In this document: one piece after another, positions 1 to 64,000 of the stretch
Numbering within the stretch: position 1 is the first letter of the stretch
How the letters are laid out: each line of letters starts with the position of its first letter
Source of the DNA: a virus
Virus record (IMG/VR): IMGVR_UViG_3300021478_000016
Location: 78,433 to 142,432 of that record
Strand: one strand, 5' to 3'
Length of the DNA stretch: 64,000 nt
The notes under the pieces: model-generated
Databases searched by the model: none
What the model saw: the letters and a program-made list of their open reading frames with translations, nothing else
What the model was told of the DNA's origin: nothing
Program-made: the position numbers and the translations under genes

Positions 1-15
1 CTTCGTCGAGCGGTT

Positions 16-306
16 CTACCTTGCCCTCGAGAGTTCCCTGCTCAGCAAGAAGCGTATGTAGCGGGTGGCGAAGACCACACCACCTACATGCCAACCGGCG
101 ACCTCCGCGTAGCTCATCACGTACTCGCGAACGGCCGCCTTCGACTCGGAGGTGAGCGCATCCCTCAACTTCAGCGTGACCACGTAGCCCTTCGGATGAG
201 GGTCCATGAGGCACTGGTCATCGAATTGATCTCCGGCTCTGTTGAGAGAGCTCCAGAGCCCGGAGACCAAAGCCTGAGGGTCGCTCGTCTTCTCTGGAGG
301 GAACAT
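16..306 (-). CDS. hypothetical protein
   Basis: Protein-like composition; start codon shares the CATG palindrome with the terminase start. Confidence 0.5.
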   Translation of the reverse strand: MFPPEKTSDPQALVSGLWSSLNRAGDQFDDQCLMDPHPKGYVVTLKLRDALTSESKAAVREYVMSYAEVAGWHVGGVVFATRYIRFLLSRELSRAR

Positions 307-2125
307 GGGTCTCGAACCTGAGACTATTGGAAAGTTCGGGACGACGGAAGACGAGTACTACGATCTCGAAGAACTGGCCCCGGCCGACAAGAACTGGCTG
401 GCAGAGCCTGAAGACTTCGACGACTTCATCGAGCTCGAGTACGAGAAGAACCTCGCCCCTAGGCTCACGGAGATCTCCCTCTCCGAGTTCACCCACGTCT
501 CCTTCCGCATGCCGACGGAAGACGGCGGCGCCTACGAGAACTTCTCGTTCAAGGGCCGTCGGCACATGGTCCGCATCTACGACACGCCGGCGAAGCGCAT
601 CTTGCTCGTATGCGCACGCCAGGTCGAGAAGTCGACACTGCTCGGCAACCGAGCCATCGCGTACTCGTGCCTCGTCCCAGGCTTCAAGACGCTCTACGTC
701 TCCCCCACCTCGACCCAGACCAAGACCTTCTCGACGGACCGTCTGAAGGAGCCCATCGAGACCAGCCCGATCTTGCGCGCCTTCACGACGACGATGCTCT
801 CGCAGAACGTCTTCGAGAAGCAATTCGTCAACTGGTCCAAGATCACCCTACGCAACGCCTTCCTCAACGCGGACCGGACCCGAGGCATCCCTGCCTGGAT
901 GCTGGAAGTCGATGAGTTCCAGGACGTCCTTTCGGAGAACGTCCCGGTCATCGAGCAGTGCACCAGCCACGCACCCGAGAAGTGGAAGCGCTTCTGTTAC
1001 GCCGGCACGCCCAAGAGTCTCGACAACAACATCGAGTACTACCGGGCGCAGCTCTCGACGCAAGGAGAGTGGGCGGTCCCCTGTGACTCCTGCGGTTCGA
1101 GCGCCGGCGCTGGGCGGTACTGGAACATCCTCGGAGAGAAGAATCTCGGCAAGCACTCTCTCATCTGCGAGAAGTGCGGAAAGCAGATCCACCCACAGCA
1201 CGACGAAGCGCAGTGGGTGCAGATGGTCAAGTACGACGCGAAGACCACGCCCTTCGAGAGCTACCGCATCCCGCAGCTCATGGTCCCATGGAAGTCGTGG
1301 GACGAGATCATGCTGGATTACCTCCGGTACCCGAGGGACAAGTTCTACAACGAGGTCCTCGGTCTCTCGTACGACTCGGGCATGCGCCCGCTCACAATGG
1401 CGCAGGTCAAGGAGTGCTGCCTCGATCGGCTCTCGATGCACCCGGCCTACCTCGAGCGGCTCAAGAAGAAGATGGGCGACACCCCCATCTTCATGGGCGT
1501 CGACTGGGGCACTGGCGAGCATACGTACACGGTCGTGGTTCTCGGGGCGTACTTCGACATGGACTTCCGCATCTTCTACCTGCATCGGTGCACGGGGGCT
1601 GAGCTCGAACCACCTGTCCAGGAGAAGTTCATCGACGACCTCATCGAGCAGTGGAACCCGCTCATCATCGGTGCGGACTACGGCGGTGGGTTTCACTCCA
1701 ACGACCATCTCGTTCGCAAGGTGGGTCCGAAGAGGATCGCCAAGTTCCAGTACATGGCTCGCTCGAAGAGGAAGGTCGAGTGGGACCCGAAGCTCCTGCG
1801 CTACAAGGTTCACCGGACGGAGGTCATGAGCGACCTGTTCAACGCCATCAAGAGGCAGAAGCTCCACTTCCCCCGTTGGGTGGAGATGCAGAACCCGTAC
1901 GCGCAGGACATGTGCAACATCTACGCGGAGTACAACGAGCAGCTCCGCATGATCATGTACGACCACAACCAAGACCGGCCGGACGACACGTTCCACGCAG
2001 TGCTCTACTGCTTCCTGGCCTCAATGATCAAGTTCCCACGCCCGGACATCATCACGCCGCTGCGAGAGGATCAGAACCGTGGTCCGCTAGTTGGCGGATA
2101 CACAGGGCCTATCTACCAGGGCTAG
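305..2125 (+). CDS. terL: terminase large subunit (GpA-like)
   Basis: Walker A variant ARQVEKST, Walker B LEVDEFQD, coupling motif YAGTP, CxxC..CxxC insert, RNase H-like GVDWGTG and C-terminal DDTFHA; GGAGG RBS. Confidence 0.93.
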   Translation: MGLEPETIGKFGTTEDEYYDLEELAPADKNWLAEPEDFDDFIELEYEKNLAPRLTEISLSEFTHVSFRMPTEDGGAYENFSFKGRRHMVRIYDTPAKRILLVCARQVEKSTLLGNRAIAYSCLVPGFKTLYVSPTSTQTKTFSTDRLKEPIETSPILRAFTTTMLSQNVFEKQFVNWSKITLRNAFLNADRTRGIPAWMLEVDEFQDVLSENVPVIEQCTSHAPEKWKRFCYAGTPKSLDNNIEYYRAQLSTQGEWAVPCDSCGSSAGAGRYWNILGEKNLGKHSLICEKCGKQIHPQHDEAQWVQMVKYDAKTTPFESYRIPQLMVPWKSWDEIMLDYLRYPRDKFYNEVLGLSYDSGMRPLTMAQVKECCLDRLSMHPAYLERLKKKMGDTPIFMGVDWGTGEHTYTVVVLGAYFDMDFRIFYLHRCTGAELEPPVQEKFIDDLIEQWNPLIIGADYGGGFHSNDHLVRKVGPKRIAKFQYMARSKRKVEWDPKLLRYKVHRTEVMSDLFNAIKRQKLHFPRWVEMQNPYAQDMCNIYAEYNEQLRMIMYDHNQDRPDDTFHAVLYCFLASMIKFPRPDIITPLREDQNRGPLVGGYTGPIYQG

Positions 2126-2934
2126 TGCACGCGCTTCGAGTCGACGCGTACCCACTTGCGCTTGTGGCTAGAGGCCTCGGAGTCGAGCTTCAGCCTGATG
2201 TCTTCCTTCATGGCGATGCGGACGAGATGGGAGATGCCGCGCGTCACATCGCCATCTCGAGCCTCTGGGAAGGCCTTGTTCGCCTCTGCGGCCCCATCTC
2301 GCAGCCGGCAGAAGAAGTACGCCGCCTGTCTCATGCTGCGCAACGCGAAGCTGAAGTACGCGTAGGCCACTTCCAGATCTTTCTGAGCGTGGAAGAAGTC
2401 ACGTGGTGCCTTGGAGACCATCTGCTGGCCGAGCATGATGAAGTGCAGCCAGGGCTCTTGCGTCTTCATGAAGTGCGCGGCGAGAATCAGATACGTCTCA
2501 TCTACGCTCAGGAAGACCTTGGCCCAGTCCATCACCTCGACGGCTGTGAGTGTACGCAGGTCGCTCTTCAAGGCATTGGCGACACGGCGGTACATCGCCT
2601 CGATGTCATACGGATCTTCCGGGAGCCTTCTTTCTTTAGCCCCGAAGAGATCTAGGACTTCATCGAGCTTGCGTTCCACCCTCTTGCCGACAGCGTATGC
2701 AGTCAGGGCTCGGTTGTAGATCTTCGAGAGATGGACTCGGTCCTCGACCACCTTGAGGACCTCAGCCACATCCGAGATGTGGAACATCGGCTTCGCACCT
2801 GCTGGATTGCAGGACTGGAGAATGCCCTGGGCGATCATCTTGTTGACCGCACCGAGTGTGACGCAGAGAGTCCGTGCAACTTCGACCTTGGTCAGCAGCA
2901 GGTCGTCCGGAGCCTTCTCTTCGGCTTTCGGCAT
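2122..2934 (-). CDS. helix-turn-helix (HTH_17/MerR-like) DNA-binding protein
   Basis: N-terminal LLTKVEVARTLCVTLGAVNKMIAQGIL excisionase-like HTH. Confidence 0.65.
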   Translation of the reverse strand: MPKAEEKAPDDLLLTKVEVARTLCVTLGAVNKMIAQGILQSCNPAGAKPMFHISDVAEVLKVVEDRVHLSKIYNRALTAYAVGKRVERKLDEVLDLFGAKERRLPEDPYDIEAMYRRVANALKSDLRTLTAVEVMDWAKVFLSVDETYLILAAHFMKTQEPWLHFIMLGQQMVSKAPRDFFHAQKDLEVAYAYFSFALRSMRQAAYFFCRLRDGAAEANKAFPEARDGDVTRGISHLVRIAMKEDIRLKLDSEASSHKRKWVRVDSKRVH

Positions 2935-2949
2935 GTGCTATTCCTACAG

Positions 2950-2955
2950 TAGAAT
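2950..2955 (+). promoter_or_regulatory. putative -10 element (TAGAAT) of the head operon
   Basis: TAnnnT hexamer in the divergent intergenic gap, upstream of GGGAG RBS and ATG 2975. Confidence 0.45.
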
Positions 2956-2974
2956 CCACCAGGGAGCACTGACA

Positions 2975-4258
2975 ATGGACCTTCCGTTCCTGATGCTCTC
3001 CCAGTCGCGTGGACGCTCGATCTCCGGCGAGGAGCTCGAGGCGTTCGGCAAGAAGGCTGCGGAGCTCTGGTCTTCGAGCGAGAAGACCCTGAACGATGCC
3101 GTCGTCGAGACCGTCAAGCAGGCCGGACTCACGCCGGAGCAGGTGCGGAGGGTCGTCGAGTTCGCGAACACCTCGGCGTACCTCGGCGAGTTCAAGAAGG
3201 AGGGCTCCACCCATCGGGTCATCGAGTTCTCAGGTGGCCCGGCAGACCCAGCGGCCGTCCTCCAGGACCTCAACGACGGTGGTGGAGGCTCGGTCCGGGA
3301 TCGAGGCATGCTCGACTATCAGAGCCCCCCCTCTCGCAGCAAGACCGCCTCGACCGACGAAGACCTGTCGCTCAAGCAGGCATTCGAGGTGGAGAAGTCG
3401 GCTGGCATCCCGGAAGAGAACCCTCTCGGCGACGTCATCGACCTACGCGAGAAGATGGCGGGTCTGCATGACCACATCACTTCACAGATCAGCGGCCTCG
3501 AGGTCATGTACATGGATCTCTGCGAACGTCTCTTCGAGAACGTGAAGCAGGCGTCTCTCGAGGGGTACACACTCGGCGAGGTCGTGCAGGTCTGGTCGAA
3601 GGTGACCGACGAACCCGTCTTCTTCAAGACGGCCTTCGACATGCTCTCGAAGCGTCTGGTCGACAACGAGGTCTTCCGCTCCACCCTGGACATCGCCGAG
3701 TCCCTCGAGAAGACGGGGTCCTCGCGGCTGGTCAACATGGGTCACCCGTTGATCGCCGACTTCCAGGAGTACTGCGACGTCCTGATGAAGCTCGCCGGTC
3801 TGCGCGGGCAGCAGGAGAACGCCGCCTCGGCCCTTCAGGAGACCACGGAGTTCATCCTCCGTCCGGAGAAGCGCGCGAGTTTTCGCGATAGCTCCTCGGC
3901 CAGCCAGCAGGCCGGAGAGCTGAAGCAGGCTGCTGGTGGGGCGATCGGCCAAGTGCTCGACGTCGCTCGTGCCGCCGGCGAGAAGGTGGCGCCGGCTGCC
4001 GGCAAGGTCGTCGGTTCCGTCATCGGACAGGGCCCTGGAGCTCAGGAGGCCGGCAAGTACATCGGCAAGGCCATCCAGTACACGCCGCACGCCATCGGCG
4101 CGGCTCTCGGCCTGCGCGCACTTCAGCATCTACAGGCGGCGGGCCAGAGTCCGATCGGACACGCCGTCAAGTCCTTCGTGCCCGGCACGGCGGACTACCA
4201 GCAGAAGCAGTACGAGCTCCAGATGCGGTACGGCGGCATGCCGTTCGGGACCTACTGA
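2975..4258 (+). CDS. KxA-motif prohead core/internal head protein
   Basis: RBS supports ATG 2975; about 12 K-x-A motifs; Gly/Ala-rich C-terminus; upstream of the protease. Confidence 0.65.
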   Translation: MDLPFLMLSQSRGRSISGEELEAFGKKAAELWSSSEKTLNDAVVETVKQAGLTPEQVRRVVEFANTSAYLGEFKKEGSTHRVIEFSGGPADPAAVLQDLNDGGGGSVRDRGMLDYQSPPSRSKTASTDEDLSLKQAFEVEKSAGIPEENPLGDVIDLREKMAGLHDHITSQISGLEVMYMDLCERLFENVKQASLEGYTLGEVVQVWSKVTDEPVFFKTAFDMLSKRLVDNEVFRSTLDIAESLEKTGSSRLVNMGHPLIADFQEYCDVLMKLAGLRGQQENAASALQETTEFILRPEKRASFRDSSSASQQAGELKQAAGGAIGQVLDVARAAGEKVAPAAGKVVGSVIGQGPGAQEAGKYIGKAIQYTPHAIGAALGLRALQHLQAAGQSPIGHAVKSFVPGTADYQQKQYELQMRYGGMPFGTY

Positions 4259-4266
4259 GGTGGACG

Positions 4267-4941
4267 ATGAGCATCTTCGATGACGTCCTGAAGACGAAGA
4301 CGGCAGACCCGGCGGACATGGCTCGGAAGAGCATGGGTTTCGCAGGCCATCTCGGTCAGTCCCTGGCGACGGGGGCGGGTGCTGGCCTCGCCGGTGCCGC
4401 TATCGCTGGTGCCGGTGTCGCCGCCTCAAAGATCTACGACGCCATGACCAAGGCGCGTGACTTCCGAGCGATGCTCGGCTCGAGCTTCAACTCCGACCTC
4501 ATGGACTACTACCGGCAGAAGCCGAAGCAGTTCAATGAGGCGTTCAGCTCCCTGCGTTCGGCCAACCCATCGTTCAGCAAGGACCCGATGGTGGCCGGCA
4601 ACTACATGCGGCGCATCATGGAGATGCGGCCGGAGTCCGCCGGCGGCGCCATCGTCGAGTCGCTGTCGCACCGCAAGGACGTTTCGGAGTCGCCGATCTT
4701 CGACGCCTTCACCCGCTCTGGCACCTCGGTCGCCGGCGGCGTGATGGGAGAGCTCAGCAAGCCGAAGAAGACGGACCTCAAGAGCCCCGAGGAGATGGAG
4801 CAGTTCCAAGCAATGGAGCGCTTCAAGTCCACCCTCCGTCAGCGCGCAGGCGGGGAGCAGGAAGGCCACAAGCCTCGCTCGCGTCGCTCTCTCGGAGGCT
4901 CCGAGAGTTACGGAGGGACGCCGACTCCGGGCGCCGAGTGA
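4267..4941 (+). CDS. KxA-motif internal head protein with glycine-zipper segment
   Basis: N-terminal IFDDVLKTKTA followed by GAGAGLAGAAIAGAGVAA. Confidence 0.6.
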   Translation: MSIFDDVLKTKTADPADMARKSMGFAGHLGQSLATGAGAGLAGAAIAGAGVAASKIYDAMTKARDFRAMLGSSFNSDLMDYYRQKPKQFNEAFSSLRSANPSFSKDPMVAGNYMRRIMEMRPESAGGAIVESLSHRKDVSESPIFDAFTRSGTSVAGGVMGELSKPKKTDLKSPEEMEQFQAMERFKSTLRQRAGGEQEGHKPRSRRSLGGSESYGGTPTPGAE

Positions 4942-6732
4942 ATGATCTACAAGGTCAGCTACTACCTCGGCAGTGACCCGAGAGGTCCTGCCGCCATCCC
5001 CCTCTTCACAGAGAAAACGGATGGGTACTTCGAGAAGGTGGCTGCACCCAAGCTTCTGCCCGATGTGGTGAAGTACATCGAGAACCTCAAGCCCCGCAGT
5101 GACGCGCAGTACGTGCTCGTCAACGCGATGGGTGCTGGGGAGTTCTGGGGATCGAACATCAACGGAGACTACTTCCCCGAGACTGCGCTCATCCATCGAC
5201 CGGACAACTGGACAGGCAATCCACTACTCGACAAGATCCGCTCGAAGGATTGGCCGTACGGCTACCCGACCTTCTACAACGCGAAGCCCTTCCTCCACCA
5301 CCGCAACAAGGACTACCCTCCGCACAACCACCCCTCGTTCGGAGAGATCGAGCTTGCAGCTTGGAATCCGAACATGAAGCGGGTGGAGTTGGTACACAGG
5401 ATCGACAAGGACCTGTGTGCGAAGGGTGGTGGTCTGGGTCTCTGGGACAAGCTCAAGGCCGGTGACTATCCGGACACGTCGATGGGTTGCAAGGTGCCTT
5501 TCGACACGTGCTCCATCTGCCTCGACGAGCAGCGCTACAGAGAGGCTCTCGCCACGTTCGAGCCGGGCAAGCACAAGAGCCCAGGCGAGGCGGTGCTGGT
5601 CATCCACGAGAAGAAGCCCATCCGCGGTGTCTCCAAGACGCGCAACGACTACTGCTCGCACGCGCGGGACATGATGAACCGCATCTTGCCTGACGGCAGG
5701 AAGGTCTTCGTCACGAACGACTTCCCGAAGTTCTTCGACGATTCGTTCGTCTTCATCGGTGCGGACAAGACCGCCAAGATGATGATGAAGATCGCCGATG
5801 ACGAGAACTTCACGCCCACCGCTCGTGCCTTCTACGGTGTGCCGTCGGGGACAGCTACGTACTCGCCCGAGCTCGACATGAACGGCGGGGTGGACTCGTC
5901 AACCAAGCCCGAGGCAGATGAGGACATGAAGGTGGGTGAGGCCCACGACTTCGAGGCGATCCGCCTGATGTTCAAGGTCGCCGAGGCCAAGGGTGCAGAG
6001 ATGGACAAGGAGGTTGTCCCCTCCCAGTTCGCTGGCAAGGCGATTCCAGTGCTCACGCAGAAGGAGTCGGACCTGCCCAAGAGTGTCATCGACGCACTCT
6101 CGACGCGCTCTCCGGAGGAGGCTCTCTCGACGACGACGGGCATGGGGATCGTGCTTCGTCCGCACGAGTTCCAGCGGATGATGCTCAAGACCCTGGGACA
6201 GCACTCGATGGCCGACGAGCTCGAGTCTGCGGGTCTGGTCTTTCCGAAGACCAAGGACGAGGCCCCCGTGAAGATGCACAGTTCTCTCTTCAGCGACGTG
6301 CTGGCAAAGCTGCTGATTCCCCTGCTTTCAGGCCGTTCTGCATTCGGCCCGTTCATCGAGCGGCGGTGCGTCATGATCGTTGCCGGACCGGGGGGTGAGC
6401 CAGAGAAGAGGGCTTCTTCCCTTACAACGCCCCTCCTGCGTAAGATAGGAGCTGCGTACAACGGGTATCGCCGTCAGATGATGAACTTCATCACCGAATC
6501 GCAGAGCGTCCTCGCCCAGTCTTCGCTGGGTGATTCTTCGCTCTCGAAGCTTGCACACCACCCGGTGAACGAGCTATTCACTCCTCTGACGGCCGCGTAT
6601 CTCCGAGATGCCTTCATCGACGAGATGGGCGAGCTCTCAATCAAACAGGCTCACGCCGGCGTGGAGAGGGGATTCCCCTCGAGGAACACGCGAGACACCT
6701 CGAATCTAGTGGAGGATCTCCATGCCCGGTGA
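4942..6732 (+). CDS. prohead (capsid maturation) protease
   Basis: SNINGDYF, FLHHRN (His) and SMGCKVPFDTCSIC (Ser plus Zn knuckle) motifs of HK97/assemblin-fold phage proteases; lies upstream of scaffold and capsid genes. Confidence 0.8.
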   Translation: MIYKVSYYLGSDPRGPAAIPLFTEKTDGYFEKVAAPKLLPDVVKYIENLKPRSDAQYVLVNAMGAGEFWGSNINGDYFPETALIHRPDNWTGNPLLDKIRSKDWPYGYPTFYNAKPFLHHRNKDYPPHNHPSFGEIELAAWNPNMKRVELVHRIDKDLCAKGGGLGLWDKLKAGDYPDTSMGCKVPFDTCSICLDEQRYREALATFEPGKHKSPGEAVLVIHEKKPIRGVSKTRNDYCSHARDMMNRILPDGRKVFVTNDFPKFFDDSFVFIGADKTAKMMMKIADDENFTPTARAFYGVPSGTATYSPELDMNGGVDSSTKPEADEDMKVGEAHDFEAIRLMFKVAEAKGAEMDKEVVPSQFAGKAIPVLTQKESDLPKSVIDALSTRSPEEALSTTTGMGIVLRPHEFQRMMLKTLGQHSMADELESAGLVFPKTKDEAPVKMHSSLFSDVLAKLLIPLLSGRSAFGPFIERRCVMIVAGPGGEPEKRASSLTTPLLRKIGAAYNGYRRQMMNFITESQSVLAQSSLGDSSLSKLAHHPVNELFTPLTAAYLRDAFIDEMGELSIKQAHAGVERGFPSRNTRDTSNLVEDLHAR

Positions 6733-7609
6733 CATGAACGAGTTTCTGGCGGCAGCGTACGCCACGGCCCAGCCGGCACCCGTGCACACGGATGCGGCAG
6801 AGAAGGTCGCGCACGCAGAGCTGTTCGCCAAGCTGGCCGCAGAGAGCGGCCTGGACCTGACGCAGCTCACGGACGAGCAGATCGCGGCTGCCTGGAACGA
6901 GTTCCGGACGCAGGTGACGACGAAGACGGCCGAGGCGGGTCAGCCTGCGGGCCAGACCAAGGCTGCGGGCGAGCACGGTCACGCGCACAAGCACGAGCAC
7001 AAGGAAGCCGCGGCGAAGCGCGAGTTCGAGCAGACCAAGCAGGCGCAGGTCGAGTGGGAGCAGAAGAACGCCGAGGCCGACTTCCTCGGTCGTCGGATGG
7101 CCCACGCCTACGTGGACGAGCTGAAGAAGATCGCCAGCGCAACGGGCAGCCTGCCCGGTCAGACGGCGCCGGCGGCAGCTCCCGGGGAGAGCAAGGAGGC
7201 AGCGATGCCCCCGTTCCTCCAGAAGCTCAAGGGCCACGCCGCGGCAGCGGCCGGCAAGGCGAAGGACAAGGGCAAGGACGCCGTCGAGACAGCCAAGAAG
7301 CACAAGGGTCACGCCGCCGCGGCAGCCGGTGGTGCGGCAGCCGGCGCGGCCGGCGGCTTCATGGCGGGCAAGAGCAAGAAGGCGTCGGCGCTCGACGAGC
7401 TCGCGGCCCTCAAGGCGGTCGAGAAGGTCGCCGAGGCGGGTCTCGATGCGAACGAGGCGGCCGAGAAGATCGCCGCCATCTTCGGCAAGGGTGAGGTCAA
7501 GGACAGCGAGAAGATCGCGGGCGTCGAGGACTTCAACACGGCCCTCGAGGTCCGGTCTCTCGAGCTGCTCGAGCAGGTCGGCTACAAGGTCGAGTGGAAG
7601 CAGGCCTGA
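6722..7609 (+). CDS. scaffold/internal head protein (KxA-rich)
   Basis: Helical and Ala/Lys/Glu-rich; GRRMAHAYVDELKKIA; many KxA motifs. Confidence 0.65.
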   Translation: MPGDMNEFLAAAYATAQPAPVHTDAAEKVAHAELFAKLAAESGLDLTQLTDEQIAAAWNEFRTQVTTKTAEAGQPAGQTKAAGEHGHAHKHEHKEAAAKREFEQTKQAQVEWEQKNAEADFLGRRMAHAYVDELKKIASATGSLPGQTAPAAAPGESKEAAMPPFLQKLKGHAAAAAGKAKDKGKDAVETAKKHKGHAAAAAGGAAAGAAGGFMAGKSKKASALDELAALKAVEKVAEAGLDANEAAEKIAAIFGKGEVKDSEKIAGVEDFNTALEVRSLELLEQVGYKVEWKQA

Positions 7610-7631
7610 GAAGGGCGTAGGGTGAAGGACA

Positions 7632-8933
7632 GTGGTCGCCGGTCGTCTGAAGCTCGCTGAAGATCCGACGGCCCCTGTCCGCGCCCAAGCTGCTGCCTCC
7701 TCGATCCCGCAGGTCACTCTTCCGACGCTTCCCGCTCCCGCAGGCAAGAAAGGTCCAGTAGGAACTTCACCTCGAACGAATTACTCTCGAGTGAACACGG
7801 GTGCTCCGCTGGCGCCTGACGCCGGCGCGGCGGAACAAAAGAGCCTTCAACCAAAGTACGGGTCGATCATGATGAACGGAACGAGCCAAGCACACACGCC
7901 GACCCTCCAGGACATGGTCAAGGCAGCCCAGACGGGTGCCCTCAGCCGGTCCCGCATCGCGACGGAGGCCCAGCGCCAGCTCGACAACGTCGGCGGAGAG
8001 AAGACCGCCGAGGAGATGTGCGAGAAGTGCAAGAAGCCGATGGAGCACTGCACGTGCAAGGCCGAGAAGAAGGGCTCTGCCTCGAAGGTCTCGACGGCGT
8101 ACGCCACGAAGGCGGCGGAGGCTCTCGAGTATCTCGCGCACGAGCTCAAGACGGAGAAGAAGGCCGCTCCGAACGCGCCGCCTCCGCACATGACCGAGCG
8201 TACGGTGGGCCCCGGTGAGGGTCCTGGCGCGATCGAGGTCTCGCACGCGACGGCGAGCACGCCGTTGCCCGACCACAAGGGTCAGGGCCATCAGCAGCCG
8301 CCGATGAAGCCGGGTGGCGAGAAGGTCTTGAAGGGCGAGCACGGCGAGACGCAGATGGCCACGAACATGGACCATCCGACGCACGGCACGACCCCGCAGA
8401 AGACGGTCGGCAAGACCGCTGCGGCGGAGCTCTACAAGGCGAACCTCACGAAGATGCTCGGCAAGGAGGCCGCGGAGAAGGTCGTTCAGACGAAGACCGC
8501 CGCTGCGGAGCTCTACAAGAAGAACTGCGAGCGCATGGGCATCAAGGTGGCCGAGGACGCCATCTTCCCGGCGCACATCACCGCGGGTCCGGCCGTGGCT
8601 CCCGAGACGAGCCAGGCAGGTCAGCCGGGTGGCGCGCCCGCCGGCGGGATGCCGCAGGGCCGCAAGGGGACCGACAGCAACCAGTCGTCGATCGACATCA
8701 CCAAGGGCCAGGCGAAGTCCGACCCGAAGTCGGACCTCAAGAAGTGGTTCGACGAGCCGGCCCTCTCGGGGTCCACGGACTCGACGCTCAGCGCGGCCTT
8801 CGACAACACGGGTCGCGCCGGCACCAAGTACGCGAGCAAGGACGAGCAGGGCGACGAGAAGGTGGCGACGGCAGCGGCTCGCGCGCTCCTCGAGAGTCTC
8901 CTCGAGAGCGTCAAGGGCCCCAAGGCAGCCTGA
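7632..8933 (+). CDS. scaffold/internal head protein (KxA-rich, disordered)
   Basis: Many KTA/KVA/KYA motifs; duplicated KTAAAELYK; start may be 7632 (GTG) or 7869. Confidence 0.6.
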   Translation: MVAGRLKLAEDPTAPVRAQAAASSIPQVTLPTLPAPAGKKGPVGTSPRTNYSRVNTGAPLAPDAGAAEQKSLQPKYGSIMMNGTSQAHTPTLQDMVKAAQTGALSRSRIATEAQRQLDNVGGEKTAEEMCEKCKKPMEHCTCKAEKKGSASKVSTAYATKAAEALEYLAHELKTEKKAAPNAPPPHMTERTVGPGEGPGAIEVSHATASTPLPDHKGQGHQQPPMKPGGEKVLKGEHGETQMATNMDHPTHGTTPQKTVGKTAAAELYKANLTKMLGKEAAEKVVQTKTAAAELYKKNCERMGIKVAEDAIFPAHITAGPAVAPETSQAGQPGGAPAGGMPQGRKGTDSNQSSIDITKGQAKSDPKSDLKKWFDEPALSGSTDSTLSAAFDNTGRAGTKYASKDEQGDEKVATAAARALLESLLESVKGPKAA

Positions 8934-8944
8934 AGGAGATGACC

Positions 8945-9301
8945 ATGTTGGAGAAGGTCGGACAGGACAAGGCCGCCGAGGCGATGCTCGAGGCGGCGCA
9001 GGTGATTCGCGCAGTCACGGACGAGCGCGACCAGGCTCTCGCCAAGCTGGCTGCCATCGAGCAGCACACGCGCTGCGAGAAGCTGGCCTCGGCCATGGCT
9101 GCGAAGAACCTGACCTCGGAGCCCCACGACTACGTGGTCAGCAACCTCGAGAAGATGGCTGCGCAGGGCAAGCTCGACGAGCTCGAGCGCGCTGTGGCCA
9201 TGGTCGGTCCGGACATGGGCCAGAAGATCGCCCATCTTTCGAACGACGAGCACCACGCACAGGGCGGAACGTCTCCTCTCGAGACGTACCTGCTCGGCTG
9301 A
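8945..9301 (+). CDS. small scaffolding protein
   Basis: AAGGAG RBS; coiled coil with KLA/KMA/KIA motifs; hydrophobic C-terminal PLETYLLG; precedes decoration and capsid genes. Confidence 0.6.
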   Translation: MLEKVGQDKAAEAMLEAAQVIRAVTDERDQALAKLAAIEQHTRCEKLASAMAAKNLTSEPHDYVVSNLEKMAAQGKLDELERAVAMVGPDMGQKIAHLSNDEHHAQGGTSPLETYLLG

Positions 9302-9331
9302 GAACCCAAGGTCAAGCAGGAGGAAGAGATC

Positions 9332-9856
9332 ATGTCGACGGTCCAGAGAGTCAACTTCACCCCGGTGTCGGACGTTCTCCCCATCACGCGGAGGGACTTC
9401 GCACTGGCCGACCCGACCCTGGCGAACCCCTTCAACGCCACCGCCCTGATCGACGGGGAGTGGGTCACGCTGAACTCGAGCTACCAGATCCAGCGGCCGA
9501 TGAGCATCTCGGCGGCCGGCAACGCGGCAACGGCTCGCAGCTTCCCCCTCTGGGCGGAGAAGGGTCGCTACGACGTCCAGGCCAACTCGGGTCGCAAGAT
9601 GCCGGTCATCTGGCTCGGCGAGTCCGAGTGGGACACGCGCATCTTCGACGCGACGGCCGTCGTCGGTTCGGGTGCGGCCATCACGACCGTCCTCCAGCCG
9701 CTCAAGGTCGCTTCCGTCACCATCGGCGGCGTCATCTACTCGGGCCTCGTCGGCTCGGGCGGGTCGGCGGACAGCAACCCCATCGTCGGCTACGTCACCC
9801 GGCTGCCCGCCAACAACGGTGGTCAGCTTCGTTTCCGTACGGGCTACCGCCAGTAA
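9332..9856 (+). CDS. capsid decoration/cement protein
   Basis: Beta-rich 174 aa protein immediately upstream of the capsid gene; strong RBS. Confidence 0.6.
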   Translation: MSTVQRVNFTPVSDVLPITRRDFALADPTLANPFNATALIDGEWVTLNSSYQIQRPMSISAAGNAATARSFPLWAEKGRYDVQANSGRKMPVIWLGESEWDTRIFDATAVVGSGAAITTVLQPLKVASVTIGGVIYSGLVGSGGSADSNPIVGYVTRLPANNGGQLRFRTGYRQ

Positions 9857-9898
9857 GCGGGAGACCCAGGGCTGAACAGAAGGAGCAAGGAGAAAGCC

Positions 9899-11023
9899 AT
9901 GAGCGTCCCCGCGAGAGTCATGAACGACCTCTTCACGCAGAAGCTCGGCACTGCGGAAGGCAAGGAGAAGATCGCCGAGTACGGCGGCACATACGTGCGC
10001 GACCGTCTGCGTGAGGTGAGCTACGCGCGGAAGGTCATTCCGCCGCAGCAGGTCACTCGCGCGGACTGCCAGCGGTCGGTCAACCACGACACGCTGGTGA
10101 AGATCGTGGACGTCGAGCCGCAGAGCCGCGCGCTCACGCTCACGTTCCGTGGTCAGCCGACGGCCCGCTTCATCCGCGGTCCGAAGGCCGAGGTCGCCTT
10201 CTTCACCGTCTCCTCGGAGATGTTCCAGAAGACGGAGCAGGAGCTTCTCGCCTACGAGATGCCCATCACCAAGATCATCGAGGACAACTCGGTGAAGGAC
10301 ATCCAGGAGATCGAGGACCGCGAGTTCACGATCAACATCGAGGCGGCGGTTCAGGCGCTCCAGCAGCAGGCCAACGGCGGCGCGGTGACGACGCTCAACG
10401 CGGCGTCCATCCATGCCGGCACGGTGGTCGAGTTCTCCGTCCGCAAGGGCGAGCTCGCGCGCAACTCGACGCTCGCGGGCAGCGCCACCGTCCTGCCCAT
10501 CCAGCGGCCGGACCTCGTGAACCTCTTCAAGCTGCTGGACGGCAACAGGCTGCGCTCCGAGCGCGTCCTGATGACGGAGGTCGACTGGGACGATCTGCTC
10601 CAGTGGACGGTCGAGGACTTCGGCGACCGGCTCCAGTCGGAGACGGCCGTGGACGGCTACAAGTACAACACGCTGCTCGGCCGCGCGTACATCCGCACGG
10701 TCAAGACGGACATCCTCCGTCCGGGCAACGTGTACGTCTTCACCCGTCCGGAGTTCTTCGGGAAGTTCTACGTCCTGAACAACTCGAAGTTCTACATCGA
10801 CAAGATCGCGAACATGATCACCTTCCAGGCATGGGAGGACATCGCGATCGGCATTCTCAACATCGCCGCCGTGCGCAAGCTCGAGCTCTACTCGGGCGAC
10901 GCGACGACGAACAACGCGGACGGCATCCTCGCGTCCGTGATTCCCGTGACGGAGGACCAGCTCGGTGCGGTGAACAACCAGGTCGACGCCGGCCTCCAGT
11001 TCCCGCAGGTCCAGCAGTTCTGA
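9899..11023 (+). CDS. major capsid protein (HK97 fold, encapsulin-like type)
   Basis: 374 aa; DRLREVSYARKVI N-terminus and AWEDIAIGILN C-terminal strand; head-operon position; strong RBS. Confidence 0.85.
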   Translation: MSVPARVMNDLFTQKLGTAEGKEKIAEYGGTYVRDRLREVSYARKVIPPQQVTRADCQRSVNHDTLVKIVDVEPQSRALTLTFRGQPTARFIRGPKAEVAFFTVSSEMFQKTEQELLAYEMPITKIIEDNSVKDIQEIEDREFTINIEAAVQALQQQANGGAVTTLNAASIHAGTVVEFSVRKGELARNSTLAGSATVLPIQRPDLVNLFKLLDGNRLRSERVLMTEVDWDDLLQWTVEDFGDRLQSETAVDGYKYNTLLGRAYIRTVKTDILRPGNVYVFTRPEFFGKFYVLNNSKFYIDKIANMITFQAWEDIAIGILNIAAVRKLELYSGDATTNNADGILASVIPVTEDQLGAVNNQVDAGLQFPQVQQF

Positions 11024-11045
11024 GCATCCTCCCCCAAGCAGGGCC

Positions 11046-11090
11046 GAACGGGCGCCGGTTGCCGCATGGCGCCGACGCCCGTTCTGCTTT
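11046..11090 (+). terminator. stem-loop after the major capsid gene
   Basis: GAACGGGCG...CGCCCGTTC inverted repeat followed by TGCTTT. Confidence 0.6.
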
Positions 11091-11102
11091 GGAGGCCACG
11101 AC

Positions 11103-11711
11103 ATGTTCCAGATCCACAACGTTGCGCATCACCCGAAGACACGTCTCGTCCGGGCAGCGGCTCCGGTCCATGCTCGCCACAAGCAGTACATCCTGAAGAC
11201 GCAGCGCCGGCTCATTCCGAACAGGCCCATCGCAGTCACGGAAGACGAGCTGACCGAGAACCTCGAGGAGCTCAAGGCGCTCGAAGCACGAGGCATCATC
11301 GAGTGCCGACTGGCCTCTGGTGAGCTCGTGGACCTGAAGACCTTCACGGTCACAGGGTCGCTGCCGGACACCAGCAAGCCCAGGTTCCGGCAGGACAGTG
11401 CGCAGAACGACCCTCCTCGCGGCAAGAGTGCGGTCTTCACGTCCGACACCACCGAGGAGATCGCCGTGAAGGAGGGAGAGCACGCCGGCGGTGGCATGAC
11501 CGAAGAGGCCATGGCGGAAGCTGCTCTGGAGCAGGGTCTTCCCCCTCTCCCCGAGGAGCTCCAGCATCTCGAAGACGAGCCGAAGCAGGCCTCAGCGCCC
11601 GTGCCCGAGGGCAACGCCTTCGGGGGTCCTTCACCGGAGGGTGTGGACGAGGACGAGCCGGAGCAGGAGCACAAGGAACAGCCGAAGGCCAAGAAGCGTC
11701 CCCGGAGGTAA
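11103..11711 (+). CDS. hypothetical protein with acidic disordered tail
   Basis: GGAGG RBS; follows the capsid gene. Confidence 0.6.
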   Translation: MFQIHNVAHHPKTRLVRAAAPVHARHKQYILKTQRRLIPNRPIAVTEDELTENLEELKALEARGIIECRLASGELVDLKTFTVTGSLPDTSKPRFRQDSAQNDPPRGKSAVFTSDTTEEIAVKEGEHAGGGMTEEAMAEAALEQGLPPLPEELQHLEDEPKQASAPVPEGNAFGGPSPEGVDEDEPEQEHKEQPKAKKRPRR

Positions 11712-11714
11712 GCG

Positions 11715-12215
11715 GTGGCTCTCGAAGGCATCCCCCAGTCGACTCCGTGCATGCGCAGCTTCGTTGCGACTGCGCGCGAGTACATGAGAGATCACCCCGA
11801 GTTGAACCGGTTGGTCCGAGGGGAGGAGTCCAGTGACCGGCAGATTGCCTGGGCGGTTCTGGATGCGCTCTCGAGCTTCAACGGCACGCCTCCTCTCACG
11901 GCCTACATCCTCGACGAGCTGCTCATGCGCAACCAACATCACCTGCTCTTGCGCATGACCATCATCGCTCTTCTCGAGAGCGTGGCGCTTCTCCAGGTCC
12001 GCAACCACATCAACTACTCGAACGGAGGCATCAACGTCGGCGTCAACGACAAGGCACCGATGATCCTCCAGTGGCTCCAGTACTACAAGGCCTACACGGA
12101 GCAGCTCAAGCTCCGGGTGAAGGTGGCGCTCAACATCGAGAGCATTCTGGGGCCCAGCAACAGCGGCGTTCACAGTGAGCTGTGGGCCGTCAACGCGACC
12201 TACGCTGCCTACTGA
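11715..12215 (+). CDS. putative head-tail adaptor
   Basis: Helical 166 aa protein after the capsid gene, with an adaptor-like YSNGGINV beta hairpin. Confidence 0.55.
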   Translation: MALEGIPQSTPCMRSFVATAREYMRDHPELNRLVRGEESSDRQIAWAVLDALSSFNGTPPLTAYILDELLMRNQHHLLLRMTIIALLESVALLQVRNHINYSNGGINVGVNDKAPMILQWLQYYKAYTEQLKLRVKVALNIESILGPSNSGVHSELWAVNATYAAY

Positions 12216-12224
12216 GGTGGAGAG

Positions 12225-12728
12225 ATGCTCAAGGTCTACAAGTTTCGGGAGATGGATGAGATCATCGCTTTTCTCAGCGGTGCAGTCTTCGGCACGGACG
12301 TCTCGTTCTTCCGCCAGGCCATCGTCAACGGGTCAGCCGGGTACAAGGTGGCGCCCTCGCTCGTCGGGCTCACGTTCAAGACCAAGTCCCCCGGCCCAGC
12401 AGGTACCTGTACCTTCGTCGCCGGCGCTGATACGGCTGGAGGTCGTCTGACTCCCGCTGAGATCAAGACGCAGATCGAGGCAGGCATCTCCGGTCTCAAG
12501 GTGACCTTCTTCGAGGGTCGCCTTGCTATCGCCGAGGCAACGCCCGCAAGCGGCGTGACGGTGGACCACACCGGCACGTCGAACGTCGCACTCGGTTTCG
12601 ACACGAACGCCGACGTCGTGGGCAAGTTCTTCAACTCGCCCTTCAGTGGAGCGCCTCCGACGACGCCGTACATGGTCCAGGCGTACTCGGTGAACGACAA
12701 CATGCACGTGGTCTACACTTGGGAGTGA
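12225..12728 (+). CDS. putative virion structural protein
   Basis: Beta-rich; located in the structural operon. Confidence 0.5.
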   Translation: MLKVYKFREMDEIIAFLSGAVFGTDVSFFRQAIVNGSAGYKVAPSLVGLTFKTKSPGPAGTCTFVAGADTAGGRLTPAEIKTQIEAGISGLKVTFFEGRLAIAEATPASGVTVDHTGTSNVALGFDTNADVVGKFFNSPFSGAPPTTPYMVQAYSVNDNMHVVYTWE

Positions 12729-12736
12729 GGCTCAAG

Positions 12737-15106
12737 ATGGCGACGGCATTCGACCCCATGTTCCGGCAGGGCCCTTCGATGGGCGAGGGTGCGGACTTCT
12801 TCCTCAAGCTGAAGAAGTTCGCGGAAGATCCGGCGACGGGTCCGGCGGAGCCGATGGCTTCGTCGGGAGCTCCGTTCCAGGACCAGGTCCTCGAGCTGAT
12901 GCTCAACATGGTCCAGAACGAGTTCAAGACCATGCTCGCCTACAAGACCTACGCGCAGACGCTGCGTGGGCCCGAGCACTTCGGTGTGGCGAAGGAGTTC
13001 GAGGAGCATGCCGAGAACGAGATCGAGCATGCCGACTTCTTGCTCCGCCGTCTCTCGGTGCTGATGGGTGGTCCGGTGCCGGTGCCGGACATCCCAGCTC
13101 CCGAGCCTCTCGACTCCTGCGAGGACATCATTCATGCGATGATCGCCATGGAGCAGGAGGGCATCAAGAACTGGCAGAACCTCCTCTCGATGCTGGGCGA
13201 CAACCCGACGAAGTACAAGGTCGAGGAGTTCCTGGCGCGGGAGCTGCACCATGTCGACGAGCTCTTCCAGCTTCTTCCCTCCGAGACCGCGCAGGCGCAG
13301 CAACCGCAGCCTGGTGGCTCCACTTCTGCTCCTCCTGCTGCTCCTCCTGCTGCTCCTCCTGCTGCTGAACAGCCCGAAGCTCCGCCGGCTACTCCTCAAG
13401 CTGGTGATGGACCTCAGGCCGGGCAGCCGCCCGGTCTGAAGCTCTCGAGCGTCAAGACCGCTGCGCGTCAGCGCTTCACGCGGGACGACAAGGGAAACAT
13501 CGTTCAGATCCCCGCTCGCTACGAGGGCAACCCCGAAGACCCGGGCTCGTTCTCGAGCGCCCTCGACGAGGCGTTCAAGTACGCGTGCAAGACCGCCGGC
13601 ATCAAGATCCCCGCTCCATCCCACGACAGCACCAAGGGCAGCTCCGAAGCCAAGACGCCGAACGGTGCCCAGAACCTCGACGTCTTCGACGCCGGCGGCA
13701 AGGAGGCATCCAACACGGGCCTCGGCAAGCCGCCGGTCGTCCCGATGGAGAACGAGCCGACGAGCGACGCGAAGGATCCGCAGGAGGAGACGAAGCAGGC
13801 AGCCGCTGCTCCCGAGCATCTTCGCAAGGCGAAGGAACGCGGTGAGGCCAATGCTGTCGCGCGCTCCACGCAGATGAAGGGTCAGCGCGGAGAGCTCTAC
13901 GGAGACCTCGTCGGCCGCCTTCTCGGCGGTGCTGCTGGTTGGAAGGCGGGCAAGACTCTCGCTGGCAAGAGTGGAAGCACGCTCGCTCGCGTCATGGGGG
14001 TCGGCATGGCCCAGGCTGCGGGCGGCCGGGTGGGGAAGCAGATCGGGAGAGAGGCCGACGCTGCACGCGCCAAGAAGAAGTACGGCGCAGCCCTCATCGA
14101 GAGCCTGCCGTCCTTCCTCAAGACCGCCCTCGAGGACGAGATGAACATGCTCGCCCAAGAGCAGGCGGCAGAGCAGGCGGAGATGGCCAACGCCGGCCGC
14201 TTCTACGCGACCCGCGCGCAAGAGCACGCGCAGGCCCGACAGGCGCTCGAGCAGCAGCTCCAGCAGGCGCAGTCGGACCTGGAGCAGAAGGAGACGTCGA
14301 TCCAGCAGATGCAGGAGGCCATGGCCGCCAACTCGTCGGCTGCGAGCGAGTCCACGACCAGCGCCATGCTCCAGGCCGTCAACTCGAATACACAGGCCAT
14401 CCAGCAACGGCAGCTCGCCTCCGACGCGGCCAACGCGAACATGACCCTGCGCGACCAGCTCCGTCAGCTCGCCGACGGACCGAGCGACGGCAACCCGCAG
14501 GGCCCCGGTGACATCCAGGGTGCCGTCCAGGGACCCTCAGGCGGCCCGACCTCCGGCAACGGGGAGAAGGAGCTCCAGGACGGTCCGGGCAGCGCCCCGC
14601 CGGCTGGCGAGAGCAACGCCTACCAGCCCATCCAGAGCCCCGAGAGCGGGCTAGCCAAGGGCGAGCCTGGACGCGTCGTGGGCATCGCCGGCGACAGCCG
14701 GCAGCCCTCCACGCCCTCGGCCTACAAGGACGGCGGGCAGGGCAAGCAGGCGGGCCTCCAGCTCCCGCCGGACGTCAAGGCGAAGCTCCGCGGCATGGGT
14801 CTGGGCGCCGCGGCCGGGGCCGGCGTGCTCGGTGGGGCGACGGCCATCGAGGCGGCACGGGGACCCGGACCGGTGCGCGAGAAGGTGGAGAAGCTCGAGG
14901 CGAAGCCGGAGAGTTTCCGCAACTCGATGCAGACCGCGCAGGCGAAGGGGCATCTCGCGTTCCGCGAGGCAGTGGCAGAGCATCCGGTAGCCGCGACGGC
15001 GGCCTCGATGCTTCCTGGTGCTGCGCTCGGGGCATCTCTCGGTCCGGCGGCGGTGAGCGCCGGCAAGAAGGTCATCCAGAACATCAAGGCGCTCCGCGCT
15101 CAGTGA
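12737..15106 (+). CDS. multi-segment internal head protein with an N-terminal ferritin-like (bacterioferritin/rubrerythrin) domain
   Basis: Four-helix pattern NEFKTMLAY / ENEIEHA / MEQEGI / RELHHVDEL, then KxA-delimited glycine-zipper and coiled-coil segments. Confidence 0.75.
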   Translation: MATAFDPMFRQGPSMGEGADFFLKLKKFAEDPATGPAEPMASSGAPFQDQVLELMLNMVQNEFKTMLAYKTYAQTLRGPEHFGVAKEFEEHAENEIEHADFLLRRLSVLMGGPVPVPDIPAPEPLDSCEDIIHAMIAMEQEGIKNWQNLLSMLGDNPTKYKVEEFLARELHHVDELFQLLPSETAQAQQPQPGGSTSAPPAAPPAAPPAAEQPEAPPATPQAGDGPQAGQPPGLKLSSVKTAARQRFTRDDKGNIVQIPARYEGNPEDPGSFSSALDEAFKYACKTAGIKIPAPSHDSTKGSSEAKTPNGAQNLDVFDAGGKEASNTGLGKPPVVPMENEPTSDAKDPQEETKQAAAAPEHLRKAKERGEANAVARSTQMKGQRGELYGDLVGRLLGGAAGWKAGKTLAGKSGSTLARVMGVGMAQAAGGRVGKQIGREADAARAKKKYGAALIESLPSFLKTALEDEMNMLAQEQAAEQAEMANAGRFYATRAQEHAQARQALEQQLQQAQSDLEQKETSIQQMQEAMAANSSAASESTTSAMLQAVNSNTQAIQQRQLASDAANANMTLRDQLRQLADGPSDGNPQGPGDIQGAVQGPSGGPTSGNGEKELQDGPGSAPPAGESNAYQPIQSPESGLAKGEPGRVVGIAGDSRQPSTPSAYKDGGQGKQAGLQLPPDVKAKLRGMGLGAAAGAGVLGGATAIEAARGPGPVREKVEKLEAKPESFRNSMQTAQAKGHLAFREAVAEHPVAATAASMLPGAALGASLGPAAVSAGKKVIQNIKALRAQ
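13326..13361 (+). repeat. 12-bp tandem repeat x3 (CTGCTCCTCCTG) encoding a Pro/Ala linker
   Basis: Direct inspection. Confidence 0.9.
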
Positions 15107-15113
15107 GGAGATC

Positions 15114-16118
15114 ATGCTCGACTCGTTCCTGGCAGCCGCCTACGACAACACGAAGAAGAACGAGGAGAAGCGCGCGATGGTCGACGCGCTCAAGAAGTTG
15201 CCGGCGCCCTTCCTCGCGAAGCTCGCGAGTCGAGAGGTGAAGCTCGGCGACATCTTCAGCGCCCCGAACTGTTCCAAAGACGGCGACGAGAGCTGGCTCG
15301 GCAAGTTCAAGGGCACGCCGCTGGCAGAGCAGGCGATGCAGCTCGAACAGGCCGAGCTCCAGCTCGAGATGCAGCGACTCGAGAACCAGCAGCAGAGCCG
15401 GGCGGAGAGCCAGGCCAGCAACTCGATCTGGGACCAGCAAGACCAGCTCCGCCTCCAGAAGAAGCTCCTCGAGCTTCAGCTCTACCAGATGGAGCTCGAG
15501 GGGGAGCATGCAGCCATGGCACCACCCGCGACCGTCGACACTCAGAAGAAGAAGCCGATCCCGGAGGCAGGCAATCCGGGTGCTGGCTCGATGGGCCCGG
15601 AGGCCGAGAACAGCGAAGAGAACATGGCTCCGGTGGGCACTCGGGGTCCCGGCGATGCCAAGACGGCTTCGCTGAAGAAGCTCAGCGAGAGCCCGATGGG
15701 CAAGATCGCCGACGCCTGGGGTCGTGAGCTCGCACGCTCCGACATGCAGAAGACCGCCCTGCCCTCGATGGGCACTCTCGCCGGCGCCGGCAAGAGCATG
15801 CTCTCGGGCGCCAAGGGCATCTGGGGCGCTCTGCCGTCAGCTCAGAAGACCAAGATGCTCGGCGGTGCTGCGGTGGGTGCTCTCGGTGGTGCAGCAGCGA
15901 CCGGCCACGATCAACAGGGCTTCCACCCGCTGCGCGCCATCGGCGGAGCTCTCGGAGGCGCTGCCCTCGGCGGTGCCGCAGGCGGGGCGGCGCACAACAT
16001 CGCCGAGAAGGGTCTCGCCGGCGGCATCTCGCAGAGCGTGCAGCAGGGCAAGAACATCGGTGGCTTCCTCGCTGGGCAGGCCCGCGCTGCGATGCCGGGC
16101 CTCTCCCCAAAAGTCTGA
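15114..16118 (+). CDS. KxA-motif internal head protein with coiled coil and glycine zippers
   Basis: KLA/KTA/KIA motifs; GGAAVGALGGAAA and GGALGGAALGGAAGG segments. Confidence 0.65.
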   Translation: MLDSFLAAAYDNTKKNEEKRAMVDALKKLPAPFLAKLASREVKLGDIFSAPNCSKDGDESWLGKFKGTPLAEQAMQLEQAELQLEMQRLENQQQSRAESQASNSIWDQQDQLRLQKKLLELQLYQMELEGEHAAMAPPATVDTQKKKPIPEAGNPGAGSMGPEAENSEENMAPVGTRGPGDAKTASLKKLSESPMGKIADAWGRELARSDMQKTALPSMGTLAGAGKSMLSGAKGIWGALPSAQKTKMLGGAAVGALGGAAATGHDQQGFHPLRAIGGALGGAALGGAAGGAAHNIAEKGLAGGISQSVQQGKNIGGFLAGQARAAMPGLSPKV

Positions 16119-16136
16119 CCGGGGTCCCAGCCCCGG
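16106..16136 (+). promoter_or_regulatory. predicted -1 programmed ribosomal frameshift signal
   Basis: C CCA AAA slippery heptamer, 6-nt spacer, then CCGGGG/CCCCGG stem; the -1 frame is open to 16561. Confidence 0.65.
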
Positions 16137-16189
16137 CTCCCAGTCAGCTCCCAACGGTCGCTCGCGCACCTGCACGTGCCCCCACATCG

Positions 16190-16561
16190 ATGGCACCGAC
16201 ACAACTCGCGCCAGGAGGAACGAAGATGTCCCCGGGAGTAGTCCCCGCTCCCGGCAAGAGCCACTCGCTCGCTGTCGGAGAGAGCTTCCAGAAGATGTAC
16301 GAAGGCCTCGACTCGAACATGCAGAAGACGATCTCCTCTCTGCCTCTCGTGTCGCAAGGCCATCTCAGTCCCGCAGCCGCGCTCAACATCCTGCACTACG
16401 ACAAGAAGCCCGGAGAGCAGCTCGGCGACGTCGTCTCGCGCGTCGCTCTTCCGAGCTCCATCCCCTCAGCGCCTGGTGGGTCCTCGATTCGACCGCGCTC
16501 CATGGCCACCGTCGGCCCGCGCCCACGCAGCTCGTCTGCGTTCGCCACCGGAATCGGATGA
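16190..16561 (+). CDS. Pro/Ser-rich ORF; probable -1 frameshift extension of 15114..16118, or independent start at 16226
   Basis: Open in the -1 frame from 16106; an alternative AGGAGG RBS precedes ATG 16226. Confidence 0.55.
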   Translation: MAPTQLAPGGTKMSPGVVPAPGKSHSLAVGESFQKMYEGLDSNMQKTISSLPLVSQGHLSPAAALNILHYDKKPGEQLGDVVSRVALPSSIPSAPGGSSIRPRSMATVGPRPRSSSAFATGIG

Positions 16562-16562
16562 C

Positions 16563-17480
16563 ATGCCCGTCTCGATCGAGGTCATCAAGCTCAAGGTTCG
16601 GTCCCTCGACCGGAACCTGATTGAGATCTCCTGGGAGCTCAAGAGCACCCAGGAGGATGTCTTCGACTATCAGTTCCAGATCTACCGCAGTGAGTCGCCG
16701 AGTGGACCCTGGGACATCATCTCGGTCCCCTTCCAGGACGAGTACCTCTTCATCGACAACGCCATCTGGGTCGGAGATCGATGGAGGATGCTGCACTATC
16801 AGGTGCGGGTCATCCACGTTCCGACAGGAGACACGAAGGACTTCGGCCCCGTGACCCAAGAGGCAGAGCCCGACCTCATCGCCCTCGAGCTGCGCCGCCA
16901 CACCCAGCTCCTCTTCCACGAGTACGCTGGTCGCAAGTGCTGGGTCTTGCCGATCCGCACCTTCGGTCCTCGCTGCGAGTGCTGGGACAACCGCCTCCAG
17001 AAGAAGACCCGGTCCCGCTGCGAGCTCTGCTTCGACACCGGCTTCGTGCGAGGGTACCTGTCCCCCATCGAGGTCTGGATGCAGGTCGATCCCTCACCGA
17101 AGACGAACCAGGTGACGAACGTGGGCACGATGCAGCAGTCGAATACGACTGCGCGAGTCGGCTACTACCCGCCGCTCAGACCGAACGACCTCATCGTCGA
17201 ACCGGAGAACCGCCGCTGGCGTGTCATCCAGGTCAACCAGACGGAGCAAGGTCGGGCCGCAGTCCATCAAGAGCTCCAGCTTCACGAGATTCCCCATCGT
17301 GACATCGAGTACGCTGTGCCGCTTCTCTTGGACCAGGCGCTCAAGGACATCTGGTTCTCCCCGCCGCGCAACTTCACGATGCCGACCAATCTCCAGAACG
17401 TGGAAGACACCGACATCCTCGACCCGTTCTCCATCTACCCGGCGCAGATCCCCGACCCCTCCAGCTTCGGTAAGGGATGA
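16563..17480 (+). CDS. putative head-closure/neck protein with N-terminal Fn3-like domain and Cys cluster
   Basis: ISW..YQFQIYRSESPSGPW Fn3-like strands, RCECWD..RCELCFDTGF, and a C-terminal LRPNDLIVE..RWRV barrel. Confidence 0.6.
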   Translation: MPVSIEVIKLKVRSLDRNLIEISWELKSTQEDVFDYQFQIYRSESPSGPWDIISVPFQDEYLFIDNAIWVGDRWRMLHYQVRVIHVPTGDTKDFGPVTQEAEPDLIALELRRHTQLLFHEYAGRKCWVLPIRTFGPRCECWDNRLQKKTRSRCELCFDTGFVRGYLSPIEVWMQVDPSPKTNQVTNVGTMQQSNTTARVGYYPPLRPNDLIVEPENRRWRVIQVNQTEQGRAAVHQELQLHEIPHRDIEYAVPLLLDQALKDIWFSPPRNFTMPTNLQNVEDTDILDPFSIYPAQIPDPSSFGKG

Positions 17481-18040
17481 CCATGAGCCTCCCCAGCATC
17501 TTCGACTACCTGCCTGAAGAAGGGCCCGGTCTCGTGAAGTCGGCGATGGATGCTGGTCTGCTGACGAAGCTCAAGACCGTCACCAAGAGCACTCCGAAGA
17601 TCAAGTTGAAGTGGGGAGGCAAGGGGCAGTTCAACGCAGATACCTTCAACTCCGAAGCGGCGGCTGCTCGTCCTCTCGTTCGTCCTCTCGAGGTGGCGAG
17701 CGACCCGTTCAAGAAGACTGGGGAGACGAAGAAGGAAGAACCGGTGCCCTTCAGTGGGGCAACGATTCGAGCGGCGCTGAAGACGACGCTCCCGTACATC
17801 GTCGGTGTTCCCATCGGCGCGGTCATCGGCCACGGACTCGGCAAGGGTCTGGACCTGCTCGAGAGAGAGCATGGGGTGCCGGTGACTGGTATGGTGACAA
17901 AGTACGGTCCGACGGCGTTCATGGCTCTTGGCGGTCTTCTGGCTGCTCGAGAGGCTGCTCACAGGAAGGCGGAGAGAGAGGTCTGGAGACGTGCCCACGA
18001 GAGTACCCAGAACGGAGCCGCGGGGAGCGCTACCGAGTAG
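17477..18040 (+). CDS. glycine-zipper/hydrophobic hairpin protein (KxA family)
   Basis: LVKSAM; VGVPIGAVIGHGLG; second hydrophobic helix. Confidence 0.5.
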   Translation: MTMSLPSIFDYLPEEGPGLVKSAMDAGLLTKLKTVTKSTPKIKLKWGGKGQFNADTFNSEAAAARPLVRPLEVASDPFKKTGETKKEEPVPFSGATIRAALKTTLPYIVGVPIGAVIGHGLGKGLDLLEREHGVPVTGMVTKYGPTAFMALGGLLAAREAAHRKAEREVWRRAHESTQNGAAGSATE

Positions 18041-18947
18041 CAGCTTCAAGTACAACCCGCTTCAGCACGTTAGGTACCTCTACACGATCTTCGTGCAGGG
18101 GCTCTTCTATCGTGCGCCTCGTGGGGCATACCACTGGGAGGAAGAGCTTCAGGATTCGGAGATCGTGATAACGGCTGAAGCGCCTCTCAACACAACGACG
18201 CTCGGCGACCGCCCCGGCATCACGTTCACTCGAGCTCCCATTGCCTTCCGGCACCTCGGCTTCGACGACATGCTGAAGGTCGACGCGGCCAGCGGTCAGA
18301 AGATGAAGGGTCTTCTCATCCCGGGGACCATGATCGTCAACTGCTGCTCGAAGAACGACCTCGAGAGCGAGCAGATTGCCTGGGTCACAGCAGAGGGTAT
18401 CTGGCTCTTGCGTGACCAACTCATGCAACAGGGCTTCTACGACATCGGCAGGAACATTCAGATCAGTGCACCCAGCAAGGCCGGTGGTGTGGTCGAGGGC
18501 GATGGGGCTCAGGAGTTCTACTGCACCTCAATCACTTCCCCCTTCCAGTTCCAGAGGACGAGCGTGTTCACGCCTCTGGGGCAGAGGCTCTTGCAGGGTC
18601 TCACCCTTCAGATGGGGCTGAACCCTCAGGCATCTCTTCAACAGGGGATCCCCATTCCTGGAGGAACAGGGCCTGTAGATCCGCCCTTCGAACAAGATGT
18701 CTACCCCCCTCCGCCCTTCGCACCGGGTGCAGGGAATCCGAACATCCGCTCTCTGGGTAATCCATCTGGGCTTCCTCTTGTCCCTCACCCTCTCGACCCA
18801 TCAAAACTCGTCATCGTCAGACCTGTGAGAGCAGATCAACCAGGTGTGAGACCGCCTTCCATCAACGGACAAGTACTTCCCATACTGGCTCCGCCCGTGA
18901 CATCATCTGAGCCAGAGACGGTCCTCACGACCACCGTGAAAGTCTAG
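17991..18947 (+). CDS. putative tail terminator/completion protein with Pro-rich C-terminal extension
   Basis: Directly before the sheath gene; terminator-like alpha/beta pattern. Confidence 0.55.
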   Translation: MPTRVPRTEPRGALPSSSFKYNPLQHVRYLYTIFVQGLFYRAPRGAYHWEEELQDSEIVITAEAPLNTTTLGDRPGITFTRAPIAFRHLGFDDMLKVDAASGQKMKGLLIPGTMIVNCCSKNDLESEQIAWVTAEGIWLLRDQLMQQGFYDIGRNIQISAPSKAGGVVEGDGAQEFYCTSITSPFQFQRTSVFTPLGQRLLQGLTLQMGLNPQASLQQGIPIPGGTGPVDPPFEQDVYPPPPFAPGAGNPNIRSLGNPSGLPLVPHPLDPSKLVIVRPVRADQPGVRPPSINGQVLPILAPPVTSSEPETVLTTTVKV

Positions 18948-18962
18948 GAAAAAGGAGCCGCC

Positions 18963-21836
18963 ATGGCGTCGAGTGGCCTGCCGCAACCCGGGGTCGAAGT
19001 CATTCAGGTCTTCCAGACGGTCAGCCCCACCGTCATCACCCCGACGCTCGTTCCGTGCGTCGTCGGCGCCTGCAAACAGGTCGTCGATGCTGTGGTGCCG
19101 AGCGCCACGGGCAGCACCCAGGTGAACTCGGGGGCGCAGGTCGAGAAACCTGCCACGCTCACGGCCATCGCCGCAACGGGCGGACCTCCGGTCGTCTACA
19201 CGCTGAACGGGAACCTCAAGTTCGCGTCCGATGGGCTGCCGACCGTGACCGTGAACTTCGTGAGCGGTACGTACACGCCGCAACAGGTGGTCACCATGGT
19301 CAACGCCGCGATCCTCGCGGCGGGTCAGTCCAACCTCGTCGCCGAGCTCGTGGGCACCACGCAGTGGCGCCTGCGCACGCTCTCGGAGACGGACTTCGAC
19401 TTCATCTCGGTCGACCCGACTTCGACGTCCGGCGTGCTCACGGCGTTCGGCTTCTTCGGCAACGAGTTCAAGTCCGGCGCGGCTTCGTACCACCAGTTCC
19501 AGGTCACGATCCCCACACCGTCGTTCCCGGACCCGAACAACAACCTCGCGCAGCTCGCCATCGATACGACCACCATCCGTGGATTCCTCGGCATCTCGGG
19601 CAACGCTGCTCTTCAGGAGGCGCTGCGCACGCAGACCGTCCTGCGCAAGGGTGGCGCCACGACGGTGATCGATAGTGGAAACGGAACCGGCTTCTCGAAC
19701 ATCATCCAGGCCGCAGGACAGGACTTCACGTCCCTGTCTACGGTGGCCACGGTGGCGTCCGTGACCGGCTCGGCAACGCCGACGTTCGGCAGCCTGGCGG
19801 GCAAGACCCTGGTCGTCTCGGATGGACGTGAGCCCATCACAGTCACGTTCGGGACGTGCGCGGTCATCGGCGATGTCGTCGCACAATTCAACGCGTTCTT
19901 CAGCGCGACGGACGGCATCCTCGCCTCGGCCTCGGGCACGGACCTCACGCTCACCAGCACGCGCCTGCGTGAGGATGGCCTGACGACCGCTCTCGGTGAG
20001 GACAGCTCGATCGTCCTGCTCGGCGGCAGCGCACTGTACCCGACCAACCTCCTCGATCCGGGTGGCACGCCGACCCTCCACATCGGCCGCTACACCGGCA
20101 GCCCGATGGCTGTCTTCCCCGGCGACCAGCTCTTCATCGACGGTGTTCTCGTCGGCGTCATCAACCAGGTCGCTCCGAACGGACAGAACGCGCAGCTCCG
20201 CGTCAACGCGAACAAGCCACTCTCGTTCACCGGCAGCCACTTCTACATCGTGGCGACGAGCCTCGCGGCTCTGCCCGGAGAAACAGCGAACCGCCCGCGT
20301 CCCGACTTCATCGTGGATGCGAACGGCAACGCGACGTTCAAGCACGGCCTGCTGCGAGACTCGAATGGAGTCGTCGTCGAGTCGCTCCAGACGTCGGCCC
20401 TCGTCGAGCCGAGCAGCAACATGTACATCGCGTACAAGGCGCTGCGACTCGATGTCTCGAGCAGGGCGACGAACCCGGGTCTGCTCCAGTTCAGCGACAC
20501 GGCGACGCTCCAGAGCCAGCTCGCTCCCATCACGACGGACAACCCGCTGGGTCTCGGTCTCTACTTCGCCCTGCTCAATGCACCGGCGGTGCAGATCACC
20601 GGTCTGGGTGTGGACGCAGTGTCTCCGAGCGAGCCGTTCGGCACCCTGGCAGCGTTCACGGATGCGGCGACGTTCCTCGAGCAGTTCGAGGTGTACGCCA
20701 TCGCGCCCCTGACGCACGAGACGACGGTCCATCAGGTCTTCCAGACCCACGTCGACACGATGAGCGCGCCCGAGAACAAGGGTGAACGCATCGTGCTCGT
20801 CAATCCGAGCAAGCCCGTCAACCGGCTCAATGCGCTGGTGGCATCCGGCACGGACGGCAACACGATCGGCACGGGCGGCCTGACCTTCGACACGGGCATC
20901 GCCAACCTGACCGCGCTGCTCGTCGCTGCGGGGATCTCGAACCCGGCCTCCATCCCGGTGAGCTCGGGCGTCTTCCTCAACATCAGCGACAACAACCTCA
21001 ACTACAACGTCTCGGCGGTGAGCGGGTCGGTCGTGACGGTGAACATCACCTTCACGGGCAGCCAGAACACCGACGGCTTCTTCTCGACGACGGACCTCAA
21101 GACTCCGCCGCTCCCATCGGCGCTCATCGAGGACCCGTTCTCCATCAAGGTCCGCGGCACGCCGCTGGTCTTGACGGACGGCATCACGCCGGACAAGCCG
21201 AGCATCGCCTCGACCATCACGGCCATGGCGCAGGCGTTCCTCGACCGCCGCGTGTGGATGGTCGTGCCCGATACGTGCGCCGCCACTCTCGGTGGGGTGG
21301 AGCAGGTCCTCGACGGCTTCTACATGTGCGCGGCCATCGCGGGCATGATCGGTCAGCAGCCTCCGCAGCAGTCGTTCACCAACTTCCCGATGACTGGCTT
21401 CACGCGCGTCATCGGCTCGAACGACTTCTTCACGCCGCAGCAGATGAACCAGATGGCTGGTGGCGGCGCGTACATCATCCTCCAGGACGTGAAGGGCGTC
21501 AGCCCGCTGTACTCGCGTATGGCGCTGACCACCGACCTCACGTCCATCGAGACGAGGACGGACAGCATCACGAAGATCGTGGACTTCTGCGCGAAGTTCT
21601 ACCGCACCGGTCTGAAGAACTTCATCGGGCGGTTCAACATCAACCAGGGTCTCCTCGACTCACTGGGTCACGTGCTCCAGGGTCTCACGGGATTCCTCAC
21701 GGAGTCCGGCGTCCTCATCGGCGCGCACGTGAACAACTTGATCCAGGACACCGCGGCTCCCGACACCGTGCTCGTCGACATCACGCTCGACGTGCCATTC
21801 CCCTGCAATTACATCCGCATCACGCTCGTCATCTGA
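18963..21836 (+). CDS. contractile tail sheath protein
   Basis: N-terminal QPGVEV, C-terminal VDITLDVPFPCNYIRITL; 957 aa. Confidence 0.9.
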   Translation: MASSGLPQPGVEVIQVFQTVSPTVITPTLVPCVVGACKQVVDAVVPSATGSTQVNSGAQVEKPATLTAIAATGGPPVVYTLNGNLKFASDGLPTVTVNFVSGTYTPQQVVTMVNAAILAAGQSNLVAELVGTTQWRLRTLSETDFDFISVDPTSTSGVLTAFGFFGNEFKSGAASYHQFQVTIPTPSFPDPNNNLAQLAIDTTTIRGFLGISGNAALQEALRTQTVLRKGGATTVIDSGNGTGFSNIIQAAGQDFTSLSTVATVASVTGSATPTFGSLAGKTLVVSDGREPITVTFGTCAVIGDVVAQFNAFFSATDGILASASGTDLTLTSTRLREDGLTTALGEDSSIVLLGGSALYPTNLLDPGGTPTLHIGRYTGSPMAVFPGDQLFIDGVLVGVINQVAPNGQNAQLRVNANKPLSFTGSHFYIVATSLAALPGETANRPRPDFIVDANGNATFKHGLLRDSNGVVVESLQTSALVEPSSNMYIAYKALRLDVSSRATNPGLLQFSDTATLQSQLAPITTDNPLGLGLYFALLNAPAVQITGLGVDAVSPSEPFGTLAAFTDAATFLEQFEVYAIAPLTHETTVHQVFQTHVDTMSAPENKGERIVLVNPSKPVNRLNALVASGTDGNTIGTGGLTFDTGIANLTALLVAAGISNPASIPVSSGVFLNISDNNLNYNVSAVSGSVVTVNITFTGSQNTDGFFSTTDLKTPPLPSALIEDPFSIKVRGTPLVLTDGITPDKPSIASTITAMAQAFLDRRVWMVVPDTCAATLGGVEQVLDGFYMCAAIAGMIGQQPPQQSFTNFPMTGFTRVIGSNDFFTPQQMNQMAGGGAYIILQDVKGVSPLYSRMALTTDLTSIETRTDSITKIVDFCAKFYRTGLKNFIGRFNINQGLLDSLGHVLQGLTGFLTESGVLIGAHVNNLIQDTAAPDTVLVDITLDVPFPCNYIRITLVI

Positions 21837-21853
21837 GCGTGTGAGGAGATGCA

Positions 21854-22462
21854 ATGAATCAGCTTGACAACATGATCAATAGGAGCTTCGGCTTCTTGAC
21901 GGTCGTCGAGCGCGCCCCGAACGATCGCTTCGGGAACGTGTGGTGGAGATGTTTGTGTCGCTGTGGAGGGGCTTGCCTCAAGCGGGCCTCTCAACTTCGC
22001 GAAGGAAAGTTCTTCACCTGCGGTCGAGAGGCCTGTCGCTTCTGGTCGAAGGTCTACGTTCCTGAGGGAGATAGCTGCCACGAATGGACTGGCGGTCTGA
22101 AGGACTCCGGGTACGGCCAGTTCAAAACCTCTACAGGCACGATCTCAGCTCACATCTACGCCTGGGAACAGAAGCATGGTCCCGTGCCTGCCGGGAAACT
22201 CCTACGGCACACCTGCGATGTAAGGCACTGCGTTCGTGATGACCATCTGCTTTTGGGAACGCATCTACAGAACATGCAGGACATGGTGGATAGGGGGCGA
22301 AGTCATTCCCCAAGACCGCCTCTTCCTGTCCAGAAAAGACTGGAACTGCTACAAGACAAGGAGGAGGGTTTCACCGCCCTCGCTCTAGTCGAGAAGTACG
22401 GTGTGAGCCTCAGGACGGTGAGTAGGATCATCCAAGAACACCGCAAGGGAGTGGATCAATGA
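21854..22462 (+). mobile_element. free-standing HNH homing endonuclease between sheath and tube
   Basis: N-terminal WRCLCRCG Zn module; CHEWTG..GYG; HTCDVRHCVRDDHL..GTHLQN; lower GC. Confidence 0.88.
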
Positions 22463-23214
22463 GCGGCAACTTCTCCGACTGGAGCCCCTACACCAGCTAC
22501 GTTCAGGCGGGGCTGGTCGACGGACGCTACGCGACCGGCGCCTACACGATGCTGGCCGCGGGACCTCCGCGGCTGGCGAACATCGGTGGTGCGGCGGGTC
22601 TGGCTCAGGCTGTTGCTGGCACGGGCCAGGCGGCCAACCAGATCGTGCTGCCGATGGGTATCGTGCAGAACCTCAACGTCAGCCACACGCGCAACTTCAG
22701 CCGCATCTTCGAGATCGGCTCGGAGCGCAGCTACTTCATCGCGGGTCGCACAGTGGGTCAGCTCGGGCTCGGGCGGATCTACTACCACGGCTCGTCGCTG
22801 CTGCGCATCCTCTACGCCTACTACCAGGACCTCATCCCTCCGACGATCGTGCCGTCGATGTTCCCCAATGCGGGGGCCGCGACGCAATCGAACCCGCACG
22901 ACGTCATCATCCCGCCGGGCTACGAGAACATCTACATCAACCTGGCGTCGGACCTCTTCGCGCAGCCCATCGGCATCCTGATGTACATCCGCGACGTCAA
23001 CCAGGCGACCCTGGGCGCGATGTACTTCGAGGCCTGCTACATCCCGAACCACGTCTGGGCCACGGACTCTCAGGGAGTCCTCATCCAGGAGAACGTCGCG
23101 GTCCAGTTCGAGCGTGGAGTGCCGGTGCAGGTTAGTGCGCTCACGCTCATCAGCCAGACCAACGCACAGAACGCCGGCGGCGCGAACGTGACCTTCCCGG
23201 GCCTGCCGGGCTGA
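22459..23214 (+). CDS. tail tube protein
   Basis: GIVQNLNVS..RIFEIGS..QENVAVQFE tube-like pattern; follows the sheath. Confidence 0.8.
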   Translation: MSGNFSDWSPYTSYVQAGLVDGRYATGAYTMLAAGPPRLANIGGAAGLAQAVAGTGQAANQIVLPMGIVQNLNVSHTRNFSRIFEIGSERSYFIAGRTVGQLGLGRIYYHGSSLLRILYAYYQDLIPPTIVPSMFPNAGAATQSNPHDVIIPPGYENIYINLASDLFAQPIGILMYIRDVNQATLGAMYFEACYIPNHVWATDSQGVLIQENVAVQFERGVPVQVSALTLISQTNAQNAGGANVTFPGLPG

Positions 23215-23225
23215 GGGAGTAGTCG

Positions 23226-23609
23226 ATGAGCACGCCGTACACCTTCACGGGGGCTCTGACATTCCCGCCTGACCCGGGCGGACCGCAGTCGCCCATCTCC
23301 ATCAGCTTCGCAGACCAGTTCGACCAGATCATCGCCGAGACCCTGACCCTTGCTGGGTCGGGGTCCAAGACCTTCGACCTGTCGGCGCTCTCGGGCGGTG
23401 GCGGTGCGAAGTGTTTGGTGGTCAAGGTCGACCCGCAGGTCGTCGGGACTCCTGCTGTCTTCGTCAAGGTGAACTCCGAGACGGTAGGGGAGGAGCTCCA
23501 GCCTGGGAGCTTCAAGGTCACGGGGAATCTCAACCCTGCGACTGGGATCACGAGCGTCACCGTCGTTTGGACGGGGGTAGGCAAGATACGGCTCTGGGCA
23601 CTCGGGTGA
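23226..23609 (+). CDS. putative beta-rich virion protein
   Basis: Composition and position. Confidence 0.5.
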   Translation: MSTPYTFTGALTFPPDPGGPQSPISISFADQFDQIIAETLTLAGSGSKTFDLSALSGGGGAKCLVVKVDPQVVGTPAVFVKVNSETVGEELQPGSFKVTGNLNPATGITSVTVVWTGVGKIRLWALG

Positions 23610-23625
23610 GCCTTCTGGAGGTCAC

Positions 23626-23922
23626 GTGCAGGTCGAGATCGGGTACGCCATCATCGCCGGCATCGCATCCGGGGCCCTCACGGCGACCGGCTTCGTCTTC
23701 CTTCTGGGCCGTCGCTACCAGGCCATCGAAGAGCATCTGAAGGCACTGTTCGAAAAGAACAGGGAGCAGGACGCCAAGATCGAGAAGCTGGAGACGGACC
23801 AAACCACGATGACCAAGGAGAACAACGAGTCATGGCAGGACCTCAATCGAACGCTCGGGCAGATCGAGGGGTCTATCGGGATGCTGCCTCCCCCGCCACC
23901 TCCGAGGAAGACGAGACCGTGA
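23626..23922 (+). CDS. single-TM plus coiled-coil protein (holin-like)
   Basis: N-terminal hydrophobic helix followed by a coiled coil. Confidence 0.45.
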   Translation: MQVEIGYAIIAGIASGALTATGFVFLLGRRYQAIEEHLKALFEKNREQDAKIEKLETDQTTMTKENNESWQDLNRTLGQIEGSIGMLPPPPPPRKTRP

Positions 23923-24062
23923 AGACCCGCTCCAGGCCCCCGTCCGAGGGTGTAGTCGCCCTCCGTCCTCTTCGTGAGGAGGCGGTGCAGAAGGCGAACA
24001 GCATCCTCAAGAAGATCCAAAGCGTTCCGCGCATGCCAGCGGTCAAGGACCCCACGCGATGA
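23919..24062 (+). CDS. small basic hypothetical protein
   Basis: GTGA/ATGA overlaps with both neighbours. Confidence 0.45.
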   Translation: MKTRSRPPSEGVVALRPLREEAVQKANSILKKIQSVPRMPAVKDPTR

Positions 24063-24874
24063 CCGGACCGAACGAAGAGCTGATGTGCGAGTACGGCACG
24101 GAGGCGGTCGAGAAGACCGCCTCCGGTTCGCCGTTCGCTGCCAAGCTGCTCTTCGCGATGATGGCCATGCGCATGGCGCGCGACTTTGCCGAGGACCAGA
24201 CCTACCAGCGCCTCCAGGCCAAGAGCCTGAACGACCGGTTCCAGCAGCTCCAGAACTCGGACCTGGCTGTCACCCGTGACGCGCTACAGCACAGCCGGCC
24301 CCGGGTCTTCGTCGGGCCCAACCTGCCGATGGGCGGTCCCCAGGACCCGAACGCCCTCCAGGGGGTCCCTCTGGGCTGGGACGAGGGCATGGTGCGGACG
24401 GCGGCCGTGGCTGACGCTGTGGGGGGCGACCTGGCGAAGACGGCCCTGGGCATCCCCCAGGTTCAGGGGGCGCTCCAGCGAGGCGCACAGGCCGTGCGCG
24501 GGGCCTTCCAGTCAGGGGCGACGAAGCGTCTTCTCCAAGCGGCCAAGGTGGAAGGGGTAGCTCCCAGCGTTCAGGGTGGGAGCCCGTTCCGGGTGGCCCC
24601 CAAGATGCCTACCCCCACCCCTCCGCCGGCGGCGGGTCCGGGCCCTGTGAGCTCGACGCTCAAGGGGGTCGGTCGCGGGTTGGCGACGGCCGGCGCGCTC
24701 GGCGTCGGGGCAGTGGGCATGGGGGCCTTCGCGGCGGGTCGGCCGGCGCTCGGCTACCTATCTCGCGAGCAGGACAACCCGACCTACGGGGCTACCGCTA
24801 ACGGTGCTCCGCAACTAGCATACGGAGTCAACCAGTGGGGTCAGCCACAACTCGGAGCCCCGTTCATCCAGTGA
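24059..24874 (+). CDS. KxA-motif protein with C-terminal glycine zipper
   Basis: EKTAS, AKTAL, GLATAGALGVGAVGMG. Confidence 0.6.
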   Translation: MTGPNEELMCEYGTEAVEKTASGSPFAAKLLFAMMAMRMARDFAEDQTYQRLQAKSLNDRFQQLQNSDLAVTRDALQHSRPRVFVGPNLPMGGPQDPNALQGVPLGWDEGMVRTAAVADAVGGDLAKTALGIPQVQGALQRGAQAVRGAFQSGATKRLLQAAKVEGVAPSVQGGSPFRVAPKMPTPTPPPAAGPGPVSSTLKGVGRGLATAGALGVGAVGMGAFAAGRPALGYLSREQDNPTYGATANGAPQLAYGVNQWGQPQLGAPFIQ

Positions 24875-24884
24875 GGAGAAGATC

Positions 24885-25568
24885 ATGAGCAAGGGTTCTG
24901 GACTCTTCAGCGGGTACGCGGCTCGGCGTCCCCATGTTCTCGCAGGTCACGGTGAGGGTACGGAGATCACCAACCTGGCAGCCGACGTCACAGCGTCGTT
25001 CGCCGGTCTGAAGGCGATCATCGTGGAGGAGTACTTGGCTCCGCACGCGGCCGTCACCAACGCCTTTCTCGCTGCGACGGCGTCGGTGAACGGTACGCAG
25101 ACCATCACCTCGGCATCCGGCCTCGTTCCGGCGCCGGCGGCGCTGACGGCGGCGGGGCGCAACGTCACACTCACCGGTGGTGGGACCACGGGTCAGTGCC
25201 CGACGTCGGCGGCGGTCACCGGCTTCGACGCCGGGGGCAACGCGCAGACCGAGACCATCGCTCTGACGGCGGGTTCCGGGACGGGCGTCAAGGGCTGGAG
25301 CAAGGTGACCAAGGTCGTCCTCACGGGCGGCACGGGCACGGCTGGCACGACGGCGATCGGCTACGGGGTGGTCATCGGCCTGTCCTACGCGCCGAAGCTG
25401 CGCGCGGGACAGACGTCGCCCATCTTGCCGCAGAAGGAGATCGTGGACGGTGCAGTCCTCTCGCCGGCGACGGGTTCGATCGACACGGTCAACCACACGT
25501 ACACGCCGGCCGCGGCGCCCAACGGGACGCACAACTACTGCATCGACTACGAGGCCGTCGGGAGCTGA
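24885..25568 (+). CDS. putative virion structural protein (Thr/Gly/Ala-rich)
   Basis: Strong RBS; beta-rich composition. Confidence 0.55.
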   Translation: MSKGSGLFSGYAARRPHVLAGHGEGTEITNLAADVTASFAGLKAIIVEEYLAPHAAVTNAFLAATASVNGTQTITSASGLVPAPAALTAAGRNVTLTGGGTTGQCPTSAAVTGFDAGGNAQTETIALTAGSGTGVKGWSKVTKVVLTGGTGTAGTTAIGYGVVIGLSYAPKLRAGQTSPILPQKEIVDGAVLSPATGSIDTVNHTYTPAAAPNGTHNYCIDYEAVGS

Positions 25569-26020
25569 GTCGGCGTCTTCAAGCTGCTGAGCAGCTTGAG
25601 GAACTGCGGGTTTCGGAGGGCGAGAGGTCCTCGAGCAGCCCGGATGAGGCCCACGGCTTCGTCCGGGCTTGCTCGTTTGGAGAGCACGAGGGCGAGCGCC
25701 GCGATGAGACCTGAGCGGTTATGCCCCTCGTGGCAGGTGACGGCCGTCGACTCCCCCTCGTTCAGCCAGCGCGCCACCTGAGCTCCAGCCTCGAGGGCAC
25801 GGGCGGCTGTCTCGGCCGGCACGGGCTTGTTCGGGTCGTCCTCGAGCGAGACATGATGCACATCCACGCCAGGGAACTTGTCCGACGTCTGCTCCGCGAA
25901 GAGCTCGTGGGCTGCGAGGACAAGATGCTCTACGGGCGACAAGCTCCAGTCCTTGTTGAGGGGTGGGGCGTTGCCGACATAGAGCCCGGGGATGATGAGG
26001 GAAGCGGTCATCGAGTCCAC
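25547..26020 (-). CDS. dual-specificity/tyrosine protein phosphatase
   Basis: IIPGLYVG; CHEGHNRSG (Cx5R) P-loop; RNPQF. Confidence 0.88.
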   Translation of the reverse strand: MDSMTASLIIPGLYVGNAPPLNKDWSLSPVEHLVLAAHELFAEQTSDKFPGVDVHHVSLEDDPNKPVPAETAARALEAGAQVARWLNEGESTAVTCHEGHNRSGLIAALALVLSKRASPDEAVGLIRAARGPLALRNPQFLKLLSSLKTPTQLPTAS

Positions 26021-26568
26021 CAGAAGGCGTCCATCACCGGCCCCTCGACAGGCTCCGCCTTCGGGGGAGACGTGTTCTCGCCGGCGGGTGGCGGACGCGG
26101 GGCTAGAAAAGAGGGGACTGACTTCTCGACCCTCTTCGCCGGCGAGAAGAACTCCACCGTCGCGTTGTCGAGCATGCCTCGCTCAGTCGCCGATAGGGTC
26201 TCCCACTTCCGCGCCCCTTCGTGCAGCTCGCCGAGCAGCGAAAGGGCTTGGTCGTCGTAGCGTTCCGCCTGGGTCCTCGCGTCCTGAAGGATGTGCGTCG
26301 GGTCTCGATGCAGGAACAGCTCGAAGAGGCCGGGCGGGTTCTTTTTAGCCTCTGGCTCTGGGGCTGTTCTTGCGAGCTCGAAGAGGGTTGGGAACTTCGG
26401 CGGCTCGAGCTTTCTTAGACCCCAGTACTTCAGCCCGCGTCTTCCCACGTGTTGCACCAGCATCTTGTCCCCGCTGTTTAGCGGATCGTCCAGTGTTGAC
26501 GTCTGGAAGTCCAAGTAGTCGTTGGTCCCCGGGGCGTAGGAGGGGTCTTGCGAATCTTGCGAGCTCAT
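26008..26568 (-). CDS. hypothetical protein
   Basis: ORF in the minus-strand operon; start uncertain. Confidence 0.5.
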   Translation of the reverse strand: MSSQDSQDPSYAPGTNDYLDFQTSTLDDPLNSGDKMLVQHVGRRGLKYWGLRKLEPPKFPTLFELARTAPEPEAKKNPPGLFELFLHRDPTHILQDARTQAERYDDQALSLLGELHEGARKWETLSATERGMLDNATVEFFSPAKRVEKSVPSFLAPRPPPAGENTSPPKAEPVEGPVMDAFWWTR

Positions 26569-26779
26569 GACGGACAGCCTCTTCGTGGGCTTGGAGGATC
26601 TGGTCCTTGTTCTGCAAGAGGAAGTAAGCGATGAACATCGAGAGGAAGACTTCAGGCGTCGGCTTCTTCGTCAGAGAGCCGCCCCCTTGGGTGTGGTAGC
26701 AGAGGACCGCCTGGAACTGCCTGTCGAAGAGCTCCCAGAGAGAGTCATCCATCCAGATCTTGTAGTAGCGACCAGCCAT
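26345..26779 (-). CDS. hypothetical protein (long overlap with the downstream ORF)
   Basis: Start abuts the upstream stop; N-terminal half is protein-like. Confidence 0.45.
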   Translation of the reverse strand: MAGRYYKIWMDDSLWELFDRQFQAVLCYHTQGGGSLTKKPTPEVFLSMFIAYFLLQNKDQILQAHEEAVRHELARFARPLLRPGDQRLLGLPDVNTGRSAKQRGQDAGATRGKTRAEVLGSKKARAAEVPNPLRARKNSPRARG

Positions 26780-27121
26780 TCACGTAGAAGATACCACGCC
26801 CTGGATGTTCTTCAGCAGTGCCTCGAGAGCCCTGAGGGATACCTCCGGGTCTTGCCCGGCCCGAAGGTCACGCACCAGGCCCTCCGCCTTGGCGAAGATG
26901 TCCGGTGCGTGACCGACGAGTCTTGCGTTGCAAGCGGTCTCGGAGAACCCCTTGCCCTTTCCCTCACGGTGAACGATGGTCGCAACGACCTTGCTCTGCT
27001 CGTCCACAATGAGGATGGGCCCCGTATCGTCTTCGATGGACAAGTACTTGTACGACCCGACGGAACCGCCGGTGACGCTAGACTTGATCTGAACGAACCA
27101 GGGACCCTTTGTGTGATTCAT
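26780..27121 (-). CDS. phage hypothetical protein (HTxGPW...NARL family)
   Basis: HTKGPW and CNARLVGHAPD motifs common in phage small proteins. Confidence 0.65.
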   Translation of the reverse strand: MNHTKGPWFVQIKSSVTGGSVGSYKYLSIEDDTGPILIVDEQSKVVATIVHREGKGKGFSETACNARLVGHAPDIFAKAEGLVRDLRAGQDPEVSLRALEALLKNIQGVVSST

Positions 27122-27705
27122 GTGAATGCTCGCCTTGCCTTGATCATCTCGATGAGCTCCCCCCATGACGTAAGACGATCGAGGTCCTTGGTCTCTTCCC
27201 CTCTGTTGCAAGGGTGGTCCCAGAGAAAGGCCGCGCCGTCCGGATTCGCTTCTTGCCATGCGCGCACGTTCTGATGCTTGTCATCCACGAAGAGGTCTCC
27301 TCGCAGGATGTACTTCGTCTCGATGTGCACTATGCGCTTGTGGCTGATGCCGTAGTGCAACTTCAGCCACGTCTCCCGCTCGTGAGCCCAGGTAGCTGAG
27401 CCCGAGAGCGGGGACGTGACGATGTGCAGCTCGGTCAGATCTTGCAGCAACGCGATGGCTGGCTGTGAGTTGACCAGTGGCTTGAGGTTCATCGCGAACC
27501 CCGGAGCTCGCAGCAACTTGTCGTAGGTCTCCTTCTCGGCCTTGGTCGCGAAGGGGAGGTTGCCGGTGAAGTCCCAGTCCGTGATGGTGTCGCGATCGAG
27601 GCCTTGTCCGGTCACGAGCTTGTAGAGATCCAGTGCTCCTCCAACGAAGTCGGACAAGACCCCATCGCAATCGCAGAGGAGCCGAATGACTCTCCCCTTC
27701 TTCAC
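27118..27705 (-). CDS. 5'(3')-deoxyribonucleotidase (HAD, NT5C-like)
   Basis: CDCDGVLSDF motif I, IVTSP, K..LRGDLFVDD. Confidence 0.88.
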   Translation of the reverse strand: MKKGRVIRLLCDCDGVLSDFVGGALDLYKLVTGQGLDRDTITDWDFTGNLPFATKAEKETYDKLLRAPGFAMNLKPLVNSQPAIALLQDLTELHIVTSPLSGSATWAHERETWLKLHYGISHKRIVHIETKYILRGDLFVDDKHQNVRAWQEANPDGAAFLWDHPCNRGEETKDLDRLTSWGELIEMIKARRAFT

Positions 27706-28382
27706 GGCGTAACTCCCTTCGTCTTGCGACGAGGGAAGGAACGCCAGTCGACCCGATGCCAGGGCAATCGGCTCGGGCCGTGGTGATGATGCACCTCCGG
27801 CCTGTTGATGTAGCGCCACCGCAGACCACCAAGCTCGGTGTCGTAGATGGCCGAGAAGCCCCACAGCTTCATGATGCCCGACGTATCCGCCGGCCGCATG
27901 CGGCTGAGGGCAACCTGCTGACGTTCCTTCGGCAGGCCGTGGTAGTAGTTTTCGAGGACCTCGCTGAGCGCCTTGTGGAACGCGAGGCCGATCGCCAAGC
28001 GCTCCTGCTCTGTCGGGACTCGCGTTACCTCGAATTCGCCCCTCTCGATCCTCTGTTCGAACTCCGCCTGTGGGATGACGAAGACCCTCTTCAGGGCCAG
28101 CATCTTGCACAGGCTGTCGGAGATGAACTTCGCGAACGTCTGGACGTCGAAGTCTTTCACCCAGCCCAGCTCCTTGTACGCCTCGAACTGCGCAGAGGCA
28201 GAGAGCAGAGCTACGTGACTGTGGAAGAGGATGTCCCCTTTGGGGTCCATCTCCATGAGCTGGAAGACGGACGGTTCGACCGGCTGAATTGAGAAGCGGC
28301 CCGGCAAGATCTCCTCCCGTAGGACGAAGACCCATGGGGCCTCTTCACGCATCGACCTTCCAACGAGTTGCAGTGGTTCCAT
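27702..28382 (-). CDS. hypothetical protein, possible degenerate JAB/MPN domain
   Basis: ILFHSH present, but the downstream SxxD is missing. Confidence 0.4.
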   Translation of the reverse strand: MEPLQLVGRSMREEAPWVFVLREEILPGRFSIQPVEPSVFQLMEMDPKGDILFHSHVALLSASAQFEAYKELGWVKDFDVQTFAKFISDSLCKMLALKRVFVIPQAEFEQRIERGEFEVTRVPTEQERLAIGLAFHKALSEVLENYYHGLPKERQQVALSRMRPADTSGIMKLWGFSAIYDTELGGLRWRYINRPEVHHHHGPSRLPWHRVDWRSFPRRKTKGVTP

Positions 28383-28447
28383 GTGCACAGATCTCCCTCT
28401 CGAGCGACACATGCTCGTCAAGGTTCTTATCTCGTCTTCGAGGAGAT

Positions 28448-29185
28448 CTATGCGAGAGGTGAACCATCCGGCCCGACCAGCAGCGCCGGCGCCGAGTACG
28501 TCAGATTGTCGAGTGAGAGCCAGCCGATAAGTGTTCTCGAACCGACCGTGCGATGTGAGAGCACCGGGTGGTGGATGCGCGCGCACTGCTTGCCCTCGGT
28601 GTTGGTCTGCCCTGCCTCAGCCACCGTGAGGGTGAACGTGCCGTCCGGGTTCGGTGTGACGGCGAGGATGACGAAGACGTGCTCGGTCAGCGGGGGGCCG
28701 TTCGAGACGTACCCGATGTCACAGGGCTTCGGCAGGATGCCCGGGTGGAAGTCCACGAAGGGATACTTGCTCCCCTGCCAGAGCATCGAGATGTTCGCGC
28801 CGACGGTGTAGTGCAGACCATCTTGCGGCTCGGTGCGGTTCACGATCTTCGGATCGCGAACGCCGAGACGCCAGAGCATCCACTGCGGCAGGTAGCCGCA
28901 GGTCGTGCCGACGTTGCCGTAGTCCTTGCAGACCTCGGCGTACTTCGCGTCGCCGGCGTCGAAGGGCACGTACCCCTGGACCAGCTTCATGGCGAAGTCC
29001 CGGACGGTGTCCGGCGTCAGCATGATGGGGTCGGTCGATGTCAGGACTTGCGGCGGCGCCTCGATGAGAGCTCCCATGGTAGGCAGCTTCGGAGGAGGCG
29101 GAATCTCCTCCATCGTGTCGTTCACGGCCACGTTCGAGCTCACGCTCATCTTGCGGGTCGACTTCTTCTCGTTGTCAGCCATCAC
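28448..29185 (-). CDS. CHAP/NlpC-P60-like cysteine amidase (putative)
   Basis: TTCG..., PKPCDI, EHVFVI and AEAGQ in Cys-His-Glu order. Confidence 0.55.
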   Translation of the reverse strand: MMADNEKKSTRKMSVSSNVAVNDTMEEIPPPPKLPTMGALIEAPPQVLTSTDPIMLTPDTVRDFAMKLVQGYVPFDAGDAKYAEVCKDYGNVGTTCGYLPQWMLWRLGVRDPKIVNRTEPQDGLHYTVGANISMLWQGSKYPFVDFHPGILPKPCDIGYVSNGPPLTEHVFVILAVTPNPDGTFTLTVAEAGQTNTEGKQCARIHHPVLSHRTVGSRTLIGWLSLDNLTYSAPALLVGPDGSPLA

Positions 29186-29982
29186 AGCACCAGATCTTTC
29201 ATGAGGGTTCCGACGTAGAAGCCTGTGCTCTGGTCCCAGACGATGTACGTCTCGGAGGCCCAGAAGTAACCGAGGAGGCCCCAGCCCTTGCTCCAGGAGT
29301 TGCGGACCTTGAACTGGCGGACGCCGTTCAGGCGACGCACGCCGGTGATGACCAGAGCGTGTCCGCCCACGCTCGTAGCGGGCGGATTGAAGACGAAGTT
29401 CGGGTCGGCGTTCTGAGCCCAGTAGCTCTGGAGATCTTGCCCGACCTCTGTTCCGAAGACGACTGCGCGGTTCGCCTTCAGCGCGGTCTCGATGTCGTCG
29501 CCGCGCTGTGTACCCGTGCTGTCGATGTTGTAGTACGCCTGGAGCAGGTTGTTGCTGGCGTTGAAGAACGCCTCCTCCGGCGGAGAGGTCAGGACCTTGG
29601 AGGGGTCGTACGGCCAGTAGCTCTCTGGGCAGATGCCAGTCGATGAGAGAGCGACGGCCCCTGAGCGGGTGTAGCAGCCGGCGTCGAAGAGCTGGTCACC
29701 CGTCAGACAACGCGCTGTCCAGTAGAGGAACTGGCGAGCGAGTGCGGGCTCGACCTTCGAGAGCTCGAAGTAGAGCAAGATGCGCAACTTCGCCTCCCAG
29801 GCGTTCGCGACGCACGACTCCTCTTGGAGCTGGTCGTTGATGTCGATCTTGCTGTCGTCGATCTCGTAGTCCTCGTTCTCGTTTGCCACCGCCATGTCCT
29901 TGAGTGGACTGCGGAAGACGATGAACTTCCTGTCGTGGAGGTTCGGTCGGTGCGGCTTGCACCCGAGGTGGGTGTGGATCAC
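29182..29982 (-). CDS. papain-family (C1A) cysteine peptidase
   Basis: DQ...SCVANA, GGHALVITG, VRNSWSKGWG..GYF. Confidence 0.9.
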   Translation of the reverse strand: MIHTHLGCKPHRPNLHDRKFIVFRSPLKDMAVANENEDYEIDDSKIDINDQLQEESCVANAWEAKLRILLYFELSKVEPALARQFLYWTARCLTGDQLFDAGCYTRSGAVALSSTGICPESYWPYDPSKVLTSPPEEAFFNASNNLLQAYYNIDSTGTQRGDDIETALKANRAVVFGTEVGQDLQSYWAQNADPNFVFNPPATSVGGHALVITGVRRLNGVRQFKVRNSWSKGWGLLGYFWASETYIVWDQSTGFYVGTLMKDLVL

Positions 29983-30278
29983 TGCGGCTGCTGAAGGCAT
30001 GGGTTCACCTGATCGCAGGAGGTCACGGTTGAGATGCACTTGGGAGCCTGAGGAACATCGGTCTGTTCTGCGTCACGACAGCGCTCTGCGTAGGTCTTGC
30101 CGAGCGTGTTCGGACCGCCGAGAAGACGGCCCTGGCTGTCGGTACAGCCCAGGGTCAAGAGCTTGGCTTGTGCGGCATCGCAGAAGGACGAATCGTCCGG
30201 CGCCGGCGCTTTCGGATTCTGCTTCGTACATGTCGAGGCTGAGATGCTCAGAGCGAGCAGGCAGACGAGTTTGAACAT
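29979..30278 (-). CDS. small Cys-rich secreted protein or lipoprotein
   Basis: Signal peptide ending in ASTC; several further Cys. Confidence 0.6.
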   Translation of the reverse strand: MFKLVCLLALSISASTCTKQNPKAPAPDDSSFCDAAQAKLLTLGCTDSQGRLLGGPNTLGKTYAERCRDAEQTDVPQAPKCISTVTSCDQVNPCLQQPQ

Positions 30279-30361
30279 GAAGAGCAGTGTACTCCCTTGC
30301 CAGTAGCAAGAGGAGTCGAGCCGGAGGTACAAGAAGCCCGTGACCAGTTTCTAGGAGAAGG

Positions 30362-30742
30362 ATGATGGACTACCTCATGAGGCTGTACGGAGACGAACTT
30401 GACCCGCTCCACTCTGGAGACACCAAGAGCTGGTTCCAGTTCTACAAGTGGCAGGTCGAGGGTGAAGTCCACGTGGACATCAGCGTGGACGACGTCCTCT
30501 ACCGAGACATCAAGGAGAAAGATCGACTCTGGTTCGTGATGGACCGAACGCTCATCGGTTACGTCCAGGTGCTGCGAGTCGTACACGACCCGACGCTAGA
30601 CAAGCTGGAGATCTGGTACAGCGGGGAGAAGTGCTACAAGTACGAGTACGATCTCGCTGCCCCCCTCACGGAGAACTTTGGGACGTTCGTCCCGAGCGAA
30701 GTCGCCGAGGAGTGGGTCAAGCGCTGCAAGGAGCCATCATGA
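30362..30742 (+). CDS. hypothetical protein
   Basis: RBS; operon start. Confidence 0.6.
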   Translation: MMDYLMRLYGDELDPLHSGDTKSWFQFYKWQVEGEVHVDISVDDVLYRDIKEKDRLWFVMDRTLIGYVQVLRVVHDPTLDKLEIWYSGEKCYKYEYDLAAPLTENFGTFVPSEVAEEWVKRCKEPS

Positions 30743-31362
30743 ACACGCTCGTCAAGGATCGACTCACTCCTGTCACCTCTCAGCAGTTCGCCAGTACCAT
30801 GAGCGAAGCGTGGCCAGTTCACTTCGTCACGCCGGCATCCAAGAGCTCCGTCCTGGTGCTGACGGCACAGTCCGTGCTCGAGACGGGGTGGTGGAAGTAC
30901 TGCCACAACTACAACCTCGGCAACATGAAGTCCGTCGCCGGCGATGGGTGGGACTACTCGTTCTTCGCCTGCGACGAGGTCTTGTACACCCCGGTCGCGC
31001 TGAAGTTCCAGGCGGCCTCCACACCGGCAGCGCCGTGCAAGATCACATCGCAGAACCCGCACAACAACACGTCCACGATCTGGTTCTACCCGGACCACCC
31101 CGGCTGCCGCTTCCGCGCGTTCTGCATGAAGAAGCCGGACGGTTCCATCGATGAGGCGGCCAGCCTGCGTGCCGGCATGGATGCGCATCTCAACACGCTC
31201 TACAAGCGGTTCGGGTTGGCATGGCCTGCGGTCCTGAAGGGAGACCCGCGCGCCTTCGTCCAGGCGCTCAAGGCTCAGGGCTACTTCACGGCACCCGAGA
31301 AGCCGTATGAGGACTCGGTCGCCGAGATCTTCGAAGAGCTCCAGAAGACCGTGACCATCTGA
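30739..31362 (+). CDS. GH73-like glucosaminidase (endolysin candidate)
   Basis: AQSVLETGW, NYNLGNMK, FRAF, LKAQGYFTA..Y. Confidence 0.75.
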   Translation: MNTLVKDRLTPVTSQQFASTMSEAWPVHFVTPASKSSVLVLTAQSVLETGWWKYCHNYNLGNMKSVAGDGWDYSFFACDEVLYTPVALKFQAASTPAAPCKITSQNPHNNTSTIWFYPDHPGCRFRAFCMKKPDGSIDEAASLRAGMDAHLNTLYKRFGLAWPAVLKGDPRAFVQALKAQGYFTAPEKPYEDSVAEIFEELQKTVTI

Positions 31363-31412
31363 AGATGTGGACAGCAAGATGAAGATGGTCTATCCGAAGA
31401 TACATCTTCATC

Positions 31413-31739
31413 ATGCCCCACGAAAGAAAGCCGCTGCACGTCTTTCCGTTCCTCGAAGGCAATGATCGCTTCGGTGGACAAGTCGAAGTGGTCCACCGCA
31501 CGACATCATACGAGGACGGCAACACTCGGCGGTTCATCGACCTCACGCTGAAGATCGGTGAGAGGTTCTTGAATCTGCCCATTAGGCAGCTCGACGACGT
31601 CATCGCGCAGCTTCTGAAAGCGCGGGATGTCGCCAGTGAAGAGCTCCAGAAGCTCTTGGCAGAGCAGCCTCGCGAGCAGCGCACCCGGGGCGGCCCCAGA
31701 ACTCAGAGCCGCCCGCGCAACAGGAACAGAGAGGACTGA
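31413..31739 (+). CDS. hypothetical protein
   Basis: ORF only. Confidence 0.55.
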   Translation: MPHERKPLHVFPFLEGNDRFGGQVEVVHRTTSYEDGNTRRFIDLTLKIGERFLNLPIRQLDDVIAQLLKARDVASEELQKLLAEQPREQRTRGGPRTQSRPRNRNRED

Positions 31740-31744
31740 ACATC

Positions 31745-31894
31745 ATGGATCTGGACACCTTCAAGAAGAAGCTCAAGAGCAACGGCTACGACGGCGCCAC
31801 CGGCGCGAAGCGCGCACTCGGTCGCGTCAACATGACGAAGAACGAGAAGGCGCAGGCACGCGCTGCCATCGACCGCAAGTACAAGGGGAAGTAG
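31745..31894 (+). CDS. 49-aa basic protein (absent from the ORF track)
   Basis: MDLDTFKKKLKSNGYDGATGAKRALGRVNMTKNEKAQARAAIDRKYKGK; GAGGA RBS; fills the gap. Confidence 0.65.
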   Translation: MDLDTFKKKLKSNGYDGATGAKRALGRVNMTKNEKAQARAAIDRKYKGK

Positions 31895-31897
31895 CTC

Positions 31898-32686
31898 ATG
31901 ACCTCCAAGGAACAGGCGATCTACGACGCCTTCATCAAGCGCCTCAACGGCGAGACCGTCGATGGGAAACCGCCGTTCAAGGAGTTCGTCAACGCGGCCA
32001 AGTCCCTCGCCAAGTCCATGGTCACGCAGAAGGTCAAGGACGAGCTGCGGAGCATCGCCGAGACGAAGTTCGGTCGCGGTGGGGCTGCGGCACCACCGAA
32101 GAAGGGCAAGAAGGGTGGTGAGCCGGAGGAGCCGACGCTCTCGCAGGTCGTCGAGACCGCCGAGCTTCCGAAGCCGGTCCCGCCCTCGAGGATGCCGGTG
32201 TACAACACCATCCCCGAAGGCGCCTCGGCCAAGCTGGAGTTCCTGCGTCAGGCGATCGACAACAACGTCCGCGTCATCCACGGTCTGATGGAGGCCAAGG
32301 CTGCGGACCCGAGCGCCGACGTCTCGGAGATCCAGGACGCCATCAACAAGCTGACTCTCTTCAATCAGCAGCACAACGACGAGGTCGACATCATCCTGAA
32401 GATGGTCTTCCCGAGTGGTGGTCGCCCTCTCCTCTCGCAGAACGGTGGTCGCCTCACGCAGTCGGAACCGGCAACACCCAACGGAACAACGGCCGCGCCG
32501 ATGATGGCCCCTACCCCTCCGACACCGCCCACCACCACGCTCGGTCGCTCTCCGTTCGCCAAGCAGGAGATCAAGAACGTGGTCGTCACCGGCTTCCAGC
32601 CCCCCGACCGCGTTCAGCTCGCACCCGACCCGAAGGAGGTCGAGCTCCTGAAGAGGACGGCGCCCATCACGTACGGCAAGCGCTAG
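31898..32686 (+). CDS. hypothetical protein
   Basis: ORF with typical codon usage. Confidence 0.65.
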   Translation: MTSKEQAIYDAFIKRLNGETVDGKPPFKEFVNAAKSLAKSMVTQKVKDELRSIAETKFGRGGAAAPPKKGKKGGEPEEPTLSQVVETAELPKPVPPSRMPVYNTIPEGASAKLEFLRQAIDNNVRVIHGLMEAKAADPSADVSEIQDAINKLTLFNQQHNDEVDIILKMVFPSGGRPLLSQNGGRLTQSEPATPNGTTAAPMMAPTPPTPPTTTLGRSPFAKQEIKNVVVTGFQPPDRVQLAPDPKEVELLKRTAPITYGKR

Positions 32687-32713
32687 GCGCCCTCTCTTCT
32701 CCCTCGACCACAG

Positions 32714-32753
32714 CAGGCCGATCTCCTCCACGTTGTCGGAGGGGGTCGGCCTG
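32714..32753 (+). terminator. 16-bp stem-loop
   Basis: CAGGCCGATCTCCTCC / GGAGGGGGTCGGCCTG with 2 G-U pairs. Confidence 0.6.
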
Positions 32754-32768
32754 TCTAGTATTAGGCTC

Positions 32769-33059
32769 ATGAATCAGGCGCTGCGTGTACTTCGCCCGTT
32801 CTTGGGTGGATTGGGCAACTGGCGACCGGTCATCATCAAGTCCACGTACATCGACAAGCTCTCGATCGATCTGGTCGACACCGGCATCGAGGTCACGGCC
32901 TTCTGGAAGGACAAGTCCTGGAAGAAGGTCTTTACGAACGGAGAACTACTCGGACATACTGCTACTCTTCCAGCAGAGGCCTGGCGTGTGCCAAGAGAGC
33001 CTTGCTACTGGGCGAGACAGATCATCGCAGCCATCTTGAACCAGCGAGGAGTGACATGA
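32769..33059 (+). CDS. hypothetical protein (possibly leaderless)
   Basis: TAGTAT 7 nt before the ATG; no RBS. Confidence 0.55.
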   Translation: MNQALRVLRPFLGGLGNWRPVIIKSTYIDKLSIDLVDTGIEVTAFWKDKSWKKVFTNGELLGHTATLPAEAWRVPREPCYWARQIIAAILNQRGVT

Positions 33060-33460
33060 CCCAGCCCGTTCCCACCAGCCTGACTCTCACGACGGACCAG
33101 TACACGGCGCTGGTCGCTCTTGCTCGAGTCGGGGCGCAGTCGCAGAACGGAGACCAGCTCGCTCTCGAGGCATTCCTCGTGCAGATCGAGAGGAACAACG
33201 GCGTCACCCGCTATCTCTTGTGGGTGCGCTGGCAGGAGTTGGACGAGCCTCTCCCGGCGACCGTGAGTTTCCCCACGAACTGGCCGCCCAACCTTTCGAA
33301 GAGCATCCAGCTCCTCAATCGACCCGTGGCCAAGGTCGATGTGGAGGCGGTGCTCACGCAGTACGCGAGGAACCCCACCAACGTGATGGTCACACCGGAC
33401 CCGAACGCGTTGCTTGGCTGGTCGACGCTCGATCAGTACTTCAACAACGAGGTTCCGTGA
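33056..33460 (+). CDS. hypothetical protein
   Basis: GAGGAG RBS; ATGA overlap. Confidence 0.6.
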   Translation: MTQPVPTSLTLTTDQYTALVALARVGAQSQNGDQLALEAFLVQIERNNGVTRYLLWVRWQELDEPLPATVSFPTNWPPNLSKSIQLLNRPVAKVDVEAVLTQYARNPTNVMVTPDPNALLGWSTLDQYFNNEVP

Positions 33461-33624
33461 TGGACAAAGAGCAGGACTGTCACGTAGGTCACAGCATCGA
33501 AGAGCTTCCAGATCTTCCAGATGGATCTAAGCGGGCTTGGTGTAGAACCTGTCAGAGGCTGTTGGTTACCATCTTCAAGCCGCTAGAGTCGATTCACATC
33601 ACCCTCAAGTTCGAAGCCGAATGA
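33460..33624 (+). CDS. small Zn-binding protein
   Basis: CxxxH..CxxC; coupled stop/start. Confidence 0.5.
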   Translation: MDKEQDCHVGHSIEELPDLPDGSKRAWCRTCQRLLVTIFKPLESIHITLKFEAE

Positions 33625-33995
33625 AGGCGTTCCTCCACATCCAGGGCTATCTTCTGGTGGCCCGAGACCAGCAGATCATTCAGGAGCTCATCGAGCTGGC
33701 AAAGACAGGCGCTGGCTCATGGCTCAAGGCCACTCCTGTGGCGCTCGACGCGTACAGCATCAAGCTCGAGGCCGTCGAGGAGACGCTCTCTCCCGGAGAA
33801 GAGCACGAGTTCCTCGAGTTCCTGCACATGCTGGGTGAGAAGTACCCAGGCAAGATCTCCGGAGAGTTCGAAGTGTGGTGGCCGATGGCTGTCGAATCGG
33901 GCCCGCAATGGTGGCAGCTAGACAAAGATGGAAAGCTCTACATCACTGAAAGTGATATAATCCGCGGGGAGCGTGCTCCCTATGACAAGGCCTAA
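33621..33995 (+). CDS. hypothetical protein
   Basis: ATGA overlap. Confidence 0.6.
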   Translation: MKAFLHIQGYLLVARDQQIIQELIELAKTGAGSWLKATPVALDAYSIKLEAVEETLSPGEEHEFLEFLHMLGEKYPGKISGEFEVWWPMAVESGPQWWQLDKDGKLYITESDIIRGERAPYDKA

Positions 33996-34446
33996 GAGAT
34001 GTGCTTGCGGTAGACCGACACAAGCAAAAGGTCTCTGCAATGCGTGCTATCTGAAACGATGGCGCAAGAATAATCCTGAGCGATCCCGGGCTATCAATAT
34101 TCGGTACCGCAAGAAGAATAAACAAGCGATCCTTAGATGGAACCGGCAGTACAACAAGAAGTATTACGAAGAGAATCGTGAAGTCATCTTCTTCAGAACC
34201 ATCAAGAGGAAGTACAAGATCTCACGAGAAGAATATGAAGCCTTATTGATCCAACAGGACGGTCGCTGTGCCATCTGTCGGAGAAAACCCTCACCTGGCA
34301 AAAGGCTTGGAGTTGATCATTGCCATAAGAAACTCAAGATCAGAAAGCTTCTATGTACTAATTGCAATGCCGGGCTAGGAAACTTCAAGGATAGTCTAAA
34401 GCTACTGAGGCTAGCGATCGAATATCTGATGCTGTACAAGGAGTAG
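33982..34446 (+). mobile_element. endonuclease VII-family (HNH) free-standing endonuclease
   Basis: QDGRCAIC..VDHCH..RKLLCTNCNAGLG; markedly AT-rich. Confidence 0.88.
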
Positions 34447-34449
34447 TTC

Positions 34450-34989
34450 ATGGACAACGACAAGGTGATCGCAATCGTGGCTGTCTTCGTCTTGGTGATC
34501 GCTGTGGCCATGGCCCTGCGTTCCCTCTTCATGAAGAAGACGAGAGAGCTCGCCCAAGACGTCCACATGGCCAACGCCCTCGAGGCATTCGGAGAGCAGG
34601 TACCTCGCTGCCTGTGTGGAGAGCCGGCCACCGAGCCGATGCCAGTGCTGCGTCGTGACCGCGGAACGTTCGACTTCCTTCGCAAGCTGTTCGCTGCCCC
34701 ACCACGCTACGTCAGGTACGTCGACAAGAACGCTGCGCCTGCGCTCTGTGCCGTCCATGCACACGTCGCCGACGCGAAGATGGACGAGTTCATCTTCCAG
34801 CGCGTGAGAGCTGTCTTCGCCGTGGCCAACGCGACGGTGGCCATCGAGGCGGCCGGCTTCGAACGTGAGTCCCTGGCGAAGCACCTCGAGGGTTCGCTCA
34901 CGGATAGGGAGAGGAAGTCTCTGCGCAAGACGACCAACAACGTGATCTCCCTGGCGGTGAACGGCGATGCCCGAGAATCCTCCGGCTGA
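34450..34989 (+). CDS. membrane-anchored Zn-finger protein
   Basis: N-terminal TM helix; CxC...CxxH. Confidence 0.6.
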   Translation: MDNDKVIAIVAVFVLVIAVAMALRSLFMKKTRELAQDVHMANALEAFGEQVPRCLCGEPATEPMPVLRRDRGTFDFLRKLFAAPPRYVRYVDKNAAPALCAVHAHVADAKMDEFIFQRVRAVFAVANATVAIEAAGFERESLAKHLEGSLTDRERKSLRKTTNNVISLAVNGDARESSG

Positions 34990-34990
34990 T

Positions 34991-34998
34991 GGCATAAG
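34991..34998 (+). promoter_or_regulatory. GGNATAAG phage promoter motif
   Basis: GGCATAAG directly before a GAGGAGG RBS. Confidence 0.55.
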
Positions 34999-35011
34999 AA
35001 GAGGAGGAGAG

Positions 35012-35398
35012 ATGCGGTGCATGAACTGCGCTGCCTCTCTTCCTTCTTCGGACGCCAAGTTCTTCCAGGGCGTCCTCGTCTGTTCTTCATGCGAAGAGTC
35101 AGCGAAGCGTCTTCTCGCGTGGCGGCTGCGGCAGATTGAACATCTGCGAACCGCTGCACGAGAAGAGATTCGTCTGCTCTTGGTCGAGGGTCGCCTGCAC
35201 TTGGGACCTCTCGAGCTGAAGGACAAGCCGGAGATGCCTGCGCTCCTCCGGCCTCTACCCCTACTCGTGGAGGCAAGACATGCTGCTCGAACTCGCACTG
35301 GCTCTGGGAATCCGCCAAGCCAACCCGTACCTCAAGATGGAGACAGCTCAGAAGTGGGCGAGCGTGGTGGTACAGGAGTCGGAGGACAAGGGACTTGA
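35012..35398 (+). CDS. Zn-ribbon protein
   Basis: CMNC..CSSC. Confidence 0.55.
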   Translation: MRCMNCAASLPSSDAKFFQGVLVCSSCEESAKRLLAWRLRQIEHLRTAAREEIRLLLVEGRLHLGPLELKDKPEMPALLRPLPLLVEARHAARTRTGSGNPPSQPVPQDGDSSEVGERGGTGVGGQGT

Positions 35399-35744
35399 TC
35401 CCTGGCTCTTCTTCGCCATCATCCGCCACGAATCTTGGTGGATTCCTTCCGTCATCCACCGTGAGAAGGGTGATGCATGTGACGTCGGTCTGGGGCAGAT
35501 CTTGCTCGTTCGGTGCCGAAGAGTCGATGTGCTTCCTCTTCTCGACCCCGTCATCAACCTCAGGAGATCTGCGCAGGTCCAGAAGACGGCCATGGACTAC
35601 TGCACGGAACGTACCTGCACGAAAGACTGGCTCTTCCTGTACAATCACAGCTCGACGTACGTCAGGCTCGTGAAACACGAAGCAGAAGAGGCCCGTCATG
35701 AATTCGAACTCCTTGCCCAAAGGGCAGCTCCCTCCTCGCGTTGA
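35280..35744 (+). CDS. lytic transglycosylase (SLT-like)
   Basis: AIIRHES, DVGLGQI, LDPVINL, YN. Confidence 0.8.
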   Translation: MLLELALALGIRQANPYLKMETAQKWASVVVQESEDKGLDPWLFFAIIRHESWWIPSVIHREKGDACDVGLGQILLVRCRRVDVLPLLDPVINLRRSAQVQKTAMDYCTERTCTKDWLFLYNHSSTYVRLVKHEAEEARHEFELLAQRAAPSSR

Positions 35745-35991
35745 AGCCATCTGGGGAGACTTCGAAGCCGACTGTGCCTGGAACGGCAGCGGCTGTGGCT
35801 TCAAGGGCTTGAAGTTCAAGGCAGCACATTCTGGGGGTCTTCGGGTGGGCGACATCGTCTACCAAGACCCCCAGAACCACTTCTTTGGGAGGTGTCCAAA
35901 GTGTCAACGCTACTGCATGAAGGTCACGAAGGTTCCGCAGGTGGCTCCGCCCCCGGGACCGAAGGGCTTCACGAAGATCCCCACAACGTAG
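35698..35991 (+). CDS. Zn-ribbon protein
   Basis: Cx6C..CPKC. Confidence 0.55.
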   Translation: MNSNSLPKGQLPPRVEAIWGDFEADCAWNGSGCGFKGLKFKAAHSGGLRVGDIVYQDPQNHFFGRCPKCQRYCMKVTKVPQVAPPPGPKGFTKIPTT

Positions 35992-36407
35992 TCCTATCGA
36001 TCAACGGCTACGAAGACAAGCAGGGATACGCCGACAAGCTCTTGTCGGAAGTCATCCGACGATGGCATGTCGACGGTGACTCGTACATCAACTGGAAGCG
36101 GATCGCCATCCCGCGGCTGTACCTCGAGCATGCAGCCCACCTTCTCTTTATCCAGGGGATCAGCCCAACGCAGTTCTTCATGGCGTCGGGGCTGACCTGG
36201 TACCGGGACGGAGTCCATCACGAGATACCCGGTCCCTTGATCTTTATCTCCGGCGCTCTCTCCGCCCCCTACGAAGTGCCGGCGCACTTCTCCAAGCTCG
36301 TTCTCGGGCAGCTCATGAAGGCGAGCTCGGAGAAGGTGAAGGTCGCAGATACCTGTCTGGCCATGGCCAGGTACGAGGCCCAACGCCATCTGAAACGCGG
36401 CGCTTGA
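35892..36407 (+). CDS. hypothetical protein (start uncertain)
   Basis: Protein-like from about 35990. Confidence 0.5.
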   Translation: MSKVSTLLHEGHEGSAGGSAPGTEGLHEDPHNVVLSINGYEDKQGYADKLLSEVIRRWHVDGDSYINWKRIAIPRLYLEHAAHLLFIQGISPTQFFMASGLTWYRDGVHHEIPGPLIFISGALSAPYEVPAHFSKLVLGQLMKASSEKVKVADTCLAMARYEAQRHLKRGA

Positions 36408-36462
36408 AACGGTGCAAGCACCGCTATACTGTACAGACAATGGCCCCACACATGAGGTCCCG

Positions 36463-37641
36463 ATGAGTCAAGGTGACAAGCAAGGAATCGCTCCGCCTGG
36501 TGGACGCCCGCCGGCGGGCCCACAGGCGGCGGCGTACGGCGCGGGAGCGGCGGCACGGACGGCAGGGCCGGCGAAGTACGGCACTCCTCGAGCGGGTGGG
36601 CCGCCGCCGCCCATCCCTCCGCTCGATGGTCCTCCGGGGGAAGGGATGACGATGGCTGCGATGGCGATGGCGCAGCGTCAACCTCCTCGGCCGCCGGGGT
36701 CCATCCTCACGACCAAGGAGCAGATGCAGGGACCGGACATTCGTCCGACGGACTTGCTGCCGGCCGAGGCGCAGTCGGACGCCGGCTTCATTCAGGGCTC
36801 CGGTTCCATGTACGCCGCTGCTCAGCCAGCGCTTGCCATGAAGTACGGCGTCGTGCGGGAGGGTCGTCGCATTCCTCCGCAGCAGCTCATGGCTCGTCAG
36901 CAGGGGCCGGGAGGGCAGCCTCGAGCTCCTCTGCGCACGGAGACGATCGAGGGTCTCAAGAAGCTCGGCGAGCTCGCCAGCAATGAGATCGGCAGTGAGC
37001 GAGCAGCCAATGCCGCGGCCGAGAAGGAGAGTGAGCAGGGGCCAGCGGGTCGGGCTGCTGCCATCGGCCTCCCTCCCGGTTCTGGTGGGGAGGGGGGTGA
37101 ACGTCTCAGCGATGAAGAGATCAAGAAGCGTCTCGCTGGGATGGACGAGTTCGACCTGAACAATGTCCACGAGATGATGGTCAAGGACATCATCAACAAC
37201 GAAGAACAGCGCAAGATCGTGGAGGCGCGGCTCGAACCGCTCAACCTGGCCGACCTGGTCGTCAACTTCACCGTCACCCAGCGCGTCCCCATCATCCCGG
37301 GCGTGTTCGAAGTGGAGTACGAGTCGACGAGTGGCGAAGACGACCTCTGCATCAAGAAGATGCTGGTCGAGGAAGCCAAGAGCCTCAAGGTCGACGACCG
37401 CTACTTGCTCGACAAGTACTCGCTCATGGGGCTGGCCTGTGCCGTCAAGAGCATCAACGGCAAGCCCCTCGGCAGTCACCGAGACAACGAGGGCAACTTC
37501 AACGAAGAGGCTCTCGATAAGAAGTTCAAGAGGCTTCTCAAGATGCCACTGCCGATGCTCGCAGCGATCGGCCCGCACTACTTCTGGTTCGACATGCGAG
37601 TGCGGAAACTTTTCGTCGCGGAGACAATAAAAAATGGCTAG
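36463..37641 (+). CDS. putative tail assembly chaperone (gpG-like) with long disordered N-terminus
   Basis: C-terminal chaperone-like domain (AVKSING..) ending at an A AAA AAT slippery site; TATACT upstream. Confidence 0.6.
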   Translation: MSQGDKQGIAPPGGRPPAGPQAAAYGAGAAARTAGPAKYGTPRAGGPPPPIPPLDGPPGEGMTMAAMAMAQRQPPRPPGSILTTKEQMQGPDIRPTDLLPAEAQSDAGFIQGSGSMYAAAQPALAMKYGVVREGRRIPPQQLMARQQGPGGQPRAPLRTETIEGLKKLGELASNEIGSERAANAAAEKESEQGPAGRAAAIGLPPGSGGEGGERLSDEEIKKRLAGMDEFDLNNVHEMMVKDIINNEEQRKIVEARLEPLNLADLVVNFTVTQRVPIIPGVFEVEYESTSGEDDLCIKKMLVEEAKSLKVDDRYLLDKYSLMGLACAVKSINGKPLGSHRDNEGNFNEEALDKKFKRLLKMPLPMLAAIGPHYFWFDMRVRKLFVAETIKNG

Positions 37642-38075
37642 AGACTCCTGAAGGCTGGGCGCTGGCCAATCTCGTCCTTCAAACAGCGAGTAGTCCGCCC
37701 AAGCGAGGATCACTTCGGGAGTCTGTCCTTTTTGCTCTGATCCTCAAAAAGGAAGACATCGAGACAGCACGTACGAAGGTTCTCATCCAGTCCCTCCTAG
37801 AGAAGGAGCACACGCAAGACGCCTGGAAGCAGTTCATCACCATCGCCTATCCCTGGGCAGAGACGGCCAAGAAGAGGGAGATTGGCGAGTGGGCCAAGCG
37901 TCTGTCCCAAGAAGTTGCTCGAGGACCTCTCGTCATCACAGCGCAAGCAGATCCCTCCTTCCGAAGCCGGCTCAAGACACGCGTCGTCGACCGGGAGATG
38001 CTCAACCCGCAAGCCGCCGCCGCAGTCGCCAGGCTCTCCAAGAAGCTCAGACCAACCATTCCATCCAAGCCATGA
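37629..38075 (+). CDS. -1 frameshift extension (gpT-like), absent from the ORF track
   Basis: 148 sense codons in the -1 frame (KKWLETPEGWALANL...PSKP); no early start codon; the stop overlaps ATG 38072. Confidence 0.75.
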   Translation, partial: KKWLETPEGWALANLVLQTASSPPKRGSLRESVLFALILKKEDIETARTKVLIQSLLEKEHTQDAWKQFITIAYPWAETAKKREIGEWAKRLSQEVARGPLVITAQADPSFRSRLKTRVVDREMLNPQAAAAVARLSKKLRPTIPSKP

Positions 38076-38470
38076 ACCCTACAGTCGCAAAAGCTCAGTT
38101 CTGTCCTCGCTGCCACAGTCCGGCGGTGGAGTTCGGAACGGTCATCGTGGAGAGTGGCCCGGCCAAGTGCAATGCATGCGGTTGGGCGGGGACCAGGAAG
38201 GAGCTGCTCGTCACTCCCTACATGCACAACATGGGGAGTGACGAGCAAGTACTCACCCAGTTCGTCTCGGACTTCCGCGGTGTCTTCACCAAGGAGTGTG
38301 CGGTCGCAATCGGTCGTTGGCTTGCTCGTTGGGGTTTCCTCGCGAAGGACGATCCGAAGGAGCAGGCCAAGGCTCTGGCGAAGTACATGACGAACATCTC
38401 TCGAGCGTGCATCACGGCAATCCTCGAGACTCGTCAGGCGATCGAGAAGGAGAAGAAGAATGTCTCATAG
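38072..38470 (+). CDS. Zn-ribbon protein
   Basis: FCPRC..CNACGW. Confidence 0.65.
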   Translation: MNPTVAKAQFCPRCHSPAVEFGTVIVESGPAKCNACGWAGTRKELLVTPYMHNMGSDEQVLTQFVSDFRGVFTKECAVAIGRWLARWGFLAKDDPKEQAKALAKYMTNISRACITAILETRQAIEKEKKNVS

Positions 38471-38780
38471 CCCTCCGCTCGAGGATGTGCCGGGTCAGCT
38501 TGGGATGAAGGCGGTCCCCGGCGAGACGAAGACGGACATGCCTCGTTGCTTCCTCGATGCAGATCGAGGTTGCGGTCCGGACTGCATGGCCTACCTGACG
38601 CACCCGCCGACCGATTCTGACTACCGAGATCAGACGTGGGCTCGCTGTCATCTACTGGTCAATGCCAATCGTGCTGGCAAGCACCTGGTCATCTTGGCCT
38701 CCATCGGCTCCCAGATGCTCAAGAGGCATGAGCCAGGACCGCCCAACCCGAACGATATCGCTCCGCCGAAGGTGGTCTGA
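38460..38780 (+). CDS. Cys-rich hypothetical protein
   Basis: CF..C..DCMAY..C. Confidence 0.6.
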   Translation: MSHSPPLEDVPGQLGMKAVPGETKTDMPRCFLDADRGCGPDCMAYLTHPPTDSDYRDQTWARCHLLVNANRAGKHLVILASIGSQMLKRHEPGPPNPNDIAPPKVV

Positions 38781-38781
38781 C

Positions 38782-39261
38782 ATGGGCATCCAGGTAGAGA
38801 TCGTCCGTGTGGTTCAGGAGCTCAACCTCTCCACCATGCAGACCGACAGGCAGCTTATCCTGCGCCTCCCTACGGGTTCGGAGGTGAAGCTCACTGTGAG
38901 CGAGGAGGACCTGAAGCAGATCATCGTAGCTGGGGCTCAGCAGGTCTCTGATGTGAGTCATGCCGTCTCTGTTGTATCGGACTCAAAGTCAGAGGGGGCT
39001 GTCGCTTCAACAAAGCTCAGCTTCGAGACCACGACGATGGAAGACGAAGCCGCTGTCGAGTTTGGGGGAGGGGGTACACAACCGGTCCCCAAGGCGGAGC
39101 CTCAGCCTCCTCCGACGTCGCCGCAGATTCCCTCTCGCCGGCGTACGGTGACGACGGACGCGGCGGGCTATCCCGTGGTGCACGGGACGGGTGGTGTGGA
39201 TCCTGGGGAGATCGCGAGCAACGAGGGACCTCTCGATGAGGATGGAGTCGGCTCCGTATGA
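38782..39261 (+). CDS. hypothetical protein
   Basis: Operon ORF. Confidence 0.6.
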   Translation: MGIQVEIVRVVQELNLSTMQTDRQLILRLPTGSEVKLTVSEEDLKQIIVAGAQQVSDVSHAVSVVSDSKSEGAVASTKLSFETTTMEDEAAVEFGGGGTQPVPKAEPQPPPTSPQIPSRRRTVTTDAAGYPVVHGTGGVDPGEIASNEGPLDEDGVGSV

Positions 39262-39740
39262 TGCTCGTGCTCTGCACTGACCCGAACTGCAAGACCGTCA
39301 CGAGGGTGCTGGCCACCTCCGTGGTGGAGCTCACTGGTCTAGTGGGTGAGCGCAGTGAGTGGTGGCCGAACAACTACCACTGCACTGGATGCAACGGGCA
39401 GGCGACCGCCGTCTACGAGTCCGAGGTCGACCCCAACGACTTTCGAGACTTCGAGAAGAAGGAGATCGAGGCCCAGGACTTCTTCCGCTTCATGATGGGG
39501 GTGGGTCTCCCTGAAGAGCAAGACTGCCGCATCGAGGTTCTCCAGAAGCTCTTCGCAGAGAACAAGGTCAAGAACATCGCCGGCAAGGTCATCACCGGCA
39601 CTAAGAGGTTCTGCATTGAGTGGCTCGAGATGGAGAACGGTCAGCGTCTCTACTTCGGCTCGAGCACACACGGAGCCACGATCTACCGCATCACCGAGAA
39701 GCCAAGCTATACGGAGAAGGCACTGGAGAATGGAAGCTGA
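39258..39740 (+). CDS. Zn-ribbon protein
   Basis: CTDPNC..CTGC. Confidence 0.6.
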   Translation: MMLVLCTDPNCKTVTRVLATSVVELTGLVGERSEWWPNNYHCTGCNGQATAVYESEVDPNDFRDFEKKEIEAQDFFRFMMGVGLPEEQDCRIEVLQKLFAENKVKNIAGKVITGTKRFCIEWLEMENGQRLYFGSSTHGATIYRITEKPSYTEKALENGS

Positions 39741-40449
39741 TCTGATCATTCGGTACAAGCACGACGTGGATCACAACAAGGAGCACGTCTGCACGGGGGA
39801 GATGTTCTACCGTCACAGCGACGGCAGTCTGCCTCCGCATGGCCACTGGGAGTTCGAGAAGGAGCACTTCAAGAAGCTCCTCATCGAGGCGGCGAACCGC
39901 CTCAACAAGGACGACCGGTTCCACATCGAGAAGGTCGTCATCGAGCGGACAGACCGGCAGGGCCTCAAGCCCATCGTCCTCGACCATCCGACGCAGGAGA
40001 TCTTGAAGGCGGACCCTGCGCTGGCCATCCGTCTTCTCAACTACGAGGGTCCAGCCGTCTTCTCGGGTGGTAAGAAGATCGAGCAGAAGCCCCTGCCGCC
40101 CCTTGTTTCTGGTTACGACACCTTGGCGGAAGCTCTTGGTGAGGACATCTACATCAGGCAGCACAAAGGCCTGGTCGAATGCCCCGGCTGCGGTCTGTGG
40201 AGCACGGGGAACAACCCGTTCACCTGCAAGAAGAAGTGCAAGATCTCCTTGCCGGTCACGTACACAGAGCAGTGGGCGAAGGTCAAGACTATCGACCTGC
40301 TCAATCTCAATCTGCCGAAGTACTTCATCCCCCGGGGCTTCAACAAGACCAAGCCCTGGATCTCCAACAGCGACCTCAAGGGCCTCTACGAAGCGTGGAG
40401 AGCCATAGCGCAATCCAACATCGATCTGACCAAGGAGAACGTATCATGA
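39730..40449 (+). CDS. hypothetical protein with Zn knuckle
   Basis: ECPGC..CKKKC. Confidence 0.6.
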   Translation: MEADLIIRYKHDVDHNKEHVCTGEMFYRHSDGSLPPHGHWEFEKEHFKKLLIEAANRLNKDDRFHIEKVVIERTDRQGLKPIVLDHPTQEILKADPALAIRLLNYEGPAVFSGGKKIEQKPLPPLVSGYDTLAEALGEDIYIRQHKGLVECPGCGLWSTGNNPFTCKKKCKISLPVTYTEQWAKVKTIDLLNLNLPKYFIPRGFNKTKPWISNSDLKGLYEAWRAIAQSNIDLTKENVS

Positions 40450-40835
40450 ACAACCCGTCCAACCCCCGCCTCCAGGGTGTCCGCAGCACGCGCCCTGCCC
40501 AACGTGACGCCGGCGCTCCTCGTACCGTCGTCGCCGTCGAGAGGGCGGAGTACTTCGCCGTGGCCTTCAACGACGAGCAGGGGCGCCTTCAGCGCACTGT
40601 CGTCCTGCGTGTCGCCGGCAAAGTCTACATGGCGCCCGGCGCCATCGAGTGGGCAGCCAGCCTCAAGCCGGCAGCCGGCTGGCTCGAGGCGGAGGTCAAT
40701 CGTCAGGGGGGCGTCTCGGCGAGCGACGAGCTCGTCGCAGCAGCCCTGCCCACCAGCGACACGCTGGACGTGCTCGACCAGACCGGGGGAGCGAAGCCGG
40801 AGGAGAGCGATGACGACAAGACTACGACCCCGTAA
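40446..40835 (+). CDS. hypothetical protein
   Basis: AAGGAG RBS. Confidence 0.6.
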   Translation: MNNPSNPRLQGVRSTRPAQRDAGAPRTVVAVERAEYFAVAFNDEQGRLQRTVVLRVAGKVYMAPGAIEWAASLKPAAGWLEAEVNRQGGVSASDELVAAALPTSDTLDVLDQTGGAKPEESDDDKTTTP

Positions 40836-41163
40836 CGATCAGGTCGTCGTCAAGTGTGAGCCCCTCCAAGAGGAGCTCCGCAACGGTCTGATCATCCTGC
40901 CCCATCAGCAGCGCGTCCGTCACGGGGAGGTGGTGGCGGTGGGGCCGGGCTACACGAGGGAGAAGGTGCGGGGCTACATCCCGCTCTTCGTGAAGGTCGG
41001 AGATCGAGTGGCCTTCTTCCGCGAGAACATGGAGACCCTCAACGGGAAGCAGATCTCACACTCGCTGTACGACATCTCCGTGCAGTACGGGGCAGATGTC
41101 GCCCTTCTTCCGGAGTCGGCCATCCTCGCGGTGATCGATAAGGACACGGTGATGGACGCATGA
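40810..41163 (+). CDS. groES: GroES-like co-chaperonin
   Basis: LRPRNDQVVV..GLIILP..GEVVAVGPG..VKVGDRV..ESAILAV. Confidence 0.9.
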   Translation: MTTRLRPRNDQVVVKCEPLQEELRNGLIILPHQQRVRHGEVVAVGPGYTREKVRGYIPLFVKVGDRVAFFRENMETLNGKQISHSLYDISVQYGADVALLPESAILAVIDKDTVMDA

Positions 41164-41447
41164 GAGCAGTGGTTGCTACTGGAAAGGGAACCGTCGAACT
41201 TGCCTACACGTGGCTTCCTACGTTTGTTGGCATGAACACGCCGCTGAAGAAGGAGATGGAGAGGGACCTCCAGAAGAAGGTTCTGGGACGTCCTCTGGAT
41301 GAGCGCGTCCTCGATGAGGTCCACGATCTCGTTGTGGACTGGCTGTGCTCGAAGTTCCCTCACATCGAGGGCCTTCGTGACTACCTCGACTCCCTGAAGT
41401 TCGTGCAGGTCGGCAACCCGATGGAGGAGCCGCAGCCGGCTACGTGA
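41160..41447 (+). CDS. hypothetical protein
   Basis: Operon ORF. Confidence 0.6.
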   Translation: MRAVVATGKGTVELAYTWLPTFVGMNTPLKKEMERDLQKKVLGRPLDERVLDEVHDLVVDWLCSKFPHIEGLRDYLDSLKFVQVGNPMEEPQPAT

Positions 41448-41635
41448 AGATGCCTCGAGTGAAGAAAGCCCGCCTCAATATGCGCCTCGACCCGAGCCTT
41501 CTCGAAGAGGCCAAGACCATCGCCAAGAAGAAGCACCTGACGGTCACCGGGTTGGTCGAGGCGTTGCTCATCACCTGCGTGACGACCGAAAAACTACTGG
41601 AGCGCAGGAACCCACTAGACGCGGAGTCGGTCTGA
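41444..41635 (+). CDS. ribbon-helix-helix regulator
   Basis: RLNMRLDPSLLEEAKTIA..TVTGLVE. Confidence 0.7.
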   Translation: MKMPRVKKARLNMRLDPSLLEEAKTIAKKKHLTVTGLVEALLITCVTTEKLLERRNPLDAESV

Positions 41636-42186
41636 TGCCCGAATACAAGGAAGTCACGAGTACGATCAACGTGCCAAAGAACACCGGTGTGGAGGGTTTC
41701 ATCTCCACCATCCGGAAGATCTTGTCGGTGCCGCGCATCCAGACCATCGCCATCAACGCCCAGGGGCACATCAAGTACACGCATGTGGCGAGGGAGGGGG
41801 AAGAGGCGGGGGACCTGGAGGTCGACTTCTCGAGCATCCGTCCTTCGGGCATCGTCCGGAACGGTGAACTCGTCGAGCTCGAGGAGGACAAGAATCCAAC
41901 GCGTGCCGTCGCTCGGCTGTTCGAGCGCGCCTCCCAGGAGCATCTCTTCCCGGTGTCCTGGGTCTCGGGTCCCTCATCTACCTTCTGGCTCTGGCACGAG
42001 AGGGAGGGGCTCACCATGTCACCGTCCAGGGACCAGGCGTATGGCCTGCCGTTCCTCTACGATGACCACTTCCCGCCCTCTACCCTCGTGCTTTGCACGG
42101 GGTACACTCGTACCAGTGCAATGATCGACGTCAAGAAGAGCTTCAAGATGCTGATGCCCGAAGCTCACATGCTGTTGAAGGGGTAA
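41635..42186 (+). CDS. hypothetical protein
   Basis: Operon ORF. Confidence 0.6.
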   Translation: MPEYKEVTSTINVPKNTGVEGFISTIRKILSVPRIQTIAINAQGHIKYTHVAREGEEAGDLEVDFSSIRPSGIVRNGELVELEEDKNPTRAVARLFERASQEHLFPVSWVSGPSSTFWLWHEREGLTMSPSRDQAYGLPFLYDDHFPPSTLVLCTGYTRTSAMIDVKKSFKMLMPEAHMLLKG

Positions 42187-42188
42187 CC

Positions 42189-42752
42189 ATGAACGAGCTC
42201 GCCAAGCTGATGATTCAATCCGGGGTGCTGAGCAAGGAGCAGGTCTCCGAGTTCCAGCGCTGGGGAATGCACAACCTGACGGAGGAGGCGAAGTTCGACC
42301 TCGACAAGACCCAGGATGCTCAGGCCTTCCTCAAGCAGATCGAGTTGGCTCTCCAGAAGGACGAGATGGTCCTTGTTCGTGAGACCGACTTCGATGCCCT
42401 GCGCAACTACCTCGCGCATCAGCACAAAGGGCAGCTCCATCTCTACACCGGCGACGTCAAGAACGACCCGATCGAGGTGACCTACAGCATCTCGAAGACC
42501 GGGGAGTACTTGCTCCCTTGGGGTGGCGAGAACATCGTGGAGCTGCTGGCCAACGGCAAGACGTACTTGGTCACGGACGACGACAAGGTCGAGTTCTTCT
42601 ACGAGATCCGCGAGCTCTTCTACGGGGACGTGAAGGCGTTCGTCGCCTGCCGTCCTCTCTCCTCTGTTCGGGAGCAGTCTCCTGACCCTCTTTCTCTCAC
42701 CCACGGTGCCCCCAATGGATCTGACTCCGATCAAGCAGGCCCTTCGGACTAA
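42189..42752 (+). CDS. hypothetical protein
   Basis: Operon ORF. Confidence 0.6.
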   Translation: MNELAKLMIQSGVLSKEQVSEFQRWGMHNLTEEAKFDLDKTQDAQAFLKQIELALQKDEMVLVRETDFDALRNYLAHQHKGQLHLYTGDVKNDPIEVTYSISKTGEYLLPWGGENIVELLANGKTYLVTDDDKVEFFYEIRELFYGDVKAFVACRPLSSVREQSPDPLSLTHGAPNGSDSDQAGPSD

Positions 42753-43182
42753 GGTCGGGTTCGAAGCACTCACCGCCAACGCGGGGGCGAGGCAGATTCG
42801 AATGACCGGCCGCATGCCGCAGACCCGAATAGGGGACTACCTCATCCTCGTGCATCACATCGAGGGGTGGTTGGAGCGCAAGAACCCAGGCTGGACGATG
42901 GACGCTTCGAAGCACTACTTCTGCCATCCCAAGACCAAGAAGGTGGTCTTTGAGTGGCGGTACCTCTTCGGGGCCGAGGATATCGTGAAGCATCTGCACG
43001 ACATCCAGAGCGCCATCCTCTCTGTGCCCGGTAGTTCTCGCAACGAGGTGATGGAGGTCCCGCTGGTCGGTGCGAGCCCAGACCGCAACGCGCACGTTCG
43101 AGGCAAGGGTGTTGGTCTCACGGACCGTACGCCCACAGGCCCGCTGGCCCTGGGTATTCTCCAGACCCGGCAGGGAGGATGA
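42715..43182 (+). CDS. hypothetical protein
   Basis: Operon ORF. Confidence 0.55.
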   Translation: MDLTPIKQALRTKVGFEALTANAGARQIRMTGRMPQTRIGDYLILVHHIEGWLERKNPGWTMDASKHYFCHPKTKKVVFEWRYLFGAEDIVKHLHDIQSAILSVPGSSRNEVMEVPLVGASPDRNAHVRGKGVGLTDRTPTGPLALGILQTRQGG

Positions 43183-43185
43183 TCT

Positions 43186-43842
43186 ATGCCTACCCAAGAC
43201 GTAGCGTTCTCGCGAGAAGAGGTTCGCGGGGTCGAGCAGTTCTCCAAGGAAGAGCAGGAGGCCATCCGTCAGAGGATGTCGGCCATCGACCTGCTCATGA
43301 AGGACCAGGAGGGCAAGGGTAAGTACAAGATCGAGCTCTTCTTCACGTCGGCTCGCTCGCTGACCAAGCCCACGCCGGGGGTAATCTCCTTCTGGGAGAG
43401 CGGGTCTCGCCTTCACGGTGGTGGGGACGCCAAGATCTACATCTGCCCTGGCAAGATGCGTAAGATCAAGGACTGCGAGGCCTTCATCCCCGACTCTGGC
43501 AATGCTTCGGCCGTTCTCTTCTGTCCGAAGTGTGGTACGAGTTGGAAGGGTGACGATGTCATCGGAGAGCACATCGCGAGGTTGTCGATGAAGCAGTGGG
43601 CTGCCTTGCTCGTGCACTACTTCACGCGGATGGAGCTCAACGCGGACATCTACGTGAAGCACTCGAAGGACGATATCCGTACGGTGGCCATGCTCGAGAC
43701 GGCCAAGAGCAAGGGTGGGGAGGCTCTGAACAAGGTCCGCAACAAGAGGGCCGTGGTCATCTACCCTCTCAAGAACATCATCAAGGACACTGCGGCGGGG
43801 TCAGATCTGTACTCCCGCTTCACAGCGTTGCTGACCGCATGA
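43186..43842 (+). CDS. Zn-ribbon-containing protein
   Basis: YICP..DC..FCPKCG. Confidence 0.6.
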   Translation: MPTQDVAFSREEVRGVEQFSKEEQEAIRQRMSAIDLLMKDQEGKGKYKIELFFTSARSLTKPTPGVISFWESGSRLHGGGDAKIYICPGKMRKIKDCEAFIPDSGNASAVLFCPKCGTSWKGDDVIGEHIARLSMKQWAALLVHYFTRMELNADIYVKHSKDDIRTVAMLETAKSKGGEALNKVRNKRAVVIYPLKNIIKDTAAGSDLYSRFTALLTA

Positions 43843-44300
43843 GTTCCCAGTTCCACAACCCGACCTTCATCCGACACGCCCACCGGCGTGCGGTTCTCCA
43901 GTTCCTTCAACGGATGCTCAAGGAGAATCACCTCCAGATAGACTCTGCCCCCAGAGAAGCGATCATCTGTGAGGACGTGCTCTACGCGGACCGTATTGTG
44001 TCTCAGGACGCGCTCATCGAGGTGCTCGATGGGCTCGAGCAGCTCGAGAACATGGAGACCCTGGGCATGAACGAGTTCGAGCTCAAGAGGAGAGGCACAG
44101 CCTCCCTCCGTCTCCCCCCGCCTCCTAAGGAGAACGCTTCCGATGTCATCGACGAACAGCCGAAAGAGCAGACAGGCACTGGCCAAGGACCTCAGCAAGC
44201 AGGCGGTCCCGAAGATCGGCAAGGAGGAACCCCCGCAACCCCCGGAAAACCTGGAGACCAGGGTGGCTCTCCTGGAACGCCGCCTTCAAGAGCTGGCTGA
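43839..44300 (+). CDS. hypothetical protein
   Basis: ATGA overlap. Confidence 0.55.
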   Translation: MSSQFHNPTFIRHAHRRAVLQFLQRMLKENHLQIDSAPREAIICEDVLYADRIVSQDALIEVLDGLEQLENMETLGMNEFELKRRGTASLRLPPPPKENASDVIDEQPKEQTGTGQGPQQAGGPEDRQGGTPATPGKPGDQGGSPGTPPSRAG

Positions 44301-44616
44301 TGCCTCACAGCAGAACACGACCGTCTTCCTGAGCGGCTTCGAGTCTGTCGACAAGCGCATGTACACGCTCATGCGCATCGTCTCCGAGATGTACTTCCGT
44401 CCCGGGACGATCCACCTCAAGACCGAACGCGAAGTCCTGCGAGACGAAGAGACCGGTGAGCCGTACGTCCACGGCGGTCTGAATGTCGACTGGATGGCGT
44501 ACTTCGGGGAGTTCCATGCCATGATGGCGCTCGTGGCGTTGGTCGAGTCCGTGCAGGCGCAGCCGGCAGAAGAAGTCCCGGACAACGTCATCGAGTTTGG
44601 AGGCAAGGACGCATGA
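44143..44616 (+). CDS. hypothetical coiled-coil protein
   Basis: AAGGAG upstream; overlaps the tail of the previous ORF. Confidence 0.55.
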   Translation: MSSTNSRKSRQALAKDLSKQAVPKIGKEEPPQPPENLETRVALLERRLQELADASQQNTTVFLSGFESVDKRMYTLMRIVSEMYFRPGTIHLKTEREVLRDEETGEPYVHGGLNVDWMAYFGEFHAMMALVALVESVQAQPAEEVPDNVIEFGGKDA

Positions 44617-44813
44617 ACCAGAACTTCGAGTCCGACACCAAGACCAGCTACGTCCTGAGCGGCTGGTCCAGCAAGGACGTGCCTACGGAGATCACTGTAA
44701 CGGGAGAGCACATCCCAGCCCTGGTGCCTCTGCCCGGTAGTGCGAGGGTTCGTGAGTGGTGCCAGGCGGGCAAGAAGGTACGTGTTACCTTCGAGATCGT
44801 AGAGGAACCATGA
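44613..44813 (+). CDS. hypothetical protein
   Basis: ATGA overlaps. Confidence 0.55.
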   Translation: MNQNFESDTKTSYVLSGWSSKDVPTEITVTGEHIPALVPLPGSARVREWCQAGKKVRVTFEIVEEP

Positions 44814-45025
44814 GCAAGGCCATCAACCGCACCGACCACCTGAGTAACATTCGCCAGATCCCCGGCACGAACGTAGGCACCGTCTACGATCAGAACGGCA
44901 AAGGTGTTCGGCAGATAGCCTGCCCGAAGTGCAAGGGCAACACCATCAGCCCTTCGAAGAACGGCCAGGGCAAGACCGTGTACATCTGCGCATGCGGCGC
45001 CCAGTTCACGTCCAACCGGATGTGA
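44810..45025 (+). CDS. small Zn-ribbon protein
   Basis: CPKC..CACG. Confidence 0.6.
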   Translation: MSKAINRTDHLSNIRQIPGTNVGTVYDQNGKGVRQIACPKCKGNTISPSKNGQGKTVYICACGAQFTSNRM

Positions 45026-45031
45026 TCATGG

Positions 45032-45074
45032 GGCTAAAAAGAAGAGGGCCTTGCGGCTCCTCTTCTTTTTAGCC
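45032..45074. terminator. bidirectional intrinsic terminator
   Basis: GGCTAAAAAGAAGAGG..CCTCTTCTTTTTAGCC inverted repeat between convergent genes. Confidence 0.9.
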
Positions 45075-45075
45075 A

Positions 45076-45342
45076 TCAGCAGAACGGCAGGAAGATCTTC
45101 TCCCAGACCGAGCGAATGGCTTTGCCGGTGTCGGTCCCCTCGACTTCACGTCTGAGGAGGGTGATGACGTCTCCGGTCTCTAGATGCATGTCGACTCGAC
45201 AGAATGACTGACCGCCTTCGGTCCAGCAGTCGATGTCGATCGTCCCTGCCTCAATGCCGCGCGAGTAGTAGTTCAGGAGCTCCTTCTTCAGGTTCTCCGG
45301 CGTGCGTAGATTCTCTCTCTGCTGTGCAATGGTGGCGGCCAT
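45076..45342 (-). CDS. hypothetical protein
   Basis: Cassette region; coupled to the upstream gene. Confidence 0.6.
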   Translation of the reverse strand: MAATIAQQRENLRTPENLKKELLNYYSRGIEAGTIDIDCWTEGGQSFCRVDMHLETGDVITLLRREVEGTDTGKAIRSVWEKIFLPFC

Positions 45343-45671
45343 CAGTGCAACACCTCCGACTTGGGCATCTTGAGAGCCTCCAGGGCGTCATCGACGTCGA
45401 AGAGGCCGAGTGAAAGCAGGCCGCTGACGCGGTGGATGCAGCGGATGTTGGAGTCGGCGACGAGCAGAGTGGTGTTGGCGTTCTTCACCATCTCTTCGCT
45501 GCCGACCTGGAAACCGATCTCCCGAAGCTGGATGAGCATCTCTTTGGCCTGCTCGAGATGCTGGATGGCTTCGGTGAGCAGCCGTTGGTCGATGGCTGTG
45601 TTGGCCATCTTGCACTGCTCGAAGTACATCCTCAGTAAGTCTTGGACGACCTGGATCTTGGTGACGGACAT
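45342..45671 (-). CDS. hypothetical protein
   Basis: GGAATAAG plus GGAGGTAACC leader. Confidence 0.7.
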   Translation of the reverse strand: MSVTKIQVVQDLLRMYFEQCKMANTAIDQRLLTEAIQHLEQAKEMLIQLREIGFQVGSEEMVKNANTTLLVADSNIRCIHRVSGLLSLGLFDVDDALEALKMPKSEVLH

Positions 45672-45737
45672 GGTTGGTTACCTCCGAACCTCTTATTCCA
45701 GATCGATGGCTAAAAAGAACTGAACCCAGCTCTTTTA
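45672..45737 (-). promoter_or_regulatory. cassette junction: terminator-TTTTAGCC / GGAATAAG / GGAGGTAACC
   Basis: Near-identical junctions at 47213-47279 and 49885-49957. Confidence 0.8.
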
Positions 45738-45740
45738 CTT

Positions 45741-46217
45741 CTACTGCACCACTTCGATCAGCGAGTATCTGCCGTCGTGAAGGTAGACGGCTTGGGTGCC
45801 TGGCTTCAGGGGCAGACCGAACTCCCCAGACTGGCCTTCGAGTAGGGCTGCTGTGAGTCCTCCCACGCCTTCCTTCTTGGCGTTGATGAGGATGTACCCC
45901 TTGTTGAGCCACAGGTAGATGCGCAGATAGCCCAGGTCCTCATTGCGCAGAGCCAGATCGACGTCGTGCCTGCACGGGATGCCGTCCTGGGCGTGGTAGA
46001 CGCATGCGCACTTGGCCTTGGCGCAGATGCGATGCCTTTCTGCTTCGGGTAGGCTCGCAGTGAAGCTCACGAAAGCGCGGGTCACGAACTCTTCAGGGAG
46101 CTTCGCGAGTTCCGCAGCCTCCAGTGGGCCAACCTCTCGAAGGCGAGTCCAGCGACCACCATCGAACGGGTACGTGCCGTGGATCTTCACATCGGTCAGA
46201 GACATGGATCGGGTCAT
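45741..46217 (-). CDS. hypothetical protein
   Basis: GGCATAAG (46234-46241) plus GGAGGTAACC leader. Confidence 0.65.
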   Translation of the reverse strand: MTRSMSLTDVKIHGTYPFDGGRWTRLREVGPLEAAELAKLPEEFVTRAFVSFTASLPEAERHRICAKAKCACVYHAQDGIPCRHDVDLALRNEDLGYLRIYLWLNKGYILINAKKEGVGGLTAALLEGQSGEFGLPLKPGTQAVYLHDGRYSLIEVVQ

Positions 46218-46254
46218 GGTTACCTCCAGATCCCTTATGCCGTGCTCTTGGGCA

Positions 46255-46644
46255 CTATCGCCACATGACCAGTGAATTATCCTGCGGAACGATGCCAACG
46301 AATCTGAAACCTAGCTTCTTGTAGAGGTTCTGAGCCCGTAGGTTGTCCTTCTTGACCGTGAGGACTATGGGCAGCCAAGCAACTTCGAGTACGACCTCCA
46401 TGAGCTCTTGCCCGATGCCTTTGCCCTGATGGTCTGGGTGAACGGCGATACGAAGAACGTCCACCAGCTCCGGTCCCCAGGCCGTGATGATGTAACCCTT
46501 TTGATCGCAGACCTGTGCCATCCCAGCTTCGATGACCTGCTTCACGGCGTACTCGTTCACGCCGTACTCCTGGAAGAGCGAGAGCTCGAGCTCCGCGATG
46601 AAGTCGATGTCGTCCAAAGAGGCAAGTCGAATCACGTGAGCCAT
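46255..46644 (-). CDS. GNAT acetyltransferase (RimI-like)
   Basis: IAVHPDHQGKGIG..LTV..N..AQNLYKKLGF. Confidence 0.9.
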   Translation of the reverse strand: MAHVIRLASLDDIDFIAELELSLFQEYGVNEYAVKQVIEAGMAQVCDQKGYIITAWGPELVDVLRIAVHPDHQGKGIGQELMEVVLEVAWLPIVLTVKKDNLRAQNLYKKLGFRFVGIVPQDNSLVMWR

Positions 46645-46658
46645 GGTACAACCCTCCT

Positions 46659-46868
46659 ATGCTGAGAGCGACGGCTGACAGTACGAACGGGCAGGAGTTG
46701 AAGAAGGAAGTCGAGGAAGCCATCGCCGAGTTCGGTGAGTGGTTCGAGAAGGACTTGAAGAACGAGCGCCTCTCGAATCCCGAACGAGCGATCCTCGACA
46801 CCTTCTGCTACTGGATGGTGGCGGTACGGGGCAAGAAAGAAGGGGACCCGAAGGTCCCCTCTCCCTAA
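46659..46868 (+). CDS. hypothetical protein
   Basis: Helical ORF. Confidence 0.55.
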   Translation: MLRATADSTNGQELKKEVEEAIAEFGEWFEKDLKNERLSNPERAILDTFCYWMVAVRGKKEGDPKVPSP

Positions 46869-47212
46869 CCGGGCTCGTACTCGAAGATCATCCGCCACAA
46901 GCTGCGGATGGCATCTTCTCGAGTCGCCCCATTCGCCTCCCGGAAGATGACCCTCCCCACCCGGTAGTGGTCACGCAGCCCCTTCAGCATGTCCACCAGC
47001 CGCCACTCGAGCTCACTCTTCGCCGGCTGGAACTCGGGGTCTTTCCGGTACTGGACCTCGAACCAGACGGCGATGTCGTACTCGTCATTGCCGGGGTGGA
47101 AGGTGAAGCCGTAGCTCGTGTTGTCTCCGAAGAGGGAGTAGAGCCTCTCCTCGATCTCCGTCAGCAGCACAGTCTCCGACCGGCTATCGGGCCGGTCAGT
47201 TGTAGTAGTCAT
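46865..47212 (-). CDS. hypothetical protein
   Basis: Cassette leader. Confidence 0.7.
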   Translation of the reverse strand: MTTTTDRPDSRSETVLLTEIEERLYSLFGDNTSYGFTFHPGNDEYDIAVWFEVQYRKDPEFQPAKSELEWRLVDMLKGLRDHYRVGRVIFREANGATREDAIRSLWRMIFEYEPG

Positions 47213-47279
47213 AGGTTGCCTCCGGATCTCTTATTCCAGATCCAGGGCTAAAAGAGAGAGGCCTTGCGGCTTCTCTCTC
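47213..47279 (-). promoter_or_regulatory. cassette junction: terminator / GGAATAAG / GGAGGCAACC
   Basis: Repeat of the junction; GCC-TTGC-GGC loop identical to 45048-45057. Confidence 0.8.
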
Positions 47280-47347
47280 CCCATCCGGAGATCGAGCAGG
47301 GAACTCGACCTCCGAACAGTTCCACCCGGTGCTGGGTGACGCCTCAC

Positions 47348-47929
47348 TCACTGACCCTTGAGGCACGTGGCGGTTGCGACGAGCCCCATTCCCTGGACCA
47401 GGAGCTGTGAGTCGATCAAACACTGGAACTCGTCCTGGGTGTTCGCGTTGTCGGTGTACGAGGGGGCTGCGACGTACTGGGAGTTGTTCCCAGTCACGAT
47501 GCAGTACCCGTGCAGCATGATGTCGTTGGCGTTGCAGAAGGCCACCGCCTTGCAGTCGATGCCCGTGGAGCACGCCTGCGGGTTGCCCGTCACAACGTAG
47601 CGGCCAGACTTCGTGAGTGGCGTACCAGCAGGTCCCTGAGGACCGGCAGGACCCTGCGGACCCTGGGGACCAGGAGGGCCCTGGAGCGATGCCGCGTCGA
47701 ACGTCTCCGTCGGGCCACCATCCGGCCCGATGATCTCGGTCACGCCCGGCTGCCCCTGAGGCCCCTGTGGACCTTGAGGACCGGTCGGACCTTGAGGTCC
47801 CTGCTCCCCCTGGGGTCCTGGGGGGCCGGCATCGCCCTGCTCACCTACGGTGCCAAAGGCCCCGCCACCGCAAGCCATCGTGGACATGGCCAGAAGTACA
47901 CTCAGAAACACATGGATCAGATTCTTCAT
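47348..47929 (-). CDS. collagen-like repeat lipoprotein
   Basis: Lipoprotein signal ..STMAC-GGG; two (GPQ/GPx)n tracts; Cys-rich C-terminal domain. Confidence 0.8.
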
Positions 47930-47988
47930 AGCTGTTGCCTCCATGAACCTTATTCCCGATCGCCCTGGGAAAGTGCTAGTAATGAGGC

Positions 47989-48342
47989 ATGAAGAAGACC
48001 GTTGTCGAGCTCGAGTGCTCCCGCTGCCACCGCAAGGAGTACGTCCCAGCCTCCGAGGCCACCCAAGAGACCTCTCCAGCCTTGGTCATCTTGCTGGACG
48101 GCAAAGAGGTGGCCAAGTTCGAGGACCTCTGCGCTCCGTGCAAGGAGGCTCTTGGCGGATACCTCGAGCAGATCTGCAAGCCGATGGAGAAGAAGTCTCC
48201 CAACCGCAAGAAGAAGGATGCTACCGAGCTCCTGGAAGCGATCGCCGATGCCAAGAGAGGCACGGGAACCCTTCACAACGGTGAGGGGGCTAAGGAGAAA
48301 GGGCCAAAGCCCCATCCCCCAGTCGTGACTCGGTCGCCCTAG
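47989..48342 (+). CDS. Zn-finger protein
   Basis: ECSRC..DLCAPC. Confidence 0.6.
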
Positions 48343-48803
48343 TTCAGCTCCTTGTCCTTCTTGGACAAGATCTTGGGTCTCAGGTCCATGTTGGTGTTGG
48401 CGATGAGCTGATCGAGTCTGTAGTCAGGGACACCGGCGATGCGTGCCAGCCGACGGACCTCTTCACGAGGCTTCCCACCAGCAATCCACTTGGTGAGCGT
48501 GCTGAAGAGAAGATGGTCGACGTCTGTCTGGAGAGCGTGGATGTTGCAGTGAAGGTTCTTCACGCTCTCGAGGTCTCCCTCGAGGATACGGACCTTCTGG
48601 TCCATGGCCGTCATGATGAGGCCTTCGAGGGCACGGGCGTTGTCGTTCGCGAGGTTGACGTACTGGTAGGTCTTGAAGGGGTCCGGTTCGGACAAGAGCA
48701 TCTCGTGAGTGACGGCCTGCATGTAGTGGATGGTGCTCCCGAGCAAGAACTCGAGAGCGTGTTGTACTGCGTACTGCTTGTCACCAAGCTGGATGTGACT
48801 CAT
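48339..48803 (-). CDS. hypothetical protein
   Basis: GGTATAAG plus GGAGG leader. Confidence 0.65.
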   Translation of the reverse strand: MSHIQLGDKQYAVQHALEFLLGSTIHYMQAVTHEMLLSEPDPFKTYQYVNLANDNARALEGLIMTAMDQKVRILEGDLESVKNLHCNIHALQTDVDHLLFSTLTKWIAGGKPREEVRRLARIAGVPDYRLDQLIANTNMDLRPKILSKKDKELN

Positions 48804-48845
48804 GGGGGTGCCTCCGAGCCTCTTATACCGGATCACATAGATAAA

Positions 48846-48931
48846 TGGGAGGCGGGCGACCTTTTGGAGGCAACCAGCGCGACTGCGGTTTGACCCTGCG
48901 CGCGAATTAGCACGGGTCGTCCACACTCCCA
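48846..48931 (+). ncRNA. candidate structured non-coding RNA/element
   Basis: TGGGAG/CTCCCA and GGGCGACC/GGTCGTCC outer stems; inner GCGCG/CGCGC; ORF-free gap. Confidence 0.35.
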
Positions 48932-48966
48932 GTTCTCTTTTGCCTCTATTGATCTCCCTTTTGCAG

Positions 48967-49004
48967 GGCTAAAAGAGAGGCTCCACCATGTGGTAGAGCC
49001 TCTT
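48967..49004 (-). terminator. intrinsic terminator ending TTTTAGCC
   Basis: AGAGGCTC..GAGCCTCT stem plus T tract on the minus strand. Confidence 0.75.
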
Positions 49005-49007
49005 GCG

Positions 49008-49373
49008 TCACGCACCCGGCTGACCTGCCGGCGGCATGGGCGCCGGCGCCATCAGACTGGCGAGCAGCGACAGCGTGACGAACCCGGTCGCGACCACGAG
49101 GATGACCGCGCCGCCGACGACCAGGACGTCCAGCGCCTGGCCCCAGCGGTTCGCCTCGATGAGGTCGAGCCGGACGATGTCCGCGATGAGCCGCTCCTGG
49201 TCGGACGACGAGAGCTGCTCCATGTTCTTGATGGTCTGGATGTCCCGCAGCGCGGACTTGCTGAGGACGGGCGCGGCGCCGGTCGGCTTGGTGTAGACCT
49301 CGGGTTGGTCGGCGTGGCGCTCGACGTGACGGTGCTCGGAACGATCGGTGGTGTGCTGAGTTTCTGCGGCCAT
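49008..49373 (-). CDS. membrane protein (C-terminal TM); possible longer isoform from 49517
   Basis: GGAGGCAA RBS; GGGATAAG at 49426-49433. Confidence 0.6.
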   Translation of the reverse strand: MAAETQHTTDRSEHRHVERHADQPEVYTKPTGAAPVLSKSALRDIQTIKNMEQLSSSDQERLIADIVRLDLIEANRWGQALDVLVVGGAVILVVATGFVTLSLLASLMAPAPMPPAGQPGA

Positions 49374-49575
49374 GATGATTGCCTCCATGGGGGTTGTATG
49401 ATCCCCGTTACCGGTCTTATCCCGGGTTGTGCTGGGATCTTGCCGATTCTGGGTCCTGTGACGTGGTTTGATGCCCGCCAGTTGCTCCACTGACGGGGGT
49501 TTGATGCCGTGCGGCATGCCTCCTCCGTGATACGTAGTGCAGTTCATCTCTATTATCCCTCGATCACCTCGAGGA

Positions 49576-49884
49576 TTATCGCTGGCTCAGGAGGTACCTC
49601 AGTTGGGCCTCTGGGATGAGGGGAAGGATCTCCTTTGCTCGTTGGACGGCCATCTCTTGTTCCTCGAACCGCACTGCGGTAGGTGCCGGCAGCTTCCCTT
49701 CGGCGATGGCCATGCGGATGGGGCTGTCGTAGATCTTCGCGGGGACGAGAACGAATCGAGGGTTGTCCTGAACGTAGTTCTGGAACTCCTTCAGCCCCTT
49801 CTTCGCCACCAGCTTGGTTGTCAGAGCCTCGGAGGCCTTCATCAGACCAAACCCGAGGAAGATCACAGGCAGAGCAATGAACAT
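49576..49884 (-). CDS. small membrane-anchored protein
   Basis: N-terminal hydrophobic helix; cassette leader. Confidence 0.65.
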   Translation of the reverse strand: MFIALPVIFLGFGLMKASEALTTKLVAKKGLKEFQNYVQDNPRFVLVPAKIYDSPIRMAIAEGKLPAPTAVRFEEQEMAVQRAKEILPLIPEAQLRYLLSQR

Positions 49885-49957
49885 GTAGTTGCCTCCAGCC
49901 CTCTTATTCCTGATCCAGTGGCTAAAAGAACAACTCGGGTAGTCCCCCGGGTTGTTC
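49885..49957 (-). promoter_or_regulatory. cassette junction: terminator / GGAATAAG / GGAGGCAAC
   Basis: Repeat of the junction. Confidence 0.8.
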
Positions 49958-49963
49958 CCTACA

Positions 49964-50197
49964 TCACACAGGCTTGCCTAGACGGCGTTCGCTAGGACGG
50001 AGGAACTCCCCATCTTTGTTGAACTGAAACGCAACCTCTCCAGCTCTGACTGTGTAGAGGAGCGTGTCCGCGACCATTACATCGTGGACGGTGGCCTCGT
50101 TCAAGAACTGTTGGATCTCCTCCGGACTGTAATCGTTGTACTTTCGAAGCAGATCCGGCAGGCTGGCGACGATCTTCTTCAGGGTGTTGAGATGCAT
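49964..50197 (-). CDS. hypothetical protein
   Basis: GGAATAAG (50218-50225) plus GGAGGCAAC leader. Confidence 0.65.
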   Translation of the reverse strand: MHLNTLKKIVASLPDLLRKYNDYSPEEIQQFLNEATVHDVMVADTLLYTVRAGEVAFQFNKDGEFLRPSERRLGKPV

Positions 50198-50279
50198 GGT
50201 TTGTTGCCTCCGATTCCCTTATTCCGCCTAGATTCCAGAAACTGCCCACCCAGGCACACCTGAGGTAGACTGAGCGGCG

Positions 50280-53200
50280 ATGCCCATCAGCAGCGCCGAG
50301 ATTGCGGGCCTCCAGGGTCAGTTCCAGGGCTCGTACATGCAGCAGGCCCAGTACTCTGGGATGATCGGCGGCATGATGAACATGCCTGGTCCCCCGCAGA
50401 TGCAGGGGGAGCAGATTGCCGGTGGCATGATGAATCGAATCGGGTCCGTGGCAGGCCCGGTTTCGAGCCTTGGGATGGGTCTTCTGGGTCTGGATCCCCT
50501 ATCCATGGGTCTTCGGGCGGGCATGGGGGCTTACGGGGCAGGAGCAGGGGTCGTTGGAGGGGCTGCTGCGGGACTGGGGGTAGCAGGGGGCATGGCTCTC
50601 CCCCTCATGGCTGCTCAGTATGCGGGATCTCAGGTCATGACCGGGGCCCAGCAACAGCAGCAGTTCAACGCTTCCATGCGTCAGTCCTTCGCCTTCAACA
50701 ACCCCTGGGGACAGGGCTTCTCCAACAACCAGTTGGGGGTTATGGGGGCTGACATCCGGGGGATGGCCGGTCAGACCGGCCCTGGAGGGGAGATCTCCAC
50801 CTTCCGAGAGCTCTCTACACTAGCCGCGAACATGGGCCGGATGGGTATGGCTACGGGGGTGCGGGATGTGACCGCCTTCCGGCAGCGCTTCTCAGAGATG
50901 CTCAGCACCGTCAAGACGATCGCCCAGGAGATGGGTACCACCCTCGAGCAAGCGCAGCAGGCCATGGCCTCCATGAGGGGGTCAGGCGTCTTCCGGACAT
51001 CAGATCAAGTCAAGTTCGCCATGCAGATGCGCCAGTACTCGGTGGGTGGGGGTCTTTCCACCGCTGAACTGGGGGCCATGGCGAACATCGGGTCGCAGAT
51101 CTCCCGCTCTGTTGGTGGGCGTGGCAATGCCGGGGCCTTCGCTGGGATGCGGACCCTTGGCATGGTCGGTTCCGCAGTCCAGTCCGGAACCCTATCGGAA
51201 GAGGACATCTACAACGCCACCGGTTTGTACGGAGCAGAAGGTCGTCAGGCTCTGGCCACCAGGCAGCTCGAGAGCAGCGCCAGCTTCCTCAAGTCGGGTC
51301 GTGGACGGTACTTCCTGGCCTCTGTTGCCGGGCGGGATGGCACTCTCGATGAGGAGGGTGTCAACGCTTGGATGAGCGGTGGCATGGGTGTGGGCGATAC
51401 GAAGGGCATGGCCAACCGGAATCTGGGCCGGACGGGTCGTGCGAACTTCATCCGGAACGAGGGCCGCCTCCGTGGGGCAGCCATGGAGAAGTTCGGGGGT
51501 CTGCTTCCAGCCATGGCTCTCACCCAGTGGGCTGGTGAGAGGGGTGTTGACGTCAACAGCATGGGCGATCGCGAGATGCTCTTTGCCTCTCGCCAGCTCG
51601 GCATGGGGATGGACGAACTCGAGGCCACGGTCAAGGAGGCCAGAGACCTCCCGAAGCTCATGGCCAACATGCAGACCGAGTCCCAGATGGACCAGCAGCT
51701 CAAGTCGATGGCCAATCGACGCCGCACGCAGGGCATCGAAGGGGTCAAGCGAAAGCTCGAGCAGGCCAGGGAGTCAGTCCAGAACGGTCTCCAGCAGGTC
51801 GGTGCGGAGATCTACACCAGTGGAGCTGACTTCATCGAACGGTACTTGAACCGCATGGCCGGCAACTACATCGAGACCTTCAATCCCGATGCGATCCGCG
51901 CCAGCATGACCGCCACCAGCATGAACCAGTTCGGCTCCATGACGGGCATCGGCCGGACCAGCAGGCTCGGTGGGGGGATGGTCTCGCCACCGTCTGGAGT
52001 CGCCGGCGCTGGGTTCTTTGGTCAGACAGGAGATAGATCTCCCGCTGGTCGATTGATGGCCCTCCTCGGGACCTCGGACTACGATCGCGCGTCGCAGGCG
52101 GGCTACGGCTCTCTCTTCTCAGGGCTCGAGGGCATGCGCCCAGGGACGGCGAAGGACAAAGGGGTGGCGGATGCCATCGCTCTGGCCCGGAGATCGTATG
52201 CCAACATGGCCAATCCAGCAGCCGTGCCGGCCTTCAGCTTCAGCGAAGGCATGCAACAGCACCTCCAGGACATGTACGCGGGTAGTTTGGGTGCGAAGCA
52301 GGGCATGGATCGAGTCAATGCCCTTCAGTCTGCCCTCGCAGCCGAGTCTGCGAAGGGCAACGCCGAAGCCACCGCAGCTCTCAAGCAGCTCCAGGCAGCC
52401 TCTCCGGACCAGAAGATGGCCGTGGCTCTTGGCATCGAGAAGGGTGGGAAGATCACAGCCGCTGCCAGGCTCAGTGCCCAGGACCCCCTCAACGTCTCCC
52501 TCACTGGAGGTCGATGGCTGAGCGAGGGTCAGCGCGCCACGGAGCGCGGCAAGCAGATGACTGGGCTCGACTGGGAGAAGGAGGGCATGAACAAGGCTGG
52601 TATCGGGGCGGGTCTGTTGGCTACAGGACCTCTCGGCATCGTGGCTGCCGGCGCTCTCATACCAGGCGCCGTCACTAACTTGATCATGCATCGTCGGCAG
52701 CAGCTTGCCGCAGGCGAATACACCGAAACCGCAGAGGGCAAGGCGTTCGCCAGGGCCTTGGCCTTCGGAGATAAGGACGAGCTCGCGGCTGCCATGCAAG
52801 CCATGCGTGCAAAGACGGCTGCTGCCCAGCAGGCCTTTGGCAAGACGCCACATGATGGCTCGAAGGAAACGCAGCTCAGGATCTCCCAGAGCGAACTCGC
52901 CGCAGGTCTGGTGGTCGAGGCCGCGGCCAAGAACAACCGCGCCCCCACGGACGCTGACCTGGATGCTGCTCTTGCGAACCCTGCTCTTGCAGGACTTGGC
53001 ATGACCAAGGAGACCCTGCGGAACATGGTGCAGGGCGTTCAGCAGAGGGCGATGGAGCAGCGGACAGAGGCCGCAGCCTCCTACGGAAAGGTCATGGCTC
53101 CGATGGGAGCAGCGCGGCTGTCTCGAATCAATGCCACAGGTCTGTTCGGAACCGATGGCCGTCTTGCGCTCTCCGGACAAGATCGAATGGGTCATACGGT

Positions 53201-53951
53201 CGGCATTCACGGAGGTGAACGCCAGACCGTCTTGGCCTACCAGCAGATGGTGCAGGCACAGGCTGCACTCGGCAGTGACTCCAGCCCGGAAGCCGTGGCA
53301 AAGGCGGAAGCCGCACGACTGAACTTCGAGAAGACCATGGGTGGCCAGGCCGGGGACTGGCGCTCCCTCATGGCCGGAGCGAAGCAGTCTGAGTCTCTCG
53401 GTCTCTACGACATTGCGGCAGAGCAACGAAGACTCGGTGGAGCAGAACGCGAGGTTGCTCGAGGCATGTCTCGAGGTCGAGGAGCTGGTGGGGTTCTGGG
53501 GGGGCTACTCGGTGTTCGCTTCGATCGGCAGAACGCAGAGCTCCTTCGTCGCATCAGCTCCGGAAACGTCGGCGCCAACCAGATCTCCGAGCTCCTAGAG
53601 CGCGCAGGTATGGGCGGCCAAGGTGCTGACCAAGACAAGTTGGTCTCGGAGCTCACGCGCATCTCGAATCTCAAGGGAGGCGAGCAGGTCAAGGCCCTGG
53701 CAGAGCTCAAGATGGGCAAGGGTGACGTCGGGGAGATCTTGGACAAGAAGCGCAAGGAGCAGAAGGAACGGGAGGACCGAGACAAGAACCCGGTTCTCGA
53801 CAAGATCGAAGGCCATCTGGAGAAGATTGCTACGACCCACGGTCGGTCTCTCGACCTCATCGCAACGAACACAGGCCTCACGGCTACCAACACGGACAAA
53901 GAAAACGGCGGCGGTGCTGGGCAACCCGGCCAAGGGCCGCCAGGGCATTGA
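50280..53951 (+). CDS. tape measure protein
   Basis: 1223 aa, helical, Ala/Gly/Met-rich with hydrophobic segments; upstream of baseplate genes. Confidence 0.8.
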   Translation: MPISSAEIAGLQGQFQGSYMQQAQYSGMIGGMMNMPGPPQMQGEQIAGGMMNRIGSVAGPVSSLGMGLLGLDPLSMGLRAGMGAYGAGAGVVGGAAAGLGVAGGMALPLMAAQYAGSQVMTGAQQQQQFNASMRQSFAFNNPWGQGFSNNQLGVMGADIRGMAGQTGPGGEISTFRELSTLAANMGRMGMATGVRDVTAFRQRFSEMLSTVKTIAQEMGTTLEQAQQAMASMRGSGVFRTSDQVKFAMQMRQYSVGGGLSTAELGAMANIGSQISRSVGGRGNAGAFAGMRTLGMVGSAVQSGTLSEEDIYNATGLYGAEGRQALATRQLESSASFLKSGRGRYFLASVAGRDGTLDEEGVNAWMSGGMGVGDTKGMANRNLGRTGRANFIRNEGRLRGAAMEKFGGLLPAMALTQWAGERGVDVNSMGDREMLFASRQLGMGMDELEATVKEARDLPKLMANMQTESQMDQQLKSMANRRRTQGIEGVKRKLEQARESVQNGLQQVGAEIYTSGADFIERYLNRMAGNYIETFNPDAIRASMTATSMNQFGSMTGIGRTSRLGGGMVSPPSGVAGAGFFGQTGDRSPAGRLMALLGTSDYDRASQAGYGSLFSGLEGMRPGTAKDKGVADAIALARRSYANMANPAAVPAFSFSEGMQQHLQDMYAGSLGAKQGMDRVNALQSALAAESAKGNAEATAALKQLQAASPDQKMAVALGIEKGGKITAAARLSAQDPLNVSLTGGRWLSEGQRATERGKQMTGLDWEKEGMNKAGIGAGLLATGPLGIVAAGALIPGAVTNLIMHRRQQLAAGEYTETAEGKAFARALAFGDKDELAAAMQAMRAKTAAAQQAFGKTPHDGSKETQLRISQSELAAGLVVEAAAKNNRAPTDADLDAALANPALAGLGMTKETLRNMVQGVQQRAMEQRTEAAASYGKVMAPMGAARLSRINATGLFGTDGRLALSGQDRMGHTVGIHGGERQTVLAYQQMVQAQAALGSDSSPEAVAKAEAARLNFEKTMGGQAGDWRSLMAGAKQSESLGLYDIAAEQRRLGGAEREVARGMSRGRGAGGVLGGLLGVRFDRQNAELLRRISSGNVGANQISELLERAGMGGQGADQDKLVSELTRISNLKGGEQVKALAELKMGKGDVGEILDKKRKEQKEREDRDKNPVLDKIEGHLEKIATTHGRSLDLIATNTGLTATNTDKENGGGAGQPGQGPPGH

Positions 53952-53959
53952 GGTAGTGC

Positions 53960-54262
53960 ATGAGCACGCAATTCGATCCCTTCGCACCCATCACTTCACA
54001 GGTGATGCAGACGCTTCTTCCGACCAGCGTCTTCACGCCGCCCCCGGATTGCGGTCCGGGGCGTGTCGAGAGTACCGTTCGCATACAGAGGGCTGGCAAG
54101 ATGTACAACTTCGTCTTCAGGGACAAGATCGTGCCCGAAGACTGGTACCTCACCGCCATGAAGGCTGCTGCATTCTCCATCTCCCGCACCGAGCAGTACC
54201 GAGGAGTGCCTCCGCCGCGCAACGTGCGTGACTTCCTGGTGAAGACCAACCTGATCACCTGA
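53960..54262 (+). CDS. hypothetical protein (baseplate region)
   Basis: GAGGT RBS. Confidence 0.55.
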   Translation: MSTQFDPFAPITSQVMQTLLPTSVFTPPPDCGPGRVESTVRIQRAGKMYNFVFRDKIVPEDWYLTAMKAAAFSISRTEQYRGVPPPRNVRDFLVKTNLIT

Positions 54263-54290
54263 CCTCCGGAATAAGAACCTCACGGAGGTC
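54261..54290 (+). promoter_or_regulatory. RBS-sequestering hairpin with an internal GGAATAAG promoter
   Basis: GACCTCCG / CGGAGGTC 8-bp inverted repeat enclosing GGAATAAG and covering the GGAGG. Confidence 0.75.
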
Positions 54291-54295
54291 TTTCT

Positions 54296-54823
54296 ATGTC
54301 TATGACGTTCTGGGATAGGTTCTATGAGCGGGTTGATCTGAATGGTCCTGTGATGCGGCCGGGCCTCACTCCGTGCCATGTATGGCAGGGAGCTTTGATG
54401 GATGGGTACGCCTGGACCTACTTTGAGGGCAAGACCCGTCGCGCACATGCCATTGTCCTAGAGAAGAAGATCGGTAGGCCCATCGACAAGGGCATGTGTG
54501 CTCTTCACCACTGCGACAATCGTGCTTGTGTGAATGAAGATCACATCTACGAAGGCACCAAGAAAAACAACGCCCAAGATCGTGAGATGCGAGGCCGCAG
54601 TAACCATGCCTTTGGATCTAGGAATGGGGCTGTCAAGCACCCAGAGATCCGTCAGGGTGAGAACAACGGTAGGGCAAAGCTGACTGAGGACGACGTTCGC
54701 TCTATGCGGACGCGTCATCGTGCTGGTGTGAAGGGTGCTACCCTTGCACGAGAGTACGGCCTGACCAGAACTACGGTTTCAGCCATCCTCCGGGGCAAGC
54801 TCTGGAAGAACGTGGAAGGGTAG
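54296..54823 (+). mobile_element. free-standing HNH homing endonuclease
   Basis: CHVWQG..GY..RAH..HHCDNRACVNEDHI..GTKKNN, GENNGRAKLT and a C-terminal HTH. Confidence 0.9.
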
Positions 54824-54887
54824 GTGTCCCATCACTGTTTTCATTGAGCTCACGCTGGACGACTTCGACAGGGTCTTCCAGCAGCAG

Positions 54888-56981
54888 GTGGCAAGCGGTC
54901 GAGCCGGGAACGGTGGCCGTTACGGTGCTGGCAAGTCGGTGAACGTCCGTCGACCCGTGCGTGGGTTGGAGATCAAAGACGACACGTATTGTATGGTGAA
55001 GGTCATCGATGCCGCAGGCAACGAGCTCCCGCTCTTCGACTCAGGAAGTCAGGGTGGGCGGACCACCCAGTATGCCAACTTCATCCTCCAGTCGGTTCAA
55101 GAGGTCCGGATGGAGAAGCAGCAGATCGTCGAAACCTTCGGTGACCCCTACATCTTCTTCTTCGGAGAGCAACCCAGGTTCCTTGACGTCACGGCCATTC
55201 TGATCAACAGCCTCGACTTCAACTGGCACGGAGAGTGGTGGTACAACTACGACAACTACCTGCGGGGGACGAAGCTCACTGAGATGGGTGCTCGCGTCTA
55301 CCTCTTCTACGACGACATCATCGTGGAAGGGTACATGCTGATGGCACAGTCGAACCTGACATCAGAAGGTCCGCTCCTCGCGACGCTCACCTTCCGGCTG
55401 TTCGTGACCAACTACACGAACATCTCCATCACCGGCAGCGACTACTACCCAGTCCGTGCCAGCGCGCAGCTCTTCACGTCGGTCGATCTGACCGCCTCGG
55501 ACTCTTCGCAACTCCTCACGCCTACCCAACCTGATCAACCCGTGCCCCAGACGGTGCTCAACCAGCAGGCCTACCTGGCCCTGCTCCAACAGACGGGAGC
55601 AGCACAGCTCGACCAGGAACTTCAGAAGATCTCCGGACTCGATGAGCTGACTGCCGAGGAGCAACAGCTCGCTGCTCAGAATGCCCTCAACTCGGCTCAA
55701 GGGTTTGGCGGGGGCGGCCTGCTTACCCAGATGCTCCAACTGGGTCTCCAGAGCACCACGTTCCCTGCCCAGAACATCTCAACGTTCCTCGACAACGTTC
55801 AGCAGGCCTTTGCTGCTGCGATGCAGTCGGCCTTCGGAGGCCCACAGGCAGACCCAAACTTGGTGCGACAGCTCCCGCTCCGCAGCAAGATCACCGACAA
55901 CACGGACGAGTACCTGAGTTGGGTGGGTACAGATACCTTGGCCCCTGGCGTGGCTCTGCCCACCCAACAGAGTCCGGGCGTCTTCGGTCCAGTCGGTGGT
56001 GACACCGAAGACATCGTGGACGAGCTCAATCGACAGGCCTGCATGCGGGGATGTCAGCTCGATCCCTCCAACTTCTTCGGCTTCGGTGTCGTGCCCTACC
56101 AGCCAGGCCAGGGCTTCATCACGAACGGGGCCTACGGGCGTCCGTCTGGTGCTGGCGGTGCGTTTGCTGGTGCTGGGGTGAGCATAGGCGGGGGTGTTGG
56201 CATCTCAGCCGGCGCCGGCTTCTCCGGGACCGTGGGTACCCCCTTCGCGCCTGGCGCCGCTGGAGGTGTCGGTCTGGGGGTGGGGGGTGGCATCGGAGGG
56301 TCGACGGACCTCATCAACCTCCAGCGCTCCAACGGCCAGTCGGGCTTCTTCGGAGGGTCGTTTGCCGGGCCTGGGAGCCCCTCAGGAGCAGGCATCTCCC
56401 CTGGGGTGGGCTACGGCTATGGCCAGGGCTTCGGCGCCGGCTTCTCGGCCTCCTACGGGTACACCGCTGGCGTCGGCGGGGCCTCGGGGGGAGGCATGGG
56501 CGGCACCTTCGGCCCCGGAGTGGGCGGTGGCCTCGGCGGGTGGGGTTCAGGGACGTACGGCAACCCCCTGTTCCGACAGTCGGGCAACCCTCTGGTGCAG
56601 AACTTCCTCCAGTCGCCGTATGGGCAGCCTACCGGGACACCCTTCGGCCTGCCTGTTACCGCCGCAGGCCCCCAGTCCCAGAACGTATATGCGTTCACGG
56701 CGGGCATCGGTCCGGACGGCCGCATCCAGACGGCAGCGTTCGGAGGTACGAACCCCTACGGAGTCGGCGCTTACGCAGGGCCTGGTTTCCCGGGTGGGTT
56801 CGGGGCAACATCGACGCTCTCCCCACCCACCATGTTTGGGGGATCTGTCGACGTGGCTGCGGTAGCCAGCTTCAGTGCGGGCATCTCTGGTGACGGCGCC
56901 TTCGGTGTCCAAGCGGTGGCTGGCACATTCGATCCCACTCTCCAAGGCGGCGGCAACGCTCCCTGCAACCTGGGGTACTAG
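54888..56981 (+). CDS. putative baseplate/tube-initiator protein with Gly-rich C-terminal half (true start may be about 54831)
   Basis: Tube-like N-terminal domain (FILQSVQE..EK.QIVETFG..YIFFFGE); follows the tape measure gene. Confidence 0.6.
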   Translation: MASGRAGNGGRYGAGKSVNVRRPVRGLEIKDDTYCMVKVIDAAGNELPLFDSGSQGGRTTQYANFILQSVQEVRMEKQQIVETFGDPYIFFFGEQPRFLDVTAILINSLDFNWHGEWWYNYDNYLRGTKLTEMGARVYLFYDDIIVEGYMLMAQSNLTSEGPLLATLTFRLFVTNYTNISITGSDYYPVRASAQLFTSVDLTASDSSQLLTPTQPDQPVPQTVLNQQAYLALLQQTGAAQLDQELQKISGLDELTAEEQQLAAQNALNSAQGFGGGGLLTQMLQLGLQSTTFPAQNISTFLDNVQQAFAAAMQSAFGGPQADPNLVRQLPLRSKITDNTDEYLSWVGTDTLAPGVALPTQQSPGVFGPVGGDTEDIVDELNRQACMRGCQLDPSNFFGFGVVPYQPGQGFITNGAYGRPSGAGGAFAGAGVSIGGGVGISAGAGFSGTVGTPFAPGAAGGVGLGVGGGIGGSTDLINLQRSNGQSGFFGGSFAGPGSPSGAGISPGVGYGYGQGFGAGFSASYGYTAGVGGASGGGMGGTFGPGVGGGLGGWGSGTYGNPLFRQSGNPLVQNFLQSPYGQPTGTPFGLPVTAAGPQSQNVYAFTAGIGPDGRIQTAAFGGTNPYGVGAYAGPGFPGGFGATSTLSPPTMFGGSVDVAAVASFSAGISGDGAFGVQAVAGTFDPTLQGGGNAPCNLGY

Positions 56982-56984
56982 TCC

Positions 56985-59900
56985 ATGTCTGCTACGGGTC
57001 AGCGTCTTCGCCTTCGTCTGTTCCTCGAGGGCATCGAGGTCCCGGTTATCGCTGCGCAGATCACCAGCCAGCCGAACTCACCACTCCAGGCGGCCATCCA
57101 GATCGTGCCGCATCATCTGGCGACCAAGTTCTATCCCCGCACGCTGGTCCATCTCTACTTCCTGGACTTCTTCGAGCAGGCCAACCCACTGTTGGCACAG
57201 CGCCCGGCAGGAAACCCTGGAGATCCAAAAGCTCAAGACCCCACGGCCTACGAGCAGGGAAAGCAGCGAACGCAGAATCAGTCAGGCGTTGGGCAGGCCG
57301 AGTCGAACAGCAGCTTCCTCCAGGACGCGGCGAACACACGCTACAAGCTCTGCTTCGTTGGGGAGATCGTCGGCTTTCAGTGGTCGAAGAACCAGTCGAA
57401 GCGTTCTGTAGTACTCCAGTGCCTTGGTCTGTCCAATTACTGGGACTACGCCTACCAGTTCAACAACACAGATCTCTTCGGCCCCGGACTCAAGGCGCTC
57501 TTCAGCGGCGGTTCAACCAACCTGTTGACCGACTTCCTCACGACGCCAGCGGAGGTCATCACCTCGCTCTTGCATCAGACCTCCATCCAGTACCCCGCAC
57601 TCAAGGGTCTGCTAGGTGGCATCGTACGCGTGCTCGAGTCTATCGGAGGCAGCTACTACTACGAGAAGACCTTCTCCGGCCAGAACGTCTTCTTCTCACT
57701 CGCCGAACTGCGGCTGCACATCACCCAGTGCATCACGGCCTTCGACCAAGACGATACCGGAGCTCGATTGCTGTCCGCAGGGGGCTGGGACTCGCTCTTC
57801 GGCCGTGTTCTGGGCGGGTTGGGTGAGCAAGTCTCGATCCGCGATGTGATGAACAGCATCAACGCGACTATCTTCCACGAAACCTACGACCAGCCCTGCC
57901 CCATGTACATGCCTGGCAGTGGCGGCACCGTGAATGGTCTCGGACGACAGAAGCTGAAGAACATCCCCAACCTTCAGGTCTTCTATCAGGCTGCACTCGG
58001 AGCAGATCAAGAGCTCACTCAACAGCAGCAGGACATCACAGCACCGGCGACGGTAGTGGGTGACCCCAACTCCACTGACCTGCTCACGCTCAGCCAGCAG
58101 ACCCTCCAGGCCGAGGCCGAGAAGTCCGGGACGGCGAAGAACTCACTGCTGCTGCGGATGCAGAACCTCAGTCAGTCGCTGAGGAACAATGGCACGCACG
58201 CCATGCGTCTGGGCATCAACGACATCTACGGAGCCTTCCAGGCAGCATCTTCGGCGATCAATCAGGCCATCACCTTGGTCAAGAAGAACTGGGCCCCCGG
58301 TCAGGGACCAGGCAAGGTTGCCTCGAGCATCAACAACTTCCTCAGCCAGGCCCAGACACAGGTCCAGAAGGTCGAGAACCTCGAGGTCAACACCATCAAG
58401 CAGAGCAAGGCCATCCCTTCTCGGCTTCAGTCCTCGATCCTACGCCCAGACATCTGGTTCGGAGCTCCTCCGAAGTGCAACGTCCTCTTCCCGGACAACT
58501 ACCACACGGTCCAGTTCCAGAGGATGTTCCTTCAAGAACCCACCCGCTTCCTTCTGAAGACCAACGATGAGTTCTTTGGGGAGGACGAGCTCTTCGACAG
58601 CTTCTACTTCGCTCCCAAGATCCGCACGGTGAAGGGACAGAAGGGCACACTCGATGCGCTCTTCAACAACGACATCTTCTCGCACGAACTCTTCACCGGC
58701 ATCCTCCCCATCTTCGAGAAGATGGGCGAGTTCAACATCTTCGCGGTCCGCTCCGGTACTGTGGACTCCACCATCCCGAAGATCGGCCTGGCTCAGCGCT
58801 CGACGAACTTCCTCTACTTCAAGCACCGCTACTCCACGCGGCAGATGAGCATCTCGGCGAAGTTCAACCCGTACATCGCGGCAGGCTTCCCCGGGTTGGT
58901 CATCGACAAGTACATCGACCTTCAGAGCATTGCGCAGATCCAAGCGCTGATGCAGAAGAGGGGGCAACCTACGCCAGAGCAGCAAGCCTTTCTCGGCACG
59001 CACTACCTCGGCGACTTCTCGGTGGTTCAGCACACCATCGACCAGAGGCAGGGTAGAACGGACATCCAGGCTACCTTCGCTCGCCAGCATGACGAGATCA
59101 GCAAGTTCCTGGGACCTATCGAGTCAGACACTCAGGTCATGCAGCAGACAGGCACGGTGAGTCGAGACACCGTGGTGGCGGCTCTTCAGCAGCCGCCTTT
59201 GGGTGGGGTGGGTCCTAACTTCGGCAAGATCACACAGGCAGTCGATGTCACGAGTGCCTATGCAGCCCCTTCTGGGTCGGTTGCCACGGCACAGCAGCTT
59301 CCTCTCTACCGAGGTCCGCGAGACCCGAACACCGAGACCTTGGGATTGTTGGTACCTGTGGGGGTACCTCTGGTTGCTGGCGACCTGGGGCCTGAGATCA
59401 CCGCTCTAGTGGGTTCTGCTTCCGCATCCGTGACGTTCAGGGCGTTCAAGGTGACCGAGCAGGTCCCGCAGTACCGGTCCAAGACTGTGGACATCCCTCC
59501 CGAGGAGTACATCCGACCGGGTTGGTATGGGGATGTCTGGCGTCCGCAGAAGATCGGCCAGACTTACCAGTTCTACTTCAACACGGGCTCGGTCGTGGAT
59601 GCCAACCAACTCTCCCTGCCTCAGGGAATCTCCCAGCCCGGCGCCGTCGATCCCCAGACCCAGGACGCTATCAGTCAAGCATCGAACGCTACGAGTGGTG
59701 ACAACCAGAGCCTCCAGAACCTCCTGCTCCTTACTCTTCAGCAAGGAGCCACCATCGAACAGGCCGTCGACTTCCTCGTCACGACGTACTCGTACGCCAA
59801 GATCATCGGTGCAGGCATCGACAAGTTCACGCAGACATACACCTGGCGTCCCATCGCTACGATGGTGGACATGTTCGGGTCGTCCGATCTGAAGTTCAGC

Positions 59901-60122
59901 CCAGATGGCTCGCGTACGGTCTCTGGAGTGGAGGGTTTCCACTCGAGGGCGTTCGGCCCGTACGACGATCTCTTCACGTTGGTCACCCCCAGCATCGAGA
60001 GCATCCTCGGCATCAAGAAGACTTCCGTCGCCCGACAGACCGGGGACGTTCGAGGTCCCCGCTTCCGCGCAGTAGCAGACTACGTTACCGCCCTACAGTT
60101 CTCGAGAGGGCTGCTAGGTTGA
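56985..60122 (+). CDS. putative baseplate hub protein
   Basis: LRLFLEGIEVPV..FVGEI..S.VLQC hub-like N-terminus; 1045 aa. Confidence 0.6.
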   Translation: MSATGQRLRLRLFLEGIEVPVIAAQITSQPNSPLQAAIQIVPHHLATKFYPRTLVHLYFLDFFEQANPLLAQRPAGNPGDPKAQDPTAYEQGKQRTQNQSGVGQAESNSSFLQDAANTRYKLCFVGEIVGFQWSKNQSKRSVVLQCLGLSNYWDYAYQFNNTDLFGPGLKALFSGGSTNLLTDFLTTPAEVITSLLHQTSIQYPALKGLLGGIVRVLESIGGSYYYEKTFSGQNVFFSLAELRLHITQCITAFDQDDTGARLLSAGGWDSLFGRVLGGLGEQVSIRDVMNSINATIFHETYDQPCPMYMPGSGGTVNGLGRQKLKNIPNLQVFYQAALGADQELTQQQQDITAPATVVGDPNSTDLLTLSQQTLQAEAEKSGTAKNSLLLRMQNLSQSLRNNGTHAMRLGINDIYGAFQAASSAINQAITLVKKNWAPGQGPGKVASSINNFLSQAQTQVQKVENLEVNTIKQSKAIPSRLQSSILRPDIWFGAPPKCNVLFPDNYHTVQFQRMFLQEPTRFLLKTNDEFFGEDELFDSFYFAPKIRTVKGQKGTLDALFNNDIFSHELFTGILPIFEKMGEFNIFAVRSGTVDSTIPKIGLAQRSTNFLYFKHRYSTRQMSISAKFNPYIAAGFPGLVIDKYIDLQSIAQIQALMQKRGQPTPEQQAFLGTHYLGDFSVVQHTIDQRQGRTDIQATFARQHDEISKFLGPIESDTQVMQQTGTVSRDTVVAALQQPPLGGVGPNFGKITQAVDVTSAYAAPSGSVATAQQLPLYRGPRDPNTETLGLLVPVGVPLVAGDLGPEITALVGSASASVTFRAFKVTEQVPQYRSKTVDIPPEEYIRPGWYGDVWRPQKIGQTYQFYFNTGSVVDANQLSLPQGISQPGAVDPQTQDAISQASNATSGDNQSLQNLLLLTLQQGATIEQAVDFLVTTYSYAKIIGAGIDKFTQTYTWRPIATMVDMFGSSDLKFSPDGSRTVSGVEGFHSRAFGPYDDLFTLVTPSIESILGIKKTSVARQTGDVRGPRFRAVADYVTALQFSRGLLG

Positions 60123-60126
60123 CGGC

Positions 60127-60360
60127 GTGACGTCGGTCGAGCACAAGTTCACCTTCCCAGATGCCATACTCGCGCGGTTGTTTGTAGGAAAGCTCTGTAC
60201 TCGACTTCGCAACCCTCCGGCGATCTACATCGATGACTGCGTCGTCTATGTGATCGATGGGGACTACCAGATGGAAAGAATCCTCCAACTGGCCAAGTCT
60301 TCGAGTGCATCGCATGTTCAAGTGCTATCGCCGACCTACCCCTCCAAGCCGGGGACGTAG
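60127..60360 (+). CDS. hypothetical protein
   Basis: Fills the gap. Confidence 0.4.
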   Translation: MTSVEHKFTFPDAILARLFVGKLCTRLRNPPAIYIDDCVVYVIDGDYQMERILQLAKSSSASHVQVLSPTYPSKPGT

Positions 60361-60372
60361 TAGACTGACTCC

Positions 60373-60750
60373 GTGAACCCGTACTTCGAGACCGTGCGTG
60401 CGGCCTTCCTCGACGAGCTCGAGAAGATCGCCGCATCATCCAAGCTGCTCCGTCATGGGAAGGCTCGGGTGGGTCGTCGCCCCCTTCGGGTTGCGACTCT
60501 GCTCCGCAAGGAGAAGGACGGGGAGATCTACAAGTTCAGCGGTGATGGGTCCATGGGAAACGTGGTGCCGTTCTCCAACGAGGATGCCCCAGGAGTAACC
60601 GGCCGTGCCGCTCAGGCACCGAAGTCCCCAAACGATGTCCCCTCTCGAGAAGATGGACGCGAGAACTCGGGTACCAAGATCCCTGGCACCGGTCGCTTCG
60701 TCATGGCGCCGGCAGCGGCCAACAGCCCCGAAGAACACGGCAACTACTAG
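60373..60750 (+). CDS. FxDELxKIA-tag protein
   Basis: AFLDELEKIA near the N-terminus; TAGACT 6 nt before the GTG. Confidence 0.65.
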   Translation: MNPYFETVRAAFLDELEKIAASSKLLRHGKARVGRRPLRVATLLRKEKDGEIYKFSGDGSMGNVVPFSNEDAPGVTGRAAQAPKSPNDVPSREDGRENSGTKIPGTGRFVMAPAAANSPEEHGNY

Positions 60751-60759
60751 GAGAGGCAG

Positions 60760-61212
60760 ATGAAGACCGCGTTCATCGACGAGTTCGAGAAGATCTCCAA
60801 CGCCGGCGGCGTGAGCTTTCTCCCCGGCCTGATGAAGACCGCCAGGCCGAACGAAGACTTCGCCGTCTCATCCAAGAAGTCGAACACTGGCAAGCCGGCC
60901 TACCCCATCCCGGACAAGAAGCACGCCATCTCAGCTCTGGGTTTCGCGAAGATGCACCACGACTCGGCAGATCTGGCCGAGGTCCGCAAGGACGTGGCAG
61001 CGAAGTACCCGGACCTGGTGCACAAGGCCGCCTCTGTCCTCGTCGCCGTCACGAAGTTCGCCAACGACTCGTGCGTGCCGAAGAAGGGCAAGGAGAAGGA
61101 CAGCAACATGGGCATGGGCACGTACGGCCCGGCCAGTGCGGCACCTCCGGGCATGATGGGTGGTCCCCCTCCCGGTGCTGCGATGAAGGCAACGATGCAG
61201 GCGGGGATGTGA
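60760..61212 (+). CDS. tagged protein with a DUF6582-like YPIPDxxHA module
   Basis: MKTAFIDEFEKIS; YPIPDKKHAISAL..KYP; KTA/KAA/KFA motifs. Confidence 0.65.
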   Translation: MKTAFIDEFEKISNAGGVSFLPGLMKTARPNEDFAVSSKKSNTGKPAYPIPDKKHAISALGFAKMHHDSADLAEVRKDVAAKYPDLVHKAASVLVAVTKFANDSCVPKKGKEKDSNMGMGTYGPASAAPPGMMGGPPPGAAMKATMQAGM

Positions 61213-61213
61213 C

Positions 61214-61531
61214 ATGCAGCCCTCGTTCACGGCCTTCAAGGAGGAGCTGCTCGCCATCAAGGAAGCTGGCGGCTTCTCTAATCTCATGCGCGGGCTGGCC
61301 TCTGAGGCTGGCACGCACAAGACGGAGATCGCCGGGCTCGGCGTGCTTGCCGCACCCAGTCTCGATGAGGCGCAGGCACACGCTCGAGCGGCTGTCGCTG
61401 GCGACTACAACAAGGCTGGCGTGGAGAAGAGGACTCTCCTCCCCCATGTTGCCAAGCCGGCCACGGAGCTCGCCGGACTCGGCATGCTGATGGGTCCCTC
61501 CATCGCGCATCTGAAGGGCTACGGTCCCTGA
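61214..61531 (+). CDS. tagged protein with duplicated TE(I/L)AGLG hydrophobic segments
   Basis: AFKEELLAIKEAG. Confidence 0.65.
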   Translation: MQPSFTAFKEELLAIKEAGGFSNLMRGLASEAGTHKTEIAGLGVLAAPSLDEAQAHARAAVAGDYNKAGVEKRTLLPHVAKPATELAGLGMLMGPSIAHLKGYGP

Positions 61532-62370
61532 TGAACCTCTCGTCCACCCTCGATGAGCTCGAGAAGCTTGGCGTCATCAGCGCCGAGGAGGCTCGTCGCA
61601 CGCTCGATCGCCTGGACAGCATCGAGAAGAGCAAGCCTACGTCCACGCAGGCGCTCCAGTACGGTGCTCTGGGGGCCGGGGCTGGAGCTCTCACCAGGGG
61701 GATTGGCCATGCCATCGAACACGGGCACCTTCCGACGAAGCGCAGCCTCCTGGGGGCAGCGGCTGGCGGAGCAGTTGGTCTGGGCGCTGTGCCTCTTCTT
61801 CGTACTGGTCTCGATCGTCATCGAGAACGCAACAAGCTGCGCTCTTTCATGGCGCAACCCGAGGTGAAGACGGCGGAGAACGAAGAGGAGTTGAAGGAGG
61901 CGCCGGCGGGGAAGCTGCCGGTGTCCTTCAGCAACATCGGGAAGATCTCGATGCCGGCGTCGTCGTACAGCACGCCCATCGAGGGAGCGAAGCCCAACAT
62001 CATGGAGAGTCGCGGGCCGATGCGTTCGATGCCCATCACGGCTCCCTTCCTGAGCCCGAAGGTGGCCTTCACGGTCTCGCAGTACAGCGGTCCGCTCAGC
62101 ATGGGTCCCTTCAAGATGGTGAGCGGCATGCCTCCGTTCACGGCGCCCTCGCTGCGCGCCGGCTTCACCAAGAAGCAGGATGCGCTCCAGATGGCGAAGA
62201 GTTCTGGGGCGATGGCTCAGACAGGGCTGACACCCAAGAGTCTTCTCTCCTCTGGCCAGGCGCTGGCCAAGCCGAAGATCACTAACCCTTCAGGCCCCAG
62301 CATCGGAGACCTCTCGAAGCCCATCGGCTTCGGCTCCAAGCTGCCGGGCGCGACGAAAGGGACGCTCTAA
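61531..62370 (+). CDS. tagged glycine-zipper protein
   Basis: LDELEKLG; GALGAGAG; GAAAGGAVG; VKTA; PKVA. Confidence 0.65.
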   Translation: MNLSSTLDELEKLGVISAEEARRTLDRLDSIEKSKPTSTQALQYGALGAGAGALTRGIGHAIEHGHLPTKRSLLGAAAGGAVGLGAVPLLRTGLDRHRERNKLRSFMAQPEVKTAENEEELKEAPAGKLPVSFSNIGKISMPASSYSTPIEGAKPNIMESRGPMRSMPITAPFLSPKVAFTVSQYSGPLSMGPFKMVSGMPPFTAPSLRAGFTKKQDALQMAKSSGAMAQTGLTPKSLLSSGQALAKPKITNPSGPSIGDLSKPIGFGSKLPGATKGTL

Positions 62371-62837
62371 TGCCTGCCTGGATTCACGATCGCGCGGAGC
62401 ACATCCTCGCGAAGAACCCCGACATGGGCAAGTCGACAGCCTTTGCCATCGCCACTCAGCAGAGCCACGCCACAGGGCATTCGCCCAAGGGCTACGGCAC
62501 AGCGCAAGGCAAGCGGAAGGCGAAGGCCAAGTTCGATACGCCGAAGGACGACGTGCAGTCGGCCAACCCTGGTGGTCTCGAGAGCCCCAAGATGGGGTCT
62601 GTGATGGTCGAAGCCTTCTTCGACGAACTGGGGAACATCAAGAACGCCGGGCTTCTGGAGGGCGTGAAGAAGGTGCTCACGACGCCCATACCAGGCACTC
62701 CGGAGATCTTCCCCCATGCAGCCATAGAGGCGGCAGGGAGGTTCGGGAAGACGGCTCCTGCTACTCTTCCCGCAGTCGCCAAGAAAACACCACAAGACTG
62801 GCGGGCCAACAGGGCTGCTGCCTGGAAGACACCGTAG
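62370..62837 (+). CDS. tagged protein with an N-terminal AxAIA helical module
   Basis: KSTAFAIATQQ; AFFDELGNIKNAG. Confidence 0.65.
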   Translation: MPAWIHDRAEHILAKNPDMGKSTAFAIATQQSHATGHSPKGYGTAQGKRKAKAKFDTPKDDVQSANPGGLESPKMGSVMVEAFFDELGNIKNAGLLEGVKKVLTTPIPGTPEIFPHAAIEAAGRFGKTAPATLPAVAKKTPQDWRANRAAAWKTP

Positions 62838-62846
62838 GAGGATGCC

Positions 62847-63383
62847 ATGACGTACAAGCCCGAAGAGGTCATCGATCTGCGGTCTCGAGCTCTGGATGCC
62901 CAGGGACCATCGGCCGACAGGTTCGAAACGGACTTCATGAAGTTCGCTCACGAGAGCTCCGCTCAGGAGAAGCTCGCGAACGAAACGTCCGATGTCGAGA
63001 CCGAAGGCAGCCTCGACTCGAACATCGACCGCTCGACGGTCGAGACGAACCACGTGAACCAGACGGCGGAAGAGACCAACGGGATGACCGGCAAGGACCC
63101 GCTGGGCATGAACACCTACCGCTGGGGGGAGAAGGCGCCGGAGGATCAGCCCGGGACCTCTGGGCGCCGCCATGACGCCGAGACTCTCTCGACTTCGGCC
63201 GAGGAGATCAACAAAGAGGACAACCTCGACCTCCTCGCCCGCAGCTTCAATCAGTTCACGGAAGCGCGGCGCAACGCGCAGTCGGTGGTGTCCCAGAACC
63301 TCGACCACGGCAAGCCCGGCTCGTACGTGACGCGTTCGAAGACCCTCCTCGAGAAGGTGCAGGGCACGACCGGGCGTCGCTGA
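62847..63383 (+). CDS. KxA-motif hydrophilic protein
   Basis: FMKFA, EKLAN; AGGAGG RBS. Confidence 0.6.
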   Translation: MTYKPEEVIDLRSRALDAQGPSADRFETDFMKFAHESSAQEKLANETSDVETEGSLDSNIDRSTVETNHVNQTAEETNGMTGKDPLGMNTYRWGEKAPEDQPGTSGRRHDAETLSTSAEEINKEDNLDLLARSFNQFTEARRNAQSVVSQNLDHGKPGSYVTRSKTLLEKVQGTTGRR

Positions 63384-63400
63384 AGTTCGCACGGAAACGC

Positions 63401-63408
63401 GGGATAAG
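63401..63408 (+). promoter_or_regulatory. GGNATAAG motif upstream of the sigma gene
   Basis: GGGATAAG then a GAGGAGG RBS. Confidence 0.6.
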
Positions 63409-63425
63409 GGTTTCGAGGAGGTGGC

Positions 63426-64000
63426 ATGGCCACAGACAAGCGAGATCCTGTCTCCGCGCTGCTCGAAGAGAAGACCTCAGCAGCTCAGGGCAGGCAAGCG
63501 AAGGAACTGGCCTTGTGGGAGCAGTGGAAGCAGTCCAAGTCCCCGGATGACCTCGAGCCTCTTCTCGATGCCTACGCGCCGCTCATCGAGCGCAAGGCGA
63601 CCGAGTATGGGGCCGGAGCTGTACTCATCCCTCGAGTGGCGCTCAAGGCCGAGCTCACGAAGCACATCATCGGTGCCTTCGAGACCTACGACCCCAACCG
63701 TGGCGCGGCACTCAACACGCACATCCAACACCGCATCCAGAAGGCGAAGCGCTACGTCGCTCAGCACCAGAACGTGGCGTACTTGCCCGAGACCTTGACG
63801 TACAAGATCGGCCCCATCGCACGTGCTACCGATGCTCTGACGCAAGACCTGGGCAGGTCACCCACTCCATATGAGATTGCAGACCATCTGAAGATGCCCG
63901 TACGTACAGTGCAGCGACTCCAGAAGTCGATGCTGCGTGACGTGCCGGCCAGCGGCGCTCCGGTGACCGAAGAGAGCGATGTCACGATGCGCCTGGGCCC
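63426..64000 (+). CDS. phage sigma70-family RNA polymerase sigma factor (partial, runs off the window; absent from the ORF track)
   Basis: MATDKRD..LLDAYAPLI..AFETYDPNRGAALNTH (region 2)..LTQDLGRSPTPYEIADHL (region 3). Confidence 0.85.
   Translation, partial: MATDKRDPVSALLEEKTSAAQGRQAKELALWEQWKQSKSPDDLEPLLDAYAPLIERKATEYGAGAVLIPRVALKAELTKHIIGAFETYDPNRGAALNTHIQHRIQKAKRYVAQHQNVAYLPETLTYKIGPIARATDALTQDLGRSPTPYEIADHLKMPVRTVQRLQKSMLRDVPASGAPVTEESDVTMRLG

Follow-up and report, generated by a model that had tools for sequence, protein, structure and literature searches.

A candidate load-and-cut peptide code for head assembly in a phage clade

Genes of the head module

The window analysed here is a stretch of 64,000 nucleotides from the 142-kb genome of an uncultured phage. 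It contains a head module near its start and a small island of tagged genes near its end. ORFs are named by their first coordinate. The head-module features are as follows.

305..2125, + strand: large terminase (Pfam GpA_ATPase 1e-13, phrog_675 6e-62)
2975..4258 (ORF 2753/2975-4258), + strand: richest in K-x-A of the head-module proteins, with the motif at 13 of 24 Lys (2.6 expected, z 7.2)
4267..4941, + strand: small head protein whose N-terminal tag, IFDDVLKTKTA (nt 4273-4305), is degenerate and followed by a Gly/Ala-rich hydrophobic segment (orthologue alignment)
4942..6732, + strand: prohead protease by fold match, catalytic domain at about nt 4942-5841
6722..7609, + strand: scaffold-like Ala/Lys/Glu-rich protein with an internal tag, AYVDELKKIA (nt 7106-7135; tag model 19.9 bits)
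7632..8933, + strand: K-x-A-rich low-complexity head-module protein (13 K-x-A, 6.7 expected)
9899..11023, + strand: major capsid protein (phrog_2522 9e-09; 28% identity to the major capsid protein of phage Arash)

Among the head-module and island ORFs, Pfam and PHROGs named only the terminase, the capsid protein, a sheath protein, a ferritin-like domain and a papain-like protease, and gave no match for the tagged proteins. The product of ORF 2975 is related to gp220 of the cultured Salmonella phage Arash and probably belongs to the core or interior of the head and undergoes processing. ORF 4942, located between the terminase and capsid genes, was also considered as the portal and rejected because of its protease fold. 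ORF 2975 was considered too, and its sequence looks helical with a Gly-rich tail; the annotation of Arash places the portal far from the head module.

The capsid protein has two K-x-A sites, as had been predicted. One lies in EKIA (residues 23-26, nt 9965-9976), possibly the end of a short propeptide. K-x-A is retained by 97% of 63 homologues, which says little because the whole protein is 79% conserved. The residue after EKIA is Glu, not a small residue, and the Arash capsid protein has a K-E-A two residues off in the alignment.

K-x-A sites in the head proteins and the prohead protease

The five head-module ORFs contain 50 K-x-A sites, against about 22.4-22.5 expected from composition-preserving shuffles (z about 6.7-6.8). 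In a gapped-pair scan of these ORFs, K-x-A ranks first among all residue pairs with gaps of 0-3, and no other K/A spacing is enriched. Composition-matched shuffles run per ORF likewise find the enrichment, with ORF 2975 at the top, ORF 6722 at 15 sites (7.7 expected) and ORF 4942 at eight (3.7 expected). The strong enrichment read from the head module in the original prediction is thereby borne out, as are two of its counts: about half of the lysines of ORF 2975 lie within K-x-A, and the terminase, which serves as a negative control, has none among 37 (2.0 expected). Outside the head module, the other tagged proteins hold 31 sites (17.1 expected), the remaining plus-strand genes are slightly depleted (87 versus 107.7, z -2.2) and the minus-strand genes are neutral.

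K-x-A is also conserved. In every family tested, conservation of Lys is 0.50-0.73 within K-x-A versus 0.19-0.47 elsewhere; for ORF 7632 the values are 0.52 and 0.23. Eight sites of ORF 2975 are conserved among 41 homologues with a mean identity of 36%. Within this family, 26 of 27 homologues that are distinct from one another retain K-x-A in the linker (2.0 versus 0.34 per linker), and for the protease all 21 linkers do so (3.0 versus 0.88 per linker), even though the linkers of both families are hypervariable in other respects. K-x-A-S persists in two linkers that are otherwise unalignable between relatives. The flanks of the general site are E(-4) [LMF](-2) [EV](-1) K x A [SA].

Several conserved K-x-A sites sit within conserved helical segments and are perhaps structural there. 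One example is the start of a small helical domain, EK-x-A...G-[LI]-D-L, units of which are repeated in the 6722 family and in Arash gp223 and gp225.

The fold searches support ORF 4942 as a prohead-protease homologue with the gp21/assemblin fold, a relationship visible in the predicted model at the fold level only. With an AF2 model of the N-domain (pLDDT 75.6), Foldseek ranked T4 gp21 (5jbl) first (E 0.056), and VIA-align did so independently (Z 6.7, rmsd 3.0, 130 of 165 residues); both are moderate matches. In VIA-align the VZV protease followed at Z 6.6, with the HCMV and KSHV proteases lower. At a cut-off as loose as E <= 5, neither ORF 4942 nor any of 36 homologues matched a Pfam protease family, Peptidase_S77, S78 and U35 included. 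PDB sequences likewise gave no match at E <= 1 to a profile of the protease domain, and none of the PHROG models recognises the protease.

S180 (the serine of 'SMG') is nearly invariant in the homologue alignment, as are H119 and H120, and H222 shows no variation; these are candidate residues for a Ser-His-His triad of the assemblin type. Inteins of relatives are inserted exactly at SMG|C. H120 (codon at 5299-5301) and S180 (5479-5481) are 60 residues apart; in T4 gp21, His85 and Ser140 are separated by 55. The earlier assignment of ORF 4942 as a protease, with the SMG serine as its putative catalytic residue, is supported, given that T4 gp21 came first in two independent fold searches and that S180 is nearly invariant.

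Behind the catalytic domain of ORF 4942 lie K-x-A sites and a linker, then a C-terminal domain that is followed by K536-L-A and a tail. The conserved C-terminal tail, just after the conserved K-L-A, carries A-F-x-D-E, the core of the tag described below (nt 6610-6651, AFIDEMGELSIKQA). Across the family the tail motif is seven-fold enriched within the last 80 residues of the proteases, and the tails of 40 divergent representatives contain 249 K-x-A versus 80 expected (z 22). The family comprises at least 2693 clusters at 50% identity; for six protease clusters, the public names are all 'hypothetical protein'.

A helical tag on unrelated proteins

Besides the copies in the head module, a longer amphipathic form around A-F-x-D-E-L-x-K-I-A is found in the island.

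60373..60750, + strand: small protein with N-terminal tag AFLDELEKIA (nt 60403-60432; tag model 24.2 bits, best decoy 3.2)
60760..61212, + strand: small protein with N-terminal tag AFIDEFEKIS (nt 60769-60798; tag model 13.5 bits; six K-x-A, 2.7 expected)
61214..61531, + strand: small Gly-zipper protein with N-terminal tag AFKEELLAIKEA (nt 61232-61267; regex match, tag model 2.3 bits)
61531..62370, + strand: protein with a short N-terminal tag, LDELEKLG (nt 61549-61572), and Gly-zipper segments (tag model 5.3 bits, above all decoys)
62370..62837, + strand: two-module protein with internal tag AFFDELGNIKNA (nt 62613-62648; tag model 8.1 bits)

The expression [AGS][FY]x[DE]E[LMF] matches the predicted proteins of the window six times, at sites beginning at nt 6610, 7106, 60403, 60769, 61232 and 62613, versus 0.25 matches in shuffles (maximum four in 2000 shuffles). 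A tag model trained on relatives only gives nine matches in the genome above its best decoy, all on the plus strand. ORF 61214 is a weak member because of its low model score. These results agree with the claim that the long form recurs in otherwise unrelated proteins. Two less regular copies also named there can be retained, ORF 61531 by its score and ORF 4267 through its orthologues, which start N-P-[LV]-[DE]-E-F-[LF]-x-x-K-x-A, and both are weaker than the main copies. The figure of more than 15 proteins in the window was too high: about 10 carry a tag or individually significant K-x-A, and the whole 142-kb genome has about 15-16.

The helix occurs in about 13 proteins across the genome and recurs in 31 related uncultured phages; the island of the relatives repeats the form M-x(8-10)-AFxDELxKIAA. 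The bodies of the tagged proteins are unrelated, and the tag is the sole part that they share. It is N-terminal in small, membrane-active-looking proteins and lies between modules in larger ones. Outside the window, where domains were identified, it is found at the C terminus of a pyrophosphatase (InPase) and of an acetyltransferase (GNAT). InPase orthologues keep the tag, in one case between two modules. This type of InPase has independently been predicted to be virion-packaged and has been linked with GNAT (PMC5512222).

It is very improbable that these patterns are a by-product of Ala/Lys/Glu-rich low complexity, or of the common descent of small paralogous domains, with no signalling at all, and this reading is already disfavoured. 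The head ORFs are indeed rich in Ala and Lys, and the repeated EK-x-A...G-[LI]-D-L units would fit common descent. However, shuffles that preserve composition still give z 6.8 and leave the other K/A spacings unenriched, the lysines of K-x-A are selectively conserved, and K-x-A persists in linkers. The proteins that carry the tag, moreover, differ in their Pfam domains and have bodies that lack similarity, and the K-x-A enrichment extends to the divergent protease tails.

The tag has K-I-A at its end; in the head proteins, K-x-A with matching flanks is both enriched and conserved. Since the flanks of the general site equal the tag consensus D-E-L-E-K-I-A-A, K-x-A and the helix are linked and, as far as the sequence can tell, are one signal. 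The tag is most likely a capsid-loading peptide that would end in the cleavage site of the protease. From these patterns we infer both loading and cutting, that is, K-x-A as the cleavage motif, the position of the scissile bond and the targeting of the capsid by the helix.

One alternative, which we consider unlikely, is that the helix is merely an extended recognition sequence of the protease, an exosite or optimal substrate with no addressing role. The tagged proteins would then reach the head, or be processed elsewhere, by other means, and the protease tail would be a pseudo-substrate or autoinhibitor. The tag does end in the general K-x-A site with its flanks, the protease tail does carry the tag core, and the present data fit binding to the protease as well as binding to the shell or scaffold. 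The precedents of T4 and HK97 nevertheless pair such peptides with encapsidation. In addition, the internal tag of the scaffold-like protein (ORF 6722) falls within the best-conserved stretch of that protein (GR-x-MAH-[AS]-[YF]-V-x-E-L-x-K-I-A, conserved in 26 homologues), and a cut at a C-terminal tag leaves the enzyme intact, a better fit to release after delivery than to mere processing.

The genomic neighbourhood of the tag is mixed. Half of the tagged genes adjoin tail-fibre-like or baseplate-like genes, not the head module; the tagged InPase and GNAT genes sit between fibre-like giants; and many tagged proteins have Gly-zipper, membrane-like segments. The six-gene island itself comes after large putative baseplate proteins, as an earlier annotation called them. 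These placements and segments would suit a helix that docks to another hub, such as the tail or baseplate, a chaperone or a membrane, with K-x-A as a structural feature of the helix and not a cleavage site, and the location of several K-x-A sites in conserved helices points the same way. We regard this as improbable, since the tag core is carried by two proteins that work within the prohead, namely its protease and the scaffold-like protein, and since K-x-A enrichment is confined to head-module and tagged proteins and absent from the sheath, the fibres and the terminase. A structural role would also leave unexplained why K-x-A-S is the sole conserved element of disordered, indel-rich linkers.

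A proposed load-and-cut code and its precedents

We lean towards a model in which head assembly in this phage and its clade relies on a peptide code of two parts, a docking helix and a K-x-A cleavage site. In this model, the ORF 4942 protease, a serine protease of the gp21/assemblin fold that would use His120 and Ser180, would recognise as its cleavage signal the short sequence E-x-[LMF]-[EV]-K-x-A with Ser, Ala or Gly behind it. If it resembles the herpesvirus assemblins, it would probably cut after the Ala. The long form [AS]-F-x-D-E-L-x-K-I-A-[AS] would act as a portable docking helix that brings unrelated proteins into the prohead and is then removed at its own K-I-A. Since the protease tail carries the tag core just after the conserved K-L-A, the protease and its cargo would probably share a receptor inside the shell, and cleavage would free both.

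The proposed code is a new variation on the targeting-sequence system of T4, and a search of the literature turned up neither a K-x-A motif for prohead proteases nor a paper on such a code. In T4, the capsid targeting sequence MKTYQEFIAE is carried by IPI-III and Alt and removed by gp21. In both systems, a short N-terminal amphipathic peptide is found on diverse proteins and ends in the (here putative) cleavage motif of the protease, the protease has the same fold, and the tagged cargo here looks like effectors delivered with the DNA. Capsid targeting in T4 serves as a precedent here (PMC3012670). The two differ in the tag, here A-F-x-D-E-L-x-K-I-A, and in the site, which would be K-x-A plus a small residue versus L/I-x-E in T4. 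The tag here, known from sequence alone, is also found at C termini and between modules.

To our knowledge, the characterised phage proteases of the gp21 fold cleave after Glu, not Ala. The different specificity of the original prediction would set K-x-A apart from the T4 site, but such a specificity would not be unprecedented for the fold, since herpesvirus assemblins cut at x-x-A/S. Their R and M sites are YLQA-T and VQA-S, and the M cut frees a capsid-binding tail (PMC4498786). K-x-A-[SAG] would match this pattern of cleavage after Ala and before Ser or Thr, the VZV protease is among the top fold matches, and the order in ORF 4942 of protease, K-x-A, linker, domain, K-x-A and tail copies that of pUL26. 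The P3 residue differs, being Lys here and hydrophobic there. Many separate cargo proteins share the tail motif here, whereas binding of the tail to the capsid protein is a feature of the herpesviruses.

The large myoviruses phiKZ and SPN3US, with the prohead proteases gp175 and gp245, likewise process many head proteins at a three-residue motif, as we propose here; inner-body and ejection proteins are among those processed. Their motif is S/A/G-x-E, and the capsid protein and protease studied here are only remotely related to theirs; we know of no shared addressing helix described for them. For HK97, Duda, Oh and Hendrix reportedly showed in 2013 that a short C-terminal peptide of the maturation protease suffices for encapsidation, but there no family of cargo proteins is known to re-use the targeting peptide of the protease. 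The cargo-loading peptides of encapsulins, whose shell has the HK97 fold, and the encapsulation peptides of microcompartments are also short, portable terminal peptides that address unrelated enzymes into a protein shell. Unlike for the tag proposed here, no shell-associated protease is known to remove them; they also differ from it entirely in sequence, and the present system is that of a DNA-packaging virus. As to the propeptides themselves, SPN3US has short N-terminal ones of 20-24 residues, long ones that are cut several times, and a C-terminal protease propeptide that is autocleaved (PMC10052503).

The head-packed proteins of large phages are hard to find without virion proteomics, and most such phages are uncultured. 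If the code is real, the proteins packed in the head and co-delivered with the DNA could be listed from sequence alone, and a conserved load-and-cut code would make the cargo readable from metagenomic sequence. The cargo of this phage would comprise the pyrophosphatase, the acetyltransferase, many small membrane-active proteins and possibly a ferritin-like protein, and foreign proteins could be brought into these capsids by means of the tag. Ala/Ser specificity, so far a herpesvirus trait, would then be shown for phage proteases of the gp21 fold as well, and phage and herpesvirus assembly would be more closely tied in evolution.

We suggest, more tentatively, that there is a large family of phage prohead proteases, with at least 2693 clusters at 50% identity, that would have a herpesvirus-like Lys-x-Ala/Ser specificity, with each clade using its own docking helix. 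Arash, a cultured relative in which the code can be tested, has a homologous protease (gp222, 27.6% identical to ORF 4942, E 2e-36) and K-x-A-rich head proteins. Homologues are listed as present in Arash virions by mass spectrometry, in a feature table without peptide termini (PMC10585845). The tag model of the clade found no tag in 83 kb of Arash DNA (scores <= 1.4), which suggests that the helix is clade-specific although K-x-A is shared. The homologous module is also K-x-A-rich in clades whose proteases are 37-39% identical.

K-x-A in the head module

The window, from a large uncultured myovirus, covers the end (final 64 kb) of one 142,432-bp contig (61% G+C). The window encodes the following:

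305-2125, large terminase (Pfam GpA_ATPase, phrog_675)
9899-11023, major capsid protein (phrog_2522; 28% identity to the Salmonella phage Arash capsid protein)
18963-21836, sheath-like protein

At least 259 IMG/VR relatives, with contigs reaching 195 kb, have capsid proteins 74-89% identical. Cultured relatives found were limited to Arash and three Vibrio phages, all very distant. To obtain expected counts of Lys-x-Ala (K-x-A), the putative cleavage site, we shuffled each predicted protein 1000 times.

K-x-A counts in proteins of the window (ORFs named by start position)
ORF 2753/2975-4258: 13 seen, 2.6 expected, z 7.2
ORF 4942: 8 seen, 3.7 expected, z 2.6
ORF 6722: 15 seen, 7.7 expected, z 3.2
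ORF 7632: 13 seen, 6.7 expected, z 2.8
Terminase (37 Lys): 0 seen, 2.0 expected, z -1.6
Capsid protein: 2 seen, 1.5 expected, z 0.4

Enrichment in head-module ORFs, as originally noted, is borne out over shuffles (z 2.6 to 7.2 per ORF, none in terminase), and the two K-x-A originally counted in the capsid protein, one being EKIA at residues 23-26, agree in count and position. The proposal that more than 15 proteins share the system set the count too high for the window. Of the residue pairs of every kind at gaps 0-3 in the five head ORFs, the most over-represented is K-x-A (50 versus 22.5, z 6.7), so the motif choice was not cherry-picked; other K/A spacings over these gaps were not enriched. 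By gene group, K-x-A was seen 50 times against 22.4 expected in these five, 31 against 17.1 in ten other tagged or neighbouring proteins, 87 against 107.7 in the remaining 88 plus-strand genes (z -2.2, mild depletion), and 40 against 38.8 in 47 minus-strand genes.

We then aligned homologues from 80 related loci (mean column identity 26-46%). In every family aligned, Lys inside K-x-A was better conserved than other Lys (0.50/0.33, 0.53/0.24, 0.73/0.47, 0.56/0.19 and 0.52/0.23 in five families). The most telling case is that of two indel-rich linkers, otherwise unalignable between homologues. K-x-A is kept in 21/21 distinct homologues of the protease linker (3.0 per linker versus 0.88 in shuffles) and in 26/27 of the 2975-family linker (2.0 versus 0.34), mostly as E-K-T-A-S or K-[RH]-A-S. 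Judged from these sequences, a short motif that outlasts its changing surroundings looks like a functional linear signal. The logo from 1590 pooled sites reads E(-4), L/M/F(-2), E/V(-1), K, T/I/L/Q/V, A, S/A, A. K-x-A may still be partly structural, as it starts a small repeated helical unit in scaffold-like proteins.

Upstream of the terminase, at a distance of about 6 kb and outside the window, is a lysine-rich ORF of 2131 aa (genome 65968-72363, whole-record numbering; stretch L114:3968-10363); its K-x-A count is below expectation (7 versus 12.2).

The candidate prohead protease

We modelled the N-terminal 300 residues of ORF 4942 with 36 homologues (pLDDT 75.6, pTM 0.73). Foldseek placed T4 gp21 (5jbl) first (E 0.056), with the HCMV, EBV and HSV proteases below. 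An independent VIA-align search of 48,161 chains also placed 5jbl first (Z 6.7, rmsd 3.0, 130 residues), followed by the proteases of VZV (Z 6.6), HCMV (4.5) and KSHV (3.7). These scores are individually moderate; since the two methods agree, four assemblin-fold members are matched and the gene position fits, the assignment to an assemblin-fold protease is convincing. H119, H120 and S180 are nearly invariant among homologues, and the His-Ser spacing is 60 residues, compared with 55 in T4 gp21.

Inteins favour catalytic sites. Three relatives (loci L010, L052 and L069) carry an intein of roughly 370 residues with LAGLIDADG domains exactly at S-M-G|C of the protease gene, before the Cys. A fourth locus, L063, has an insertion at a further site eight residues on, and many database representatives, with lengths of 900-1700 aa, are interrupted at the same point of the profile. 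None of the Pfam, PHROG or PDB sequence models detects the family, which comprises 2693 clusters at E <= 0.001; the public names of six of these clusters were only 'hypothetical protein'.

Past the catalytic domain come conserved A-D-K-T-A-K and M-K-I-A, the E-K-T-A-S linker, a conserved C-terminal domain, a conserved S-K-L-A (0.92) and, ~20 residues on, the tail L-F-T-P-L-S-x-x-Y-L-x-x-A-F-x-D-E. In the post-catalytic part of 40 divergent representatives, K-x-A is by far the top pair (249 versus 80 expected, z 22), and within the final 80 residues A-[FY]-x-[DN]-E shows a seven-fold enrichment. This order mirrors herpesvirus pUL26, in which the protease is followed by the R site (YLQA-T), linker, scaffold, M site (VQA-S) and, released by the M cut, a capsid-protein-binding C-terminal tail (PMC4498786). 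Known phage members of the fold cleave after Glu (PMC10052503); the pUL26 sites give an Ala/Ser-type site a precedent within it.

The minus strand at 29182-30039, distant from the head module, codes for a papain-family cysteine protease domain (Peptidase_C1, 2.5e-07).

The helix tag and its carriers

The amphipathic helix had also been noted to recur on separate proteins, and it does: window proteins contain [AGS][FY]x[DE]E[LMF] at six sites (nt 6610, 7106, 60403, 60769, 61232 and 62613) versus 0.25 in shuffles. A profile built from relatives' copies only gave nine genome matches that outscored every reversed-sequence decoy (best decoy 3.2 bits).

Matches to the tag profile, all plus strand
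ORF 60373: 24.2 bits
ORF 6722: 19.9 bits
Genome 57624, 235-aa ORF: 15.1 bits
ORF 60760: 13.5 bits
Genome 36144, 71-aa ORF: 11.4 bits
ORF 62370: 8.1 bits
ORF 61531: 5.3 bits
Genome about 27.2-27.9 kb, GNAT-like protein, C terminus: 5.2 bits
Genome 22277-22795, InPase-domain protein (Pfam PF18823, 2e-40), C terminus: 4.3 bits

ORFs 4267, 61214 and 4942 have weaker copies, the 4267 family opening with N-P-[LV]-[DE]-E-F-[LF]-x-x-K-x-A. In all-against-all BLAST, the common part of tagged proteins is the 10-30 tag residues only. Most of the 31 relatives with the region retrieved have one to six copies, in genes directly downstream of the homologue of a 1045-aa protein and usually as M-x(8-10)-[AS]-F-x-D-E-L-x-K-I-A-[AS]. 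The closest InPase orthologues keep the tag (five of 13 retrieved loci), in one case with the InPase on one side and a Gly-zipper module on the other.

The K-x-A and helix observation is real. The tag consensus D-E-L-E-K-I-A-A matches the general K-x-A flanks, so we read the tag as an extended site. A plausible and internally consistent best reading is a T4-like arrangement of loading tag and protease site. T4 internal proteins of diverse kinds reach the core through a capsid targeting sequence that has the protease motif at its end (PMC3012670). Here the tag would likewise bring diverse proteins into the head, and we infer the cutting, the scissile bond and the helix receptor. The tag differs from that of T4 in sequence and stands at either terminus or between modules, and the site is herpes-like. 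Cargo identity supports the T4-like reading, since an independent prediction has InPase domains of this type virion-packaged and associated with GNAT domains (PMC5512222). Two rival readings of the helix still stand: the helix may be a protease recognition element only, or it may dock to a hub other than the capsid interior, as half of the tagged genes adjoin fibre-like genes.

Outside the window, the two enzyme genes are flanked by giant fibre-like proteins (1443 and 1103 aa), and a second small plus-strand island was observed.

Genome 22277-22795 (L115:5277-5795), plus strand, InPase-domain protein, ending GFIDELTAIEARG*
Genome about 27224-27925 (L115:10224-10925), plus strand, GNAT-like protein, ending GFRDELTKLR*
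Genome 55267-58331 (stretch L113), plus strand, island with K-x-A-enriched ORFs (5 versus 1.5 and 8 versus 2.4) and a Gly-zipper protein with N-terminal tag AFRDELQKLAAPGG

A 795-aa head-module protein of the window (12719-15106, plus strand) has a ferritin-like/rubrerythrin domain at residues 64-185 (Pfam 2e-13) and is possibly packaged cargo; its K-x-A is not enriched (9 versus 7.4), and few homologues were recovered.

Divergent clades and Arash

In loci where protease identity falls to 37-39% (G+C 51-62%), the same module is present, with K-x-A z of 3-5.6 in the corresponding proteins; their terminase-like neighbours showed no K-x-A enrichment. Like the 40 divergent proteases above, these loci point to a widespread K-x-A part. 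The clade's helix tag was not found in the 83 kb of Arash searched with its profile (scores <= 1.4). The Arash protease homologue, gp222 (27.6%, E 2e-36), conserves H-H-x-N-K-D, S-M-A-C and, past the domain, E-K-V-A, and K-x-A-[SAG] is dense in gp220-gp225. All of these, gp222 included, were detected in particles by the Arash study, which lists 116 proteins without termini; this is weak evidence.

Arash (L081 / OQ632216) is described as an orphan phage, and gp222 is annotated only 'structural protein'. From gp218 to gp226, its head-module gene order is that of the window: 2975-like protein, small Gly-zipper protein, protease, scaffold-like proteins and capsid protein. Arash is thus a cultured entry point to a large uncultured group.

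What the first reader, a model, noticed from the sequence alone, without database searches (positions are those of the whole stretch)
12881..13278. Intact ferritin-like diiron domain as apparent cargo of an encapsulin-like phage capsid
Seen: the four ferroxidase elements E(x6)Y, ExxH, E and ExxH lie in a domain bounded by KKFA upstream and VKTAA downstream, inside a head-operon protein less than 2 kb from the capsid gene. Known: encapsulins are HK97-fold shells whose classic cargo is ferritin-like protein (for example M. xanthus EncA with EncB/C). Inference: the phage packages a releasable iron-binding or antioxidant domain in its head, either to protect DNA from Fenton chemistry or to deliver it to the host. 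This would be a functional link between phage capsids and encapsulin compartments.
Basis: partly seen in the sequence, partly recalled or inferred. Interest (0 to 1): 0.8.

Follow-up and report, generated by a model that had tools for sequence, protein, structure and literature searches.

The report
Ferritin-headed structural-module protein of soil phages
A large uncultured soil phage carries a real iron-oxidising ferritin-type domain at the front of a long protein encoded between its capsid and tail-sheath genes; about 190 sequence clusters from related phages do the same, but whether the domain is packed into the virus head is still unproven.

Summary
Window 12737-15106 (+) encodes a 789-aa protein. 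Residues 46-180 are a genuine ferritin-like four-helix bundle (Pfam Ferritin E 2e-13; AF2 pLDDT >90; Z 16-17 to solved ferritin-like chains). All diiron ligands are present: E62, Y69, E95/H98, E139, E169/H172.

It is closest to Dps-like proteins (PA4880) and mini-bacterioferritins, not to the two-helix encapsulated ferritins. It has no encapsulin cargo peptide, and the capsid protein shows nothing specifically encapsulin-like.

The gene is a fixed member of the structural module (capsid, three small genes, this gene, two genes, sheath) in all 18 related loci mapped. At least 193 clusters at 50% identity share the N-terminal ferritin layout.

A leader ending in K-x-A, and a second K-x-A-[S/A] about 40 residues after the domain, are conserved in otherwise hypervariable sequence. 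K-x-A is four times denser in the head module than elsewhere in the genome. This fits protease release inside the prohead, but it is inference.

Caveat: one old clade, about a quarter of the family, has lost two iron ligands yet keeps the domain.

Virion association is not shown. The scan has noted the same theme (ferritin-family domains with leaders in phage head modules) on other phage DNA. I found no paper describing it.

The parts
12737..15106 (+). Whole gene: 789-aa protein with an N-terminal ferritin-like domain (P0001)
   Evidence: Open frame and translation. There are 38 full-length homologues and at least 193 clusters at 50% identity with E<=1e-30 and the same N-terminal layout.
12737..12823 (+). 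N-terminal leader, residues 1-29, ending in LKLK-K-F-A (K-x-A). Candidate targeting or propeptide segment.
   Evidence: Leader recognised in 130 of 171 family members. K26 is present in 146 of 171 and Ala two residues later in 102 of 171. Similar short leaders ending in K-x-A occur on neighbouring head-module proteins.
12872..13276 (+). Ferritin-like four-helix bundle, residues 46-180. Diiron ligands are E62, E95, H98, E139, E169 and H172, plus Y69.
   Evidence: Pfam PF00210 E 2.2e-13. AF2 pLDDT >90. Foldseek and VIA-align matches to DpsL, mini-bacterioferritin and 2qqy. It is the most conserved part of the protein.
13277..13816 (+). Hypervariable Pro/Ala/Gln-rich linker, residues 181-360
   Evidence: Lowest column identity and many gaps. 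pLDDT <50.
13454..13462 (+). K240-T-A242 (VKTAA): conserved K-x-A-[A/S] motif after the domain. Candidate cleavage site.
   Evidence: The first Lys after the domain lies in K-x-A in 97 of 168 family members, against about 17% expected from Ala content. The motif is followed by S or A in 98 of 165. Median position is 37 residues after the domain end.
13817..14116 (+). Basic Gly/Ala-rich helices with GxxxGxxxG motifs, residues 361-460
   Evidence: Composition, net charge +12 and glycine-zipper motifs. Helices 360-449 in the model at pLDDT 65-78.
14117..14476 (+). Gln/Ala-rich long helices (coiled-coil-like), residues 461-580
   Evidence: Helices 458-579 in the model. Module found in 155 of 171 family members.
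14762..15103 (+). C-terminal Ala/Gly-rich helical module with a basic tail, residues 676-789
   Evidence: pLDDT up to 95. Two mildly hydrophobic glycine-zipper segments, 686-708 and 750-776, and net charge +8. Found at the extreme C-terminus in 126 of 171 members. Found only fused to ferritin.
9899..11023 (+). Major capsid protein (context)
   Evidence: phrog_2522 E 8.6e-9. 28% identical to the Arash capsid protein gp226. PDB profile hit to the phage capsid protein 6wkk, E 2.4e-4.
11103..12728 (+). Three small conserved genes between the capsid gene and the ferritin gene (202, 166 and 167 aa). The middle one is homologous to Arash gp233, which is annotated 'structural protein' in the Arash record.
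   Evidence: Synteny in 18 loci. Mapping to Arash. No family or PDB sequence hit.
15114..17480 (+). Two downstream conserved genes (334 aa each). The second is homologous to Arash gp234, which is annotated 'structural protein' in the Arash record.
18963..21836 (+). Tail sheath (context). It marks the downstream limit of the head-neck block.
   Evidence: phrog_279 E 4.6e-8. tblastn hits to Arash gp236 and to the phage G tail sheath.

Best explanation
The gene encodes a virion pro-protein of a roughly 190-kb soil myovirus, made late together with the head and neck proteins.

Shown: its N-terminal 180 residues are a short leader plus a complete Dps-like/bacterioferritin-type diiron four-helix bundle that is predicted to form the usual ferritin two-fold dimer.

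Inferred: the leader and/or the basic C-terminal helical module take the protein into the assembling prohead. There the head-maturation protease cuts at the conserved K-x-A sites, after about residue 29 and after about residue 242. This frees a ferritin domain of about 210 residues inside the capsid.

Inferred function: the freed domain oxidises Fe(II) with O2 or H2O2, as DpsL proteins do. That would keep Fenton chemistry away from the packed DNA, or away from the DNA and proteins that enter the host. The glycine-zipper and coiled-coil remainder would serve as an internal or ejection scaffold.
For: 1. Genuine, conserved enzyme-type domain. All seven site residues are invariant in the 32 nearest homologues and in 119 of 171 family representatives. 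It is the most conserved part of an otherwise fast-evolving protein.

2. Fixed place in the structural module. The order capsid, three small genes, this gene, two genes, sheath holds in all 18 loci mapped, including the ligand-loss clade. Genes flanking it are homologous to Arash gp233 and gp234, both annotated 'structural protein' in the Arash record.

3. Relatives load large proteins into virions. By mass spectrometry, Arash particles contain RNA polymerase subunits and a 2548-aa protein encoded between capsid and sheath, at very high spectral counts (PMC10585845).

4. Processing signature. The K-x-A-[S/A] motif is conserved about 37 residues after the domain, in 97 of 168 members against about 17% expected. 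The leader ends in L-K-x-A. K-x-A density is 15.1 per 1000 aa in the head module against 3.7 elsewhere. It falls within the first 40 residues of 8 of 14 head-module proteins against 20 of 129 others.

5. Self-association. In the four-copy model of residues 40-185, ipSAE is 0.78 against a best control of 0.00. That mark was reached by 20 of 30 proteins solved as pairs of one chain and by 1 of 23 solved as single chains. The runs agree in >=95% of contacts and partner pLDDT is >=81. The interface is helices A/B plus the B-C loop. Ferritin dimers are solved structures, so this pass may reflect likeness only.

6. The nearest solved relative, PA4880 DpsL, oxidises Fe2+ with O2 or H2O2 and stores Fe3+ (PMC11150526).
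Against: - There is no direct evidence that the protein is in virions, is cleaved, or binds iron.
- The head protease was not identified.
- K-x-A is not enriched in this protein as a whole: 8 observed against 7.4 expected. Only its positions are conserved.
- A well-supported clade of 46 of 171 representatives has E62K, H98A/G and E169D. It is as diverse as the intact clade and keeps the same synteny. The domain therefore persists without a canonical diiron site.
- Short stand-alone relatives of the domain sit beside RecA and DNA-ligase genes, not head genes, in other phage-like contigs. An intracellular role exists in this lineage.
- The gene lies after the head-completion-type genes and before the sheath. 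A neck or tail location fits that position equally well.
Confidence: 0.45

Rival explanations
1. It is a structural protein on the outside of the particle or in the neck or tail, such as a whisker, collar or fibre, or an ejection-channel component. In this reading the ferritin fold serves mainly as a stable dimerising or oligomerising head-piece, and iron chemistry is secondary or lost.
For: - The gene sits between head-completion-type genes and the sheath. From my own knowledge of the T4 gene map, T4 fibritin sits next to its neck genes.
- The protein has long Gln-rich helices at 458-579 and glycine-zipper segments.
- About 27% of the family lost two Fe ligands in one old clade but kept the fold and the synteny.
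- The dimer interface is predicted with confidence: 0.78 against a best control of 0.00, a mark reached by 20 of 30 solved one-chain pairs and 1 of 23 single chains, possibly through likeness to solved ferritin dimers.
Against: - In 119 of 171 representatives all seven site residues are kept, and the domain is the most conserved part of the protein. That argues for chemistry rather than packing alone.
- About 45% of the chain is predicted disordered, Pro/Gly-rich linker, which is unusual for a fibre.
- The conserved K-x-A motifs at both domain borders are not explained by this reading.
Confidence: 0.25
2. It is a late-expressed, non-virion helper. It would be a phage ferritin that buffers iron or peroxide in the infected cell while DNA is replicated and packaged, tethered by its long tail to the assembly site or membrane.
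For: - Short stand-alone relatives of the domain lie next to RecA and DNA-ligase genes in phage-like contigs.
- Free-standing Dps/ferritin-like genes in phage replication regions are reported for Lactobacillus plantarum myoviruses (PMC6669764).
- DpsL proteins protect against iron and peroxide stress (PMC11150526).
Against: - The gene is strictly syntenic inside the structural block in all 18 loci mapped, with 8-9-nt gaps to its neighbours.
- The leader and K-x-A signature are shared with head-module proteins.
- The C-terminal module is never found apart from the ferritin domain.
Confidence: 0.2
3. It is a true encapsulin-type system. In this reading the domain is homologous to encapsulin ferritin cargo and is loaded by an encapsulin-like cargo peptide into an encapsulin-like shell.
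For: Only the general fact that encapsulins and phage capsids share the HK97 fold and that encapsulins load ferritin-like cargo (PMC5012862 and PMC11202242, listed).
Against: - The domain is a four-helix bundle with an intrasubunit site, not a two-helix EncFtn. No EncFtn chain appears among the best 60 PDB profile hits.
- No cargo-peptide motif occurs in this protein or in the last 60 residues of any family member.
- The capsid protein has no Pfam encapsulin hit at E<=5 and matches only a phage capsid protein in PDB.
Confidence: 0.03

Closest known systems
Dps-like proteins (DpsL): P. aeruginosa PA4880 (8w1d/8w1e; PMC11150526) and Sulfolobus solfataricus DPSL (2clb)
   Same: They are the best sequence matches (profile E 1.5e-14 and 6e-11) and strong fold matches (Z 16.3, rmsd 2.3 A, 138 aligned). 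They share the bacterioferritin-type diiron site buried in one subunit and the E-x-x-x-H-x-x-x-E-x-x-H pattern on helix B.
   Different: The model shows no helix in the B-C loop, which is a Pro-rich coil at 111-127. The single Cys is not conserved. A leader and about 600 extra residues are fused to the domain. A 12-mer was not tested. The setting is a phage structural module.
Mini-bacterioferritin (Mper-mBfr, 9qq4; PMC13168243)
   Same: Both are bare four-helix bundles without an E helix and with a canonical diiron site. Z 16.6, rmsd 2.1 A, 134 aligned.
   Different: The haem-ligand Met after the helix-B Glu is absent: Ile96 here and L/T/Q/R/I across the family. His29 of mBfr corresponds to Ala73. 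mBfr has no terminal extensions, whereas this domain is embedded in a 789-aa chain.
Encapsulated ferritins and ferritin-like cargo of Family 1 encapsulins (EncFtn; M. xanthus EncB/C)
   Same: The idea is the same: an iron-oxidising ferritin-family domain possibly enclosed in an HK97-fold shell and addressed by a short terminal peptide.
   Different: The sub-fold differs (two-helix half-ferritin with an intersubunit site). EncFtn carries a C-terminal cargo peptide, which is absent here. The shell gene here is a phage capsid protein within a full tailed-phage module.
T4 internal proteins (IPI-III, Alt), with an N-terminal capsid-targeting sequence removed by the prohead protease gp21. This comparison rests on my own knowledge and was not checked in a paper here.
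   Same: A short N-terminal leader ends in a small-residue cleavage-type motif and is shared by several head-module proteins.
   Different: The motif is K-x-A-[S/A], not L/I-x-E. The protease was not identified. Neither cleavage nor packaging has been shown.
Ferritin-like DNA-binding protein gp346 of Bacillus megaphage G, reported in particle proteomics (bioRxiv 10.1101/2024.12.16.628780)
   Same: It is a precedent for a ferritin-family protein detected in a large-phage particle.
   Different: [quoted passage not shown]

Membership tests
Ferritin-like superfamily (Pfam PF00210) | Four-helix bundle with a long B-C crossover loop | tested here: met
   AF2 helices 46-75, 79-110, 128-153 and 158-178 at pLDDT >90. 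Z 16-17 to solved ferritin-like chains. Pfam score 50.8 bits against a cut-off of 24.5.
Ferritin-like superfamily (Pfam PF00210) | Canonical diiron ligands: Glu (helix A), ExxH (helix B), Glu (helix C), ExxH (helix D) | tested here: met
   E62, E95/H98, E139 and E169/H172 plus Y69 are invariant in 32 homologues. However, 47 of 171 family representatives carry K62, A/G98 and D169.
Dps-like (DpsL) | Bacterioferritin-type site within one subunit | tested here: met
   Alignment to PA4880. Definition taken from PMC11150526 and PMC13168243.
Dps-like (DpsL) | Extra short helix in the B-C loop (PMC13168243) | tested here: not met
   DSSP of the model shows coil at residues 111-127, a Pro-rich stretch. 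This rests on the model only.
Dps-like (DpsL) | 12-mer cage | tested here: inconclusive
   Only the two-fold dimer interface was scored: 0.78 against a best control of 0.00. That mark was reached by 20 of 30 solved one-chain pairs and 1 of 23 single chains, and the pass may reflect likeness to solved ferritins. A 12-copy model exceeds the tool's size limit.
Mini-bacterioferritin (mBfr) | Strictly conserved haem-binding Met after the helix-B Glu | tested here: not met
   Ile96 here. L, T, Q, R or I across the family.
Mini-bacterioferritin (mBfr) | No N- or C-terminal extensions | tested here: not met
   A 45-residue N-terminal segment and about 600 C-terminal residues are fused to the domain.
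Bacterioferritin / ferritin (24-mer) | C-terminal E helix | tested here: not met
   Helix D ends at residue 178 and is followed by a disordered linker.
Encapsulated ferritin / Family 1 encapsulin cargo | Two-helix half-ferritin with the ferroxidase centre at a dimer interface (PMC5012862 abstract) | tested here: not met
   The domain is a full four-helix bundle with all ligands in one chain.
Encapsulated ferritin / Family 1 encapsulin cargo | C-terminal cargo-loading peptide (GSL-type motif, recalled from my own knowledge) | tested here: not met
   A regex scan of the protein, and of the last 60 residues of 171 family members, gave 0 hits.
Encapsulated ferritin / Family 1 encapsulin cargo | Adjacent encapsulin shell gene (Pfam Linocin_M18 type) | tested here: not met
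   The capsid protein has no such Pfam hit at E<=5. Its only PDB profile hit is a phage capsid protein. The fold model of the capsid protein failed (pLDDT 37), so no structural comparison was possible.
Protease-processed, leader-targeted phage head internal proteins (T4 IP type) | N-terminal leader ending in the phage's protease site and shared with other head proteins | tested here: inconclusive
   The leader and K-x-A are conserved. The protease and its specificity are unknown.
Protease-processed, leader-targeted phage head internal proteins (T4 IP type) | Presence in the mature head and cleavage | not testable with these tools
   No cultured member exists: tblastn of this protein and blastn of the region found no match in the phage record collection. 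The nearest cultured relative, Arash, shows no ferritin homologue in that search.

The most novel reading that the evidence does not exclude
A whole clade of large soil phages uses its capsid as an encapsulin-like iron and oxidant-handling compartment. A DpsL-type ferritin domain would be addressed to the prohead by a leader or tail, cut free at K-x-A sites by the maturation protease, and assembled into a mini-ferritin next to the packed DNA. This would have arisen independently of encapsulin cargo systems, as convergent evolution.
Probability: 0.35. Interest if true: 0.8.

Novelty: new variant of a known kind. Interest (0 to 1): 0.6.

Why it matters
If the domain is really loaded into heads, tailed-phage capsids and encapsulins share a function as well as a shell fold: enclosing a ferritin-type enzyme. 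That would have been reached by different cargo domains and different addressing signals. It would also give an antioxidant or iron-handling role to virions that persist in soil.

The family is large, with at least 193 clusters at 50% identity. It also contains a natural control, an old clade without two iron ligands. Both features make the question testable by expression, iron assays and particle proteomics.

Even if the domain is only structural, a ferritin fold as a fixed part of a phage structural-module protein is, as far as my searches of the paper library went, undescribed.

Tried and rejected
- PHROGs: no family for this protein.
- tblastn and blastn against 50,697 phage records: no match.
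- ESM Atlas on residues 360-789: no usable hit, all TM <0.3.
- Homologue search with residues 380-789 alone: only ferritin-fused proteins, so no stand-alone ancestor of the tail was found.
- BLASTP among 23 window proteins: no paralogue.
- hhalign of the family profile against Arash gp229 and gp230, the large virion proteins in the equivalent region: probability <1%.
- Profile searches of PDB sequences for the neighbouring genes 11715-12215, 12225-12728 and 9332-9856: nothing credible.
- Pfam at E<=5 on ten head-module proteins: nothing, so portal, protease and scaffold are not formally identified.
- AF2 model of the capsid protein from 16 orthologues: failed with mean pLDDT 36.9, so the 'encapsulin-like' claim could not be tested by fold.
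- Tape-measure reading: rejected, because the gene lies upstream of the sheath and tube genes.
I used only the simpler K-x-A statistics.
- VIA-align on the full model reported ferritin matches only. The C-terminal modules were barely tested, so nothing can be said about their fold.
Full report
**What is there**

The window is the last 64 kb of a 142-kb IMG/VR virus record. CheckV estimates the record at 76% complete, implying a genome of about 190 kb. GC content is 62%.

The finding lies in one open frame, 12737-15106 (+), 789 aa. The gene is packed 8-9 nt from its neighbours in a one-directional block.
- E62-x6-Y69, E95-x-x-H98, E139 and E169-x-x-H172.
- KKFA at residues 26-29.
- VKTAA at residues 239-243.

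**The domain is real**

- Pfam Ferritin scores E 2.2e-13 (50.8 bits; cut-off 24.5), and Rubrerythrin scores 2e-5.
- The single sequence finds the Dps-like protein PA4880 (8w1d) at 1.3e-8, followed by 2qqy and bacterioferritins.
- A 15-sequence family profile gives PA4880 at 1.5e-14, Sulfolobus DPSL at 6e-11, frog M-ferritin at 9e-11, mini-bacterioferritin at 8e-10 and Bfr at 6e-8. No encapsulated ferritin appears among the best 60 hits.
- The AF2 model of the whole protein has pLDDT >90 for residues 46-178. It shows four helices, a long Pro-rich B-C loop and no fifth helix.
- Foldseek and VIA-align agree with this: 2qqy Z 17.2 / 1.8 A / 136 aligned, 9qq4 Z 16.6, 8w1d Z 16.3.

**Which ferritin**

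I used the feature table of Wissink et al. 2026 (PMC13168243).
- The domain has the canonical intrasubunit site of DpsL, mBfr and Bfr.
- It lacks the DpsL B-C-loop helix in the model.
- It lacks the mBfr/Bfr haem Met (Ile96 here; L/T/Q/R/I in the family).
- It lacks the Bfr/Ftn E helix.

It is therefore a separate branch nearest DpsL. PA4880 DpsL oxidises Fe2+ with O2 or H2O2, stores Fe3+ and nicks DNA in vitro (PMC11150526).

A four-copy model of residues 40-185 supports the classical two-fold ferritin dimer through helices A/B and the B-C loop.
- ipSAE was 0.78 against a best control of 0.00. That mark was reached by 20 of 30 proteins solved as pairs of one chain and by 1 of 23 solved as single chains.
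- The runs agree in >=95% of contacts, and partner pLDDT is >=81.
- Ferritin dimers are solved structures, so this may show likeness only.
- A 12-mer could not be tested.

**The family**

The first homologue search gave 38 proteins of 500-1150 aa, all with the ferritin domain at the N-terminus. They sit on contigs of up to 199 kb.

An exhaustive profile search gave 1541 hits at E<=1e-3 and 193 at E<=1e-30. Nearly all of the best 150 are 400-1340 aa long, with the domain at residues about 5-185.

Within the protein, the ferritin domain is by far the most conserved part, and residues 181-360 are hypervariable. The family layout, out of 171 representatives, is:
- leader, in 130;
- ferritin domain, in 171;
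- variable linker;
- basic Gly-rich helices;
- Gln-rich long helices, in 155;
- Gly/Pro linker;
- Ala/Gly-rich C-terminal helical module with a basic tail, in 126, always at the very end.

The tail was never found without the ferritin domain.

**Context**

In the 18 loci mapped by tblastn the gene order is constant, and the gene-length pattern of two further loci from the ligand-loss clade fits it. The order is:
1. the 501-aa gene;
2. the 224-aa gene;
3. the 596-aa gene (homologous to Arash gp222);
4. the 295-aa gene;
5. the 433-aa gene;
6. the 174-aa gene;
7. the capsid gene;
8. the 202-, 166- and 167-aa genes;
9. this gene;
10. two 334-aa genes;
11. the sheath gene;
12. the 251-aa gene (homologous to Arash gp237).

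The sheath is identified by phrog_279 (E 4.6e-8) and by hits to the phage G sheath. Because the gene lies upstream of the sheath, it is not in a tape-measure position.

The nearest cultured phage is Salmonella phage Arash, with capsid and sheath about 28% identical.
- By mass spectrometry its particles contain RNA polymerase subunits and a 2548-aa protein encoded between capsid and sheath. These are among the most abundant species (PMC10585845).
- tblastn of this protein against the phage record collection, which includes Arash, found no match, so Arash appears to lack a ferritin homologue.
- Its large proteins in this region are unrelated to this one.

**Signs of processing**

K-x-A is not enriched in this protein overall: 8 observed against 7.4 expected. 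Its positions, however, are conserved.
- The leader ends in L-K-x-A. K26 is present in 146 of 171 members, and Ala two residues later in 102 of 171.
- In the hypervariable linker, the first Lys after the domain lies in K-x-A in 97 of 168 members, where Ala content predicts about 17%.
- That motif is followed by Ser or Ala in 98 of 165 members. Its median position is 37 residues after the domain.

Genome-wide, K-x-A occurs at 15.1 per 1000 aa in the head module against 3.7 elsewhere. It falls in the first 40 residues of 8 of 14 head-module proteins against 20 of 129 others. Several of these proteins start with similar short hydrophobic leaders.

This fits the first readers' idea of a maturation-protease code. 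I could not identify the protease, so cleavage remains an inference.

**A caveat that changes the reading**

In 47 of the 171 representatives, E62 is Lys, H98 is Ala or Gly, and E169 is Asp. These changes remove the terminal ligands of one iron.
- Forty-six of the 47 form one clade (FastTree support 0.994; 2 Fitch changes).
- That clade is as diverse as the intact clade (mean pairwise identity 0.53) and keeps the same synteny.

The fold is therefore retained for a long time without a canonical diiron site. Either that clade has a new chemistry, or the domain also has a structural role.

In addition, short stand-alone relatives of the domain sit next to RecA and DNA-ligase genes in other phage-like contigs.

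**The encapsulin link**

- The capsid protein shows no Pfam encapsulin hit even at E<=5.
- Its only PDB profile hit is a phage capsid protein (6wkk, 2.4e-4).
- My fold model of it failed (pLDDT 37).
- No encapsulin cargo-peptide motif exists in the protein or the family.

The link to encapsulins is therefore an analogy of function at most, not homology of the cargo system.

**Verdict**

Head packaging, iron binding and release are unproven, and 'encapsulin-like' is not supported.

My probabilities are:
- head-loaded, protease-released ferroxidase domain, 0.45;
- structural neck, tail or outer role with the fold as an oligomerising head-piece, 0.25;
- non-virion late helper, 0.2.

In the paper library I found no description of a ferritin fold fused into a phage structural-module protein. 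The nearest precedent is the ferritin-like DNA-binding protein reported in phage G particles.

The scan itself has noted the same theme on other phage DNA. I treat those AI notes as leads, not as support.

Noticed in passing
window 2753-8933 and the whole genome: K-x-A is strongly enriched in several head-module proteins: 13 observed against 2.6 expected in 2753-4258, 15 against 7.8 in 6722-7609, and 13 against 6.6 in 7632-8933. It is absent from the terminase. Density is 15.1 per 1000 aa in the head module against 3.7 elsewhere.
   Followed up: partly
window 4267, 6722, 7632, 15114, 24059, 60373, 60760, 61214; genome C1 36144 and 57624: Many proteins begin with a short hydrophobic or aromatic leader ending in K-[ITL]-A followed by small residues, for example ..FLDELEKIAASS and ..FIDEFEKISNAGG. 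This may be a shared targeting or propeptide signal.
   Followed up: partly
window 21854-22462: An HNH endonuclease with an HTH domain (HNH_3 E 3.7e-12) is inserted between the sheath gene and the tube-like gene. Related loci carry HNH genes at other places in the module.
   Followed up: no
L003:1-2406 and L024:134-2998: In two related phages the 596-aa portal-sized gene is enlarged to about 950 aa and carries weak Hint/intein and LAGLIDADG hits. This suggests an intein in a head gene.
   Followed up: no
The distant relative Arash has RNA polymerase subunits as its most abundant particle proteins.
   Followed up: no
family representatives P0109-P0166 (e.g. L023, L024): One clade of the ferritin-fusion family carries E62K, H98A/G, E169D and W146Q together. 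This is a coordinated remodelling of one metal site, not random decay.
   Followed up: partly
window 2753-4258: The 501-aa protein just after the terminase has a weak tape-measure-family hit (phrog_794, E 7.9e-6, residues 344-465) and a weaker tail-lysin hit (phrog_1047, E 0.012, residues 396-481), even though it sits in the head module.
   Followed up: no
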